Below are positions 1-64,000 of a stretch of DNA of 64,000 nucleotides, one piece after another. Each line of letters begins with the position of its first letter. The first letter of the stretch is position 1. The translations under genes and the position numbers were made by a program. Location of the stretch: assembly GCA_027083815.1 (NCBI GenBank), contig JALWMR010000038.1:1898-65897 (forward strand), given 5' to 3'. Below the pieces are notes generated by a model. It was not told where the DNA came from. It was given only the letters and a program-made list of their open reading frames with translations, and did no database searches. This stretch comes from Thiotrichaceae bacterium. Lineage in GTDB: Bacteria; Pseudomonadota; Gammaproteobacteria; Thiotrichales; Thiotrichaceae.

Positions 1-122
1 TTAAGATATGTTATTGAACATATATTGGGAAAGACTATGATAGCACCGCATTAAGACAATAAAGTAAGTTGTAGAGCATAAAATGCCTGATAAAAAAGAT
101 CACCCATTCAAAAATCATCACC

Positions 123-892
123 TTGCACTTGTTTATGACACCGCCTCATTTTGGGATACCGCGTCGTGAAAAGGCTTTACGTGATTCAGCAAGGCTAAAA
201 TATATTGTCAACAAGGGTCGTAAAATATCGGTGTGCAACTGGGGAGATGAAAATAACGAAACAGTTTTGCTATCACACGGCTGGGGTGGGCGATCCACTC
301 AGTTTCATGCTTTAATACAACCACTGGTCGATGCCGGTTTTCGGGTTGTTGGATTTGATGCGCCCGCACATGGTGATTCGCAAGGCAAACAAAGCAATAT
401 GCTGGATGTTGCATCAATAATTGCACAAATAGAAAAAGAAGAAGGCCTTTTCAAGGCGATTATTGGTCACTCTTTTGGAACCAGCACTGCATTATTAGCC
501 ATCAGCAAATTTAAGGTAAAGCCTGAGAAGCTCGTTTTAATTGCCTACGTTGCCGATGTACAGTGGGTCATCAAACTATTTGGTACTTTGTTTGAGTTTA
601 AACATCAACCCTTGAAGCGATGCGACAGCGCGCATTAAAGGCATTGGCTAACACCTATCAAATAAGCTGGAATTGGGATGATATTTCACCCATAAATACC
701 GTTCAACAATACAAGGGCAAACTCTTACTGATTCACGATAAAGACGATCACGCAGTTCCTTATCATGAGGCAATGAAACTGGAAACATTTGCGCCACAGG
801 CAACTAGACTTGTAACGAAAGGCCTTGGTCATCGAAAGATCTTAATGAGCAAAGATGTTATAAAAGCAGTGATCAACTTTTTAAAAGATTAA
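123..892 (+). pseudogene. alpha/beta-fold hydrolase interrupted by a frameshift (ORFs 123-638 and 620-892)
   Basis: The first ORF has HGWGG and the GHSFG nucleophile elbow. The second ORF, in another frame, has the acid/His part (IHDKDDH, GLGHRKI). The second frame is open only from 602 and the first stops at 636-638. One indel between 602 and 636 would therefore restore a single protein of about 255 aa. TTG start at 123, ATG at 135. Confidence 0.6.
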
Positions 893-905
893 ACAATGAT
901 AAACA

Positions 906-1298
906 ATGGCTAAAAAGCTTAAAAAGAAAAAGACATTACAACAAGCACCGATAGATGAGACAACGGGAAAGGCGGCTGATTTGCAAAGCGAGGGCTTCTG
1001 TCACTGGGATGGCGACGTACTCGTGCTCAATATTCTGGGAACACCCTCGGCAAAACGCGATGTGATCGGCAAACCACGAGGCAACCAACTTAAAATCAGT
1101 GTTACCGCCGCCCCTGAAAATGGCAAGGCAACCGATTATATGGTTGCCTTTTTAAGCAAACAGTTTGGTGTGAAGCAAAAAGCAATAGAGGTTGTCTACG
1201 GCCAAACCAATATCAATAAGCAACTACGTATCCATGCACCGAAAAAACTACCCTCTGTGATTAAACAATTCCTGGCCGAAAATAAGTCATTATATTGA
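906..1298 (+). CDS. DUF167 / YggU-family protein
   Basis: The C-terminal 90 aa (VLNILGTPSAKRDVIGKPRGNQLKISVTAAPENGKATDYMVAFLSKQFGV...IEVVYGQTNINKQLRI) matches the YggU/UPF0235 pattern. It carries a Lys-rich N-terminal extension. Confidence 0.7.
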   Translation: MAKKLKKKKTLQQAPIDETTGKAADLQSEGFCHWDGDVLVLNILGTPSAKRDVIGKPRGNQLKISVTAAPENGKATDYMVAFLSKQFGVKQKAIEVVYGQTNINKQLRIHAPKKLPSVIKQFLAENKSLY

Positions 1299-1325
1299 GT
1301 AAATAGTGATTAAAAACCACTTTTT

Positions 1326-1937
1326 TTACCTGTTCCCCGGCTTTCCTATTTTTTTTATTTTAGATACCGCAGACACATTGATAACTCCCTTTTCTTTCTT
1401 CTCTTCAGCTTTTTTACCCTCTTGTTTTATCAGCTTAATATCATCGATCTGCCCTGGCTCAATAAGACGATTTTGTGATTCTTTTCTGCCTCGGTATAGA
1501 TAGCCTCCCAGTGCTCCACCCGCGGTGGTTAAAGTAATCACTCCCAGGGTTAAAAACTGGGTAAGCAGCATAAGTGCTCCCAAGCCCATCACCCCCGCGA
1601 GAGCCGCACCTACTTTGAAATTCGCTTTACCATGGGCGATTTTGCTTTCTTTTGCGATTTGTTGCTGTGTTTTTTTAACCAGGCGGGTTTTAGCCCGTTC
1701 CGCATTTAATTGTATTTTTTCACGTTCGCGGGCGTGTTCCTCTTTTACGGATGCTAATTGATCCTTGCTTAAATGTTTGGCAATTGAGTTAAACCAGAAG
1801 GCTGAAAAGACCCCCATCAAAATTAGCGGTATAATCAGCCGTAACCAGCCGATCCCCTGAAGATTATCAGGTGCCAGCAACACGAGTACCAGTGTTGCGG
1901 CTTGTATCACTACAATACCCAGTAAAAAACGTAACAT
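1326..1937 (-). CDS. hypothetical membrane protein with a charged coiled-coil segment between hydrophobic segments
   Basis: I chose the internal Met (MLRFLLGIVVIQ...) at 1937, because the longer ORF to 2051 would overlap the divergent ubiG start. It has hydrophobic N-terminal helices, a KE-rich middle and a Gly-rich TM near the C-terminus. No family was recognised. Confidence 0.5.
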   Translation of the reverse strand: MLRFLLGIVVIQAATLVLVLLAPDNLQGIGWLRLIIPLILMGVFSAFWFNSIAKHLSKDQLASVKEEHAREREKIQLNAERAKTRLVKKTQQQIAKESKIAHGKANFKVGAALAGVMGLGALMLLTQFLTLGVITLTTAGGALGGYLYRGRKESQNRLIEPGQIDDIKLIKQEGKKAEEKKEKGVINVSAVSKIKKIGKPGNR

Positions 1938-1994
1938 TTTTCTCTTTGTTTGAATCCAACTTATATATAATAGCGTATTTATTCCGTTAAACGT

Positions 1995-2795
1995 ATGGAT
2001 ATCAATATGCAAGCGTCTACCCAACAACAATCCGGCCGTTCCAGCAACCATTCAAAAAGCAAAGAAGATGCTGTTAGTCAGGGTATAGAGAACAGCAATG
2101 TTGATCCAAATGAAGTCAAAAAGTTCGAAGATTTGGCACATCGCTGGTGGGACAGAGACAGTGAATTCAAACCGCTTCATGATATTAACCCGTTGCGTCT
2201 CAATTATATTGAACAGAACTCGGGTGGTCTGAAAAACAAAAAAGTAGTCGATGTTGGCTGCGGTGGCGGCATACTATCTGAAAGCATGGCACTCAGAGGA
2301 GCCAAAACACTGGGTATTGATATGGGTAAAGCGCCCTTGTCTGTAGCTGAGTTACATGCTCTTGAATCGGGTATTGATAATATTCGTTATCAACAAATAA
2401 CGGTCGAAGCTTTAGCGCAGCAAGAAGCAGACCAGTTTGATGTGGTCACCTGCATGGAAATGTTAGAGCATGTGCCTGATCCCGGCTCTATCATAAAGGC
2501 CTGTGCAACGCTGGTTAAGCCTGGTGGCAGCGTTTTTTTCTCAACCATTAACCGTAATCCCAAAGCTTTTGCGCTTGCTATTATTGGCGCAGAATATATG
2601 CTACATTTGCTGCCCAAAGGCACCCATGAGTATGCCAAATTCATTCGCCCATCCGAGCTGGAATCATGGGCAAGGGAAGCCGGATTAACACTACAAAATA
2701 TCAGGGGCATTACTTATAACCCCTTGCTGCAAAGCTATAAACTTAGTGGTGATGTTGATATTAATTACATGATGTATTTTACCAGAGAGCAATAG
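1995..2795 (+). CDS. ubiG: bifunctional 3-demethylubiquinol 3-O-methyltransferase / 2-polyprenyl-6-hydroxyphenol methylase
   Basis: HRWWD...[15 protein letters not shown] and SAM motif [16 protein letters not shown] are typical of UbiG. Alternative start at 2007. Confidence 0.9.
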
Positions 2796-2807
2796 AGCCT
2801 AGCCTTT

Positions 2808-3449
2808 ATGAATAAAAAGATTGTTACCCTGTTTTTTTCCGCGATACTACTGAGCCTGTCCGCCTGTAGTGTTCACTATGATAACGTTAGTTTTGACAAA
2901 CAAAAGAAAGTCACCGTTGTTCCTGCCATTGAAGGTGGTGACCAGGTCAAAATAAAGGATTTAACCAAAGCCATTATTAGCTTGTCACCCAACACGGTTG
3001 ATCCTGATGAAGCCGCCTGGGTTGCCCGCGAAGCTGTTTTATATCCAAAATATCTGGCTAATCAATACGGTTTAATGTGGCCGCCCAATTACCAGAATGC
3101 TCTGGTTAATCTTGGCAAGCGCAAGAAAGGACTTTGCTACCAGTGGGCAAGGGATATGGATGCTCATATTGGCAAACGCAAATACCGGACATTAACCATG
3201 GATCGCGCAGTTGCTAACCAGGGTGGTATGTACGAGCATAATGTTTTAACCGTTGCCGCAAAAGGCCATGGTATTGATGATTCTATTATTCTTGACCCAT
3301 GGAGGCATAACAGCATTTTGTACTGGGTAAGAGCAAAAGATGATCCTAATTACCAGTGGGAAAAATACTACCGTAGAACGTATGTGATTAATCCTGACGG
3401 TACACGTACTTATGTTAGAAACCCAAATAAACCAGGTACTATTAACTAA
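2808..3449 (+). CDS. lipoprotein, paralogue 1 of a tandem pair (unknown function)
   Basis: Signal peptide with lipobox LSLSAC. It shares the core AREAVLYPKxLANxY...LVNxGKRxxGLCYQWxRDM...EH...VAAKG...LDPWR...KDD with the next gene. Confidence 0.7.
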   Translation: MNKKIVTLFFSAILLSLSACSVHYDNVSFDKQKKVTVVPAIEGGDQVKIKDLTKAIISLSPNTVDPDEAAWVAREAVLYPKYLANQYGLMWPPNYQNALVNLGKRKKGLCYQWARDMDAHIGKRKYRTLTMDRAVANQGGMYEHNVLTVAAKGHGIDDSIILDPWRHNSILYWVRAKDDPNYQWEKYYRRTYVINPDGTRTYVRNPNKPGTIN

Positions 3450-3453
3450 AGCT

Positions 3454-4044
3454 ATGATGATTAACAATAAAACAATTTTACTGAAATGGCTTAGATCAAT
3501 AGCATTATTGAGTATTTTGCTTGTTACCACAGCCTGTTCAACCGTACACTATAATGGTGTATCGGTTGATAAAAAGGGCAATACGGTTGTTTCAGCTATT
3601 GAGCCGGCCGACAATAAAAAGATCAACGAGCTTTATCAGGCCATTATGTCCCTAGGCCCTAATATCTTGCCTAACGAGGCCAAGTTTGTGGCAAGAGAAG
3701 CCGTTTTGTATCCTAAAGTTCTGGCGAATCGTTATAAATTAACCAGCCCACCGCTTTATCATAATGTACTGGTCAATTATGGCAAACGTCCGCGTGGTCT
3801 CTGCTATCAATGGACGCGCGATATGGGGCTACAAATTAATCGCCCCATGAAATCCTTACAGTTTTTCCATGCTGTTGCTTTTCGTAGAAACTACTGGAAA
3901 GAGCACAGCACCCTGGTGGTCGCAGCTAAAGGCAAAGGTGTCCCTGATGGCATAGTTCTTGACCCCTGGAGAAACTCAGGAAACTTGTTCTGGAGCCGTG
4001 TAAAAGACGATCAGAAATATCCCTGGGTGCAGTTTACTAATTAG
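3454..4044 (+). CDS. lipoprotein, paralogue 2 of a tandem pair (unknown function)
   Basis: I chose the start at MMINNKTILL (3454), 5 nt after the previous stop. Lipobox LVTTAC. Clear paralogy to 2808-3449. Confidence 0.7.
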   Translation: MMINNKTILLKWLRSIALLSILLVTTACSTVHYNGVSVDKKGNTVVSAIEPADNKKINELYQAIMSLGPNILPNEAKFVAREAVLYPKVLANRYKLTSPPLYHNVLVNYGKRPRGLCYQWTRDMGLQINRPMKSLQFFHAVAFRRNYWKEHSTLVVAAKGKGVPDGIVLDPWRNSGNLFWSRVKDDQKYPWVQFTN

Positions 4045-4073
4045 CTTAATATTAGAGAAACTACCAAGCAGAA

Positions 4074-5048
4074 ATGGTTTACGTTTCACTGATTATTCTC
4101 GGGCTAGGTACCCTACTCACCGGGATTTTCCCTAGCGCAATTGGCTTTTATACTACAACTGTCATTATGTCGATTGGTTTTCACTATCTGGAAACACTTC
4201 AAAACTCACTTTCTTTACAATGGTTGGATAAACAAAAGGCACCTGCTTTTTTGGGGAAAATGATAGCGGCAAAATCGGCAGCATCTATTCTTGCCTTTAT
4301 TCTGGTATGGTTTTTATTTGAGTGGTTGCATATTGATTACATTTGGCTTTATGCGCTAGGTGGCAGTATTTCTATTTTTATTGCGCTTTACAGTTGGTTG
4401 CACTTCCCTTTGTTTCCGCAGAAAGTCTACCAAAGCAAAAAGCTGGTGCTTCGTAAGCGCTACTGGCTTTACTATGCCTTACAGTTTATGGCAGGAGCAC
4501 GACGACAAATTTTTGTCGTCTTTGCCGGCTTTTTAATGGTTGAAAAATTTGGCTTTAGTGTCGGCCAGATTTCATTACTATTTCTCATCAATGCCACACT
4601 CAATATTTTTCTGGCACCACGCATTGGCAAGCTAATCGGTAGAATAGGTGAACGACACGCCCTTATTCTTGAATACCTTGGCTTGATCGCCGTATTTATT
4701 GGCTATGCCCTTGTTGAAAATGCGAATATTGCCGTTTTACTGTATATTATTGACCATCTCTTTTTCTCCATGGCAATCGCCCAAAAAACCTATTTCCAGA
4801 AAACAGCCAACCCGGCTGATATTGCATCAACCGCCGGCGTGTCCTTTACTATTAACCATATTGCTGCCGTTGTAATCCCTGTTCTTTTTGGCATACTTTG
4901 GTTGCAGTCACCTGCGCTAGTGTTTTATGTAGGGGCTGTAATGGCGGTAGTGTCTTTACTATTGGCATTTAATATACCGGCTTCTCCCAGGCCAGGTAAT
5001 GAAACACTAATAGGTAAATACGGCAAAAATAGTGCTTTTGAAGCGTGA
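4074..5048 (+). CDS. MFS-like polytopic membrane protein, apparently short at the N-terminus
   Basis: About 10 hydrophobic helices with a basic central loop (KKLVLRKRYW, GARRQIF), as in MFS transporters. An in-frame stop at 4053-4055 prevents any 5-prime extension. Confidence 0.5.
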   Translation: MVYVSLIILGLGTLLTGIFPSAIGFYTTTVIMSIGFHYLETLQNSLSLQWLDKQKAPAFLGKMIAAKSAASILAFILVWFLFEWLHIDYIWLYALGGSISIFIALYSWLHFPLFPQKVYQSKKLVLRKRYWLYYALQFMAGARRQIFVVFAGFLMVEKFGFSVGQISLLFLINATLNIFLAPRIGKLIGRIGERHALILEYLGLIAVFIGYALVENANIAVLLYIIDHLFFSMAIAQKTYFQKTANPADIASTAGVSFTINHIAAVVIPVLFGILWLQSPALVFYVGAVMAVVSLLLAFNIPASPRPGNETLIGKYGKNSAFEA

Positions 5049-5054
5049 TATTTT

Positions 5055-5672
5055 ATGGCATTTACCCGATTACTTAGCCCTCTTCTATTCTTGATTCTAT
5101 CCCAGATAGCTAATGCTGACAGCACGACACATTCTGGTGCTGCACTGATGCAAAAATACTGTGCTGAATGCCACGCAAAAGATGGTAATAGCCCTACGGA
5201 TAAAGCGCCACGAATTGCCGGTTTTTCAGCACTGTTAATCTTTGATACACTGGATCAGTTTAGGCATGGAGATAGACCTGCGCCCATTATTCGTTTGAAG
5301 AACCAAAAAGAAACCACTATGCAAGCTATTGCCAAAAATCTTAACGATGGAGAGGCAGAGGCCATTGCAGCATTTCTTTCAAAGCAGCAATTTAAACCGG
5401 CTTTAAATAAACCTTTGCCAGTAAGGCTGGCAAAAATGATACAGCAGGGAAAACAATTGCATCAGGATTTATGCAATGATTGCCATGGTGAATATGGTAG
5501 TAGTGCACAAGACGATGCCCCTATTCTGCTCGGCCAATGGCGCAACTATTTACTAAATCAGTTTGAACAATTTTCACTGCATAAACGCTATATTTCAAAA
5601 CGGATGAAGCGCAAGTTTTCAAAACTAAGCAGCCAGGATAAACAGGCGCTTATTGCATTTTATACACAATAG
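5055..5672 (+). CDS. periplasmic dihaem c-type cytochrome (cytochrome c4-like)
   Basis: Signal peptide and two CxxCH haem motifs (CAECH, CNDCH). Confidence 0.8.
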   Translation: MAFTRLLSPLLFLILSQIANADSTTHSGAALMQKYCAECHAKDGNSPTDKAPRIAGFSALLIFDTLDQFRHGDRPAPIIRLKNQKETTMQAIAKNLNDGEAEAIAAFLSKQQFKPALNKPLPVRLAKMIQQGKQLHQDLCNDCHGEYGSSAQDDAPILLGQWRNYLLNQFEQFSLHKRYISKRMKRKFSKLSSQDKQALIAFYTQ

Positions 5673-5681
5673 GAATTTCAA

Positions 5682-6065
5682 ATGAGAATACTTCATACCA
5701 TGTTACGCGTTGCTAATCTGGACAAATCGATTGCCTTTTACACCAATGTTTTGGGCATGAAAGAGTTACGACGTAAAGAATATCCGGAAGGAAAATTCAC
5801 CCTCGCCTTTGTTGGCTATGGTGATGAAGCCGACCATACCGTTATTGAGCTGACCTATAACTGGGGTGTTGATCATTATGAAATGGGCACAGCTTTTGGC
5901 CATATTGCCATTGGTGTGCCTGATGTGTATGACGCTTGTGAAAAAATGAAACAAATGGGCGGTAAAATCATCCGTGATGCCGGCCCAATGAACGCCGGAA
6001 CAACCATTATTGCTTTTTTAGAAGATCCCGATGGTTACCAGATAGAATTAATCGGCAGGGAATAG
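5682..6065 (+). CDS. gloA: lactoylglutathione lyase (glyoxalase I)
   Basis: [27 protein letters not shown]...TLAFVGYG...IELTYNWG...GHIAIGV...[10 protein letters not shown] is the canonical GloA pattern. Confidence 0.9.
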
Positions 6066-6079
6066 CTCTTGTATCTTTC

Positions 6080-6115
6080 AAAAGTACACCCCCCCACTTT
6101 TTTGCCCTTTTCTTC
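6080..6115 (+). repeat. C-core repeat, short form (copy 1)
   Basis: AAAAGTACACCCCCCCACTTTTTTGCCCTTTTCTTC, starting 15 nt after the gloA stop. Confidence 0.9.
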
Positions 6116-6162
6116 GATTTCCTTTGTATTTCACGCCATTAATTAGGCTACAATAAGCCCCC

Positions 6163-7404
6163 ATGATCAGCCGTTCTTTCCTGTTACTTCAAGGTGTTGC
6201 AACTCCCTTCTTTAGTGAATTGGGAAAGGCGCTCGAAAAATCAGGACATCGCGTTTTGCGTATTAATTTTAGCGGTGGTGATTTATTCTCTGGACGTTAT
6301 TTCTCCATTGGCCTGAAACACATCAATTTTCGTGGAAAACCAGACGAACTGGCCGACTTTTACCAGCAAGTATTTACGCAACATCAGATCACTGACGTGC
6401 TGCTATTTGGCGACACCCGACCGGTTCATCAAGCGGCGATAAAGCATTGCCAGGCCAATAATATTCGCCTTTATGTCTATGAAGAAGGCTATTTGCGCCC
6501 CAACTGGGTGACCCTTGACAGGGGTGGCGTCAATGCCTATTCATCCTTGCCAAAAGACCCAGACTGGTATTTGCACTATGCCGCAAAGCATAAGCTGGGA
6601 AAGCCCAAAAATATCAATGTCGGTGGCAGTTTGGCGATTCGCGCCTGGCATGATATACGCTATCATTTTTCTAATCTATTGCTGCATTATTACTTTCCTT
6701 ATTATGAATCGCATCGCCCTGAGCGCGCCTTAAAAGAATACTGGGGCTGGTTTAAGCGTTTTCCCATGCTTTGGCTTTATTTAAACAAACAATCAAAAAA
6801 GAAAGTCGCTAAGCTGTTAAAAGATGATTCACCCTTTTATCTGCTACCTTTGCAGCTTGATGCTGACTCCCAGATACGGGTTCATTCACCTTTTAAGAAC
6901 CTGACAGAAGTGATTCAAACCACAGTGGCATCCTTTGCCAATCATGCGCCTGCAGAATCCAGACTGGTCATTAAAATTCACCCGCTGGATCCCTGGTTTA
7001 CCGATTTTGCAGCATTAATTAAGCAACAAGCAGAAAAATGGCAGATTGATCCTCAACGGCTGGTTTATCTTGAATCGGGTGATCTCAATGCGCTACTGGA
7101 TAAAGCCAAAGGCACGGTTCTGGTCAATAGCACGGTTGGTACATCAGCACTTGCCAGAGGCTGTCCGGTAATTGCTCTGGGGGAGGCTATTTATGATATG
7201 CCCGAACTTACCTTTCAAGGCTCACTCGATCAATTCTGGTGTGAAGCTCAACCGCCTAATAAAGCCGTATTTGATGCATTCCGATCCTCTATAATAGACT
7301 TATGCCAAATCAACGGCTGTTTTTATTATCGTAAAGGGATTAAGCACGTGGTCAGGGGAAGTCTCGCCTATTTTGAAAAAGAAGCAAGACAGGGCAAGCT
7401 ATGA
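6163..7404 (+). CDS. capsule-polysaccharide-biosynthesis family protein (KpsS/LipB-like)
   Basis: The length and N-terminal pattern (LLLQGVATPFF..LGKAL...GHRVLRINFSGGD) and the C-terminal LVNSTVGTSAL resemble KpsS-type beta-Kdo-transferase family proteins. The stop overlaps the next start (ATGA at 7401-7404). Confidence 0.6.
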   Translation: MISRSFLLLQGVATPFFSELGKALEKSGHRVLRINFSGGDLFSGRYFSIGLKHINFRGKPDELADFYQQVFTQHQITDVLLFGDTRPVHQAAIKHCQANNIRLYVYEEGYLRPNWVTLDRGGVNAYSSLPKDPDWYLHYAAKHKLGKPKNINVGGSLAIRAWHDIRYHFSNLLLHYYFPYYESHRPERALKEYWGWFKRFPMLWLYLNKQSKKKVAKLLKDDSPFYLLPLQLDADSQIRVHSPFKNLTEVIQTTVASFANHAPAESRLVIKIHPLDPWFTDFAALIKQQAEKWQIDPQRLVYLESGDLNALLDKAKGTVLVNSTVGTSALARGCPVIALGEAIYDMPELTFQGSLDQFWCEAQPPNKAVFDAFRSSIIDLCQINGCFYYRKGIKHVVRGSLAYFEKEARQGKL

Positions 7405-8180
7405 GCCAGCCAGAAACAATTTTAATCACGGGCGCGACCGGTAGCATAGGCTCGGCACTGGTTAAACAGTATTCCATGTCCGATCAGCCAAACCATCTAA
7501 TCTTATTGGGCCGCAATCAAAATAAATTGGCGTCCCTTGCAGATGAGTATCAACACCAGAAAACCGAAATAAGCTGCCATAGTATTGATATGCGTGATAG
7601 CAACGCCGTTCAATCGCTGATTGGGTCGATAGACAGGCAAACACCCATTGATCTCATTATTTGCAATGCCGGCGTTTCCAGCAATATTGGCGAAAATGGC
7701 GAAGCAGAATCATGGGATGCTATCTGCCAGGTCATTGATGTTAATCTGATGGGTCTTCTGGCGAGTCTAAACCCCCTCCTTTCTCGTATGCAGCAGCGCA
7801 AACGGGGGCAAATCGCCATAGTCAGTTCATTGGCGGCCTATCGAGGCATGCCTATTACACCGGCTTATTGTGCCAGCAAAGCAGCGGTAAAAGCCTATGG
7901 AGAAGCCTTGCGCGGCTGGCTATCCGCTGATGGTATCAAGGTGAATGTCATCTGTCCGGGCTTTGTTGAATCGAATATGAGCGCCCAGTTTCCCGGCGAC
8001 AAACCTTTAATGATAAGTGCCAATAAAGCCGCAAGAATAATCATTAAAGGGCTTAACAGGAACAAAGCCTGTATCTCTTTTCCTTTTCCGCTCAATACAG
8101 GCATGTGGCTGCTTTCTATCTTGCCGTATGGTGTGGCTGACTGGTTTATGCGACTCTTTTCTTATGGTGCTAAACGCTAA
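7401..8180 (+). CDS. SDR-family oxidoreductase
   Basis: TGATGSIGSAL (TGxxxGxG), NAG, and catalytic YCASKAA (YxxxK). Confidence 0.8.
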   Translation: MSQPETILITGATGSIGSALVKQYSMSDQPNHLILLGRNQNKLASLADEYQHQKTEISCHSIDMRDSNAVQSLIGSIDRQTPIDLIICNAGVSSNIGENGEAESWDAICQVIDVNLMGLLASLNPLLSRMQQRKRGQIAIVSSLAAYRGMPITPAYCASKAAVKAYGEALRGWLSADGIKVNVICPGFVESNMSAQFPGDKPLMISANKAARIIIKGLNRNKACISFPFPLNTGMWLLSILPYGVADWFMRLFSYGAKR

Positions 8181-9736
8181 TGTTTGTTTTTATCAGTGCC
8201 TTGCTGGGAAGTATTTTATTTTCTTTTTTTGTCGAGCGATTTGTAAAACCTGCTCCCCCGCAGCATTGTGTAAAATGCATTATTCTGCAAAGCCTGATTA
8301 TCTCACAATGCTATTTATTGTTAAGCTTAATCGTGCAGCGACCCATTTTTTCAGCATTGGCCATTAGTATTTTTTTGATTATTGTAGTTGCTGTCAATAA
8401 CGCCAAATACAAGGCGCTTAAAGAACCACTGGTATTTTCTGATTTTGCCATGTTTTCACAGGCATTCAAGCACCCGCGCCTGTATTTTCCTTTTCTTGGG
8501 ATGGCACCAGTGATTATTGCGCCCGTTTTAATTATTGGATTGATTATTTTGGTGATAAAACTGGAGCCTGCGCTGCCTTTTGTCTGGCAACGCTTTGTAG
8601 CTACGCTAATTGCGTCTATTTTATTGTTTATAATCATTAAACGTATCGCCCTAAGCCTTGTTATAACCGGTGAACCTGAGAAGGACAATCAAAAACTGGG
8701 GCTTATCAACAGTTTAATCGCTTATTTATTACAGGCCAGTAGGCCAGCACATAAAACAGCACTAAAAGAAGCACTTAATAGCTCTTTTTTTAATGATGGT
8801 GAAGCTAATGATACTCATAAAAGTACACCCCCCCACTTTTTTGCCCTTTTCTCCCAAAAAGAGCAAAACCACAAACCCAATATCACGGTGATACAAAGTG
8901 AATCCTTTTTTGATGCGCGGCGTTTGCACCCCAATATAAAAACCGATTTATTAAGCCACTACGATCGAATAAAAAACGAGTCTATCCTGCATGGCGAGCT
9001 TGAAGTACCCGCCTGGGGAGCCAATACCATGCGAAGCGAGTTTTCCTTCTTAACAGGGCTACCCTCAGATCAATTAGGCCTGTTTCGCTTTTATCCCTAT
9101 CAGTTTTTAAAGGCTCAGAGAATCTTTTCAATTGCCTCTTTTTTAAAAAATCAGGGTTATTATTGCGTGTGTATTCATCCGCACCCGGCATCTTTTTTTG
9201 GACGGGATAAAGTTTTTCCGCAAATGGGTTTTGATGCCTTTATTGATAGTAATGAATTTAAACAGGCAGAAAAATTTGGCCCCTATATTTCGGATAAATC
9301 GGTGACTGAAAAAATACTCGAAGTCACAAAGCAACACATCGATAAACCGCTTTTTATCTTTGCCATTACCATGGAAAATCATGGTCCTTTACATCTTGAA
9401 AAAACACAAGCTGAAGAGCTTAAACAGTTTTACACTAAGCCAATCAACACGGATGCAGACCTGAATGATTTAAGTATTTATCTGCGCCACTTAAGAAATG
9501 CTGATTTAATGATTGAAACATTGACTAACTACTATCGCCAATCAAGCACAGAAACACGCTTGTGCTTTTATGGCGACCATATCCCCAGTCTGCCGGGCAT
9601 CTATCAAATCATGGACTACCGGAATCCTAATTCTGATTATTTTATCTGGTCATCAAAGAACCGATCCACAAAAGACACCGCGAAGAGTTTACCTATTGAA
9701 AATCTGGCACTTGAACTATTATCTAAATCTGTCTGA
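8180..9736 (+). CDS. membrane-anchored sulfatase / LTA-synthase-family (alkaline-phosphatase superfamily) protein
   Basis: The N-terminal 170 aa or so form multiple TM helices. The C-terminal domain has QSESFFD, MENHGP and YGDHIP motifs typical of phosphoglycerol/phosphoethanolamine-transferase-like sulfatase folds. The start overlaps the previous stop (TAATG). The linker contains a copy of the C7-core repeat. Confidence 0.65.
   Translation: MFVFISALLGSILFSFFVERFVKPAPPQHCVKCIILQSLIISQCYLLLSLIVQRPIFSALAISIFLIIVVAVNNAKYKALKEPLVFSDFAMFSQAFKHPRLYFPFLGMAPVIIAPVLIIGLIILVIKLEPALPFVWQRFVATLIASILLFIIIKRIALSLVITGEPEKDNQKLGLINSLIAYLLQASRPAHKTALKEALNSSFFNDGEANDTHKSTPPHFFALFSQKEQNHKPNITVIQSESFFDARRLHPNIKTDLLSHYDRIKNESILHGELEVPAWGANTMRSEFSFLTGLPSDQLGLFRFYPYQFLKAQRIFSIASFLKNQGYYCVCIHPHPASFFGRDKVFPQMGFDAFIDSNEFKQAEKFGPYISDKSVTEKILEVTKQHIDKPLFIFAITMENHGPLHLEKTQAEELKQFYTKPINTDADLNDLSIYLRHLRNADLMIETLTNYYRQSSTETRLCFYGDHIPSLPGIYQIMDYRNPNSDYFIWSSKNRSTKDTAKSLPIENLALELLSKSV
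8819..8853 (+). repeat. C-core repeat, short form (copy 2), inside CDS 8180-9736
   Basis: AAAAGTACACCCCCCCACTTTTTTGCCCTTTTCTC, translated in frame as KSTPPHFFALFS. Confidence 0.9.
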
Positions 9737-9790
9737 TTAGTTGATGTACTAGCAAGTGCAAAGTTTTATAAAATTCAGTATGCTACACCA

Positions 9791-10192
9791 ATGGATAAGA
9801 TAGATATCAAAGAAGCTGGTTTAAAAGTCACCCAACCACGACTAAAGATACTGCATATACTGGAAACTTCCAGCCAAAAGCATTTTAGTGCCGAAGAACT
9901 GTTTCATATTTTAAGCAAGGAATCAGCAGGCATCGGGCTGGCAACTATCTACCGTGTATTAACCCAGTTTGAGACAGCAGGGCTGGTTATCCGGCATAAC
10001 TTTGAGGGTGGTCAGGCAGTATTTGAACTCGATCAGGGTGAACATCATGACCATATTGTCGATATGAAAACGGGCACCATTATTGAGTTTCATGATGAAA
10101 TTATTGAGAAACGTCAGATTGAAATCGCCAGAGAACATGGCTATCGGCTAGTAGATCATAGCCTGATTTTATATGCCGAGCCGGAAGAATAA
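9791..10192 (+). CDS. fur: ferric uptake regulator
   Basis: LKVTQPRLKILHILE...ATIYRVLTQFETAGLV...HHDHIV...H pattern of Fur. Confidence 0.9.
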   Translation: MDKIDIKEAGLKVTQPRLKILHILETSSQKHFSAEELFHILSKESAGIGLATIYRVLTQFETAGLVIRHNFEGGQAVFELDQGEHHDHIVDMKTGTIIEFHDEIIEKRQIEIAREHGYRLVDHSLILYAEPEE

Positions 10193-10201
10193 ATCCGGCT
10201 C
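10178..10201. terminator. hairpin between convergent fur and lolA
   Basis: GAGCCGGA-AGAATAAA-TCCGGCTC, an 8-bp stem overlapping the fur stop codon. No clear T-tract. Confidence 0.4.
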
Positions 10202-10218
10202 TGGCTAATAATTGACGT

Positions 10219-10863
10219 CTAAATGGCCTTTCCTACGACATCGACACCGGCCGGTATCCTAAAGTAAAAAAGATCACCTTTAATTGGCACATTAGTGCGC
10301 GCATTCAACTGAATTACGGTCTTTTGTCCCAGTTGGTCATACATATTCATTTGGCGCATGGATTTTTTACCCATGCCAACTTCGATGTATTTAAAATCTT
10401 TGCTGGGTCGGCGTGGTGTTAACTTAAACCAGTCCAAACCAGCTGCTTTTGCAGGCAAAGCTTGCACCACAAACTGTGCATCGGGTGATTGCTTTCGGGT
10501 TAGTATGGCAATCGGCGCACTCGCCATGGCACGACGCATGGGTTTAATAGTGACCTGTTCCAGATCTTCATCGTAGACCCAGACATTTTTGCCATCGCCT
10601 ACAATAATTTGCGGATCAGGTGTTTTATAAACCCAACGAAACTTACCCGGCCGGGATAAATAAAGAATTCCGGTAGAACTCTGAATTCTTTTTCCCTTTT
10701 TTGAATAGACTTGCTGATTAAAGCTACCTTGCAAACTATTCACCGACGTAAAAAAAGTGTTTAAGCGCGCACGTGCCGCATCCGGCGCGGCATAACTGCT
10801 TATGCTAACTGCCGATAATAGTAGTGCGCTGGATAAATTTGCCAATAAACCTGCTTTTTTCAT
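10219..10863 (-). CDS. lolA: outer-membrane lipoprotein carrier protein
   Basis: Signal peptide. FxQ...GxLxLxRPGKFRW...DGKxVWxYDxDLEQV is the LolA pattern. The position downstream of ftsK is conserved. Confidence 0.85.
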   Translation of the reverse strand: MKKAGLLANLSSALLLSAVSISSYAAPDAARARLNTFFTSVNSLQGSFNQQVYSKKGKRIQSSTGILYLSRPGKFRWVYKTPDPQIIVGDGKNVWVYDEDLEQVTIKPMRRAMASAPIAILTRKQSPDAQFVVQALPAKAAGLDWFKLTPRRPSKDFKYIEVGMGKKSMRQMNMYDQLGQKTVIQLNARTNVPIKGDLFYFRIPAGVDVVGKAI

Positions 10864-10876
10864 AATTGAACCTACG

Positions 10877-13546
10877 TTAGTCTTTTGGAGGTTCAGGTGC
10901 TAGCACCTCACGTGTGCCATTTGATTGCACTGCACTCACTACACCTGCTTTCTCCATATCTTCGATCATAGATGCGGCGCGATTGTACCCGACTTTAAGT
11001 CGTCGTTGCACATAAGAGATTGAAGCACGGCGTGACTCTGTGACGATTTGTACCGCTGTATCATAAAGGACGTCGCCTTCTGAATCAGCCAAAGGCTCCA
11101 AGCCCGGAATCGCATCAGATGATCCCGTCTCTTGTGTGACCTCTGTTAAGTACTCAGGTTCCCCTTGCAGTTTTAAATAATTAACTACTTCCTCCACTTC
11201 ACTATCGGCAACAAAGGCACCATGTACGCGTTGTGGCAAGCCTGTACCTGGTGGTAAATAAAGCATATCGCCGTGTCCCAGCAAGTTTTCAGCACCACCT
11301 TGATCAAGTATGGTGCGAGAATCAATCTTGGTTGAAACCTGAAATGCGATACGGGTGGGTATATTGGCTTTAATTAATCCGGTAATTACATCGACAGAAG
11401 GTCGCTGGGTAGCCAGAATCAGGTGAATTCCGGCGGCACGTGCTTTTTGCGCCAAACGGGCAATCAGCTCTTCTACTTTTTTGCCAACAACCATCATCAT
11501 ATCGGCAAATTCATCAATAACGATAACGATGTACGGTAATGGTTCTAAAATACTGGGACGCACATCCAGTGATGAAGTCGGGTCAAAGGTTGGGTCTACT
11601 ATTGGCTGGCCTTTTGCTATCGCTTCTTTAACCTTTTCATTATATCCCGCGATATTGCGAACCTTCATATGCGACATCAAGGCATAGCGTCTTTCCATCT
11701 CGCCCACCGCCCAACGCAACCCATTGGCAGCATCTTTCATATCGGTTACAACAGGCGTAAGCAGGTGCGGAATACCTTCATAAATGCTCAATTCAAGCAT
11801 TTTTGGATCAATTAGAATTAGCTTAACCTCTTCAGGTGTTGCCTTGTAAAGCAGGCTAATCAGCATGGCATTAACACCTACTGATTTACCTGAACCGGTG
11901 GTTCCGGCGATTAACAAGTGTGGCATACGACCCAGGTCAGCAACGGCAGGGTTACCCGAAATCGTTTTACCCAGAACCATGGTTAAGGGTGAGGTAGATT
12001 CCCTAAAGGCTCTAGAATCAAGTATCTCGCTAATGGATACTAAATCACGTTTATCATTCGGTACTTCAACGCCAATAGTTGTTTTACCAGGAATAACTTC
12101 AACAATGCGGATAGCAGACACACACATGCTACGAGCCATATCCTGTGCCAGGCCACTAATTTTACTGACCTTGGTTCCCGGTGGTAGCAATAGTTCAAAA
12201 CGGGTAATAATCGGGCCTGGATAATAGCTGTCTATCTGTACTCCACGTACACCAAAGTGCTCTAATGTTTCAACAATATTTCTGGCATGTACCTCAAGCT
12301 GTTCCTTTGAAAAATGCCCCTGATTAACGGGTGGAGGATTTAACAAACTAACTGGCGGTAAAGTAATGGCCTTATCCAGTGAAACAGTTGGTGCAGTGGC
12401 TGGTTGTTTGGTGTTGCTAGTGCTGGATTTGGCTGTCGCTTTCTTTCTACCTTGCTGTTGTCCCGGCTTTGATGACTTTTTGGCCGGTCGCTTAGAAGTT
12501 ATAACATCATCAAGTCCATTGACTGGAATATTTTGTTCCTCATAAGATACCTCATCTGCAACTAAGGATCCACGATTGTGGTCCGTTGTAACATCACTCA
12601 TATAATCGGGCACACCCAATACCGGCTCCTGGCGTGTCACATTGGTATCAGGCTGTGTTTCAGATGAAAAGCCTATTAAAGGATCCATCAAAGGGTCATG
12701 CAACGGTTTAAAACTTTCTTCTGCAGTGGACTTCTTCCACATAAGAAGTCCAGACAAACCAGCTGTTACTGCTCCGAGCATCGAGCCTGAGGAGCCGTTA
12801 CTACTTTGATGCTGATTGTTATCAGGTAATTCTGGTGCTGCGCTTGATGTAACACCAGCACCCTCATAAGATTCCTTTGGCATTGAGCTGGCAGAGCCAA
12901 ACAGTTCAATCGTTGAGAGAATTGTTTCACCAATTTTGTCTATCAATTTAAGCCATTGAATGTCGGCAAACAGGGTAATGCCCGCAATAAAGGCAGAAAA
13001 CAGGATCATGGTCGCGCCAATATCACCAAATAGTTTGACAAAACTTTTGGCAATGCCAAGCCCTAGTAAACCACCCGCCCGATAAACCAGAGAGCTTTCG
13101 GGCCATAATAATGTTGCTAATCCACAACCAGCAATCAACGCAAGAAAAACACCAAATACGGTAATACCCAGATTGATTCCATTGTTTTTATCTTTGCCTG
13201 AACGAAATAATAAAAAAGCAGATACCAGAAATATAATAGGTATCAAATAAGCAATATATCCGAGAAAACCAAACAGCACATCAGCCAGATAAGCACCTGC
13301 ACTCCCCGCCTTGTTTTGTATCACCGCGTTATTGTCGTGATGAAACAAGCCAGGATCAGCCGGGTTGTACGTTAGCAGCGCCAGCAATACCACTGCAGTA
13401 ATACACGACAGTATAAAAATACTGGTCTGTTTTAGACTGCCTTTCTTTTGCGAGTTTAAGGCGACTTTTTCAACCTGGGTTGATGAAGTAGATGATTTAA
13501 CCGAAGCAGACTTGCCAGTCTTTCTGGTTTTGTTCGTAGCAGCCAA
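10877..13546 (-). CDS. ftsK: DNA translocase FtsK
   Basis: N-terminal TM helices, a long Pro/Gln/Ser linker, motor domain with GTTGSGKS, and a C-terminal gamma domain ([24 protein letters not shown]). The annotated start is TTG, so the exact start is uncertain. Confidence 0.95.
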
Positions 13547-13850
13547 TGTAATTCCCCTTTCCTTTTGGGTGATTCACGACACAACCCTTTGACCATGCTC
13601 TGTGGCCTCTGTGGTATAGTAACCTCGCATCATAGCTAGCCCAGCCAGACAGCGTAGTTACATAAGTTGCAGTAGTGATATCTATCCTTGAGAAAATAAA
13701 TTATTTATTAATAATATTAATTTTTGTATAAGCCCTTATACAGTCATGAGTATACCGCTTTTTAGCAGAATAATGCAATATACTTACTCGTTAAGCTTTA
13801 CCTTAGACACAACATTATTTAGCATGTGTTAATTGCTTATAACGCTATAA

Positions 13851-14834
<984 letters not shown>

Positions 14835-14849
14835 ACTATATTAATAGAC

Positions 14850-15608
14850 ATGACTCAGGCCAAATCCTCACTAATACTATTAGATCCTCATGCTAGTGAT
14901 GAGCCATTTCCCCCGGTGGAAATGGCGTGGGATGAGCCTAATGGCCTGCTCGCTTTTGGTGGCTGCCTCTCCCCTACCCGGCTGATTAATGCCTATAAAT
15001 CGGGTGTCTTCCCCTGGTATAATCCCGATGAACCCATCTATTGGTGGAGCCCTGATCCACGTGCGGTACTTTTCCCCAATAAAATACGCATAAGCCGCAG
15101 CTTGCGTAAATCAATTCGCAATAAAGGCTATACCATTAGCTTTGACCAGGCTTTTAGCGAAGTTGTGAAATCTTGTGCCTCACCCCGCATGGATCATGGT
15201 GGCACATGGATCACCAATGAAATGTTTCTCGCTTATCAGAAGCTACATAAATTAGGCATTGCTCATAGCGTTGAGGTATGGAATAAACAAGGTGAATTAG
15301 TAGGCGGCTTATACGGCGTTGTAACTGGCGGTGTTTTTAGTGGTGAATCTATGTTCAGTAAAGAGCGGGATACATCTAAAATCGCCTTTATTGCGTTAGC
15401 CTGGCACATGCAGCACTGGGGATTTTCGCTGATTGACTGTCAAATCGAGAACTCTCATCTAATGAGCATGGGTGCCGAGAATATTCCACGAAAACAGTAC
15501 TTGAGTATCCTGAAAACCTGCCGTGAATTCAGGCACGATAACTGGGAGTTTGATCCAGATTCTGACTTATCCCACTGGAAGCCAGAACTAAGCCCAAAAC
15601 TAAGCTAA
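14850..15608 (+). CDS. aat: leucyl/phenylalanyl-tRNA--protein transferase
   Basis: GLLAFGG...L..AY..GVFPWY...PIYWWSPDPR...GGLYGV..G..FSGESMFS is the Aat pattern. Confidence 0.9.
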   Translation: MTQAKSSLILLDPHASDEPFPPVEMAWDEPNGLLAFGGCLSPTRLINAYKSGVFPWYNPDEPIYWWSPDPRAVLFPNKIRISRSLRKSIRNKGYTISFDQAFSEVVKSCASPRMDHGGTWITNEMFLAYQKLHKLGIAHSVEVWNKQGELVGGLYGVVTGGVFSGESMFSKERDTSKIAFIALAWHMQHWGFSLIDCQIENSHLMSMGAENIPRKQYLSILKTCREFRHDNWEFDPDSDLSHWKPELSPKLS

Positions 15609-15649
15609 ATTGCCCATTAAGCTTATCAAAAATGTAAAATTTAGACGTA

Positions 15650-15684
15650 TAAAGTACACCCCCCTACTTTTTATGCGTTTTCTC
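15650..15684 (+). repeat. C-core repeat, short form (copy 3), overlapping the tsaB 3-prime end
   Basis: TAAAGTACACCCCCCTACTTTTTATGCGTTTTCTC. Confidence 0.9.
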
Positions 15685-16384
15685 GTTGTTTCGTTTTTAA
15701 GGCCACATTATCACGAATATAAACAGGCTGCGCATCCTCAGGTGCTAGCGTCAATCCTGCTATAAGCTTCGGTAGAGCTAGCTGAGCAATGGCTGCAGCA
15801 CTGGGCAGTTGATCAGGAACAAGCTTGATTTTATCTTTACTCTCTGGGGTAAGTAACTGATCTTTATAAGCTTGCCAGCCTATTCCTGTGGCGATTAGAG
15901 TCTCAGCATTATCAAACTGTTTAAGTTCTTCCAGCATGTGTGCGGGTTTACCAACACGCTCATCGCCAATCCTGTCAAGTAGACCAGCGGCATTTTTTTC
16001 AAAGCTGGCCCAATAGACTTCGCCCATGCGCGCATCCAGTGCAGCAATGACTTTCTGCCCCACTTCAGTCTGATGCTGAATTTGCCAGGCAAGGGCTTCC
16101 AACGTCGATACGGCAATGACTGGCTTATCAATTGACAAGGCCACACCTTGTGCTACACCAGTGGCTATGCGCAAGCCCGTAAAAGCACCTGGGCCACGGC
16201 CAAAGGCTATGGCATCAATATCATTTAATGGGCAATTCGCTTCCGCAAGCAATTCTTCCATCATCGGTAGAATCAATCTGGTGTGTTCACGTGGGGCAAG
16301 CTCGAAACGACTGATTATTTGATCGTCTAAAAGTAAGGCGGCCGAGCAGGCTTCAGTGGATGTTTCAATAGCAAGTATTTTCAT
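15671..16384 (-). CDS. tsaB: tRNA t6A37 biosynthesis protein TsaB
   Basis: MKILAIETSTEACSAAL...AFGRGPGAFTGLRI pattern. The start overlaps the helicase stop (ATGA). The last 4 codons and the stop lie inside a repeat copy. Confidence 0.85.
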   Translation of the reverse strand: MKILAIETSTEACSAALLLDDQIISRFELAPREHTRLILPMMEELLAEANCPLNDIDAIAFGRGPGAFTGLRIATGVAQGVALSIDKPVIAVSTLEALAWQIQHQTEVGQKVIAALDARMGEVYWASFEKNAAGLLDRIGDERVGKPAHMLEELKQFDNAETLIATGIGWQAYKDQLLTPESKDKIKLVPDQLPSAAAIAQLALPKLIAGLTLAPEDAQPVYIRDNVALKTKQRENA

Positions 16385-18348
16385 TTATCTGATTTCTGTT
16401 TTGAGGCTTGTTGCTTATTTTTCAGGATTTCAAAAAAACGTTGTACCACATCCAGTTTGCTGGTTCGCGGCACACGTGGCAGGCTATCTAAAAAGGTTTT
16501 ACCATAGGATTTACTGCGCAAGCGTGGATCACAGATCATTAACACACCTTTATCATTATCATCCCTAATCAAGCGCCCTACTCCCTGTTTAAGTGCAATC
16601 ACCGCTTGTGGCAGCTGATATTCTCCAAAGGGATTACCGCCACTTTCACGGATTGATTTAATGCGCGCTTCCAGCACCGGATCACCCGGTGATGCGAAAG
16701 GTAACTTATCAATAATCACACAGCTAAGGGATTCGCCACGCACATCAACACCCTCCCAAAAACTGCTAGTTCCCATTAATACGGCATTTCCCAGCTTTCT
16801 GAATTGCTTAATCATATCGGCTTGCGAAGAATCGCCCTGAACCAAAATAGGATAATCAATTTCATCTTTTAATAATGCAGCCGCCTCATTAAGGGCACGG
16901 TAGCTGGTAAACAACATAAAGGTTCGCCCTTCACAGGCCTTAATCACCGGCACAGAAGCATCTACTACAGCGGGTACATAATCGGCATGTTGTGGTTCAG
17001 GCATCCCGGGAGGCGCATAGAGCAGTGCGTTGTGCCAATAATCAAAAGGGCTATCAAGTAATAACTCTTTGGGCGCCTCCATACCAATACGACAGGTAAA
17101 ATGGTCGAAAGACTGCCCAACGGCTAGCGTTGCCGAGGTTAATACCCAGGCACAGGGCCAGCTTTCAAGGTGTTTTTTAAAGGGTTCTGAAATATCCAGA
17201 GGTGTTGATACCAGTGAAAAAGACTGGGTATAGGTTTCATACCACTGAACCGTGCCATTTTTTGGATTATTAAAGTTATTGAGCTTTTGGCTTTGTAATT
17301 GCATACGCTCATAACAGGATTCCAGACCCTTACCACGCTCTGAAGCAATATTAAGATGAACCAATAAGTCATCCATAATCTTTTCGAGGTTTTGTATCTC
17401 ATTCTTAATAGCCGGTTTTGATTTAACCTTATGCCAGGGCTCACGTAAGCCCGGCTTATCCAGCGTTAGACGTAAATCTTTAATACATTTTTCAAATATG
17501 CCCAGCAGTTTGCGCAAATCAGGCATATCAGCAGCATCTGCCAACGCCTCTACCTCAGTATCCCGCGCTAATTCAAGCAGTTGACGCGAACTTAGCGTTT
17601 CACTAAAAAAGGTCGATGCAATTTCAGGCAGTTGGTGCGCTTCATCCAGAATCACCGCATTGGCACTGGGCAAAAGCTCACCAAAGCCTTCTTCTTTTAA
17701 GGCCAGGTCGGCAAAAAAGAGATGATGGTTGACCACCACAACATCAGCTTCTTGCGCCTCACGGCGGGCTTTGGCTACAAAACAGGTATCATATTCAGGG
17801 CATTCAGAACCCAGACAATTATCGGCGGTAGAGGTAACATGTTGCCAGATTTCGGCATCGCGGGGCACATTATTAAGCTCGGAGATATCACCCGCATAAG
17901 TCAGTGTTTCCCAATCAGCGATACGTTGTAGATAAGTCAGTGAACGCCGGTCATCAAACCGTCCTTCCGATTGAGCGCGGTGCAAGCGGTAGGTGCAAAG
18001 ATAATTGGCACGCCCTTTTAACAAGGCAATCTGTGTATCTGTTTTGAGAGCATCTCTGACCAGCGGCAGGTCTTTTGCAAACAGCTGATCTTGCAAGGTT
18101 TTGGTTCCGGTAGAGACAATAACCCGTCCTCCCGAAGCCAGTGCAGGAACCAGATAGGCAAAGGTTTTCCCCACACCGGTGCCTGCTTCAATGACGGCTG
18201 CAGAGTGATTGCTTAAAGCCTCACCTACGGCATAGAGCATCTCCTGTTGTTGCTGCCTGACTTGAAAGCCTGATATGGCCTGCGCCAATGGGCCATCTTC
18301 GCTTAATAAGCCTTGCCAGTCATTATGAGAGCTAAAATTGTTATCCAT
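16381..18348 (-). CDS. ATP-dependent DNA helicase, DinG/YoaA (XPD-like, Fe-S) family
   Basis: Walker A AGTGVGKT, DEAH box (ILDEAHQL), and Cys cluster C..C(LGSEC)PEYDTC typical of the Fe-S domain. The 655 aa length fits a YoaA-like protein. Confidence 0.85.
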   Translation of the reverse strand: MDNNFSSHNDWQGLLSEDGPLAQAISGFQVRQQQQEMLYAVGEALSNHSAAVIEAGTGVGKTFAYLVPALASGGRVIVSTGTKTLQDQLFAKDLPLVRDALKTDTQIALLKGRANYLCTYRLHRAQSEGRFDDRRSLTYLQRIADWETLTYAGDISELNNVPRDAEIWQHVTSTADNCLGSECPEYDTCFVAKARREAQEADVVVVNHHLFFADLALKEEGFGELLPSANAVILDEAHQLPEIASTFFSETLSSRQLLELARDTEVEALADAADMPDLRKLLGIFEKCIKDLRLTLDKPGLREPWHKVKSKPAIKNEIQNLEKIMDDLLVHLNIASERGKGLESCYERMQLQSQKLNNFNNPKNGTVQWYETYTQSFSLVSTPLDISEPFKKHLESWPCAWVLTSATLAVGQSFDHFTCRIGMEAPKELLLDSPFDYWHNALLYAPPGMPEPQHADYVPAVVDASVPVIKACEGRTFMLFTSYRALNEAAALLKDEIDYPILVQGDSSQADMIKQFRKLGNAVLMGTSSFWEGVDVRGESLSCVIIDKLPFASPGDPVLEARIKSIRESGGNPFGEYQLPQAVIALKQGVGRLIRDDNDKGVLMICDPRLRSKSYGKTFLDSLPRVPRTSKLDVVQRFFEILKNKQQASKQKSDK

Positions 18349-18392
18349 TAATCTATTATTTCACAAGGCAACAAAAAAAATGAGCCGCATCA

Positions 18393-18428
18393 GGAGAAAA
18401 AGGCAAAAAAGGTGGGGGGTGTACTTTT
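18393..18428 (-). repeat. C-core repeat, short form (copy 4)
   Basis: Top strand GGAGAAAAAGGCAAAAAAGGTGGGGGGTGTACTTTT. Confidence 0.9.
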
Positions 18429-18453
18429 TTAGATATAAATTGAAACAAAGTCC

Positions 18454-19254
18454 CTATGGATTAAGCTTAAAGTAGTTTAAAGCTTCTTTAACAACGACTG
18501 TATCACCTGAGCGTTCTCCAGCTTTTTTAACTAATGCCCAGTTTTTGGCAATCAAATCCGAATCACTTGAGTAACGTATTGATTTTTTGGCCATTGTGAT
18601 GGCTTGTTGATAACTAGACTGGTCATAATGTGCCTGTGCTAACAAGTGCCATAGTTCGGGGTTTTGCGCTTCTATTCGCAAGCCTCGTTCGAGACTACTT
18701 ATAGCGGATTGTGAGTTACCAATGGCAAGATCGGCTCGTGCCTTGATCATTAGTGTCTTGATTGCGGGTGAAGTAACGTGTTGTTTGGCTTTAGGTGTTT
18801 TAACGGTTGATATAATCGTGCCGCTTTTGACTGCCCCTTCTGGAACAGATGCATAAGGGTCAATATCAACGGTTGCTTCTTTTTGCGCTCTTTGTATCAG
18901 CTCTTCTTTGGATAATACTGCAGCAACTTCTTTTTGCGTGATAACCGGTTCAGCCGGTTTATCTACCGAATATTTTTTAACCTGTGGCTGATAGCCCCGA
19001 GATTTTATAGCCGTGTTTCTCTTTCCCACCTTTCCAGCAGATGGTGTCTGGCTGCGAATAACCGGACGTGATATTTCAGGAATAGCCGGAATACTACGCG
19101 CCTGTCGATCACTCACGCCATAGCCACTTGAACAACCACCAAGAATCACACTAGACGCTAGCAGAATACCAAATAATAACTGAGACAAAAACAGAGCTTC
19201 CTTATTCTTGCTGATTATTCTACTTTCCATAAATGAATCTAATTTTTGTTGCAT
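18454..19254 (-). CDS. TPR lipoprotein encoded immediately downstream of mrcB (LpoP-like candidate PBP1B activator)
   Basis: Lipobox ILGGC, a long low-complexity linker, and a C-terminal TPR-like helical repeat region (AIGNSQSAISSLERGLRIEAQNPELWHLLAQAHYDQSSYQQAI). It starts 6 nt after the mrcB stop. Confidence 0.55.
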   Translation of the reverse strand: MQQKLDSFMESRIISKNKEALFLSQLLFGILLASSVILGGCSSGYGVSDRQARSIPAIPEISRPVIRSQTPSAGKVGKRNTAIKSRGYQPQVKKYSVDKPAEPVITQKEVAAVLSKEELIQRAQKEATVDIDPYASVPEGAVKSGTIISTVKTPKAKQHVTSPAIKTLMIKARADLAIGNSQSAISSLERGLRIEAQNPELWHLLAQAHYDQSSYQQAITMAKKSIRYSSDSDLIAKNWALVKKAGERSGDTVVVKEALNYFKLNP

Positions 19255-19260
19255 CTGATT

Positions 19261-21966
19261 CTAGCGCTCCATTAAGTTGTCAATCCAGGCAGATGGGTCA
19301 TCTTGCTTCACGGGCGCTGGCCGTCGTAATCCATCCTGATTAATCTGGCGGTTATTATTCCATATTCTGGCAGAAGGTCTAGCAGATTTCTGATTCCGCT
19401 TTATTCTGACAGCCTGATTATTCAAATTCATCCGGTCTGTATTATTTAATGATGGGGTTTGTTGCCATACCGGCACGTCATCTGATAAAGAACCTGGGTC
19501 TGGTTGTTCATTGTATGCTGGAATAGCACAAACTGTTCTTTCTTTGGGTTCTGTTCCTTTTATAAATGGCTCTATGATTGTTTTGCTACAGGAAGGGTCA
19601 GGCAACAGGCCGGTTAAAGCATCCACCGTCAGGAAGCGTACACTCTTGGGACGTTTTGGCTTAAAGGGTTTTGTCGATATGTGCTTAACAAAATCTCCCC
19701 AAACTCGCAGGGCGCCACTTGAGCCAGTAAAACCGGTGGGTTTGTTATCATCACGCCCCACCCATACCGAGACGACATGTTGACCCGTAAAACCAGAGAA
19801 CCAGCTATCCACGTTTTTATTCGTTGTACCCGTCTTGCCTGCCGCATTTTTCCAGGCTGGTAACACCTGTCTAAGGTATTGGGCAGTACCTTCTTTGGTT
19901 ATTTTATTCATGGCATAAGTAATGAGATATACCAGATCTTCATCAACAACCTGTTTTACTTGCAGGGGATACCGCTTGAGCGATTTACCATAGGAGTTCA
20001 TAACACTGCGTATTGCCGTTAGTGGCGTATAGGTGCCACCGGCAGAAATGGTCTGGTAAATTTGTTGTACTTCCATGGGTGTTAATTCAAGTGCACCTAA
20101 TAACAGCGACGGGTTTTCACGTATTTCTTTTTGCAAGCCCAGTGCATGCAGCGTATTGATAACTTTATCCAGGCCAATGGTGATGCCAATGCGTACTGTG
20201 GGTGTATTCATGGAGTGAACCAGTGCTTTTTCAAACGGCACTATCCCAACTTCCTTACGGCTATAGTTTTTTGGCTCCCAGATTTTTGTTTTGGATAAGC
20301 GCACGGTAACAGGCCCCCCATCAATGGGAGTAGCCATCGTATATTTGCCTGTTTTAAGTGCGGCCAAATAAACGGCAGGTTTTATCAAAGAGCCTATTTG
20401 GCGCGATGCACTCAAGGCACGGTTATAACCGGCAAAACGGGCATCTCTACCGCCGACGATGGCTAACACCTCAGCACCTTGTACACTACTAACAACCATT
20501 GCACCATTAAGTTTGTTTTTCTTCATGCGACGTGACTTTTCGAGCTTGGCAATACGTTGTTTTAATGATTTCTCAGCGTCAATTTGAATCACCGGATCCA
20601 TTGAAGTGAAGATTAGCAGGCCTTCAGAGTTTAAATCTTCCTCCCGATAATCCCGACGTAATTGTTGTTTAACCAGGTCCAGGTAGGAGGGAAAGGGACT
20701 AACACTGGGAGGCGCATTTTGACTGACACCCAGGGGGCGCTTTTTTAATTCACCGGCTAGTTTTTTATCGAGTACGCCTTCGCGAGCCATCACATCAATA
20801 ACGATATTACGCCGTTGGATTGCCCTTTCAGGATGTTTTCGCGGGTTGTAATAAGTAGCACCTTTAGCAATACCAATGAGTAATGCAACTTGCTCCGGAA
20901 GTAATTCTTTAATGGGCTTGTTAAAATAAAATTGCGAAGCCAGACCAAAACCATGAATGGCTCGCTGTTTATTTTGCCCAAGAAAAATCTCGTTCATATA
21001 GGCTTCCAGAATTTCATCTTTACTGTAATGAACTTCTAACAGCATGGCCATAACGGCTTCATTCGCCTTACGGATATAGCTTTGTTCATTACTCAGAAAG
21101 AAGTTTTTTACCAGTTGTTGCGTCAGGGTACTACCACCTTGTACTTTTCGTCCGGCTTTGGCATTGGCCACAACTGCGCGTAAAATTGATTTTGGATTAA
21201 CGCCAAAATGCTCATAAAAGTTACGATCTTCCACCGCAACCAGACCTTTAGCCAGTAGTTCAGGCACATCATCAAGCCTTACCAGTACCCTGTCTTCATT
21301 ATGCCGGGGATAGAAATTACCGATCAAGACCGGCTCAAGACGCATTAATGTCAACGGGTCATTGCTTTCGGTGTTTTCCAGATTACTGATTTTACCTTTT
21401 TTGATATCAATCCGTATGCGCCGGGGGATTTCCTGGTCGTCAGCAAACTTAAAACCGCGGGTTTGAATATAAAAAGTGTTTTTATCCCGTTTGAACTGAC
21501 CCGTCCCGACAATGTGGGTAACATAAGTGTAGTTTAGAAGCTGTAATTCCTTGTGCAGGTCATCTGCTTGCAGGCTTTGCCCTTCATAAAGTTCAAGCGG
21601 ACGAGCAAATACGCGCGCAGGCAGCGCCCATCGCTTACCTTCAAACTGACTTCTTACCAAATCATCTTGTTGCAATACATAAGCAGCTGCAAACAGGGAG
21701 CCAATAATAATACCAATCAGGATCAGAATTCGCGTAATACGCCAAACGCCCCGAAATAAAAGGGCCACAACCGACCATGCACCACGACTGAATTTAACCT
21801 TCTGCGGTTCTTCATCCTGGTCACTGCCGACTGCTGGCGCTGGACCCTCCACATTAGAATCATGCGAAGATTCCTGTCCGCTATGTTCTGGCTCAGACGT
21901 AACAATATCGTCAAGCTCAGACAGGTCTTCTGAATTAAGTGGTTCGTCTTTATTATTGCCTGACAA
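19261..21966 (-). CDS. mrcB: penicillin-binding protein 1B (bifunctional glycosyltransferase/transpeptidase)
   Basis: N-terminal TM, UB2H-like segment (FEGKRWALPARVFARPLELY), GT51 motifs (EDRNFYEHFG, GGSTLTQQ, RKANE), and transpeptidase SLIKP / SMN / KTGTT. TTG start. Acidic N-terminal and Asn/Arg-rich C-terminal tails. Confidence 0.9.
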   Translation of the reverse strand: MSGNNKDEPLNSEDLSELDDIVTSEPEHSGQESSHDSNVEGPAPAVGSDQDEEPQKVKFSRGAWSVVALLFRGVWRITRILILIGIIIGSLFAAAYVLQQDDLVRSQFEGKRWALPARVFARPLELYEGQSLQADDLHKELQLLNYTYVTHIVGTGQFKRDKNTFYIQTRGFKFADDQEIPRRIRIDIKKGKISNLENTESNDPLTLMRLEPVLIGNFYPRHNEDRVLVRLDDVPELLAKGLVAVEDRNFYEHFGVNPKSILRAVVANAKAGRKVQGGSTLTQQLVKNFFLSNEQSYIRKANEAVMAMLLEVHYSKDEILEAYMNEIFLGQNKQRAIHGFGLASQFYFNKPIKELLPEQVALLIGIAKGATYYNPRKHPERAIQRRNIVIDVMAREGVLDKKLAGELKKRPLGVSQNAPPSVSPFPSYLDLVKQQLRRDYREEDLNSEGLLIFTSMDPVIQIDAEKSLKQRIAKLEKSRRMKKNKLNGAMVVSSVQGAEVLAIVGGRDARFAGYNRALSASRQIGSLIKPAVYLAALKTGKYTMATPIDGGPVTVRLSKTKIWEPKNYSRKEVGIVPFEKALVHSMNTPTVRIGITIGLDKVINTLHALGLQKEIRENPSLLLGALELTPMEVQQIYQTISAGGTYTPLTAIRSVMNSYGKSLKRYPLQVKQVVDEDLVYLITYAMNKITKEGTAQYLRQVLPAWKNAAGKTGTTNKNVDSWFSGFTGQHVVSVWVGRDDNKPTGFTGSSGALRVWGDFVKHISTKPFKPKRPKSVRFLTVDALTGLLPDPSCSKTIIEPFIKGTEPKERTVCAIPAYNEQPDPGSLSDDVPVWQQTPSLNNTDRMNLNNQAVRIKRNQKSARPSARIWNNNRQINQDGLRRPAPVKQDDPSAWIDNLMER

Positions 21967-22240
21967 TGAAAAGCCCCGTTTACAAAACTATATTATGAAA
22001 ACCCACGTTAGCTCAATAAGGTGTAAGCTCAATAAGTTCTCTAATTAAAATATCAATGAATTCTACAATATTTATAGACATCTTGTGTGGAATTATTGTG
22101 CAGGGCGATGCTTCAAAGTTAATTGAGCTTATTCAGCATAGAGTAAACAAAGGTCGGTTAATATTAAAAGAAAACGCCATGCAACCCCGTGCACAGATGA
22201 ACTGTCAGAAGATTAACAAAAATTATAAAGAGACATAACC

Positions 22241-22828
22241 ATGAAAACATTCCTTTATCTGCTACCCTTAACAATTATTCTGTTATTTACAAGTGCTTGC
22301 TCACAATTATCACGACATCCTGTTTATCATGGCTCAAGTTCTAACAATTCAAAATCAGTAATAGAAAGGCAGCGTAGTGTCTCACAACGACAAACAGTTT
22401 CAAGGCCTCAGGTATACCAACCAGAAAATAGACCGCAACAAATACCAGGGCTAAGTACCACAAGGTACAGGATGTTGCAAATAGCAAAAAGCACCATTGG
22501 CGTTCCCTATCGTTGGGGAGGGAATAATCCACGAGAAGGCTTTGATTGTAGTGGCCTTATGAAATATGTGCACAAACAGGCCACGGGCATCATAATACCG
22601 CGGACTGCTGCCCAGCAACGTGATAACAGTAAAACCATTTCCTATAATCAGCTTCAACCCGGTGATATGTTATTTTTTAAAACCGGCAAACGAAGTAATC
22701 ATGTTGGTATCTATGTGGGCAACCGACAATTTGTTCATGCACCATCTGGCGGTAAGCGCGTAAAGATAACCAGTATGGATTCAGCTTATTGGCATAAACG
22801 CTTTGTAAAGTTTGGCTCCTATCTATAG
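22241..22828 (+). CDS. NlpC/P60 (C40) family peptidoglycan endopeptidase lipoprotein
   Basis: Lipobox FTSAC. YRWGGNNPREGFDCSGL catalytic Cys and HVGIYVG His motif. Confidence 0.85.
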   Translation: MKTFLYLLPLTIILLFTSACSQLSRHPVYHGSSSNNSKSVIERQRSVSQRQTVSRPQVYQPENRPQQIPGLSTTRYRMLQIAKSTIGVPYRWGGNNPREGFDCSGLMKYVHKQATGIIIPRTAAQQRDNSKTISYNQLQPGDMLFFKTGKRSNHVGIYVGNRQFVHAPSGGKRVKITSMDSAYWHKRFVKFGSYL

Positions 22829-23025
22829 GAGAACCTGATTAAGTCCAGTTATTTTAAGCTTGCCAAAACTGCCGATATTTTCCGCGAAGTCAAAATAACA
22901 AGATCTGTTCGTTCCATCTAAGCAACTGATTTAAGTCAAAAAGTAATTATTGATTGAAACCTGAAATAATAGCCTTATGATAGTGGATGTGAACATTTAC
23001 TCACAACTATCAAAGGAGAAATACT

Positions 23026-23466
23026 ATGGGTCTATTTGATTTTGCCAAAAACATCGGCAAGAAAATTTTTGGCAGTAATGACGATGATGAAAAGGCATCT
23101 GAAAAACTCACCAGGCACATCGAAGAAGATAACCCAGGTCTGGAAAACCTCGAAATAAAAGTAGAGGACGGAGTCGCTATTATTAAAGGTGAAACCGAAG
23201 ACCCCAGCGCACTTGAAAAAGTCATCCTGATGGCAGGTAATGCAATGGGAATTGAAGAAGTTCGTGCCGACGAGGTAACAGCGCCTGAGCAAACGGTTGA
23301 GATACAATATTACGAAATCCAGAAAGGCGATAGCCTGTGGAAGATTGCAAAAACCTTCTATGGTGATGGCAATAAATATACCGAAATATTTGAAGCGAAT
23401 AGAGAAGTTATCAAAGACCCTGATCTTATTTTTCCTGGTCAGAAAATTCGCATACCAATGGATTAA
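23026..23466 (+). CDS. kbp: BON + LysM domain protein (YgaU/Kbp-like)
   Basis: N-terminal [16 protein letters not shown], a BON-like middle, and C-terminal LysM ([49 protein letters not shown]). Confidence 0.75.
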
Positions 23467-23540
23467 ACAACCCACTCTTAAAAGGGACATATTAAGTCCC
23501 TTGATTAATTAAATCGAACAACAAAACAAGGATATTCAAT

Positions 23541-23987
23541 ATGGACATGGGTGACTTATTAAAAATGGGCGCATCAGCATTTATCAACAGCAAAATGAGT
23601 GGCGATGCGGGTAGTGGACTGGATATTGGCTCTTTAACCTCCGCACTTTCCGGCTTAACCGGCGGCAATGACGGTGATGGCGGCTTTGATATAGGCTCGA
23701 TACTCAGCAATATGCAAAGTGGTGGCATGGCAGATGTTGCCCAATCATGGTTAGGTGATGGCGACAATCAACCAATAGAAGATGAGCAGGTTGTTAATAT
23801 GTTTGGTGCTGATAAAATTTCTGACTTTGCCTCTCAGCTTGGTCTGAATGAGTCAGAAGCTATCGGCGGATTGCGTGATGCATTGCCACAAATGGTTGAT
23901 AATGCCAGTAGCGGTGGATCCTTACTTGATTCAATAGGTGGTATTGGCGGTGCTATCAATATGGCCAGCAAATTATTTGGCCGTTAA
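23541..23987 (+). CDS. YidB-family (DUF937) protein
   Basis: Gly/Ser-rich protein with SWLGDGDNQPI and LPQMVD motifs, as I recall for DUF937/YidB. Confidence 0.55.
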   Translation: MDMGDLLKMGASAFINSKMSGDAGSGLDIGSLTSALSGLTGGNDGDGGFDIGSILSNMQSGGMADVAQSWLGDGDNQPIEDEQVVNMFGADKISDFASQLGLNESEAIGGLRDALPQMVDNASSGGSLLDSIGGIGGAINMASKLFGR

Positions 23988-24002
23988 GGAGACACTGAGC
24001 AA

Positions 24003-24030
24003 GCTAATTCTATATAGATATAGAATTAGC
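24003..24030. repeat. perfect 13-bp-arm palindrome
   Basis: GCTAATTCTATAT-AG-ATATAGAATTAGC, 16 nt after the yidB-like stop. Confidence 0.85.
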
Positions 24031-24042
24031 CGCCTCACTTAT

Positions 24043-24188
24043 TAGCAGACTGTTGAATTTCTACTTAGACGGCACGATACTGCGTTAAAATAGACCTCGA
24101 AATGCTCATTTACTACAAGTAAACTGCGCTTTTTCGGTCGATTTCGCCTTGTCTCGCACTCGCCTAAGCGAATTTCAACAACCTGCTA
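24043..24188. mobile_element. 146-bp element with imperfect 19-bp terminal inverted repeats (MITE-like)
   Basis: The left end is TAGCAGACTGTTGAATTTC. The right end GAATTTCAACAACCTGCTA reverse-complements to TAGCAGGTTGTTGAAATTC, a 16/19 match. The interior contains the TTGTCTCGC...CGCCTAAGC box shared with the other repeat classes. Single copy in the window. Confidence 0.45.
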
Positions 24189-24191
24189 GAA

Positions 24192-24218
24192 AGCCGCCGG
24201 CTTTGGGTGGCTTTTTTA
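24192..24218 (+). terminator. intrinsic terminator
   Basis: AGCCGCC-GGCTTTG-GGTGGCT (one G-U pair) followed by TTTTTATTT. Confidence 0.6.
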
Positions 24219-24226
24219 TTTAATTA

Positions 24227-24259
24227 ACGTACACCCCCCACCTTTTTATGCGTTTTCTC
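24227..24259 (+). repeat. C-core repeat, short form (copy 5)
   Basis: AACGTACACCCCCCACCTTTTTATGCGTTTTCTC, ending 2 nt before the lpxC stop codon. Confidence 0.9.
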
Positions 24260-24261
24260 AG

Positions 24262-25176
24262 TTAAGCCAGCAAACACTGATCACCCACATAAATCTGTGG
24301 TGCTTTTTCATCTTTCCCCAGGGTAATAATCTCCCAGGCATCCTGTTGCAGCAACAGTTCACGTAACAACAGGTTATTAATTGCATGACCAGATTTATGA
24401 CCATGATAGGCACCGATGATGCCGTAGCCAAGGGTATACAAATCGCCAATTGCATCGAGCATTTTGTGTTTTACAAACTCATCGCTATAACGCAAACCAT
24501 CTTTATTTAAAACACGGTATTCATCCAGTACCACGGCATTGCTTAAAGCGCCACCCAAACCCAGATTTTTAGACCGCAGCATTTCTACATCACGCATAAA
24601 ACCAAAGGTACGGGCGCGACTGATTTCGGTATTATAGGATTCGATGGAAAGGTCGTGTTCCATACTCTGCTGCGTTTCTTTAACCGCAGGATGATCAAAA
24701 TCAATTTCAAAAGACACCTTAAAACCATCATATGGTGTTAGCTCTGCCCAGCCTGCTTTATTCTCGTAGCGAATCGTTTTTTTGATTTCAACCAGTTTTT
24801 TGGGTGTCTCTTGCTCTTCAATTCCAGCCGATTGGATCAAGAAAATAAAGGGTGCTGCACTACCATCCATGATAGGAATTTCTGGTGCATCAAGATCAAC
24901 ATACGCATTGTCTATACCCAAGCCTGCCAGGGCAGACATCAGGTGTTCAATTGTAGCGACTTTAACGCCATCTTTAACCAGTGTAGTGCTTAATACCGTT
25001 TCGCCAACGTTTTCAGGGGTTGCTTTGATTTCTACCGTCGGTGACAAATCTGTTCGGGTGAAGATAATGCCGGTATTAGCAGCGGCAGGTCGTAATTGCA
25101 GATTAACACGTTTGCCCGAATGTAAGCCGATACCGACTGTGCTAACAATACTTTTAAGTGTTCTTTGTTGTAACAC
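24262..25176 (-). CDS. lpxC: UDP-3-O-acyl-N-acetylglucosamine deacetylase
   Basis: [24 protein letters not shown]...[16 protein letters not shown]...[10 protein letters not shown] is the canonical LpxC pattern. Confidence 0.95.
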
Positions 25177-25295
25177 AATTTCCCCTTTTTTTGTTTTTCA
25201 ACATGCACATGGTAACAGCTAAAAGTTAAATTCACGCTTAACCAGCCAGTTTACCACAGTTAATTATTATTATTAAACGCTAATGACACATTAAG

Positions 25296-25519
25296 AGAGA
25301 CCTTTGCACGAAAGATATGACGGATAAAAACTACTTAGCCGAGCAACGCGAGACAACAGCTTTAGCTGACCCGTTAGGGTGGGGCGTTGTTTGCCGAATA
25401 AATTCCCCTGTTTTTTCGTTTATTTTCGGTCCTTAGCCCTGCTATTACCCTCAAATCTACAAAAAAACAGGAAAATTACGCTAATTTTTCTCTCGCCATA
25501 CTCTCATGCAAAGGTCTCT
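25296..25519 (+). mobile_element. 224-bp MITE-like element, copy A (13-bp terminal inverted repeats)
   Basis: It starts AGAGACCTTTGCA and ends TGCAAAGGTCTCT. It has no coding capacity. By eye it is about 93-95 percent identical to the reverse complement of 56724-56947. Confidence 0.8.
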
Positions 25520-25540
25520 AGGAGTTTAGTCACTCATTAA

Positions 25541-26446
25541 TCAAGAAGGTTCGAAGTATTTATCAAGCTGTTGTTTTGTGAGAAGAAAAACGCCATCACC
25601 TCCACGTTCAAATTGTAACCAGTGAAACGGTGCATCAGGAAACATCTGCGCCAGTGCATACTGGCTATTACCCACTTCGACGACCAAAATACCCATATCG
25701 GTCAGATGCTTACCTGCCTGTTTTAAAATGGTTCTGGTTAAATCCAGTCCCTGTTCCCCAGAACTCAAGCCCAGCTCCGGCTCATGCTGAAACTCATCCG
25801 ACAAGGTCGCCATGTCCTCCGCATCAACATAGGGCGGGTTAGACACTATTATGTCATAAACCCGCCCTTCAAGATTCTCAAACAAATCAGATTGGATGAC
25901 CGAAACACGACCCTCTGCATCATGCTGTTCAACATTCATTCGGGCAACCTCAAGGGCATCCTCAGAAATATCAGCCAGATCAATCTGTGCATAAGGGAAG
26001 GCATAGGCACAGGCAATGCCAATACAACCACTGCCGGTACAGAGGTCCAGCACATTTTCAACTTCATCCGGGTTGATCCAGGGTGAAAACTGTGACTCAA
26101 CCAGCTCTGCAATTGGTGACCTTGGTACTAAAACACGCTCATCAATATAAAACTGCAAGCCGGCAAACCAGCCTTCTTTGGTAATATAGGCGGCCGGTAT
26201 GCGTTCATTAATACGGCGCTGAATCACCGCCTCGATTGCAAGTTTTTCATTAGCCGTTAATGCAGATTGCCAATAAATATCGGGTGTATCAACTGGCAAG
26301 TTGAGAGTTCGTAAAACCAGATAGACCGCCTCATCCAGGGGGGAGGATAATCCATGCCCAAAGCTAAGCTGAGCCTCAACAAAACGGCTCGCTCCCCAGC
26401 GCATATAGTCGATAAGTGTGTTTAAACCCAAGGTTTCAGTGTTCAT
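25541..26446 (-). CDS. prmB: 50S ribosomal protein L3 glutamine N5-methyltransferase
   Basis: DLCTGSGCIGIA SAM motif and SNPPYV motif. The length and N-terminal domain fit PrmB rather than PrmC. Confidence 0.8.
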   Translation of the reverse strand: MNTETLGLNTLIDYMRWGASRFVEAQLSFGHGLSSPLDEAVYLVLRTLNLPVDTPDIYWQSALTANEKLAIEAVIQRRINERIPAAYITKEGWFAGLQFYIDERVLVPRSPIAELVESQFSPWINPDEVENVLDLCTGSGCIGIACAYAFPYAQIDLADISEDALEVARMNVEQHDAEGRVSVIQSDLFENLEGRVYDIIVSNPPYVDAEDMATLSDEFQHEPELGLSSGEQGLDLTRTILKQAGKHLTDMGILVVEVGNSQYALAQMFPDAPFHWLQFERGGDGVFLLTKQQLDKYFEPS

Positions 26447-26508
26447 TTAATGATTCCTGCAAACGATTGCAGTATTATCACCTATTTGCATTAACAGGAA
26501 CAGGAAAC

Positions 26509-27363
26509 ATGGCAGCTTCTTTTGTCGATTATTTAAAATCTGGCGCATTATATATTTTGCCCCAGCATGCCATCTCACGTTTGGTCTTTAAACTGACACG
26601 CATACAATCACCCCTTGTTCCCAAAGCAATCAAACTATTTTGCAACGCTTTTGATGTTAACCTTGAAGAAGCCGTTAACCCGGATCCAAACAGCTACCCC
26701 ACCTTTAATGAGTTTTTTACCCGTGCCTTAAAACCCGAGTTAAGGCCGATAGCCAGGACAAAACTGGTCAGTCCGGTGGATGGCACCATTAGCCAGTTTG
26801 GTCAAATAGTGAATGGCTCACTATTGCAGGCCAAAGGGATTCATTATTCACTGGAAGCACTATTAGGTGGCAATCCAGAGCGTGCCAAACGCTACCAGAA
26901 TGGTCACTTTATCACCATTTATCTATCACCCAGAGATTATCATCGTATTCACATGCCCTGCGCTGGGAAACTAACCGAACAAACTCATGTGCCCGGACGT
27001 TTGTTCAGCGTGGCCAAACACACCGTGAATACTATTAAAGGCATCTTTGCTCGCAATGAGCGCGTCATTGCCAGCTTTGATAGTGATTTTGGTTCCATGG
27101 CTGTGATACTGGTCGGCGCTATCAATGTTGCCGCCATAGAAACCGTTTGGGCTGGCCTCATCACGCCACCCAGAGGCGAAACCATCACCAGCAAAGTCTA
27201 TCATGATAAAAATATACAACTGGCAAAGGGTGAAGAAATGGGCCGCTTCAATATGGGATCAACGGTTATTTTGCTTCTTCCCGAGGGCGCACCGCCTTTT
27301 AAAGAGTCGCTACACGTCGATCAGCCAATAAAAATGGGTCAAGCCTTATCAAATGACGAGTAA
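26509..27363 (+). CDS. psd: phosphatidylserine decarboxylase proenzyme
   Basis: YILPQH...FNEFFTRALK...YLSPRDYHRIHMP...FNMGSTVILL (the GST self-cleavage site). I chose the start MAASFVDYLK. The ORF-track start at 26416 would overlap prmB. Confidence 0.9.
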   Translation: MAASFVDYLKSGALYILPQHAISRLVFKLTRIQSPLVPKAIKLFCNAFDVNLEEAVNPDPNSYPTFNEFFTRALKPELRPIARTKLVSPVDGTISQFGQIVNGSLLQAKGIHYSLEALLGGNPERAKRYQNGHFITIYLSPRDYHRIHMPCAGKLTEQTHVPGRLFSVAKHTVNTIKGIFARNERVIASFDSDFGSMAVILVGAINVAAIETVWAGLITPPRGETITSKVYHDKNIQLAKGEEMGRFNMGSTVILLLPEGAPPFKESLHVDQPIKMGQALSNDE

Positions 27364-27388
27364 ACTTGAGCTAAACGGTGTTTAAAGC

Positions 27389-27494
27389 GAGAAAAGTCCA
27401 GGCCGAGCTCATAGCGAGACAATGTTGGCGCACAGCGACGACTACCCGTAGGGTGCGTTTACAAACCGCATAAAAAGGTGGGGGGTGTACTTTT
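27389..27494 (-). repeat. C-core repeat, long form of about 105 bp (copy 6)
   Basis: Top strand GAGAAAAGTCCAGGCCGAGCTCATAGCGAGACAATGTTGGCGCACAGCGACGACTACCCGTAGGGTGCGTTTACAAACCGCATAAAAAGGTGGGGGGTGTACTTTT. Confidence 0.9.
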
Positions 27495-27576
27495 AGAACC
27501 TTTTACAGGACGATTTTCCTCCATCTACACAGCTTTCAACTTGAAATAACGCCCTAAAGCGCGTTACACTTAAGGC

Positions 27577-27615
27577 ATGAATCTGTTTAAACACTATAAC
27601 TGGCTTTGGATATAG
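27577..27615 (+). promoter_or_regulatory. candidate trp leader peptide ORF (MNLFKHYNWLWI*)
   Basis: A 12-codon ORF 70 nt upstream of trpE with two Trp codons (27601-27603, 27607-27609). It is preceded by AAGG and followed immediately by a hairpin plus T-tract. Confidence 0.45.
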
Positions 27616-27648
27616 CGTCTTTTGAAAAAAAGACGGCTGTTTTGTATT
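27616..27648 (+). terminator. candidate attenuator / intrinsic terminator upstream of trpE
   Basis: CGTCTTTT (27616-27623), GAAA loop, AAAAGACG (27628-27635), then GCTGTTTTGTATT. The stem starts directly after the leader stop codon. Confidence 0.45.
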
Positions 27649-27684
27649 CCCATTATACCTTTAAACGTTTAAACAGGTTTCACC

Positions 27685-29184
27685 ATGAAAAACACCTTAT
27701 CCAAAGCACAATTTGACGCTTATTTTGAGCAAGGCTATGACCGCGTTCCACTGGTTCGTGAGGTTCTGGCTGATCTTGATACTCCTCTTAGTACCTATCT
27801 AAAGCTTGCTAATGCGCCCTATTCTTATTTATTTGAATCGGTTCAGGGCGGTGAAAAGTGGGGTCGTTATTCGATTATTGGTCTGCCCTCCCGCACCGTT
27901 ATTAAAATTACCGGCAAGCAGGTTGAAGTCAGTAAAGATTATCAGGTAAAAAGTACAGAAACGGTTGATGACCCGCTAGCCTGGATTGAAAGCTACAAAG
28001 ATTCAATCAAAGTACCTGAAATCGACGGGATGCCAAGGTTCAATGGTGGTCTGGTGGGCTATTTTGGCTACGAAACAATTCGCTATATTGAGCCAAAACT
28101 AGCGGGTGTGGAGGCCGAAAATAAGCCTGACCCCATTAAAACGCCTGATATTCTGTTAATGCTTTCTGAAGAAATTGTGGTCTTTGATACTCTGAATGGT
28201 ATTTTGTCATTAATTGTTCATGCAGGAAAAGATGAATATGAACAAGGGCAACAGCGACTTGACTATCTTACACGTCGTTTGCGAGAACCGTTTAGCCTTT
28301 ACCATCCCGCCAAATCACCACAGACCGTCAATGAGGATGATTTTGTCTCGGGTTTTACCGAAGATGGCTTTAAAGCGGCTGTTGAAACAGCACGAGACTA
28401 CATTAAAGCGGGCGATATTATGCAGGTGGTTTTATCACAACGCCTGAGCGTCCCTTTTAAAGCACCACCGCTTGACCTGTATCGCTCCTTGCGCTCACTT
28501 AATCCATCGCCCTATATGCACTTTATGAACCTGGAAACCTTTCATATTGTCGGCTCCTCACCTGAAATTCTGGTACGCCTGGATGATGGCGAAATCACGG
28601 TGCGGCCTATTGCGGGTACGCGCAAGCGCGGCCATGACAAAGAAAAAGATCTGGCAATGGAAAAAGAGTTGCTGAACGATCCCAAAGAACTTGCCGAACA
28701 CCTGATGCTGATAGATTTAGGACGAAATGATGCCGGACGAGTCAGCCAGATCGGTACGGTAAAACTGACCGATAAAATGACGATTGAGCGTTATTCGCAT
28801 GTAATGCACATCGTCTCTAACGTAATCGGTAAAATCCGCTCTGAACTGAACGCCATGGATGTTTTGCGCGCTACCTTCCCGGCTGGCACAGTGAGCGGTG
28901 CACCCAAGATCCGCGCCATGGAGATCATCGATGAACTGGAGCCGGTCAAGCGTGGCATTTATTCTGGTGCCATCGGTTATCTGGCATGGAACGGCAATAT
29001 GGATACCGCCATTGCCATTCGTACCGCTGTTATCAAAGATCAAACACTGCATATTCAGGCAGGGGCAGGCGTGGTTTACGATTCTATCCCCGAGCTGGAA
29101 TGGAAGGAAACCATGAACAAGGCCCGCGCCATTTTTCGTGCCGTTAAACAAGCTGCCGCCGGTCTTGACGGCGCACATAAATAG
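27685..29184 (+). CDS. trpE: anthranilate synthase component I
   Basis: [34 protein letters not shown] and [10 protein letters not shown] motifs. Confidence 0.95.
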
Positions 29185-29196
29185 GGAGGATTCGCC

Positions 29197-29784
29197 ATGA
29201 TGTTAATGATAGATAATTATGATTCCTTTACCTATAACCTGGTGCAATACCTGGGTGAACTGGGCGCTGATGTGCAGGTTGATCGCAACGATGAAATAAC
29301 AATCGAAGAAATTGAGGCGCTCTCGCCAGAGCGTATTATGCTTTCACCCGGCCCTTGTACTCCAAGCGAAGCGGGTATTTCGCTGGATGTAATCAAACAC
29401 TTTAAAGGCAAATTACCCATCTTTGGCGTGTGTCTGGGGCATCAGTCTATTGGCCAGGCCTTTGGTGGTGATATTATCCGTGCCGATCAGATTATGCATG
29501 GCAAAACATCGCCAATTTTCCATAAAGGAGAAGGCGTTTTTAAGGGTTTGGAAAACCCCTTTACGGCAACACGCTATCACTCACTGGTGATTGATAAAAA
29601 CACACTGCCTGACTGCCTTGAAATCACCGCCTGGACAGAAACTGCAAGTGGTGAAATGGATGAAATTATGGGGGTTCGTCATAGAGATTACGCCATTGAA
29701 GGCGTGCAGTTTCATCCCGAATCTATTTTGACCAAACATGGCCATGACATGCTGCAAAATTTTCTGCAAATGAGACAGCCTTGA
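29197..29784 (+). CDS. trpG: anthranilate synthase component II / glutamine amidotransferase
   Basis: [14 protein letters not shown], catalytic GVCLGHQ, and HPES. It could also serve PabA function. Confidence 0.85.
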
Positions 29785-29794
29785 GTGTAAGCGT

Positions 29795-30307
29795 ATGAAG
29801 CAAGCAAACAGCGTAGCAGAAGCCAGCTTTGGCAAACGTCTATTAGCCATTGTTTACGACATTCTGATACTGTTCTTTATCATTGTGGTTATTACTATTT
29901 TGATACAACAGATTGTTATCAGCTTTGAGCTAGTGCCGCTTGAAAAGATAAAAGACGTCACTGGTGAAATTTCAGTGATTCCACCCAATAGCTGGGTTGA
30001 CCTTGGCTTAAAAAATCTCTGGGCGCTGTTTGGCTTTTTATATTTTGCACATTACTGGACAAGAAGCGGGCAAACGCCCGGCATGAAAGTCTGGAAACTT
30101 AAACTCATATCCGAGAGTCACAGCGGCAAGCAGCAACAGCAAACCATCACTGTGCTACAGGCGCTAAAACGCTATGTTTTTTCATTGCTAGGTTTAGGCC
30201 TGATCTGGATAATCGTTGATAAAAACAAGCGTGCTTTACAAGACAGGCTAAGCCAGTCACGGCTGATTTCCACCGCGACAATAAGCAAAAATGACCATGC
30301 AGCCTAA
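29795..30307 (+). CDS. RDD-family membrane protein
   Basis: FGKRLLAIVYD..., GQTPGMKVWKLKL, and a C-terminal QDRLSQSRL pattern of RDD proteins. Three hydrophobic helices. Confidence 0.65.
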   Translation: MKQANSVAEASFGKRLLAIVYDILILFFIIVVITILIQQIVISFELVPLEKIKDVTGEISVIPPNSWVDLGLKNLWALFGFLYFAHYWTRSGQTPGMKVWKLKLISESHSGKQQQQTITVLQALKRYVFSLLGLGLIWIIVDKNKRALQDRLSQSRLISTATISKNDHAA

Positions 30308-31073
30308 TCGTAACGAAACCTATATTCCACCACCAGCAACAGACAAAAAACCTTACTGGGGTTTTTGGGCAACTATCGGCTTTAGCCTGCTGATTTTTAT
30401 ACTTTTTTCATTGTTGCAATTTATCTTCTTACTCGCTTATGCTTACAATATTAATAGCGGCAATATCACAGCCGAGAATCTGGAGCATATACTCAAATCA
30501 CTCGGCCTCAATGGTGATGCCATAAGCGTTGCCGAAATACCCTCAGCACTAATCGGCACTGCACTGGTGATTATCATTGCCTATAGCCGTAAAACATTAG
30601 CCGTTAAAGATTATCTTGATTTAAAAACACCAGGCATTTTTACCTTATTAAAATGGCTGGGCTTTATGGTGCTCCTTATTATTACACTGGAAGCCGTCAA
30701 TATCGCATTAAACCGTGAAACACCCGACTTTATGGAAAAGGTCTATAACAGCGCCACCAATTTACCCCTGCTATGGTTTGCGGTTGTACTGATGGCCCCC
30801 TTGTTTGAAGAGTTTTTATTTCGTGGTTTTATGCTGGAAGGCTTGCGCCATTCATTTGTAGGCACCGCAGGTGCGATAATAATTAGCTCGGCTATCTGGG
30901 CGATTATTCATGCTCAATATGAATTATTTGAAGTCTTTACCATTTTCCTGATTGGCCTTACCTTTGCCATTGCCAAACTAAGAAGCGGATCACTTTATGT
31001 GCCCATGGCAATGCACTTGCTAATGAATTTAAGCGCCAGTGTATTAATGGAGATTAGCACAGTGCAGCAGTAA
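30291..31073 (+). CDS. CPBP-family intramembrane glutamic endopeptidase (CAAX protease-like)
   Basis: The EEFLFRG motif, a later H..xxH (WAIIHAQ) and a MAMHLLMN motif in a polytopic protein. Confidence 0.75.
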   Translation: MTMQPNRNETYIPPPATDKKPYWGFWATIGFSLLIFILFSLLQFIFLLAYAYNINSGNITAENLEHILKSLGLNGDAISVAEIPSALIGTALVIIIAYSRKTLAVKDYLDLKTPGIFTLLKWLGFMVLLIITLEAVNIALNRETPDFMEKVYNSATNLPLLWFAVVLMAPLFEEFLFRGFMLEGLRHSFVGTAGAIIISSAIWAIIHAQYELFEVFTIFLIGLTFAIAKLRSGSLYVPMAMHLLMNLSASVLMEISTVQQ

Positions 31074-31079
31074 TGCTAT

Positions 31080-31544
31080 TCAAGATTTGCGTCGTTGGCG
31101 GAAAAAATCTTTAAGTATTTGTCCACACTCATCTTGAAACACGCCGCCTACTACATCTATTTTGTGGTTATGATAATCCTGCGAAAATAAGTCAATGACA
31201 CTGCCTGCTGTGCCGGTGCGTGGATCAGGTGCGCCGAATACTAGCCGTGCGATACGGGCGTGTATCATGGCTCCGGCGCACATGGTGCAGGGTTCCAGTG
31301 TGACATAAAGGCTAGTATCGGGGAGGCGGTAATTATTCAGCACCCTGCCCGCTGCGCGGATTGCCATAATCTCGGCATGTGCGCTGGCATCGTGATGTGC
31401 GATGGGTTGATTCCAGCCTTCGGAAATAAGCTGGTCATCTTTAACCATCACAGCACCAACCGGGACTTCACCCTGTTCGCGCGAGCGTTCTGCCAGCATT
31501 AAGGCATGTTGCATCCATTTTTGATCGTCTGAGGTGCTCATCAA
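31080..31544 (-). CDS. tadA: tRNA adenosine(34) deaminase
   Basis: HAEIMAI and TLEPCTMCAGA zinc-binding deaminase motifs, and the size is typical of TadA. Confidence 0.9.
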   Translation of the reverse strand: MMSTSDDQKWMQHALMLAERSREQGEVPVGAVMVKDDQLISEGWNQPIAHHDASAHAEIMAIRAAGRVLNNYRLPDTSLYVTLEPCTMCAGAMIHARIARLVFGAPDPRTGTAGSVIDLFSQDYHNHKIDVVGGVFQDECGQILKDFFRQRRKS

Positions 31545-31570
31545 GCCGTTTCAGCAAGTAAAAGAGACTT

Positions 31571-31675
31571 AAAAAGTACACCCCCCCACTTTTTATGGCT
31601 TTTTAAGCCACCCTGCGGGTTGTCGTCGCTATGCTCCGACATGGTCTCGCCTGTGGCTCGGGTTGCCCTTTTCTC
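31571..31675 (+). repeat. C-core repeat, long form (copy 7), between tadA and guaA
   Basis: AAAAAGTACACCCCCCCACTTTTTATGGCTTTTTAAGCCACCCTGCGGGTTGTCGTCGCTATGCTCCGACATGGTCTCGCCTGTGGCTCGGGTTGCCCTTTTCTC. Confidence 0.9.
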
Positions 31676-31719
31676 AACGCAGAAATGGTAGATTCCAGGG
31701 GTGAGCGGTGTAGTAGACA

Positions 31720-33297
31720 TTATTCCCATTCAATAGTAGCCGGCGGCTTGCCCGATATATCATACGTCACCCGAGATACATTACTTATCTCATTGATTAT
31801 ACGATTAGAAACCAGACTCAAAAACTCATAAGGCAGGTGCGCCCAGCGGGCTGTCATAAAATCAATGGTCTCTACCGCACGCAGTGCAATCACATAATCG
31901 TAGCGACGACCATCGCCGGTTACACCAACTGATTTTATCGGCAGGAATACGGCAAAAGCTTGTGAGGTTTTGTGATATAAATCGTGTTTGTAAAGCTCTT
32001 CAATAAAGATGTGATCAGCAAGGCGTAGTATATCGGCATACTCCTTTTTAACTTCGCCAAGAATGCGCACGCCCAGACCGGGGCCGGGGAAAGGATGGCG
32101 CTGCACCATTTCAGCGGGCAGACCCAGCTCAATGCCGATGGTGCGTACTTCATCTTTAAATAATTCACGCAGTGGTTCAACCAGGCCGAGTTTCATATCA
32201 TCTGGCAAGCCACCGACATTGTGATGTGACTTGATCAAATGTGCCTTGCCTGTTTTACTGCCTGCCGATTCGATTACATCGGGGTAAATGGTGCCCTGAG
32301 CAAGCCACCTGGCGGAGGTCAGTTTGGCGGATTCTTCATCAAAAATCTCAATAAACATATTGCCAATAATTTTGCGCTTTTCTTCGGGATCAGTTTTGCC
32401 TTCGAGCGCCCTGAGAAAACGTGCTTCTGCATCCACCCGAATGACTTTAACGCCCATGTGCTCGGCAAACATCGCCATCACCTGATCACCTTCCTGATAG
32501 CGTAATAAGCCGGTATCAACAAACACACAGGTTAGTTGCTTACCAATCGCCTTGTGCAACATGGCGGCTACAACGGATGAATCGACCCCGCCGGAAAGAC
32601 CCAGAATGACTTCATCCGAGCCGACCTGCTGGCGCACATTGTTAATACTGTCTTCAATAATATTTTTAGGTGTCCACAAGGCGGCACAGCCACAAATCTC
32701 ACGAACAAAGCGTTCTAAAATACGTCCGCCCTGTTTGGTGTGGGTGACTTCAGGATGAAACTGGATACCGTAAAACTTCTGATCTTCATTGGCAATACCC
32801 GCAATCGGCGCATTTTCGGTGCTTGCCATTAACTTAAAAGATGGCGGTATTTCGACAACATGGTCGCCATGCGACATCCATACATCAAGCAGGCCGTAAC
32901 CTTCCGGGCTGACTTCATCTTCTATATCTTTAAGCAAAGCGGTATGCCCACGAGCGCGCACCTGTGCATAACCGTATTCCTGATGATCAGCCGTTTCGAC
33001 CTTGCCACCAAAATGCATTGCCATGGTTTGCATGCCATAGCAAATACCCAGTACTGGCACGCCCAGTTCATACACGACCGGTGGTGCAAAAGGTGCATCT
33101 TCACCAGTAGTTGATTCAGGCCCACCGGAGAGAATGATGCCCCTGGCATTAAAATCTTTAACCTCTTGATCGCTGACATCCCAGGGATAGATTTCGCAGT
33201 AAACACCAACTTCGCGAACGCGACGGGCGATTAACTGGGTATATTGTGCACCAAAATCAAGGATAAGAATGCGATCAGAGTGAATATTATTAGTCAT
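31720..33297 (-). CDS. guaA: GMP synthase (glutamine-hydrolysing)
   Basis: GATase GICYGMQ, ATP-PPase SGGVDSS, and C-terminal ...[10 protein letters not shown]. Confidence 0.97.
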
Positions 33298-33349
33298 ATA
33301 TGTCGTTTCTGGCTAAATGTAGAATATAAAAAGGGCTAAAATAAATAGT

Positions 33350-33451
33350 AAAAGTACACCCCCCCACCTTTTTATGGCTTTTCAAGCCACCCTGCGGGTA
33401 GTCGTCGCTACGCTCCAACATTGTCTCGCGCCGCTCGGCTTGCCCTTTTCT
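33350..33451 (+). repeat. C-core repeat, long form (copy 8), between guaA and guaB
   Basis: AAAAGTACACCCCCCCACCTTTTTATGGCTTTTCAAGCCACCCTGCGGGTAGTCGTCGCTACGCTCCAACATTGTCTCGCGCCGCTCGGCTTGCCCTTTTCT. Confidence 0.9.
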
Positions 33452-33469
33452 ACAGGGAGGTGAGATTCC

Positions 33470-34990
<1,521 letters not shown>

Positions 34991-35120
34991 CTAATTTTAT
35001 CAGACTATTATAGAGATTGACCTTTGCAAGGTAAACTGGTATCAATACAAAAGTCGTTAATAATTACAAAAGACGATTAAATAAAAGTAAGTAAATATAT
35101 TCATCGAATAGGAGGAATGA

Positions 35121-35405
35121 ATGAAATTTAAACTTGTACTGGCAACTTTGGCACTTTCTTTAAGCACAGCGGTGATGGCTGATCCAACCCAGGACGCTAT
35201 TGAGGCAGCTCGCGCTGCACAAAAAGAAGCAAAAAAACTTGGCTTTGAGTGGCGTGATATGGGAAAAATGATCAAAAAAGCCGAAAAGTTGGCTAAAGAA
35301 GGTAAAGATAAGAAAGCCATTAAAATTGCCAACAAGATTGCTGGTCAAATTGTTCCAATCAGAAAACAGGCTGCGCTTGCAAAGTCAGCTGGTCCGCGAT
35401 TCTAA
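35121..35405 (+). CDS. small secreted Lys/Ala-rich helical protein (unknown function)
   Basis: Signal peptide MKFKLVLATLALSLSTAVMA, a good RBS (GGAGGA) upstream, and a strong terminator downstream. Confidence 0.5.
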   Translation: MKFKLVLATLALSLSTAVMADPTQDAIEAARAAQKEAKKLGFEWRDMGKMIKKAEKLAKEGKDKKAIKIANKIAGQIVPIRKQAALAKSAGPRF

Positions 35406-35426
35406 AGAACTGAAGCTGTTTACTTG

Positions 35427-35452
35427 AAAGCCGGGATTATCCCGGCTTTTTT
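35427..35452 (+). terminator. intrinsic terminator
   Basis: AAAGCCGGGA-TTA-TCCCGGCTTT, a 10-bp stem followed by TTT. Confidence 0.8.
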
Positions 35453-35469
35453 AATATTAAAATTTAATA

Positions 35470-36810
35470 ATGCAAACCTCAAATCGAACCATACTCAGCG
35501 TTGCCGAACTTAATGCCGAGGTCAATCAGTTACTCACCCAGGGCTTTCCCCTTCTCTGGGTGGAAGGGGAAATATCAAATCTGGTTCGACCAGCATCGGG
35601 GCATCTTTATTTTTCCTTAAAAGATAATAAATCCCAAATCCGTAGTGCTATGTTTCGCAATAGAAACATGAAGTTAACCTTAAAACCTGAAAATGGTATG
35701 AAAGTATTAGTGCGCGGTCGAATTGGCTTATATGAGCCGCGTGGTGAATACCAGTTGATTGCCGAGCATATGGAAGATGCCGGTATCGGACAGCTTCAAC
35801 GGCAATTTGAGGCATTAAAACAAAAACTTTCTGAAGCGGGTTTATTTGATGAAGCACATAAAAAAGAGTTTCCAGAATATCCTAAACGTATTGCTGTTAT
35901 TACCTCACCCAGCGGTGCAGCAATTCGGGATATTTTACATGTCCTGGAACGCCGTAGCCCGCATACCCCAGTATTGATTTACCCTGTTAGTGTGCAGGGT
36001 GAAAGGGCCAAAATAGAAATTGAAGCAGCTATCCGCAAGGCAAATATCGACAACAAATGTGATGTCATTATTCTGGCGCGTGGTGGTGGCTCCATTGAAG
36101 ATTTATGGTCATTTAACGAAGAGAATGTTGCCAGAGCTATTTATCATTCCGAGATTCCCATTATTGTTGGTGTTGGCCATGAAATAGATTTCACCATTGC
36201 TGATTTTGTTGCTGATATGCGTGCTCCAACACCTTCAGCTGCGGCTGAGCTTATTACGGCTGATAAAGCCCAACTGTTAACCGATGTGATACAAACAGAA
36301 TTGTGGTTACAACAAACCATCAAGCAAAAAATCAGGCAAAAAGTACAGGCGCTTGATTGGCTAACAAACCGGTTGGAGCTGCAAAAGCCTTCTCGACGGC
36401 TTGAGCAGCAGTTACAACGTATTGATGAGCTTGAAAACCGTTTAAGTTTACACATCCAGAATCAAATAAACGATAAAAACACTCAATTATCCTATCTCAA
36501 TAATCGTTTAATCGGGCATCCCCCCAGTAAACTTATTGAGCAAAAAAAACAAACACTACATATTTTAAAAAGCTCGTTAATTCAGTCAGTTGAGTCACTC
36601 ATTGAACATAAAAAAAGTGCCTTTCAGATGCAAATGGCCGTGCTTGATTCTACCAGTCCGCTAAAAACACTTGACCGTGGCTACGCAATCATTAAGAATA
36701 AAGGATCAAATAATATTATTAACTCCATTAATCAAATGAGTAATAATATGAAGGTAACAATCACACTTAAAGACGGGGAAACTACAGCGATTATTAATAA
36801 TGAATCCTGA
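35470..36810 (+). CDS. xseA: exodeoxyribonuclease VII large subunit
   Basis: SVAELN..V..LL...F..LWVEGEISN...ASGHLYFSLKD OB-fold start, plus VITSPSGAAIRD and ILARGGGSIEDLW. Confidence 0.9.
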   Translation: MQTSNRTILSVAELNAEVNQLLTQGFPLLWVEGEISNLVRPASGHLYFSLKDNKSQIRSAMFRNRNMKLTLKPENGMKVLVRGRIGLYEPRGEYQLIAEHMEDAGIGQLQRQFEALKQKLSEAGLFDEAHKKEFPEYPKRIAVITSPSGAAIRDILHVLERRSPHTPVLIYPVSVQGERAKIEIEAAIRKANIDNKCDVIILARGGGSIEDLWSFNEENVARAIYHSEIPIIVGVGHEIDFTIADFVADMRAPTPSAAAELITADKAQLLTDVIQTELWLQQTIKQKIRQKVQALDWLTNRLELQKPSRRLEQQLQRIDELENRLSLHIQNQINDKNTQLSYLNNRLIGHPPSKLIEQKKQTLHILKSSLIQSVESLIEHKKSAFQMQMAVLDSTSPLKTLDRGYAIIKNKGSNNIINSINQMSNNMKVTITLKDGETTAIINNES

Positions 36811-36879
36811 GTTAATAAGACGGCTGAATTAATCTGTCTTATTACCTTTTAGCATTTTGCAATAATCCTGAAAAAAGAT

Positions 36880-37260
36880 ATGAAATGTCCATGTCAATCA
36901 TCTAAAAAATACAGCGCCTGTTGCGGTCGGTATCATTTAGGGACGCTACATCCTCCTACTGCCACAGCTCTCTCACGCGCACGATATAGCGCTTACGTGC
37001 TAGATAAGCCTAACTATATTTACAATACATGGGTAAAAAATACCCGCCCATCATTAGAGTCTATTCGATTACAAATGCCAGAACCGTTTATTGATTTTCA
37101 AATTACTCATACTGATATGGGTGATGAACACCACGATATTGGCACCGTCACCTTTATCGCAACCTTGCAAGCTGATGATGCCATCACTGCAATTAAGGAA
37201 GTCAGTCTTTTCAAGCGAATTGATGGTCAATGGCTATACTTTAGGGGAGACATAGAATAG
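36880..37260 (+). CDS. YchJ-family (SEC-C motif, NTF2-like) protein, paralogue 1
   Basis: N-terminal CPCQSSKKYSACCGRYH SEC-C metal-binding motif and SRYSAY... It is paralogous to 37484-37879. Confidence 0.7.
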   Translation: MKCPCQSSKKYSACCGRYHLGTLHPPTATALSRARYSAYVLDKPNYIYNTWVKNTRPSLESIRLQMPEPFIDFQITHTDMGDEHHDIGTVTFIATLQADDAITAIKEVSLFKRIDGQWLYFRGDIE

Positions 37261-37270
37261 GAACATTTAC

Positions 37271-37462
37271 ATGAATGGTCTGGAAGCCGCCACAATACAA
37301 TGCCCTTATTGTTGGGAACTGATAGAAATTACCATTGATTGTTCGGTTAGCTCTCAGGAATATGTTGAAGACTGCGAAGTCTGTTGCCGCCCTATTGTAT
37401 TGAATGTTATTCTCTCGCCCGATGGCCTGCCTGACAACGTGCAGGTTAAACGCGAAAATTGA
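37271..37462 (+). CDS. cysteine-rich CPxCG-type small zinc-ribbon protein
   Basis: CPYCWE...(28 aa)...CEVCCRP, two Cys pairs in 63 aa. Confidence 0.55.
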   Translation: MNGLEAATIQCPYCWELIEITIDCSVSSQEYVEDCEVCCRPIVLNVILSPDGLPDNVQVKREN

Positions 37463-37483
37463 TCAACAACATGATCCCCAACA

Positions 37484-37879
37484 ATGAATAACAATACACC
37501 CTGCCCTTGCCAATCCTCCCTTTCTTATGCACTCTGCTGTGGCCGTTATCATAAAGGTAAGCTTCATGCACCCACTGCTGAAGCCTTAATGCGCTCCCGT
37601 TATACCGCTTATGTGCTTGGTGATGCGCAATATCTATACCGTAGCTGGCATGAGTCAACACGCCCTTCCCTCGTGAGTTTACGTGAGTCAGGTCCTTTGG
37701 ATCTAATCGGTTTAACAATTATCTCTACCATGGCTGGCGGCGAAAAAGACAGCAAAGGCATGGTTGAGTTTGTTGCCAGCAGCAAGAGCACATCCACGCC
37801 CGGAGAAATCGAGCAGCACAAGGAAAAAAGCTTATTCGTTCGTGTTAAGAATCGTTGGGTTTATATTGATGCGATTTAG
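37484..37879 (+). CDS. YchJ-family (SEC-C motif, NTF2-like) protein, paralogue 2
   Basis: CPCQSSLSYALCCGRYH, SRYTAYVLGD, and C-terminal EKSLFVRVKNRWVYIDA. Confidence 0.7.
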   Translation: MNNNTPCPCQSSLSYALCCGRYHKGKLHAPTAEALMRSRYTAYVLGDAQYLYRSWHESTRPSLVSLRESGPLDLIGLTIISTMAGGEKDSKGMVEFVASSKSTSTPGEIEQHKEKSLFVRVKNRWVYIDAI

Positions 37880-37907
37880 TTGACCCGAATAATCAATCTG
37901 CTAAACT
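37880..37907 (+). promoter_or_regulatory. candidate sigma70 promoter of umuDC
   Basis: TTGACC (37880-37885), a 16-nt spacer, then TAAACT (37902-37907). No canonical CTGT-N8-ACAG SOS box was seen. Confidence 0.3.
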
Positions 37908-37914
37908 CGTCACT

Positions 37915-38346
37915 ATGGCGAACAAAAAGCGAACATTTATTATTTTTAAAGGTGCCTTTAATAAAGCGCTAAAAATGCCTCTTTACTGCAGCAAGGTCGA
38001 AGCAGGGTTTGCCTCACCTGCCGATGATTTTGTGGAGGAATTTCTTGATCTTAATGATTTGCTGGTTAAGCGCAAAGAAGCAACATTTTTTGTACGCGTT
38101 GCAGGCTACTCAATGATTGATGCCGGTATCCAGCCTGATGATATTCTCATTGTGGATCGTTCTCTGGAGGCTAAACACGGTAAGATTATCATTGCAGTTA
38201 TTGATGGCGAGGTCACCGTTAAACGCCTTTTTAAACAAGGCGGCAGAGTTCTTCTCAAGGCTGAAAACAAGCGCTATAAAGATATTCCGGTTAATGGCCC
38301 CCTGCACGTTTGGGGAGTGGTCACCTCAATTATCCATCAAGTATAA
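37915..38346 (+). CDS. umuD: translesion DNA polymerase V autoproteolytic subunit (LexA/S24 peptidase fold)
   Basis: VEAGFASPADD cleavage region (Ala-Gly), GYSM catalytic Ser, VKRL catalytic Lys. There is an alternative in-frame start at 37975 (MPLYCSKVEAGF). Confidence 0.85.
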   Translation: MANKKRTFIIFKGAFNKALKMPLYCSKVEAGFASPADDFVEEFLDLNDLLVKRKEATFFVRVAGYSMIDAGIQPDDILIVDRSLEAKHGKIIIAVIDGEVTVKRLFKQGGRVLLKAENKRYKDIPVNGPLHVWGVVTSIIHQV

Positions 38347-38355
38347 GCATAAGCC

Positions 38356-39630
38356 ATGTTTGCCCTTGCCGATTGCAATAACTTTTATGCCTCCTGCCAG
38401 CGCTTGTTTCGCCCTGATCTTGCAGGCAAACCCATTGTGGTGCTATCCAATAATGACGGCTGCATTATTGCCCGCTCTAATGAGGCAAAAACGCTAGGCG
38501 TTCCCATGGGCGCTCCTTATTATCAATGGAAGCCCTTTTTCAAGGCGCATCAGATACAGGTCTTTTCCAGTAACTATGCTCTTTATGGTGACTTATCGGC
38601 GCGCGTTATGCGTATTCTGGAAAGCTTTGAGTCCAATATTGATGTCTATTCAATTGATGAAGCCTTTTTGAATATTAGTGGTGTCCGCAATGAAAACCTG
38701 CATAATTTTGCACGGCTTATGCGCCAAACGACACTGCAATGGACGGGCATTCCATTATCCATTGGTGTTGCCCCCACCAGGACGCTAGCAAAGCTGGCCG
38801 CACATGCCATCAAAAAATACACTAAAAAGGAGGGTGTGCTGGTTTTCAAGACCGCACTGGAAGCGCTCCCCTATCTTGAACAAACCGCAGTTGGCAATAT
38901 TTGGGGTGTCGGTCGAAATTGGGCAAAAAAGCTGGAATACAATGGCATCCACAATGCCGCTGATTTAGCCCTTGCTGATCATGGCTGGATACGCAAGCAT
39001 TATAGCGTTGTGTTGCAACGCACCGCCATGGAGCTAGCAGGAACGTCATGTATCGAGCTGGATGATATGAGCATCCGTCAGCAAATATTGGTATCACGTA
39101 GCTTTCGCCCCAAAGTTGAAGATTACACACAGCTACACAGCTTTATTTCAGGCTATATCAGCCGCGCAGCCGAGAGGCTTCGCACCCAAAAAAGCCTGAC
39201 TAAACACCTCAGCCTTTTTATTCATACACCACCACAACAATTTGATGACCAGAGTAAAAGCAAAGACAATAGCTATTCCAATTCAATCAGCATTAAACTA
39301 AGTCAATACACCGCCGACACATCAACCCTGATTCGGGCTGGTAGCTGGGGACTGAAAAAGATTTTTAAACCCGGTTATCAGTATTATAAAGCAGGCATTA
39401 TTCTGAATGACCTGATTCCTGAAAAGAACCAGCAATATAGCCTCTTTTCAGCGGCCAATTATGATCAAAAAGCCCACCAGCGTATGCAATTACTGGATAG
39501 CATCAATAAACGCTTTGGCCCGGCATCATTGCGCTTTGCCAGTACCCCGGCAGAACGCTGGCAAATGTATCAAAAACACTTATCTCCCGCCTATACAACC
39601 CGCTGGGATGAGTTATTACAGGTAAGATAA
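38356..39630 (+). CDS. umuC: translesion DNA polymerase V catalytic subunit (Y-family)
   Basis: MFALADCNNFYASCQRLFRPDL...VVLSNNDGC...SIDEAFL, the Y-family palm motifs in the UmuC arrangement. Confidence 0.9.
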   Translation: MFALADCNNFYASCQRLFRPDLAGKPIVVLSNNDGCIIARSNEAKTLGVPMGAPYYQWKPFFKAHQIQVFSSNYALYGDLSARVMRILESFESNIDVYSIDEAFLNISGVRNENLHNFARLMRQTTLQWTGIPLSIGVAPTRTLAKLAAHAIKKYTKKEGVLVFKTALEALPYLEQTAVGNIWGVGRNWAKKLEYNGIHNAADLALADHGWIRKHYSVVLQRTAMELAGTSCIELDDMSIRQQILVSRSFRPKVEDYTQLHSFISGYISRAAERLRTQKSLTKHLSLFIHTPPQQFDDQSKSKDNSYSNSISIKLSQYTADTSTLIRAGSWGLKKIFKPGYQYYKAGIILNDLIPEKNQQYSLFSAANYDQKAHQRMQLLDSINKRFGPASLRFASTPAERWQMYQKHLSPAYTTRWDELLQVR

Positions 39631-39800
39631 ATCAAAAACATTAACTAACGTGTTTCCCATATTACCGGTTTAAACTATTAACCATGTTCTGCTTGTTCTG
39701 ACATCCCCAAAGGCGTTTGCTTACCGGATCAGAAGGTTGAGGGCTACCGGGACACGAATAACAAGCCTTAGCGCTGGCTTTAACAGTCTAAAGATATATT

Positions 39801-39924
39801 AAAAAGTACACCCCCCACCTTTTTTACGCTTTTCTCCTATCCTTGAACAAATGCTGGAATGTAGCGCCGACATGCTCAAAAGGATGCTTTACAAAATGCC
39901 CAAAAAGGTGGGGGGTGTACTTTT
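39801..39924. repeat. inverted pair of C-core repeats (copy 9, composite of about 124 bp)
   Basis: The left arm AAAAAGTACACCCCCCACCTTTTTTACGCTTTTCTCC (39801-39837) faces the right arm ...CCCAAAAAGGTGGGGGGTGTACTTTT (to 39924). The inner ATCCTT/AAGGAT extends the palindrome. Confidence 0.9.
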
Positions 39925-39963
39925 ATTTATGACTTGAAAGCTATGACTTGAAAGCAAATATTA

Positions 39964-41388
39964 CTAGCATTCTACTATATTGACTGGCACCTCTATCACC
40001 TGCAGGGCTAATCCGCCTCGTGCCGTTTCTTTATATTTAGCACGCATATCCTTGCCTGTTTCGCGCATGGTATTTATGACTTTATCCAGTGAAACATAGT
40101 GACTGCCATCACCCCGTAAAGCCATTCTGGAGGCATTTATCGCTTTAACCGCCCCCATTGCATTGCGTTCAATGCAGGGAATTTGCACCAGTCCCCCAAT
40201 AGGATCACAGGTTAAACCCAAATTATGTTCTATGCCTATTTCAGCCGCGTTTTCAACCTGCTCTGGCGTGCCTCCTAATACTTCAGTCAGTGCGCCTGCC
40301 GCCATTGCAGAAGCTGAGCCAACTTCTCCCTGGCAGCCTACCTCAGCACCCGAAATAGAGGCATTTTCTTTAATAATTATGCCAATAGCTGCCGCCGTGA
40401 GCAGAAAACGAATCACGCCTTCATCACCAGCGTGCTTATAGGCATCACAAAAGTTAACATAGTAATGCAAAACTGCTGGAATGATTCCTGCAGCTCCATT
40501 GGTAGGTGCTGTTACAACACGTCCTCCTGCGGCATTTTCTTCATTGACTGCCATAGCGTAAAGATTAACCCAATCCATGCTTCCTTGGGTAAACAGCTCA
40601 TGAGTTTCCTCATCTTTAAGTGACTGACATAACTCAGCAGCTCGGCGTTTTACCTTTAAGCCACCAGGCAAGATGCCATGCTGTTGGCAGCCTTTTTTTA
40701 CGCAATCCTGCATTGCCTGCCAAATACCGAGTAATTCGCTTTTTATCTCATCCTCAGAGTGCCACACTTGTTCATTTTGTAGCATAATGTCACTAATGGA
40801 TAATTGCTGTGCCTGACACAAAGATAACAGTGTTTCTGCGGTAGTAAATAAGTAAGGAAGGGTGCTGTTTTCTTGTTTCAAGTTTGCACTGAAAGGCTGT
40901 GAAGGATCATTGATTTGTGTTTCGTCAATAATAAAACCACCACCAACTGAGTAGTATTCTTTTCGCTCTAGCTCTTTACCCAGCTTGTTAAAGGCTTTAA
41001 AAATCATGCCATTAGCGTGAAAATCGAGAGATTTTTTTCGATAGAAAAGAATATTATCTGTTTGATTAAATGATATTTTATGAGCGCCAAGTAAGGGTAA
41101 TATCCCACTTGAATCTATAGATTCCAGCAGCCTGGGAACAGCATCAACATCTACCGTATCAGCCTGCTCGCCCATCAGCCCCAGCACTACGGCTTTATCA
41201 CTGCCATGGCCTTTACCTGTCGCACCGAGTGAACCATATAGCTCAATGGTAACAGAGTGCGTGTTATTCAGTTTTTTGCTATTTTTTAAACCCACTGCGA
41301 ACGCACGGGCGGCAATCATTGGCCCTACCGTATGAGAACTGGAAGGGCCAATGCCAATTTTAAAAAGATCGAATACGCTAATTGTCAT
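39964..41388 (-). CDS. sdaA: L-serine ammonia-lyase (iron-sulfur dependent, single chain)
   Basis: [22 protein letters not shown] start, [11 protein letters not shown], and C-terminal [16 protein letters not shown]. Confidence 0.9.
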
Positions 41389-41462
41389 GCTTGAAGCGTA
41401 GCGTAATTCTGAACGTTAATGCGTTCTTTTTAAGGGCGACTCTATTAATAATGAGAACCGAC

Positions 41463-43766
41463 CTATAACTTAAGCGGCTCAGCTTCTTTGTGAGCCTCGT
41501 AAGAAATATCCAGCTTATCATCCTTTTCGGTAATCCGAACCGTGCCGCCATTATTGCTCAGCTTACCAAACAGTATTTCATCAGCCAAAGAGCGTTTAAT
41601 CTTGTCTTTAATCAGGCGCTCCATTGGTCTAGCGCCCATAATAGGATCATAACCTTCTTTGGATAACCAGCGTTTTGCCTTGTCATCAACAATGAGAACC
41701 ACTTTTTTCTCGTGAAGCTGTTCTTCTAATTGAATCAGGAACTTATCAACAATCGAGATAATGACTTTTTCATCCAGAGGCTTAAACTGAATCACACCAT
41801 CAAGACGATTTCTGAACTCTGGTGTAAAGACTTTTTCGATCGCTTTCATGGTATCCATCGAGTGATCTTGTTTGGTAAAGCCCATGGAGCTACGGTTTAT
41901 ATTTTCGGCACCGGCATTACTGGTCATCACCAGAATCACATTTCTGAAGTCAACCTTGCGTCCCGTGCTGTCCGTCAGGAAGCCGTTATCCATTACTTGC
42001 AAAAGCAAGTTGAAGACATCGGGATGTGCTTTTTCAATCTCATCCAGTAACAGTACAGCATGTGGCGTTTTATTCACCGCATCGGTTAACAAACCACCGT
42101 TGTCAAAACCAACATAACCAGGAGGCGCACCAATCAAACGTGAAACAGTATGACGCTCCATGTATTCAGACATATCAAAGCGAATTAACTCAATACCCAG
42201 ATTTTCAGCCAGTTGTTTGGTGACCTCAGTTTTACCCACACCCGTAGGACCAGCAAAAACAAAAGAACCGATTGGTTTGGTATCTTCACGAAGACCTGAA
42301 CGAGCCATTTTAACTGCCGTCACCAACTGATCTATTGCCATACTCTGACCAAACACAACACGTTTTAAGTTTAGGTCAAGGTTTCGCAACACTTCCATAT
42401 CAGAGCTAGAAACCGTTTTAGGCGGAACCCGAGCAATTTTGGCTACAATCGCTTCAACATCGCTAACCGTGATTTTCTTTTTACGTGTTTTACTGGGCTG
42501 AAGTTGACGATTAGCACCAGCCTCATCGATTACATCAATGGCCTTGTCGGGTAAGAAACGATCGGTAATATAACGTTCCGCCAGCTTAGCCGCAGATTCA
42601 AGCGCTGGCAGAGTATAAGTTACATTGTGATGCTCTTCAAAACGTGACTTGAGACCTTTAAGAATTTTTACCGTTTCATTAACCGTTGGCTCTTTGATAT
42701 CAATTTTCTGGAAACGACGTGCCAAGGCTCTCTCCTTCTCAAAAATACTGTGATATTCCTGAAAAGTGGTTGAGCCTATACACTTTAGTTCACCCGTTGC
42801 CAGCATTGGCTTTAGCAGGTTCGAAGCATCCATAGTGCCACCAGAGGTAGCACCTGCACCAATCATAATATGTATTTCATCAATAAAAAGAACGGCATTG
42901 TCTTCTTGTTTGATCTGATTTAAAACGCCCTTCAACCGCTTTTCAAAATCACCACGGTATTTGGTGCCAGCGACAATTGCGCCCAAATCCAGCGAATAAA
43001 TGACAGAGCCTTCAAGAACCTCAGGGACTTCTTTATCGACAATACGTTTAGCCAGGCCTTCAGCGATAGCTGTCTTGCCAACACCAGATTCACCGACCAA
43101 TAAGGGGTTATTTTTACGACGACGACATAAAACTTGCACCGTGCGCTCTATTTCTAACTCTCGACCAATTAAGGGGTCAATTTTTCCATCAATTGCAGCC
43201 TGATTCAGATTGGTTGCAAATCGCTCTAGTGGACTTAATTTTGTTTCTGCTTCTGTCTCTACACCTTGTTCAGCATCAATTGATTCTTCCTGATTAATAT
43301 CTTCTTCAATATTAAAATCAGATAATAGAGTCTCATCTTTATGAATATCATGTGAAACATAATTGACCAGATCAAGACGGGTCATATCCTGTTTCGCCAG
43401 ATAATAAATAGCATGTGATTCAGGCTCACCAAATATGGCGACCAGAATATTTTCACCCGTAACCTCACCCTTTCCGGTTGCTTGTACATGGTAAACAGCA
43501 CGTTGTATTACACGCTGAAAACCAAGCGTTGGCTGGGTTTCACGCTGGTCTTCTTCACTGAGTAATGGTGTATTGTCTTCAATATAACTTTCCAGCTCAT
43601 TTTGCAATATAGCAATATCCACACCACAGGCGCGTAAAGCCTTCCCTGCAGAGGGGTTGGTTGTCATTGAAAGTAGCAAGTGTTCTACCGTGACAAATTC
43701 ATGATGTTTGTCGCGCGCATCTCTGAATAATTTATTGATTGAATATTCGACTTCGGTACTTAACAT
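41463..43766 (-). CDS. clpA: ATP-dependent Clp protease ATP-binding subunit ClpA
   Basis: Clp N domain and two AAA+ modules ([16 protein letters not shown]). Located downstream of clpS. Confidence 0.95.
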
Positions 43767-43808
43767 ATACTACTCCTTATTGTTTGCCCTTTTGCCCATG
43801 TGTGATAA

Positions 43809-44174
43809 TTATTCCTGCTCCATGGTACAAAGCAGTGGATGCTCATGTTCGCGAGCAAATTCATTCACCATCACAACTTTGGTTTCTGCAATGTCTTTAG
43901 AAAAAACACCGCAAACGCCTTTACCCTTGGTATGCACATTCAGCATGATACGTGTGGCCTCTTCTTCACTGAGATTAAAAAATATTCTCAGGATTTCTAC
44001 CACAAACTCCATGGGAGTAAAGTCATCATTGACCAGTATAACCATATAACGTTTCGGCTCCTCTACATCTGGGCGGGATTCCTGTACCACCAAGCCGGTA
44101 TCATGGTCATTTTCTTCCTCTGAATGGTTTTTAATCACCATTGCTGAGGACAGGATACGATTCAACATAAACAC
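43809..44174 (-). CDS. clpS: ATP-dependent Clp protease adaptor ClpS
   Basis: [20 protein letters not shown]...[15 protein letters not shown]...AETKV...HPLLCTME. Confidence 0.9.
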
Positions 44175-44210
44175 TTCTCTTCTTTATCTAAGGCTTAAAT
44201 CAAGCAATAA

Positions 44211-45479
44211 CTACATATGGCTTATCATTTGATCGCCAAATTCTGAACAACTTACTTCGGTTGCACCCTCCATTTGACCAGAAAAATCAAAGGTGACTTT
44301 TTTGGCTTCAATAGCGGCACCCAAAGCTTTTACAACAAGGTCGGCAGCCTCAGTCCATCCCATATGCCTTAACATCATTTCAGCTGACAGAATAATTGAA
44401 CCAGGGTTCGCTTTATTAAGACCTGCTATCGGTGGAGCAGTTCCATGGGTGGCTTCAAACAAGGCAATCGTGTCGGACATATTGGCACCCGGTGCAATAC
44501 CGATTCCACCAACCTGTGCCGCCAGTGCATCCGAAATATAATCGCCGTTCAGATTTAATGTGGCTATCACATCATAATCTTCCGGATACAATAAAATATT
44601 TTGCAAAAAGGCATCGGCTATCACATCTTTTATGACAATATCATTGCCTGTTTTTGGGTTTTTCAGTGTCATCCATGGACCACCGTCAAGGTCAGTTGCA
44701 CCAAACTCGTTTTTAGCCAGATCATAGCCCCATTGTTTGAAACCACCTTCGGTGAATTTCATGATATTGCCTTTATGGACAAGGGTCAGGCTGGGTTTAT
44801 CATTATCTATGGCATATTGTAACGCTTTTCGCACTAATCGCTCAGTACCCTCTTTAGATACGGGTTTAATTCCAATTCCAGATGTATCCGGAAAGCGAAT
44901 CTTGGTCACTCCCATTTCATCCTGCAAAAACTTAATAAGCTTTTGTGCCTCAGCAGAGCCACTCTGCCATTCAATACCGGCATAGATATCTTCCGAGTTT
45001 TCGCGAAAAATAACCATATCCGTTTTTTCTGGATGACAAATTGGGCTAGGTGTACCGGGATAGTAACGAATAGGACGAAGGCAGGTATATAAATCCAGCT
45101 CTTGTCGCAAGGTCACATTGAGTGAGCGAATACCACCACCAACAGGCGTGGTAAGCGGGCCTTTAACCGAAACCACATAGTCCTTAATGGCATCCATGGT
45201 CTCATCAGGCATCCACACATCTGCGCCATAAACAGTGGTTGCTTTTTCACCAGCGAATACTTCCATCCACTGTATTTCTCTATCTCTACCGTATGCTTTA
45301 TCAACGGCAGCATTAATCACCTTTATCATTACCGGCGAAATGTCAGCACCAATACCATCGCCTTCAATGTAGGGGATAATTGGCTTATCAGGTACATTTA
45401 AAGAGAAATCTGGATTGGTAGTAATTTTCTCGCCAGTCTCTGGTATTTTGATATATTGGTAGTTCAAAGTAAGCTCCAA
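44211..45479 (-). CDS. icd: NADP-dependent isocitrate dehydrogenase
   Basis: [34 protein letters not shown] motifs. The annotated start is TTG. Confidence 0.95.
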
Positions 45480-45581
45480 AAGTTTTTATAATAATGTGGC
45501 CATTGTAACGCAAAACAAGTGTTTTGTGATTTGAAAACTGGTAGATTACGCGCCTGATTATACTCACTATTGGAAAATGCG

Positions 45582-46577
45582 ATGAAATACCATGTTTACG
45601 GCATTGGCAATGCACTGGTTGATAAAGAATTTGAAGTTAGCGAACAATTTCTGTCTGAAATGAATATTGAAAAAGGGCTAATGACGCTAATCGAAAAAGA
45701 ACAGCAGGAAGCCTTATTGGCTCAGTTAAAAGAAAAATTTGGTTTAAAAAAACGTGCTGGTGGTGGCTCTGCCGCCAACAGCATTGTTGCAATCAGCCAG
45801 TTTGGTGGTAAAACATTTTATGCCTGTAAGGTCGCCGATGATGAAACTGGCGACTTTTATATGAAAGACCTTGCCAGGGCAGGTGTAACAACTAAGCTAG
45901 ATCAAGTTAAGGGCGATGGTGTTACCGGTAAGTGCATGGTAATGGTTACCGAAGATGCCGAAAGAACCATGAACACCTATTTGGGTATTACCTCAGATTT
46001 CTCTGAAAAAGACCTGCATCTGGATGATCTGAAAGAATCTGAATATCTTTATATCGAAGGCTATCTGGTTACCTCCGATGTATCGCGCAATGCTGCCATC
46101 CGTGCCCGCCAGGTTGCCCGTCAGAATGGCGTTAAAACAGCTTTTACTTTCTCTGATCCGGCAATGGTTTCATATTTTAAGGATGGCGTCAGTGAAATTA
46201 TTGGCGATGGTGTTGATGTGCTCTTTTGCAATGAAGAGGAAGCCAGTATCTACACGGGAAAAGAGGCTCTGGATGATGCCATTTCAGATCTGACCAAGAT
46301 TGCTAATAAAGTCGTTGTTACCCGTGGTAGCAAGGGTGCAAAAGTGGTAACAGGCGATAAAAGCGTTGATATTGAAGTCAGCAAAGTAAAGGCCATTGAT
46401 ACCAACGGCGCAGGCGATATGTTTGCCGGTGCTTTTATGTTTGGACTTACTCAAGGCTTTAGCGATCGCGATGCTGGACTATTAGCCAGTGAGGCGGCCG
46501 CCAGAATCGTCTCCACTTTCGGTGCTCGCCTTGAAAAAGAGGTACAAGAGGAATTATTAAAAAAATACCTTAGCTAA
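45582..46577 (+). CDS. PfkB-family kinase (adenosine-kinase-like)
   Basis: GIGNALVD start, GGSAANS, and the DTNGAGDMFAGAF PfkB signature. I preferred the ATG at 45582 to the TTG at 45570. Confidence 0.8.
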   Translation: MKYHVYGIGNALVDKEFEVSEQFLSEMNIEKGLMTLIEKEQQEALLAQLKEKFGLKKRAGGGSAANSIVAISQFGGKTFYACKVADDETGDFYMKDLARAGVTTKLDQVKGDGVTGKCMVMVTEDAERTMNTYLGITSDFSEKDLHLDDLKESEYLYIEGYLVTSDVSRNAAIRARQVARQNGVKTAFTFSDPAMVSYFKDGVSEIIGDGVDVLFCNEEEASIYTGKEALDDAISDLTKIANKVVVTRGSKGAKVVTGDKSVDIEVSKVKAIDTNGAGDMFAGAFMFGLTQGFSDRDAGLLASEAAARIVSTFGARLEKEVQEELLKKYLS

Positions 46578-46598
46578 TACCTAAATTAATCCTTATTT

Positions 46599-46694
46599 AA
46601 AAGTACCCCCCTACCTTTTTACCGTTTTAAGGCTTCTTACTTGCATTACGTCGAGAAAACAGCTAAAAAGTGGGGGGGGGGGGGGGGTACTTTT
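46599..46694. repeat. inverted pair of C-core repeats (copy 10) with G16 tract
   Basis: The left arm AAAAGTACCCCCCTACCTTTTTACCGTTTT faces the right arm GAGAAAACAGCTAAAAAGT-G16-TACTTTT. The G run is at 46672-46687. Confidence 0.9.
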
Positions 46695-46808
46695 AATTGA
46701 TATATTTATCCTTTTTTGAACGTTTCCTGACCGGGTTCGCTGACGAATTGCCTGATTTGAACTAATAATAGGCGTGTAACGTTAATTATTTCAAAAAAGG
46801 AGAGTAGC

Positions 46809-48008
46809 ATGTCAAAACAGTTTCTGGAAATGCCTGATGAAAAGGGCTACTTTGGTGAATATGGTGGTCAAATCATTCCACCACCCTTAATTGACATCAT
46901 GAATGAAATCAATGATGCCTATGAAAAGGTCAGTAACTCCCAAGCCTTTAAAGATGAGCTATATGACCTGCAAAAAAACTATATCGGTCGCCCTAGCCCC
47001 ATTTATCACGCTAAACGAATCACCGAAAAAGCGGGTGGCGCACAAATATATCTAAAACGTGAAGATTTAAACCACACGGGCGCACACAAAATCAACCACT
47101 GTATTGGCGAAGCCTTACTTGCCAAGCATATGGGAAAAACCAAGGTATTGGCAGAAACCGGTGCCGGTCAACATGGTGTTGCACTGGCAACAGCCTGCGC
47201 ACTGGTTGGTATGGATTGCGAAATTCACATGGGTGAAATCGACATTGAAAAAGAACACCCCAATGTTACCAAAATGAAAATTCTTGGCTGCAAGCTAGTA
47301 CCCGTATCGCGTGGCACTCGCACCTTAAAAGATGCAGTTGATAGCGCCTTTGAGGAATATCTGAAAGATCCGGCAAACTATTTTTATGCAATCGGTTCTG
47401 TGGTTGGCCCTCACCCTTTCCCTAAAATGGTGCGTGATTTTCAAAGTGTTGTTGGGCGTGAAGCACGTGAGCAATTCCTGGAAACAAACGATAAATTACC
47501 CGATACACTAATCGCCTGCGTCGGCGGTGGCTCTAACGCCATGGGTCTATTTACTGCATTTCTTGAAGATGAAGATGTGCAGATGATCGGTGTAGAACCC
47601 GCTGGAAAAGGACTGGATACACCCGATAATGCCGCGACTTTAACCCTCGGTACAAAGGGTGCCATCCATGGTTTTGAATGCTATAACCTGCAAGATGAAG
47701 AAGGCAATCCCCTGCCCGTCTATTCAATTGCTTCAGGGCTTGATTATCCCGGCGTGGGTCCGCAGCACTGTTACTTAAAAGACATTGAGCGTGTGGAATA
47801 TGTCACAGCCGATGACAAGGAATGTCTAAACGCCTTTATGGAACTGTCACAACTAGAAGGCATTATACCTGCCCTGGAAAGCGCCCATGCCGTTGCACAC
47901 GCCATGAGAATTGCAAAGGACCTGCCTGCTGATAAAACCATTTTGGTCAATCTATCCGGGCGTGGTGATAAAGATGCCGATTTTGTTGCTGATAAGCTAG
48001 CGCTTTGA
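46809..48008 (+). CDS. trpB: tryptophan synthase beta chain (stand-alone)
   Basis: [21 protein letters not shown] (PLP lysine), [14 protein letters not shown]. No trpA is adjacent. Confidence 0.9.
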
Positions 48009-48016
48009 AGGCATCA

Positions 48017-48048
48017 AAAGTGCTTTAATTATTACTAAAGCACTTTTA
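48017..48048. terminator. bidirectional hairpin between convergent genes
   Basis: AAAAGTGCTTTA-ATTATTAC-TAAAGCACTTTT, a perfect 12-bp stem with A/T tracts on both sides. Confidence 0.7.
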
Positions 48049-48065
48049 AAGCCACGTTCTTAATA

Positions 48066-48296
48066 TTATTTAAGCAAAAAACGTAACGCATCGGCGTGGT
48101 CTGCTGCTTTTCGTCCCAAATCTGTCAGATAACCGCCATCTTCCTCAGTAATAAGCCCTTTACGATGAAGCTCTTTTGCCGCATCAATTAAGGAAGCAGC
48201 TGCATCATGGTGGATTTTGATTCCGTCCATTTCATTCTTAAGGTTAAATTGAGTCAATACATTTAGTTGGTTGGTTTGTTCTTCGTTAAAAAACAT
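48066..48296 (-). CDS. small conserved helical protein, unknown function
   Basis: 76 aa with ...GLITEEDGGYLTDLGRKAADHA... It resembles a small gammaproteobacterial family (possibly TIGR02647-type) from memory only. Confidence 0.4.
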   Translation of the reverse strand: MFFNEEQTNQLNVLTQFNLKNEMDGIKIHHDAAASLIDAAKELHRKGLITEEDGGYLTDLGRKAADHADALRFLLK

Positions 48297-48397
48297 GGCT
48301 TATCCTTTAAAATCACTTTTCAATACTGATATATCTTACACCTATTTAGTAGCCTGCCCAGATAATATCAACTAATTTGTGTACTAACTTTGCAATA

Positions 48398-49984
48398 TCA
48401 GTTGGCAACTTCAAGCACGATAATGAATGATGCGCCGGTAAATTGCCCTTTTTCATCCTTTGCCTCATTGTTAAGCCGAATAGAGCCATTCGATGATTTT
48501 AGTAAGGACGCAATAATTCCAAGGCCTAGCCCTGTTCCACCCGTCTCACGTCGTGTGGTAAAAAAAGGAGTGAATATTTTATCTTGATTCGCCGCCGATA
48601 TGCCCTTGCCATTATCATGAAAAGTAATTTCTACACGTTCAGGGGGAAAATTCAAACTAAGCTGCATACGTGTCGCGCCATGTTGCAAGGCGTTATCACA
48701 CAGATTATGCATGACACTTTGCAGGGAAGAAACGCCAATACGAAGTTTCAAGTCAGGGTCAAGATTTTCATCCATTAGTTCTATATTCAATCCCAGGTCG
48801 TGATAATGTCCTTTTAACTTGCTTAGTTCGGTTGAAAGTTTGCATACTTCATTACTACTTTGTATAGCATCTGCCCGTGCTTGTTCCAGTAAGCGATTAA
48901 CCAGTTGCTTTAAGCGTTGCGTATCTGCTTGCAGGTTATCAATAAAGCGCAGACGCTGCTCATCTGACATATCATGTTCCTGAAGTAACTCTAATGAGCC
49001 TTGCATGGAGGTTAAAGGGGTTTTAAATTCATGCGATACATGGGAGGCGAATTGCTGAATATAGTGGGAACGCTCCTGCAAGGCCTTCGACATTTCTGAA
49101 AAGCTGCTGGATAACTCAGCCAGTTCATAGGTTCCCGGCTTATGTAGTACTTCAACTGTTTCAATCTCGCCGCGCGTAACCTTTTGAGTTTGCTCAATTA
49201 GCTCCCGTATCGGACGAGATAAACGAGAGGATAAAAATAAAACAATTAAGCCTGTCAAACCGAGCAATAACAGCGAAAGCAGGATTACCTTTTCTTTTAT
49301 ACTATAGAGGTGTTTTAGTATATTTTGCGGAGTCCGTGATAAATAAACTACGCCATACACCTGACCCTTGTTAATAATCGGAAAAGCGGTAAAAACACGA
49401 ATTCCAGTGCCTCGGCTAATTGATGCAATTGAAGGTGGAGGCTGATCTGAAATACGCTCACGCAAAACGGCTGTATATTCCCCCGTAAGTGCCTTTTTAA
49501 CCTCTGTAACATGAGCGAGCGACTGATTTAATTCGCCACGCCCGGCAACCACAATACCATTTGCATCCAGAATTCGAATACCCGCCAGAGTCACTTTTTG
49601 AGTATTCAATAAGATCTTCTGCATGGCTTTGCCTGCTTGTTGAGCAATCGCATAACCCGGAGTCTGATTATACGAAGTAGACAAACGTGCGTGAGGACGA
49701 CGCGGTAAAACCGGATCTTTCGCTAAATCAAGCTGTGGCAAAACGGGGGTATATTGACCATTTATCTCAATATCATTTTGACCAATGAGTTCCCGGTAGA
49801 CAGCTGCAAATGCAGCAGACTGTGTAATCAGCTCAATTTCAGTTTTACGAACCAGTTCATTTTCATAAAAACGAAAAAAATACAAACTACCCAATGGCAA
49901 CAATAAAACGGCCAAAATAACCATTAGCAGAATGGTGCGTAAACGAAATAGTTTTTTTAGTTGGGGCTTAGCATTTATTTGCAT
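48398..49984 (-). CDS. sensor histidine kinase (periplasmic sensor, HAMP, HisKA, HATPase_c)
   Basis: Two TM helices around a loop of about 190 aa, H-box SHEFKTPLTS, N-box CDNALQH, and G-boxes DNGKGI / GTGLGLGI. I chose the start MQINAKPQ, which overlaps the regulator stop by 10 nt. Confidence 0.85.
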   Translation of the reverse strand: MQINAKPQLKKLFRLRTILLMVILAVLLLPLGSLYFFRFYENELVRKTEIELITQSAAFAAVYRELIGQNDIEINGQYTPVLPQLDLAKDPVLPRRPHARLSTSYNQTPGYAIAQQAGKAMQKILLNTQKVTLAGIRILDANGIVVAGRGELNQSLAHVTEVKKALTGEYTAVLRERISDQPPPSIASISRGTGIRVFTAFPIINKGQVYGVVYLSRTPQNILKHLYSIKEKVILLSLLLLGLTGLIVLFLSSRLSRPIRELIEQTQKVTRGEIETVEVLHKPGTYELAELSSSFSEMSKALQERSHYIQQFASHVSHEFKTPLTSMQGSLELLQEHDMSDEQRLRFIDNLQADTQRLKQLVNRLLEQARADAIQSSNEVCKLSTELSKLKGHYHDLGLNIELMDENLDPDLKLRIGVSSLQSVMHNLCDNALQHGATRMQLSLNFPPERVEITFHDNGKGISAANQDKIFTPFFTTRRETGGTGLGLGIIASLLKSSNGSIRLNNEAKDEKGQFTGASFIIVLEVAN

Positions 49985-50676
49985 AAGGCTAATTTGTAAC
50001 CCACACCATGTTGCGTTTCTATAATTGTTTCGCAACCGGCCTCAGAAAACTTTTGTCTGATATGGCGAATATGGCTATCGATGGTACGGTCACTAACAAA
50101 GACATTGTTTTGATAAGCACTCTCCATAATCACATCACGACTAAACACCCGCCTGGGTTGTTTTAATAATTGTGCCAGCATGGAAAATTCAGTCGCCGTC
50201 AACTGTATCGACTGGTCATCCCATTTCACCGTATGCTCATCAATATTTAACTCAAGCCGCCCTTGTATCAATTTGGTTTGCTCATCAGCCCTTGCCGTAT
50301 TATCAGGATTTGCTTGAGTGCGTTTGAGTATTACATTAATCCGCGCCACAAGTTCTCGTGGGCTAAAAGGCTTGGTAACATAATCATCACCACCTATTTC
50401 CAGTCCAAGAATACGATCTATCTCTTCATCACGGGAAGACAAAAACAGAATAGGCACTTCAGAAGTTTTACGAATTTCACGACAACATTCCAAGCCATCC
50501 ATTTCGGGCATATTAATATCCAGCACTATCAGATCACAATCAGTTTGCTTAAACTGCTCTAGCGCCTGTTTGCCATCATTAGCTAAAGATACCGTCATAT
50601 CTGCCTTTTCAAGCGCAAATCTAATAACTTCGCGAATATGAGGGTCATCATCAACTATCAGGATTTTTTTATTCAT
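49975..50676 (-). CDS. OmpR-family response regulator
   Basis: MNKKILIVDDD, phospho-acceptor LIVLDINMP, KPF, and a winged-helix C-terminus (LTATEFSML...IETQHGVGYKL). Confidence 0.9.
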   Translation of the reverse strand: MNKKILIVDDDPHIREVIRFALEKADMTVSLANDGKQALEQFKQTDCDLIVLDINMPEMDGLECCREIRKTSEVPILFLSSRDEEIDRILGLEIGGDDYVTKPFSPRELVARINVILKRTQANPDNTARADEQTKLIQGRLELNIDEHTVKWDDQSIQLTATEFSMLAQLLKQPRRVFSRDVIMESAYQNNVFVSDRTIDSHIRHIRQKFSEAGCETIIETQHGVGYKLALCK

Positions 50677-51130
50677 CGTTGCCTTCGAGGCTGCGCTTGG
50701 CAACCATTAAAAACCAAATCAGAAAGGTTATTATAAACACAATCACAGAGAGTAATAAGCCCTCAATAACAGTAACCATAAACAGGCTAAAAAAGTTTCT
50801 TTGTGTAATATTTCCTATATCAAAGCCCGTCAGGATAGCGGCAGCATCAATTGCCATGGCACCCGCCAATAATGCAAAAACAGGATAAAACTGGCTTAAG
50901 GCTGTGATAATAGCACCACCTTGCAAGGCACGGCGCAAAGTTTCCTTTCCCTTTTTAAACAGTTGTATATCAATCAGGGCATAGACCAAAATAAAAACAA
51001 CTATACCAAACATAACCCCCATAAATGCGGGAACAGTTGACATCATATCAGAAGCAAACAGGATGCTCATGATAACATTGAGCAAAACCAGCATGCTCCA
51101 CCTGGCGAACACATTGTTAATAAAACTCAT
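50669..51130 (-). CDS. small polytopic membrane protein (unknown function)
   Basis: Four hydrophobic helices. It overlaps both neighbours (ATGA-type coupling at 51127-51130, 8 nt with the regulator start). Confidence 0.5.
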   Translation of the reverse strand: MSFINNVFARWSMLVLLNVIMSILFASDMMSTVPAFMGVMFGIVVFILVYALIDIQLFKKGKETLRRALQGGAIITALSQFYPVFALLAGAMAIDAAAILTGFDIGNITQRNFFSLFMVTVIEGLLLSVIVFIITFLIWFLMVAKRSLEGNDE

Positions 51131-51639
51131 AATTTACCCTCAAAAAATTCTTCAGGATTGATAAAGAAAATCTTTTCCCAGGCATGCACAATATGGGAGT
51201 CATAGTGAGTAATACGAGGGAAAAGCGTTTTAATCGAATAATGTAAATGGGGCGGTTTATCATTAGCATTCCCAGTAGACCCTACCAACCCGATATTTTG
51301 CCCCGCCCTGACAAGACCAGCTGTTGTTATAATTTCATTAAGATGAGCAAAATAATGGACACGCCAATTAGGCCCCAGCATATAAATCACATTACCGCCA
51401 ACAGGCAGATGCCCTGAAAATAAAATAATGCCATGAGTTGGCGAGATAACAGGCGTATTCTTATGAGCAAAAATATCAATGCCCTTATGTACGCCTGAAC
51501 GACCCCAGGGGTAATACCAAAATGATTTTGGGTTCCAGTCCTTTGTCGTTGCACCCAATACGGGCACTAGATGCGGCTCTGGTATCACATAGCCAACACT
51601 TATAACAAAAAGGAAAAAACAGAATGATTTAATCAACAT
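51127..51639 (-). CDS. M23-family metallopeptidase
   Basis: Signal/anchor, HKGIDIF (HxxxD) and PPHLHYS (HxH) zinc ligands. Confidence 0.8.
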   Translation of the reverse strand: MLIKSFCFFLFVISVGYVIPEPHLVPVLGATTKDWNPKSFWYYPWGRSGVHKGIDIFAHKNTPVISPTHGIILFSGHLPVGGNVIYMLGPNWRVHYFAHLNEIITTAGLVRAGQNIGLVGSTGNANDKPPHLHYSIKTLFPRITHYDSHIVHAWEKIFFINPEEFFEGKL

Positions 51640-51924
51640 AAAGTGGATTAAATCAAAAACTTATGCAACCTGGATGATGGTGATTTGCATATTTTGTGCA
51701 ATATATGACAAATGATAGAAGAAATAAGATAGTGGCAACAAAAACAGGTGGCGCGTATAAAAAAGACAATTCCTCAACAGGCACATAGTCATTTAAACTG
51801 ATACTATAAAGCCAACCAATGTCCTGCAGTTAATGTTTACTTCAGTATTATCGAAACGGCACTGATTTAAATCTTTATGGAGTTACTTGTCTCCACTCAC
51901 AGAAGGAACATTAAAACGTCATAC

Positions 51925-52782
51925 CTAGTTATACCGATCAAATTCGTCATAATATTCAGGGAAGCCAACCGCCTCTTTTAAGCCTTCAAAATCGAGTACA
52001 TTGCTTGGCTCCTGACCGCTTTTAATCATCTCCAGTGATTGTCTCATTGCCACAATGGAGGCATTCACCAGACTTAGTGGAAATACAGCAATTTTATAAC
52101 CAATTTCTTCAAGTTCTTGCGGTGACAGTACCGGTGTTTTACCATGTTCGATCATATTTGCCATTTTATGACCGGGCACCTGACTGCAGTATTCCTTCAT
52201 TTCTTCTATTGATTCTGGCGCCTCTAAAAAGCTGATGTCAGCACCTAATTCAATAAACTTGTTGGCTCTAAAAATGGCTTCGTCGAGTGAATCTGTAGCG
52301 CGGGCGTCGGTTCGCGCCATTATCAGAATATCATTGCCGGATTCGTTACGGGCATCAATAGCTGCCTTAATACGAGCAAATGCTTCATCTCGTGAAACAA
52401 CCATTTTATCTTTAGTATGGCCACAGCGCTTTGGCATGACCTGATCTTCAAGCATAATGCAGGCAAATCCAGCCTGTGCATAGCCCCGTACAGTGCGTTT
52501 TACATTAAGTGCATTGCCAAAACCGGTATCACCATCACCAAACATGGGAATTCTAACGGTACTGCAAATATTACGCCCTGATTCAAGCATTTCTCCATAT
52601 GAAATCAACCCGGTATCAGGCATAGCCAGACGAGCAGCTGAAACCGCAAAGCCACTCATAAAACCCACATCAAAACCGGCTTGTTCAATCAACCTGGCTG
52701 AAAGAGCATCATGACAGCCTGGCATACTTAATAATCCGGGTTTGTCCAGTAGAGTACGTAATTTATCTGCGTTAGAAGTCAT
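51925..52782 (-). CDS. isocitrate lyase / PEP mutase superfamily enzyme (oxaloacetate decarboxylase or methylisocitrate-lyase-like)
   Basis: PGCHDALSARLIEQAGF, GDGDTGFG, EDQ..PKRCGH motifs. Confidence 0.8.
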   Translation of the reverse strand: MTSNADKLRTLLDKPGLLSMPGCHDALSARLIEQAGFDVGFMSGFAVSAARLAMPDTGLISYGEMLESGRNICSTVRIPMFGDGDTGFGNALNVKRTVRGYAQAGFACIMLEDQVMPKRCGHTKDKMVVSRDEAFARIKAAIDARNESGNDILIMARTDARATDSLDEAIFRANKFIELGADISFLEAPESIEEMKEYCSQVPGHKMANMIEHGKTPVLSPQELEEIGYKIAVFPLSLVNASIVAMRQSLEMIKSGQEPSNVLDFEGLKEAVGFPEYYDEFDRYN

Positions 52783-52795
52783 TTGTTATCTCCGT

Positions 52796-53089
52796 TTAAA
52801 AATTATAAGGGATATAGAGCGCAATTTTAGGAAACCAGTAAATAATAAAAACGCTCAATAACATTATCAGGGTAAAGGGCCAGACACCTTTAATCACATC
52901 ATCCATTTTTGCCTTGCCAACCGCCTGTATAACAAATAGATTCAAACCCACCGGCGGCGTAATCAGGGCGCATTCAATCATGATGACAAAAATAATCAGC
53001 AAAAACAGCGGAACTGCCAATAAAACAAAATTATCAACGACGCTATATAAGCCCTGTGGGATCATCATGGGGGACAAGCGGAGCGGCAA
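52796..53089 (-). pseudogene. relic of a TRAP transporter large permease (dctM-like), 5-prime truncated and internally deleted
   Basis: The 97 aa join an N-proximal DctM-like motif (IPQGLYSVVDNFVLLAVPLF) directly to the extreme C-terminal motif (ITPPVGLNLFVIQAV...WPFTLIMLL...YIP). A full DctM is about 425 aa. No dctP/dctQ is nearby. Confidence 0.65.
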
Positions 53090-53166
53090 AGAAATGTTCC
53101 TTTAATTTTGTAACCTTTAAACATCCGTAATATATAGCTATTTTATAGCCAAACTGATTAATCAGG

Positions 53167-53207
53167 TCGTCTGGGGTTGTGGAAACAATATCCACAACCC
53201 CAGACGA
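53167..53207. repeat. perfect 17-bp-stem palindrome
   Basis: TCGTCTGGGGTTGTGGA-AACAATA-TCCACAACCCCAGACGA. It is unique in the window and has no flanking T-tract. Confidence 0.9.
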
Positions 53208-53327
53208 TATGAATAAAAACTTTCCTCTTTAAGTCAATCATCCTTAAACAACATGACATAAATATGTCAATTGCCTGCACGCCGCCCATATTAGTTAGCA
53301 AGTCATACACAGCGACATAAAACGACT

Positions 53328-53351
53328 AAAAAACCAGGGGGGTGTACTTTT
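53328..53351 (-). repeat. partial/degenerate C-core repeat (copy 11)
   Basis: Top strand AAAAAACCAGGGGGGTGTACTTTT. It lacks the GAGAAAAG end. Confidence 0.6.
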
Positions 53352-53464
53352 AAATCTCTAATTCTGGAATAAAACTCTTTTTTGTGAAGAATTTAACAGA
53401 AGTGATTTGCTAACAATCCTAAAATAATGACACATTAAATAATAATAAAACGCGGGATAGAGAT

Positions 53465-53836
53465 ATGAAACCTCAAATAAAAACAGCATTAATATCTAAA
53501 GTAGAGATGGATTTTAATAAAACATTTTCCCGTCTAGACATATTTGTCGGTAAATTTGCGACCGAGCTTGTTGATACAAATAGCTTAAGACTATTACCTA
53601 CTGACACTTATGATATGGCCATACTTAGAATAAAAAGTAAAACGGCTGACATCAAAAACAGTTATGCCGCAGAAGATCGCATCAGTTTCATTGCAAACAA
53701 ACTTGAGGATGGTATTTACAACTACACGCTGTTGCTAATTAGCAAAAGATCCAGGAATGAACCTAAAAAAGCGGTATCTCAAGCAGGTCGATTCTGTGTG
53801 GTAGCAGGGATGGCCAAAAGCATTACTACTAATTAA
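53465..53836 (+). CDS. hypothetical protein (orphan, AT-rich)
   Basis: A 123-aa ORF in an AT-rich gap. No signal peptide and no recognisable motif. Confidence 0.4.
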   Translation: MKPQIKTALISKVEMDFNKTFSRLDIFVGKFATELVDTNSLRLLPTDTYDMAILRIKSKTADIKNSYAAEDRISFIANKLEDGIYNYTLLLISKRSRNEPKKAVSQAGRFCVVAGMAKSITTN

Positions 53837-53912
53837 TATATATTAAACACAAAAGAATTAGAGGATGGCTATTAATGAAATTGCAACGTTACAACAAGCA
53901 TAAAATACTAAT

Positions 53913-55064
53913 TTAAGCCTTATAAGCTTCCAGATAAGCAAGCACTTCTCTAACTGAACCATTAAAGCAAATACGGCTTTTCTTTTTTTCTATTTGGTAG
54001 TCATACATTGGATCGTAATAATCAACTAAAAGGGTATTTACTACCGGCACGAATCCATCTAACGAGCCCGTACTTAAGCGTTGCCTGATTGCAGCTTCCA
54101 TTTGTGCTTTAGCTTTCTGGTAACGCACGCCACCAAGGCGCTTTTGTATTTTTGCTAAACTTGCTAACAGGTGTTCAGAGAGTTTTATTGCGCCTTGTTC
54201 TTCACCATAGATTTCATCAAAGTGATTTTGTGTGTCTACAATATACTCTTCGATACTAATCTGGTTACGCTCATCTTGAGGTACTTCCAGCTTTACGATG
54301 GGTGCTTTTTGCATAGCTTCAAATAAGGCTTGAGGCACACCCAGAGAACCCACATTTCTGGCTTCATCTTCAATAACAAAAAAGGCTACACCTGCTGCCT
54401 CTTTTTTTAACATGTCGATAGCAAGTGCATTCTCAAAATTGATTTGGCTTGGTTGTGGTGTAGCGGTTGGTCCGAAGGCAGAGCCACGATGATTGGCTAG
54501 ACCTTCCAGGTCAATACTGTTCGTGAGTTGTTTCAGTAAACGGGTTTTGCCTGAGCCGGTTCGCCCGCCCAAAATAACAATGGGTATTGAACTGACGATG
54601 CGCTCAATGCTGCCGATTAAAAAACGTCGCATGGCCTTATAGCCACCGGCAACACGCGGGAAATCAACCCCGGTTTCATCAAACAACCATTGCTGTGATA
54701 TTTGTGAGCGCAATCCTCCTCTAAAACAATAAAGTACACCCCCCACTTTTTGGCTTTTCTCCATAAAGGCAGCCCATGCCTTTTTGCGTTGTTTCTGACC
54801 TTCCTTGCCCAGCAACTCGGCACCTAAGAGAATGGCAGCATCCTGCCCCTGCTCTTTGTATTTAATGCCGACCGCTTCACGCTCCGCATCGCTCATCAGT
54901 GGGATATTGACGCTCATGGGGAATGCACCCTGTTCAAATTCAACGGGTGCGCGCACGTCTAGCAGGGGAATATCATTGATAAACAAAGAAGCTAAATCAT
55001 CTACTTGCGGATGAACGCCTTTGGGTAGCCCTTCAAGACTGTCTATTACTCGTGAGTCAGCCAT
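53913..55064 (-). CDS. selU: tRNA 2-selenouridine synthase
   Basis: N-terminal rhodanese domain (DVRAPVEFEQGAFP, active-site loop CFRGGLRS) and P-loop GGRTGSGKT. Located immediately downstream of selD. Confidence 0.9.
   Translation of the reverse strand: MADSRVIDSLEGLPKGVHPQVDDLASLFINDIPLLDVRAPVEFEQGAFPMSVNIPLMSDAEREAVGIKYKEQGQDAAILLGAELLGKEGQKQRKKAWAAFMEKSQKVGGVLYCFRGGLRSQISQQWLFDETGVDFPRVAGGYKAMRRFLIGSIERIVSSIPIVILGGRTGSGKTRLLKQLTNSIDLEGLANHRGSAFGPTATPQPSQINFENALAIDMLKKEAAGVAFFVIEDEARNVGSLGVPQALFEAMQKAPIVKLEVPQDERNQISIEEYIVDTQNHFDEIYGEEQGAIKLSEHLLASLAKIQKRLGGVRYQKAKAQMEAAIRQRLSTGSLDGFVPVVNTLLVDYYDPMYDYQIEKKKSRICFNGSVREVLAYLEAYKA
54730..54762 (+). repeat. C-core repeat, short form (copy 12), inside the selU CDS
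   Basis: TAAAGTACACCCCCCACTTTTTGGCTTTTCTCC on the top strand. It is read on the minus strand as MEKSQKVGGVLY. Confidence 0.9.
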
Positions 55065-55067
55065 CGT

Positions 55068-56120
55068 TTATCCGTTTACCATGATCATGGCATCCTGTTT
55101 ATTATTGCTTAACTCGCCAATAGCCTGCAAGGATAAGCCTGCTTCTGCAATCAGGCTTAAAAATTCCTGTTCGCCTGATTGATCAACTGCAACGAGCAAG
55201 CCGCCACTGGTCTGTGGATCACACACAATGGCTTGTTGCTCTGCCGTCATGGGGCTTAAACAATGACCATAGCTTTCAAAATTACGTGCTGTTCCGCCGG
55301 GCGAGCAATCTTGCGCCAGATAGTCCATAACATATGGCAAAATGGGCAGGTGATCAAAATGTATTTGTGCCTGCAAGCCGCTTCCTTCACAGACTTCCCT
55401 TAAATGCCCACCCAAACCAAAACCAGTAACATCGGTCATCGCCGTCACGCAATTGAGAGTCGCCAGTTTTTCACCAATATTATTCAGTTTGCACATTGAA
55501 TCTGGTGCAATATGTGCGTGTTCGGTCTTTATCAATTTTTTCTTTTGCGCCGTGGATAAAATACCAACACCCAGCGGTTTGGTAAGATACAGCTTATCAC
55601 CCGCTTTGGCAGTTGAGTTTTGTTTTACTTGCTCAGTAGCAACCGTGCCGGTCACGGCAAGCCCAAAAATCGGCTCAGGCGCATCAATGCTGTGACCGCC
55701 AGCGAGAGACATTCCGGCATCCTTGCACGCCTGTCTGCCACCTTCGATCACCTGCTGACCAACCTCAGCAGGTAATTTGTCCAGTGGCCAGCCAAAAATC
55801 GCAATCGCCATAATGGGTTTGCCACCCATGGCGTAAATATCACTGATTGCATTGGTGGCGGCTATCCTGCCAAACGTGAAAGGGTCATCCACAATGGGCA
55901 TAAAAAAGTCAGTGGTGCTGATAACAGCGGTTCCATTACCCAGATCATAAACAGCCGCATCATCACGGGTGCTATTGCCAACCAATAGTGACTCATCCGC
56001 TAAGGCAGGAATCTGGCTAGTAAGCATTACATCGAGTACTGCCGGAGAAATTTTACAGCCACAACCCGATCCATGGCTATATTCGGTCATTTTTATAGAG
56101 GTCGTAGCTGTATTAGTCAT
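55068..56120 (-). CDS. selD: selenide, water dikinase
   Basis: [16 protein letters not shown] (Cys form), DDAAV, and the AIR-synthase-like fold GGHSID. I chose the start MTNTATT at 56120. The ORF-track extension to 56246 was not used. Confidence 0.9.
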
Positions 56121-56233
56121 ATAGTATTTAATCGGTATTATTTGCTTGGATAAATTTGGCTGAATTATACAATGCTCAATCAGCTTCAACCTAGCCTTAC
56201 TGAAAATATACGGAAAATAAACTGAGACAAAAA

Positions 56234-56722
56234 ATGAAACTTTCAAATAGTAAACTGGAATTTACCTTATTATTATTTATACCTATGCTCGGTGAAATCA
56301 TACTATATGTAGCGCATTATTCTTTCAAAAATGACGCGTTTATCCGACTATTTCCAATAATTACAAGCATTCTCATGCTAGCTTATCTGGCTTGGCAGCA
56401 TAGATATTACTGGTATAAAAATCTCTTCAAAAAGGACTATTTCTCGCTGATCAATCTATTTTTTGCAATCAGTTATGGTGTGGTAATTGTCTACTTCTTG
56501 AGTTCTATTGATCTACAGCGCTGGTTTCTTAATATGACTTATCGTACATCAGTATTTTATTTTTTACCTTTTATCCTGTCCGCTTACGTTGTACCCTTTC
56601 TGCTATTCAGTCACGTGTTAGCTGATTCACTGGATAGCATCAAACGTTTCCGATTTATTGGTAGTGCTCACTTTATTATGGCATTGTGCTTTGCATTCTG
56701 GTGGATTAGACAAACTTTTTAA
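56234..56722 (+). CDS. hypothetical polytopic membrane protein (AT-rich)
   Basis: Five hydrophobic helices and Tyr/Phe-rich composition. It is divergent from selD, and its stop codon directly abuts a MITE copy. Confidence 0.45.
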
Positions 56723-56723
56723 A

Positions 56724-56947
56724 TGAAACCTTTGCATGAGAGTATGGCGAGAGAAAAAATAGCGTAATTTTCCTGATTTTTTGTAGATTTGAGGGTAATA
56801 GCAGGGCTATTGACCGAAAATATACGAAAAATCAGGGGAATTTATTCGGCAAACAACGCCTCACCCTAACGGGTCAGCTAAAGCTGTTGTCTCGCGTTGC
56901 TCGGCTAAGCAGTTTTTATCCGTCATATCTTTCGTGCAAAGGTCTCT
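56724..56947 (-). mobile_element. 224-bp MITE-like element, copy B
   Basis: Inverted relative to copy A. The right terminus TGCAAAGGTCTCT is intact and the left terminus is slightly degenerate (TGAAACCTTTGCA). Confidence 0.8.
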
Positions 56948-56966
56948 AACTACAGGAATATTAGCT

Positions 56967-57659
56967 ATGCCCACACTACTCATTACAGGCGCCAACCGTG
57001 GAATTGGCCTGGAACTTTGTAAGCAGTATCTTGCAGAAGGCTGGGAAGTGCATGCCTGCTGCCGAAAGCCTAAAAAAGCCAATGAACTAAAAACCTTAAC
57101 CGAAAAGAACAAAAATCTCACTATCCATGAGTTAGACGTCACCAATGATAAACAAATGGACAAGCTTAAAAAGGCACTAAAAAACAAGCCGGTTGACATT
57201 CTTCTTAATAACGCCGGGGTGCATGCCCTGGGCGCATCACAGTTTGGCAAAACAGATGATAAAGCCTGGGAAGAAGCTGTAGCCATTAACCTGATTGCAC
57301 CCATGAAAATGATGGAGCATTTTGTAGAAAATGTCGCTATCAGTGATAAAAAAATTATTGCCAGTATGAGTAGCAAAATGGGCAGTATGGATGACAATAG
57401 TTCCGGTGGCTCCTACGCCTACCGTGCTACCAAAGCGGCGTTAAATGCCGTTATGGTCAGTGCTGCGCATGATCTGCGTCACCTGGATATTACTGCTTTA
57501 ATTCTCCATCCTGGTTGGGTTCGCACTGACATGGGCGGCCCTAATGGTGAAATATCCGTTCAAGAGTCGGCTCAAAAACTGCGTAAAATTTTGGATGAAT
57601 GTGACATTACCGATAGTGGCAAGTTTTTTGATATTGACGGGTCAATAATTCCCTGGTGA
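56967..57659 (+). CDS. SDR-family oxidoreductase (CsgA/C-factor-like subgroup)
   Basis: MPTLLITGANRGIGLEL, NNAG, YRATKAA. RBS AGGAA is 9 nt upstream. The ORF-track start at 56934 lies inside the MITE. Confidence 0.8.
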   Translation: MPTLLITGANRGIGLELCKQYLAEGWEVHACCRKPKKANELKTLTEKNKNLTIHELDVTNDKQMDKLKKALKNKPVDILLNNAGVHALGASQFGKTDDKAWEEAVAINLIAPMKMMEHFVENVAISDKKIIASMSSKMGSMDDNSSGGSYAYRATKAALNAVMVSAAHDLRHLDITALILHPGWVRTDMGGPNGEISVQESAQKLRKILDECDITDSGKFFDIDGSIIPW

Positions 57660-57667
57660 CAAGAAAG

Positions 57668-58228
57668 TTAAGAACAGGATGTTTTCAAATGAAAGTATTG
57701 TTTAATTCGTGACAGAAAACCAGTCTTACCCTTAATCCAGGATTTTTTATAAAGGTAGTAATCTCGATGAAAATCAGAGCCACCATGCTTGTAAAAAGCA
57801 ATTGCTATCGCCTCTGAGCATTTCTTGTCACCCGTGCGGTCATCTATTAGCTTAAATTTTAATATTGCGCTTTGCTCCCCTTTTCTTAAACGTGTCGGAA
57901 CACACGACCAACTTTGATTATAAGATTGCAGATCCTTATGTACACCGCCACAGGTTGAAACATCCATTCCATGATCTCCTGAATATTTGAAATCAACCTT
58001 CACTTGTAATAAGTCAGGTTCATCTCTTATAACAGCCACACGGTGAATCACATTTTCAGGTTCCTCCCATTGACGCTTGCTTTGAAGCATATAGCCCTTA
58101 AGATTTTCTGCTTTTGATAAAACAATGGGGTTTTCAACTGAAACCTGTGACATATTGATAATTACAAGCAATAAAGATGCTGCTAGCAACACTATTATAA
58201 TCACCATATTCAGAGTTTTTTTGAACAT
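57668..58228 (-). CDS. hypothetical membrane-anchored/secreted protein
   Basis: N-terminal hydrophobic anchor, then a domain of about 150 aa with four Cys. No family was recognised. Confidence 0.45.
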   Translation of the reverse strand: MFKKTLNMVIIIVLLAASLLLVIINMSQVSVENPIVLSKAENLKGYMLQSKRQWEEPENVIHRVAVIRDEPDLLQVKVDFKYSGDHGMDVSTCGGVHKDLQSYNQSWSCVPTRLRKGEQSAILKFKLIDDRTGDKKCSEAIAIAFYKHGGSDFHRDYYLYKKSWIKGKTGFLSRIKQYFHLKTSCS

Positions 58229-58293
58229 GAATTACCTCAATATTGTACTTAATAACAAATATACTAGCGTAGTTACTTTTAATAACCGCTTAA

Positions 58294-59448
<1,155 letters not shown>

Positions 59449-59469
59449 CAGATCTTTGGAGAGGCTAAG

Positions 59470-59679
59470 CTATTTGTTGGGCTTATTACGCTTTCGGTTA
59501 TCAATTGGCTGTTTAATGTCGACTTTTATCGCCCCCCGATAATCCCGCTCAATCGACGTAACGCTGTTCTTTGGCGGGTTTATGGTGGGTGAAATTTGTT
59601 TGGTAACAAACCAGAGCACATAAAAAAGTATGGAGATTGTCACTAAACGAATAAACCAGACTTTGACTTTATAAAGCAT
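59470..59679 (-). CDS. small membrane protein (hypothetical)
   Basis: 69 aa with one hydrophobic helix and a basic tail. Weak evidence. Confidence 0.3.
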   Translation of the reverse strand: MLYKVKVWFIRLVTISILFYVLWFVTKQISPTINPPKNSVTSIERDYRGAIKVDIKQPIDNRKRNKPNK

Positions 59680-59700
59680 TTTAAAAAAAAAATCAATAAG

Positions 59701-59901
59701 TTAGTCTTTTTCTTCGATCCAGTTCATCTGAATTGATTCCAGAATTTTCTCATTTGACTTTTCCGGATCATCATCAAAATTCTCAAGCTTGCAAACCCAA
59801 TCGTGTAAATCAGTAAAACGTACATACTGCGGATCAACGTCCGGGTGCGCTTCATCCAGTTCGATGGCTATATCCAGTGTATCTGTCCATTTTAATTGCA
59901 T
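59701..59901 (-). CDS. iscX: Fe-S cluster assembly protein IscX
   Basis: MQLKWTDTLDIAIELDEAHPDVDPQYVRFTDLHDWV is the IscX/YfhJ pattern. Confidence 0.85.
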   Translation of the reverse strand: MQLKWTDTLDIAIELDEAHPDVDPQYVRFTDLHDWVCKLENFDDDPEKSNEKILESIQMNWIEEKD

Positions 59902-59957
59902 AATGACTCCCTATTCTGTTTACCCTCCATTTTCCTCTGTTTTTGGAGACCTTTACC

Positions 59958-59994
59958 GGAGAAAAGGGCAAAAAAGGTGGGGGGTGTACTTTTT
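59958..59994 (-). repeat. C-core repeat, short form (copy 13), between fdx and iscX
   Basis: Top strand GGAGAAAAGGGCAAAAAAGGTGGGGGGTGTACTTTTT. Confidence 0.9.
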
Positions 59995-60159
59995 AACTCT
60001 ATTTAATTAAACCTATACTGCTAATCGTGTTTAGGTGATGTGATTTTGGTCATATGCAAGGCGCTTGAGAGGCCGTAGCGGAATGTACAAACATTACATG
60101 AGCAACGGAAGTCACAAAGCAACTCCGCAGATGGAAAAAAGCGCATTACCTAGAAACGA

Positions 60160-60498
60160 TTAGTGGTTTTCGGACACCATATTGATGGTGTACTTCGGTA
60201 TTTCAATCACCAAATCCTCATCGGCCACTTTTGCCTGACAACTCAGGCGTGAATCGGGGTCTACCCCCCATGCCTTATCCAGATAATCCTCCTCCAGATC
60301 TGACGCTTCTTCAAGTGAGTCAAAACCTTCTCGCACATGCACATGACAGGTGGTGCAGGCGCAAGATTTTTCACAGGCATGTTCAATTTCGACATCATGT
60401 TCTAATGCCGCATCACAAATGGTAGTGCCTGGTTCAACGTCAAAGGCAGCACCTTCTGGACATAGTTCTTCGTGGGGTAGGATTATTATCTGGGGCAT
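60160..60498 (-). CDS. fdx: ISC-system 2Fe-2S ferredoxin
   Basis: MPQIIILPHEELCPEG..., cluster ligands CEKSCACTTCH and SRLSCQ. Confidence 0.9.
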   Translation of the reverse strand: MPQIIILPHEELCPEGAAFDVEPGTTICDAALEHDVEIEHACEKSCACTTCHVHVREGFDSLEEASDLEEDYLDKAWGVDPDSRLSCQAKVADEDLVIEIPKYTINMVSENH

Positions 60499-60516
60499 TT
60501 TAATCTCGCTTTTTCA

Positions 60517-62382
60517 TTATTCAGTTGTATCTGAAAAATCCGATACATTGTGCCCGGCCATGGCTGTTTTTACATTGTCATCCATGCGTCGGGCAACATA
60601 AAATTCTGCGGCCTTTTCCATATTTTTTATTGCCGCTTTTACTTCATCAGCATTGTCACTGCTTTCTTTAATGTGTTGCAGTTGCGCTGCGGCTTTCTGC
60701 AATGTTGCTACTTCATCGGGACTCAATATTTTATCGGCATCGGCTGCCATGGCAGAATCTAGCGCTTCCAGGGTGCGATCCGCCTCTACTTTTTGTTCAC
60801 GCAGCTTTCGCGCTTCCATATCGGCCTGTGCATTTTCCATTGATTCACGAATCATACCTTCAATTTCATTATCAGTCAGGCCATAGGATGGCTTTACCTC
60901 AACACCAGCTTTAACGCCTGTGGTTTGTTCTTCTGCCTCAACCGTTAACAGGCCATCTGCATCCACTTTAAAGGTCACTTTAATACGCGCTGCGCCCGCC
61001 ACCATTGGGGGAATGCCTTTTAAGGAAAACTTGGCGAGTGAGCGGTTTTCTTCAACCGTTTCACGTTCACCTTGCAAGAGATGAATGGTCATTGCGGTTT
61101 GATTGTCTTTAAAGGTGGTAAATTCTTGCGCTCTGGTGATGGGAATAGTGGTATTCCGAGCAATCACTTTTTCAACCAGTCCGCCATAGGTTTCCAGTCC
61201 CAGGGAGAGTGGAATAACATCCAGCAATAACATCTCTTCATCGGGTTTATTTCCTGCCAGCACATCGGCTTGCAGGGCAGCACCAATGGCAACGACTTTA
61301 TCGGGGTCAATATCGACCAAAGGAGGCTTACCAAAAAAATCACCAACCTTCTCGCGCACAACAGGCATTCGGGTAGAACCACCCACCATTACCACATCAT
61401 GCACCTGGTTTTTATTTAAACCGGCATCACGCAGAGCACGACGGCAGGCAAGCAGTGTTTTTTTCACCAGCGGCTCAACCATCTGGTTAAAGTCATTTCG
61501 GCTTATACTGCCCTGCCAATCCTCTAACTGCACGTCAACCTGTTCATTATCGGATAAAGCCTCTTTTACGCGCCGAGCTTCAGCCAGTGCATGATGGCTT
61601 TGCTGACTGCCTGATTGTTGTAATATCCATTCGGCAATTACATGGTCAAAATCATCACCACCGAGCGCCGAGTCCCCACCGGTTGCCATAACCTCAAAGA
61701 CACCTTTATTAAGCTTTAATATCGAAATATCAAAGGTTCCGCCACCCAGATCATAAACCGCTATAATGCGCTCATCCAGGTCTTCTTTTTGATCCAGACC
61801 ATAAGCGACTGCGGCGGCAGTAGGCTCATTCAACAGGCGAAATACATTCAAATTGGCCAAACGTGCTGCATCTTTGGTGGCCTGACGTTGGGCATCATCG
61901 AAATAGGCCGGCACCGTAATTACCACCCCTTTTAACTCGCCACCGAGTGCCTTTTCGGCACGCTCTTTGAGTGCTTTTAATATCTCGGCTGACACTTCAA
62001 TCGCGGTTACATTGCCTGCGACTGTTTTGATTTGTGGAACAGCCATGTCACCCTCTGCAAAGGTGTAGGGCAGGTTGCCGCCAAGTGTTTTTAAATCACT
62101 AATGCCGCGTCCCATTAGGCGCTTGACCGAGGCAATGGTGTTTTCAATATCATCCAGTTGCGCGGCTTTTGCCTGTTGGCCGACGATGACATCACCGTTT
62201 TCAAGATACCGGACTACCGAGGGTAATAGTGCCTGACCATTCTCGTCTTCAAGCACTTCAGCAGTGCCACTGCGAACGCTTGCGACCAGTGAGTTGGTTG
62301 TGCCCAGGTCAATACCCGCCGCCAGCCTATGTTCGTGCGGGGCAGTTGACATGCCGGGTTCTGATATTTGTAGTAATGCCAT
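60517..62382 (-). CDS. hscA: Fe-S protein assembly chaperone HscA
   Basis: Hsp70 motifs [17 protein letters not shown], and VGGSTRMP. Confidence 0.95.
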
Positions 62383-62400
62383 GGGTATATTTTACTGAGG

Positions 62401-62940
62401 TTAAAACAATTCGTCTTCGAGTTTTTCTGTTAACTGTTTTGATTCTTGACAGAGGCGTTCGTAAAACTTCATTTTCAGAACATCTTCTTTAGCTGCATCC
62501 AGATTGCCGGCTTCCAGCTTTTCAATAAAATCATCTTTGAGGGCATCCGCTTCACCACTGATTTCCTGTGCTATATCGTCTATTCTTGCCAGTGGGTCGG
62601 TCGCATTCTTAACATCTTCAAGTGCTTCTCGAATTTCCATTTGATGCATTAAAAAAGCACCATCGTGGGTGGTATCCGTTTCATCATCTAAATCAACGCC
62701 CTTGAGTTTTAGCAGGTAACGCGCTCGCAAACGACTGGAAAGTAAGGTTTCATGCGCTTCATTGATAAAGCCTGTGGTTTGCAAGGCCAGGCGCTTTTCT
62801 GCATCATCGCCATTTATAAAACGATCGGGATGATATTGGGCTTGCAACTCACGAAAGCGTTTTTCTAAAGCTGCCTTGTCAATATCAAACTTTTCGGGCA
62901 GACCAAAAATCTCAAAGTAGTTTTGGTTAAAATCAAGCAT
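62401..62940 (-). CDS. hscB: Fe-S protein assembly co-chaperone HscB
   Basis: NYFEIFGLPEKF...QAQYHPDRF J-domain. I chose the start MLDFNQ. The ORF-track extension to 62964 runs toward a repeat copy. Confidence 0.9.
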   Translation of the reverse strand: MLDFNQNYFEIFGLPEKFDIDKAALEKRFRELQAQYHPDRFINGDDAEKRLALQTTGFINEAHETLLSSRLRARYLLKLKGVDLDDETDTTHDGAFLMHQMEIREALEDVKNATDPLARIDDIAQEISGEADALKDDFIEKLEAGNLDAAKEDVLKMKFYERLCQESKQLTEKLEDELF

Positions 62941-62967
62941 TGAATCGTAAAGAGCTGAGCGCAAACA

Positions 62968-63001
62968 GGAGAAAACGCACTAAAAGTGGGGGGGTGTACT
63001 T
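62968..63001 (-). repeat. C-core repeat, short form (copy 14), between iscA and hscB
   Basis: Top strand GGAGAAAACGCACTAAAAGTGGGGGGGTGTACTT. Confidence 0.9.
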
Positions 63002-63058
63002 CATAAGATTAAATTCGCTCTACTTTTTCTCTGCTTCCATTCTACGAAGGCGGCTTTA

Positions 63059-63382
63059 TTAAACCGTAAAGCTCTCACCGCAACCACAAGCACCGGATTC
63101 ATTGGGGTTATTAAACTTAAACCCTTCACTTAGGTCTTCCTTTGCAAAATCCATCTCGGTTCCATCAAGATAGACGAGGCTCTTTGGATCGACAATGATT
63201 TTGATGCCGTGATCTTCAAAAACGGTGTCATTTTCATCTATTTCATCCGCAAACTCCATGACATAAGCCATTCCAGAGCAACCATGTGTTTTAACGCCCA
63301 GACGCAAACCGACTCCCTTGCCACGGTTCTCCAGAAATGTTTTAACCCTGTCTGCCGCCACATCCGTTAACGTAATCGCCAT
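63059..63382 (-). CDS. iscA: iron-sulfur cluster insertion/carrier protein IscA
   Basis: [13 protein letters not shown] and C-terminal CGCGESF. Confidence 0.9.
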
Positions 63383-63430
63383 GTCTCTGCCCTACTCTTC
63401 TACCTATATTTTTCGTCTAATAGCAATTGC

Positions 63431-63808
63431 TTACTGCTTAGATTGATAATCAGCAATCGCTGCTTTGATTGCATCTTCAGCCAATACCGAACAATGCACT
63501 TTAACGGGAGGCAACTCCAACTCTTCTGCAATATCGGTATTTTTAATCGCCTGAACTTCATCCAGTGACTTGCCTTTAACCCACTCGGTTAGCAGACTAG
63601 AGGATGCTATCGCTGAACCACATCCATAGGTTTTAAATTTCGCATCTTCAATAATACCGTCATCGCCAACCTTGATTTGTAATTTCATAACATCACCACA
63701 CGCGGGTGCGCCTACCATGCCGGTTCCAACATCTTCTGCATCTTTATCCATTGCGCCCACATTTCGTGGATTCTCGTAATGGTCGATTACTTTTTCACTA
63801 TATGCCAT
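63431..63808 (-). CDS. iscU: Fe-S cluster assembly scaffold IscU
   Basis: YENPRNVG, GAPACGDVMKLQI, YGCGSAIASSS, LPPVKVHCSVLAEDAI. Confidence 0.95.
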   Translation of the reverse strand: MAYSEKVIDHYENPRNVGAMDKDAEDVGTGMVGAPACGDVMKLQIKVGDDGIIEDAKFKTYGCGSAIASSSLLTEWVKGKSLDEVQAIKNTDIAEELELPPVKVHCSVLAEDAIKAAIADYQSKQ

Positions 63809-63894
63809 TGTCTAACTCCTGTTTAATTCTTTGTACTCGCTATATTGAATATGCGATCTATTTAATAAATATCAATTTATTAGCGTCACATTGT

Positions 63895-64000
63895 TAATGT
63901 GCTGCCCACTCAACCTGGCTCAAATCAATACCTTCTTTATACATATCCCATAAGGGGGATAAGGCACGCAGCTTTTCAACGGCAGCGCGGGTTTCTTTAA
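63895..64000 (-). CDS. iscS: cysteine desulfurase IscS, C-terminal end only (continues beyond window)
   Basis: The reverse translation ends ...[12 protein letters not shown], a typical IscS C-terminus, in the position upstream of iscU. Confidence 0.75.

Follow-up and report, generated by a model that had tools for sequence, protein, structure and literature searches.

Distribution and anatomy of the repeat

The window (the whole stretch of DNA analysed, 64,000 nucleotides) belongs to an uncultured marine sulfur bacterium, a Cocleimonas-like representative of the Thiotrichaceae. It carries a C-run/T-run repeat of ~35 nt, for which a first-pass annotation had counted 16 copies at 14 loci. A profile derived from the short copies recovered exactly this set, with refined coordinates, giving about one locus per 4.4 kb. 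The recurrence exceeds chance, as had been claimed: AAAGTACACCCCCCAC, with up to 2 mismatches, has 14 matches in the window as compared to 0 in 100 shuffles, and 16 of the 22 C-runs of at least C6 belong to the family. Each unit measures 33–39 nt and consists of a prefix, C6-9, 0–3 nt, T4-7, a spacer of ~5 nt and a second T-tract. The starts of the two T-tracts lie 10–12 nt apart, in line with the earlier estimate of about 11 nt (one helical turn), and such phased tracts imply a predicted intrinsic bending of the DNA. The unit is C-rich and G-poor, and its consensus is strong (15 exact cores versus 1–2 copies with one mismatch). It contains no GTAG/CGTC tag, terminal inverted repeat, visible target-site duplication or palindrome, and single units barely fold (−0.9 and −3.0 kcal/mol, z ~0), confirming the weak internal hairpin anticipated before. 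Both orientations occur (9 copies on the plus and 7 on the minus strand), within a window whose GC skew is monotonic.

Twelve of the 14 loci are intergenic, in a window whose intergenic share is 8.1%. This upholds the placement at gene boundaries proposed earlier, except that the remaining two loci are not merely off-boundary: they occur, in frame, within two real genes, one from the LTA-synthase/sulfatase family and the other selU. Locus spacing is more regular than expected from random intergenic placement (CV 0.44, P = 0.003–0.009).

Among the short intergenic copies, the one at 6080..6116 (+), AAAAGTACA-C7-AC-T6-GCCC-TTTTCTTC, lies 14 nt past the glyoxalase stop codon and 46 nt ahead of the capsule_synth start, and is free of stop codons in all six frames. 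The orthologous spacer holds an opposite-orientation copy in L074 and a decayed copy in L076 and L077. Several copies adjoin stop codons: for instance, that at 15649..15685 (+), between aat and tsaB, contains the tsaB stop (15671-15673), and that at 24224..24261 (+) touches the lpxC stop codon at 24261, starting 8 nt beyond a canonical intrinsic terminator (24188-24216). From the shared gene order, a long form that follows a TsaD-family gene (19290-20054) in L024 appears to be the counterpart of the former. The copy at 18392..18429 (−), between a 266-aa ORF (orf266) and a helicase gene, has the orientation of both genes. Two further copies follow the orientation of their operon, 59957..59995 (−) between fdx and iscX, 56 nt upstream of the iscX start, and 62967..63004 (−) between iscA and hscB, 26 nt upstream of the hscB ATG. 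Finally, the degenerate copy at 53318..53352 (−; C6-TGG-T6…) adjoins a rearrangement junction, a deletion at which homology to a sister population (96.7% identity) stops at 53284; it shows ~10 differences in 40 nt from its counterpart there and diverges faster than its flanks.

Many copies are found 5–90 nt upstream of the start of a gene in the same orientation (e.g., hscB and iscX), and their composition recalls a Rho utilisation site. These features would suit a strand-specific RNA signal, i.e., a promoter, a 5′ UTR or translation enhancer, a Rho loading site or a small RNA. We regard this as the least probable of the explanations considered here, since the copies follow no fixed orientation with respect to their flanking genes (31 to 20 in the clade census described below, a weak bias), the distance to the start codon varies from 5 to 70 nt, and sense as well as antisense copies are found inside genes. 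Furthermore, single copies do not overlap any sigma-70-like or terminator-like pattern (terminators being predicted over 1–60000), Rfam gives no match for the repeat, and the structure of the long forms is weak and inconsistent (z from −3.1 to +1.6), with little covariation.

Inverted pairs and long forms

Two loci are inverted pairs: 39801..39925 (39801-39838 on the plus, 39893-39925 on the minus strand), between the convergent umuC and sdaA genes, and 46598..46695 (46598-46628 on the plus, 46652-46695 on the minus strand, the latter with a C16 run), between a pfkB-family and a PALP-family gene. The tails point inward in both, as in all eight pairs detected overall, and the heads in none. As RNA, the pairs fold with −43 to −51 kcal/mol (z −5 to −12), the values being −51.4 kcal/mol (z −8.1) for the former and −43 kcal/mol (z −5) for the latter. 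With an A-tract, a long hairpin and a U-tract, the pair at 39801..39925 is shaped like a bidirectional terminator, and, judging from the predicted folds, the inward-tail pairs probably serve as bidirectional terminators.

The three long forms are found at 27385..27494 (−), at 31571..31675 (+) between a tadA-like gene and guaA, and at 33350..33450 (+) between guaA and guaB, the last two being antisense to both neighbours. Each combines a short copy with a conserved ~70-nt module; at 27385..27494 the core and first T-tract (T1) are followed by the module (…CACCCTACGGGTAGTCGTCGCT..GCGCCAACATTGTCTCGC..GCTCGGC…) and a TTTTCTC tail. In 10 of 10 cases, from at least five species, the module is placed between T1 and the tail. 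Its antisense translation, SRGxAETMLERSDDDPKG, constitutes an insert of 23–29 aa at the repeat copy within lpxH in 7 orthologues, and 101 of the 117 lpxH orthologues retain the ancestral length; therefore, a long form arises by insertion of the module into a pre-existing short copy. In L009, composite units of ~225 bp each form tandem arrays.

Spread among relatives and genome-specific dialects

A scan of genomes for the core matched almost exclusively Cocleimonas/Thiotrichaceae MAGs, and a regex census of 423 kb from related genomes counted 94 copies (~1 per 4.5 kb), 85–90% of them intergenic. The family is clade-wide. Its abundance differs between clades, some relatives apparently lacking it. 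The only feature common to all genomes compared is CA-C6-9-(N0-3)-T4-7, and genome-specific dialects span prefix, linker and tail; in one species, only a core of ~24 nt is conserved, with unrelated sequence beyond it. Window copies are 0.82–0.88 identical among themselves, as compared to 0.64–0.74 (0.88 at one site) with orthologous copies elsewhere.

Dialect-matched copies nevertheless occupy orthologous sites, namely the iscA-hscB and orf266-helicase spacers, selU, the sulfatase-family gene and lpxH. In the orf266-helicase spacer, L024 carries a copy at 17188 (+) in its own dialect. The iscA-hscB spacer holds a copy in the window and in nine relatives, always in one orientation and each in its own dialect (two of the nine being decayed), with possible remnants in two further relatives. 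The presence/absence behaviour presumed previously is not the main dynamic: the copies are held in place across species, even inside genes, yet rewritten to the local version, which is unlike ordinary jumping elements.

Such stability could also mean that selection maintains, at operon boundaries, a site to which a host protein binds. Candidates would be a nucleoid-associated or topology-managing protein, in the way that BIMEs are bound by gyrase and IHF, or a termination factor, the dialects representing co-evolution of protein and site. The evenly spaced loci, about one per transcription-unit-sized interval, the copies at gene ends and between convergent genes, the conserved positions and the implied bending are in keeping with this explanation, as is the prediction of only two strong canonical terminators in 1–60000 versus 14 repeat loci in the window. 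We consider it unlikely, however, since it is implausible that several hundred sites would each track a drifting specificity without drive. In addition, it is hard to see what boundary function the copies within selU, lpxH and the sulfatase-family gene, which occur in both orientations, would serve, the orientation bias is weak, and the family is apparently missing from some relatives.

Copies inside genes

The copy at 8818..8854 (+), in frame and sense in the LTA-synthase/sulfatase-family gene (8180-9736), encodes KSTPPHFFALFS in the linker preceding the Sulfatase domain and matches the 6080 copy at 34 of 35 positions. At this site, orthologous proteins show versions that fit the dialect of their genome (MAPPPFF, TTPPIFT and others) or, in six of them, a gap; in orthologues without the motif the gap measures ~8–12 aa. 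The copy at 54729..54761 (+) is antisense and in frame inside selU/mnmH (53913-55064, −), where it encodes EKSQKVGGVLY just ahead of the rhodanese Cys loop; its C-run is broken in the sister population, and in selU of the P0024 type the repeat is a clean whole-unit insertion of 27 nt. In relatives, an HI0933-like flavoprotein has loops enlarged by +8 to +14 aa, which show up as a gap of ~15 aa versus PDB homologues. Three of the four coding sites thus coincide with indels, lpxH being the exception. There, the copy replaces 10 codons with no change of length versus E. coli LpxH and aligns without gaps to both the E. coli and H. influenzae proteins, thereby passing Redfield's 'not an insertion' gap test, and it carries each genome's dialect, prefix included. 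The linker variants of the 101 fixed-length orthologues form a graded series (RKAGV, KKAGV, KKGGV, KSGGV…), at the cost of amino-acid changes, which looks like stepwise change in place.

Whole-unit insertions in three genes, together with the high copy number, intergenic sites, inverted pairs and occasional in-frame genic copies, all described for REPs and RPEs (PMC3733652), and an abundance that varies between clades as in REP classes (PMC3686654), would fit an ordinary MITE or a RAYT-mobilised classical REP spread by transposition alone, the similarity within a genome reflecting recent bursts. This explanation is very improbable and is already contradicted by two sites. The lpxH copy is length-neutral, yet in each genome's dialect, and the one-orientation copies of the iscA-hscB spacer would require repeated re-insertion at one spot. 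Specific sites contradict both a MITE that simply cuts or copies and pastes itself and a history of point mutations only. The non-palindromic single unit (~−1 to −3 kcal/mol) and the missing tag, terminal inverted repeats and target-site duplications also argue against an ordinary MITE or classical REP. The repeat resembles MITEs in being short, non-coding and present in many copies, with long and short forms that differ by an internal segment, but it is positionally stable across species and its short form falls below the MITE range of 70–300 bp.

No Pfam match to a transposase, integrase or Y1 transposase was found among ~59 of the 71 called window ORFs (at least 60 aa), which agrees with the earlier statement that the window holds no such gene; the scan covered most of the longer ORFs, and several of those scanned had no Pfam match at all. 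By tblastn with approximate query sequences, no RAYT or IS200-type TnpA was detected in 645 kb, which is weak evidence against RAYT mobilisation because this DNA stems from many genomes.

Like Rickettsia palindromic elements (RPE), the coding copies lie in frame in functional genes, where they occupy linkers or surface loops, and orthologues inherit them; unlike RPEs, the repeat is not a palindromic insertion, and in-gene RPEs of the RPE-1 type are longer. We know of no RPE that, like the lpxH copy, has taken the place of an equally long ancestral segment, or that tracks a genome-specific dialect.

Uptake signal or mosaic repeat

The main rival explanation, a USS/DUS-like DNA uptake signal kept by molecular drive, is possible, although we rate it clearly below even odds. 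By analogy, a DNA receptor on the cell surface, part of the competence machinery, would favour the core with its phased T-tracts, and biased uptake followed by homologous recombination would push look-alike sites toward the preferred sequence. As the preference drifts, the copies of each lineage would follow, giving rise to dialects, and the module and composite forms would be separate small elements targeting or hitch-hiking on the signal. The architecture agrees with this: an asymmetric core with two T-rich segments behind it, spaced by roughly one helical turn, parallels the Hin-/Apl-type USS of the Pasteurellaceae (PMC1626085), and the strong consensus, both orientations, even spacing, lineage dialects at stable positions and coding copies that reshape tolerant protein loops are shared with USS and with the DUS of the Neisseriaceae. 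The inverted pairs are shaped as terminator hairpins, as are >90% of paired DUES (bioRxiv 10.1101/2025.10.24.684340). The fixed-length lpxH copy and its graded series are the outcome that Redfield's test attributes to USS, which 'are not insertions', and the motif occurs on one viral contig only. An intact ComEC gene and type IV pilin genes, which the first-pass annotation regarded as relevant, were seen in relatives only; the same ~59 of 71 window ORFs have no Pfam match to competence proteins.

On the other hand, three of the four coding sites lie at indels, including the clean selU insertion, and the module is nested at a fixed motif position and composite units form tandem arrays; to our knowledge, neither is known for USS or DUS. 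The motif is ~3 times longer and its density ~4-fold lower than that of USS and DUS, reported as roughly one copy per kb, and it is largely intergenic, in contrast to H. influenzae, where coding sequence contains 65% of the USS. The dialects diverge far more between related species than known DUS/USS dialects, and a ComEC-bearing relative has no copy in 25 kb. The sister population, with its broken selU C-run and fast-diverging 53352 copy, shows no extra conservation. The literature searched contained no report of Cocleimonas repeats or of natural transformation in Thiotrichaceae.

We tentatively favour, with a probability of roughly 0.45, a mosaic repeat of the REP/BIME type, copied and overwritten in place by a putative trans-acting system. 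The repeat set would be clade-wide, mostly vertically inherited, short and non-autonomous, with a non-palindromic core. It resembles REP/PU elements, BIMEs and REPIN doublets in unit length, in its density over the window and in its location between unidirectional and convergent genes, as well as in its inverted doublets with fixed arrangement and long hairpins, its mosaics and tandem clusters with other modules, its species-specific versions and its occasional in-frame genic copies. It differs from REPs in that the unit is no G+C-rich palindrome and lacks their tag, in its conserved feature (a C-run joined to a T-run, then a second phased T-tract), in the absence of a detected RAYT, and in being rewritten at constant length in coding sequence. 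Both interpretations offered by the first-pass annotation thus survive in part and neither in pure form: of the REP/BIME/MITE mosaic, the architecture (module, composite arrays, fixed pairs) stands and the hallmarks of a palindromic or transposed element do not; of the uptake signal, the architecture and the lpxH gap test stand against three coding sites at indels.

Under the mosaic reading, existing copies would serve as templates from which new ones are made and old ones refreshed. This may be the work of a putative trans-acting enzyme or short-patch conversion system, encoded outside the window, that recognises the junction of C-run and T-run. Copying could land as a whole-unit insertion, or replace the sequence of an existing copy or of a site resembling one, and would keep all copies of a genome on one dialect (concerted evolution); existing copies may further act as landing pads for modules such as that of the long forms. 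The mosaic reading is weakened by the lack of a transposase in the scanned ORFs and of a RAYT match, by the non-palindromic single units, and by the missing tag, terminal inverted repeats and target-site duplications. Moreover, we know of no demonstrated enzymology for in-place overwriting of dispersed 30-nt repeats. The ancestral length of lpxH with its graded series, the species with a ~24-nt core and the even spacing also weaken it, and suit uptake-signal drive at least equally well.

What favours the mosaic repeat are the whole-unit gains (the 27 nt of selU, the HI0933-like loops and the sulfatase-family gaps), the fixed position of the module, the composite arrays of L009 and the inward-tail pairs, as well as the exclusion of chance, the clade-limited spread, and the dialects with their dialect-matched orthologous sites. 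The copy at the deletion junction and an IS110-family gene that adjoins a decayed copy in L081 also favour it, repeats beside rearrangements and IS elements being typical of REPs (PMC3733652). The copies are tolerated because they sit at gene boundaries, because their commonest variant lacks stop codons in every frame, and because changes in the length of the C- or T-run can restore the frame.

Copy number, structure and position of the repeat

A search of the window with AAAGTACACCCCCCAC, allowing up to two mismatches, returned 14 matches, against none in 100 dinucleotide-preserving shuffles; the repeat word is real and its frequency lies far above chance. A profile built from the short copies returned exactly 16 copies at 14 loci, the same copies and loci as in the first-pass annotation. 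The exact core GTACACCCCCC is present 15 times, while the family copy at 46690 carries the core with a single mismatch and the degenerate copy at 46598 lacks the full core. The family accounts for 16 of the 22 runs of six or more C or G in the window. Short copies (33-39 nt) have the form (T)A3-6-GTACA-C6-7-(AC/ACC/TAC)-T5-6-(GCCC/ATGCG/…)-TTTTCTC(C), and those of the GCCC type are free of stop codons in all six frames. Long forms, of which there are three, measure about 105 nt each and have some 70 nt of extra sequence between the first T-tract (T1) and the TTTTCTC tail. The starts of T1 and of the second T-tract (T2) are 10-11 nt apart, close to the approximately 11 nt noted at first. Both orientations occur, as had been claimed (9 copies on the + strand and 7 on the − strand, no bias), and GC skew is monotonic across the window. 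Avoidance of GTAC as a restriction site was considered and dropped because this word is not unusual in the window (observed/expected 0.88). In copy 46652-46695 the C-run, elsewhere C6-7, is a 16-base homopolymer (46672-46687; G16 on the + strand), which may be prone to slippage or may be an artefact of the assembly.

Although intergenic DNA makes up 8.1% of the window, 12 of the 14 loci are intergenic. The earlier placement of 12 loci at gene boundaries holds, the other two being in-frame copies within real genes. Some contacts are very close: the tsaB stop codon lies inside copy 15649 and the end of lpxC abuts copy 24224. The loci, about one per 4.4 kb, are spaced more evenly than expected from random intergenic placement (CV 0.44, P = 0.003-0.009). 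With respect to tandem flanking genes, copies in the clade are in the same orientation in 31 cases and opposite in 20; that they act as a strand-specific RNA signal is the least credible of the readings considered.

Single copies were also considered as intrinsic terminators or sigma-70 promoters and rejected, since the scans were at chance level and did not coincide with copies. A sigma-54 promoter was discarded as well, because the spacing in TGGCAC-containing dialects, judged by eye, does not fit. Only two strong canonical intrinsic terminators are predicted in the 60 kb scanned (1-60000), at 24188-24216 and 35426-35450, the former 8 nt upstream of the repeat copy 24224. The long form as a structured RNA was likewise abandoned (weak consensus fold of -4 to -9.5 kcal/mol, few covarying pairs, inconsistent z-scores). 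No part of the window matched Rfam at gathering thresholds, and the surroundings of two long forms gave no match even at E ≤ 5. Neither tRNA nor tmRNA was found in the window.

The gene content of the window is housekeeping only. The ORFs scanned, about 59 of the 71 called with 60 aa or more, gave no Pfam match to a transposase, integrase, Y1 transposase or competence protein, in line with the earlier statement that transposase and integrase genes are missing. The region 123-892 holds an alpha/beta-hydrolase ORF (123-638) overlapped by a 90-aa ORF (620-892) with no Pfam match, and may be a frameshifted or split gene.

Distribution of the family and its dialects

Identical versions of the window proteins are found on the ENA metagenome scaffold ERZ23491300 scaffold_155, and their homologues are annotated as Cocleimonas or Leucothrix. 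Scanning the pattern AAAGTACACCCCCCN{2,4}TTTTT against one genome per GTDB species gave at least 19 loci, and 18 of 19 among the matches listed come from Cocleimonas or Thiotrichaceae MAGs. A 2.6-kb contig binned as Flavobacteriaceae, L016 (JAMONB010000168.1), has a perfect TTTTGTACGA-dialect copy and is probably a mis-binned contig of the Cocleimonas clade. Only one viral contig with the motif was found. We then counted copies in 423 kb of clade DNA, consisting of the surroundings of selU and hscB plus the loci from the GTDB-species scan: the relaxed pattern C{6,}N0-3TTTT occurs 94 times, about once per 4.5 kb, and some 13% of these copies were called genic, some of them being ORF artefacts. 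Three loci (L001, L021 and L022), with more than 99.9% identity to the window, are uninformative on polymorphism. One relative, L026, has no copy in 25 kb; this locus encodes an intact ComEC (DUF4131, Competence and Lactamase_B domains; 4801-7170) and, directly downstream of selU, a phage-like block (11264-21137) with a Phage_GPA replication protein, P2-type domains and many small ORFs. In the literature searched, we found no report on Cocleimonas repeats or on natural transformation in Thiotrichaceae.

Every genome has its own version of the repeat, hereafter its dialect. The versions found include AAAGTACA-C6-7-[CT]AC-T5; …C7-TG-T5-GCCAC-TTTTGTACGA; TGCCA-C7-TG-T5…TTTTGTA; ACCCAT-C7-T7-GCATATTTT; ATGGCA-C8-T6 (or -TAG-T5-AGTATC); AAAGACA-C6-TAC-TTTT-N5-6-TTTTTC; and (G/T)ACA-C6-8-TA[CG]-TTTTGCAAGG. 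The universal part is CA-C6-9-(N0-3)-T4-7 only, in most cases with another T-tract 10-12 nt further on. That the motif is a protein-binding site kept by selection is an improbable reading.

Copies at orthologous sites

The key result is that copies are conserved in position and, at the same time, match the dialect of the genome in which they reside. In the iscA-hscB spacer, the window and nine relatives have a copy that always follows the orientation of the operon and is in the dialect of its genome. Two of the relatives' nine copies are decayed, possible remnants exist at two further loci, and species with a short spacer have no copy. The selU copy, antisense and just before the rhodanese Cys loop, is in the local dialect in the window and in two relatives (L023 and L024). 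In a gene of the LTA-synthase family the sense peptide (K)STPPHFF is replaced in orthologues by MAPPPFF, TTPPIFT or NPPPPFF, and these variants are the local dialects, as seen in the DNA of L074 and L076. The orf266-helicase spacer copy is common to the window and L024. The latter also has a long form after a TsaD-family gene, which by shared gene order, not alignment, appears to be the counterpart of the copy 3′ of tsaB in the window. A window copy shares 0.82-0.88 identity with other window copies as against 0.64-0.74 with orthologous copies in other species (one exception, 0.88). The presence/absence behaviour that had been presumed is not what prevails: copies are mainly kept at orthologous sites. 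In the glyoxalase-capsule_synth spacer, copy orientation differs between the window and L074/L076.

In a sister population (96.7% identity), one synonymous change in the selU copy breaks the C-run, and the copy at 53318-53352 differs by about 10 changes in 40 nt, adjoining the end of homology. The differences cluster within this copy and homology stops at 53284, about 35 nt past it. Comparing window 52796-53464 with L079 1824-3495, the sister has dctP and the next gene, while the window retains a 97-aa C-terminal DctM remnant; the junction at 53284 is suggestive of a deletion or recombination associated with the repeat.

Rewriting of the copy in lpxH

A further case is a coding copy in lpxH. 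In the relative L019, the motif read antisense encodes VEKSIKSGGV, and this segment aligns gap-free with E. coli and H. influenzae LpxH. Among 117 clade orthologues with an extractable segment (of 120 listed), the 20-aa segment length is kept in 101, of which 68 have K-x-[G/R/W]-G-V peptides; distant orthologues have RKAGV, KQAGV or RENDV. The variable residue tracks what separates the C-run from the T-run: with a linker of AC or TAC it is S, with ACC it is RW, with TG Q, with TA I, with TAG L, and with no linker K. A single shared frame for antisense coding copies was considered and dropped, as all three frames were found (KSGGV, KVGGV and KRWGV).

In the DNA of three genomes, the in-gene copy matches the prefix, run length, spacer and second T-tract of its own genome (ATGGCA…GTATC in L081, AAAGACA…TTTTTC in L082 and AATGACA…TTTTCTAC in L019), so that the LpxH peptide mirrors the dialect, with a deviating linker in one. 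The linker predicted from the peptide was confirmed in L081 (Leu, TAG dialect), whereas in L082 the prediction failed (Arg-Trp, ACC dialect; its other copies have TAC), although prefix, C-run, spacer length and second T-tract agree with the other copies there. The dialect match comes at the price of altered amino acids in LpxH (VPL, VSL, VSF). Since the site has a fixed length, existing copies must have been rewritten in place; re-insertion cannot explain it. Close to lpxH lie type IV pilin genes (L081 13288-14277; L082 12608-13102). In five orthologues (P0269, P0321, P0330, P0342 and P0345) another insert of 8-24 aa (…F[DE]xAQ[QC]P[SY]…) lies on the prefix side of the copy, which suggests another module docking on the repeat.

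Insertions, modules, arrays and inverted pairs

In-frame copies were found in four genes, and at the other three coding sites length varies. The P0024 type of selU has a clean 27-nt insert, YKSDKNRGG, relative to motif-less orthologues, which is A-C7-TG-T5-GTCAC-TTTTGTA in antisense; the window version is this insert less seven codons, so that its tail reads TTTTCTCC through pre-existing GAG AAA codons. Overall, selU length differences at the copy range from +2 to +9 aa. An HI0933-like flavoprotein has loop inserts of +8 to +14 aa with the local dialect in four species and none in three (in L040 there is a gap of about 15 aa relative to PDB homologues), and six motif-less orthologues of the LTA-synthase/sulfatase-family gene are gapped by about 8-12 aa at the position of the motif peptide. 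Every gapped coding site falls in a variable loop or linker.

The long-form module has the consensus CACCCTNCGGGTNGTCGTCGCT..GCTCCAACATTGTCTCGC..GCTCGGC. It is kept across at least five species, and in all 10 cases it lies 3′ of the T1 of an intact or decayed copy. Read antisense it is SRG[IA]AETMLERSDDDPKG, which seven orthologues have as an insert of 23-29 aa at their lpxH copy. The short fixed-length state is ancestral at this site, hence the long form is a module added into an existing short copy. More complex structures are present in L009, where tandem composite units of about 225 bp (at 3257-3996 and 4720-5240) combine the motif with a 90-nt module and a hairpin whose arms are 35 bp long (CACGAAGAGCACGAAG…), a layout reminiscent of cassette arrays. 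The units lie on both sides of a Phd/PIN (VapBC-like) toxin-antitoxin pair (4068-4699).

Inverted pairs in the clade have their tails inward in 8 of 8 cases. The two window pairs have predicted RNA folds of -51.4 and -43 kcal/mol. For single units the values are -0.9 and -3.0 kcal/mol (z -0.4 and +0.3), in agreement with the weak internal hairpin first described. The 39801/39925 pair and both pairs in L025 are between convergent genes; with an A-tract, a long hairpin and a U-tract, the inverted pairs look like bidirectional terminators in these predictions. Upstream of the 39801/39925 pair, the region 36880-39630 contains two tandem YchJ-like paralogues followed by a umuD/umuC-like pair (Peptidase_S24 and IMS), which ends at the repeat pair.

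Origin of the family and comparison with known systems

The family is an interspersed mosaic repeat whose unusual, well-documented property is the in-place tracking of dialect in coding sequence. Copies at fixed orthologous positions, even in the essential lpxH, are rewritten to the local version despite the amino-acid cost. To our knowledge, only two processes are known or proposed for such fixed-site rewriting, uptake-biased molecular drive and concerted evolution of dispersed repeats, the latter poorly understood. The lpxH site and the one-orientation copies at orthologous spacers contradict transposition alone, and the 27-nt unit insert together with the 70-nt module reaching existing copies contradicts point mutation alone. 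What would be needed is a process in which sequence is copied from one copy into another copy or a look-alike site, and one such process could cover units, modules, pairs, arrays and homogenisation together. For this reason we rank first a REP/BIME-like mosaic repeat with templated copying in place, at a probability of roughly 45%.

This ranking is kept although the unit lacks the defining REP features and the enzyme is hypothetical. GTAG/CGTC-tagged REP units are imperfect palindromes of 20-40 bp that form a stem-loop with a 5-13 bp stem and have an unpaired GTAG or CGTC tag at one end (PMC3733652). Here the palindrome is absent, the window dialect having no more than an A/T stem, AAAAGT(A)/(T)ACTTTT, that encloses a C-rich loop, and the ATGGCA-C8-T6 and ACCCAT-C7-T7 dialects wholly lacking complementary arms. 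The tag is absent too: GTAC precedes the C-run in the window, and GCCA, GGCA, GACA or CCAT in other dialects. REP/REPIN systems also have a cognate gene for a RAYT, a Y1/HUH transposase, with the repeat on both sides of it; approximate RAYT / IS200 TnpA queries had no tblastn match in the 645 kb of fetched loci. MITEs have terminal inverted repeats of 15-30 bp, target-site duplications and a length of 70-300 bp; neither terminal inverted repeats nor flanking direct repeats were seen in aligned copies, and the short copies are only 33-39 nt. A classical MITE or a RAYT-mobilised REP is very unlikely. From the mosaic element first proposed, what stands is the likeness to REP/BIME, which occur in many copies between unidirectional and convergent genes, in intergenic location (12/14 loci), inverted dimers (8/8 pairs) and mosaic clusters with other motifs (the nested module and the L009 arrays); the REP palindrome and tag and the MITE terminal repeats and duplication do not. 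Rickettsia RPE share in-frame residence in genes with this family. However, RPE are palindromic and the in-gene RPE-1 type is a longer insertion, whereas the present unit is 33-39 nt and non-palindromic, and its lpxH copy is not an insertion.

The other reading first put forward, a DNA uptake signal, is a serious but doubtful candidate. Fragments that bear USS or DUS motifs are preferentially taken up by competent cells. An uptake signal would account better for the graded series of lpxH variants at constant length, for the phasing of the T-tracts, for the core ending sharply in one species and for the even spacing. Known USS/DUS share with the window family a strong consensus (here 15 exact cores versus 1-2 with one mismatch), both orientations and more-even-than-chance spacing; their density near 1 per kb is not matched by the 1 per 4.4 kb found here. 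The Pasteurellaceae USS consists of a core and two AT-rich segments about 10-12 nt apart (PMC1626085), the layout also of the window family, and most dialects have the second T-tract at 10-12 nt. In USS/DUS, copies come about by substitution in sequence already there and not by insertion, which can be judged from gaps in alignments (PMC1626085). By this gap test lpxH is gap-free, while selU, the flavoprotein and the sulfatase-family gene show length differences; as these sites are all variable loops or linkers, the test is less decisive than in Redfield's conserved segments. Among the window ORFs scanned there are no competence genes (type IV pilus, ComEA, ComEC, DprA), ComEC being found in L026 and type IV pilin genes in L081 and L082. 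On the other hand, an uptake signal requires a second, separate element for the module and arrays, and must accept unusually fast dialect divergence.

Uptake sequences were described, as of late 2025, for Neisseriaceae and Pasteurellaceae only (bioRxiv 10.1101/2025.10.24.684340). About equally doubtful is the specific proposal of a third, independently evolved uptake-signal family, the first outside these two, hosted by marine Thiotrichaceae (Cocleimonas/Leucothrix), in which fast-diverging receptor specificity would generate the dialects and a mobile module of about 70 nt would parasitise the signal.

Because dialect is tracked in place in coding sequence, drive and copying can be tested directly against each other. 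The family offers a tractable natural test, with many dialects in close relatives and coding copies of known ancestral state, and cultured Cocleimonas strains exist. If it is a true uptake signal, sequence-specific transformation reaches a new bacterial order; if not, REP-like homogenisation works without a palindrome and within genes. For annotation, the repeats yield conserved-looking inserts such as KSGGV, STPPHFF and SRGxAETMLERSDDDPKG.

IS110-type elements are known to target REP-like repeats. In the relative L081 (5609-6800), IS110-family transposase genes (DEDD_Tnp_IS110 and Transposase_20) lie about 170 nt from a decayed copy (6788, − strand).
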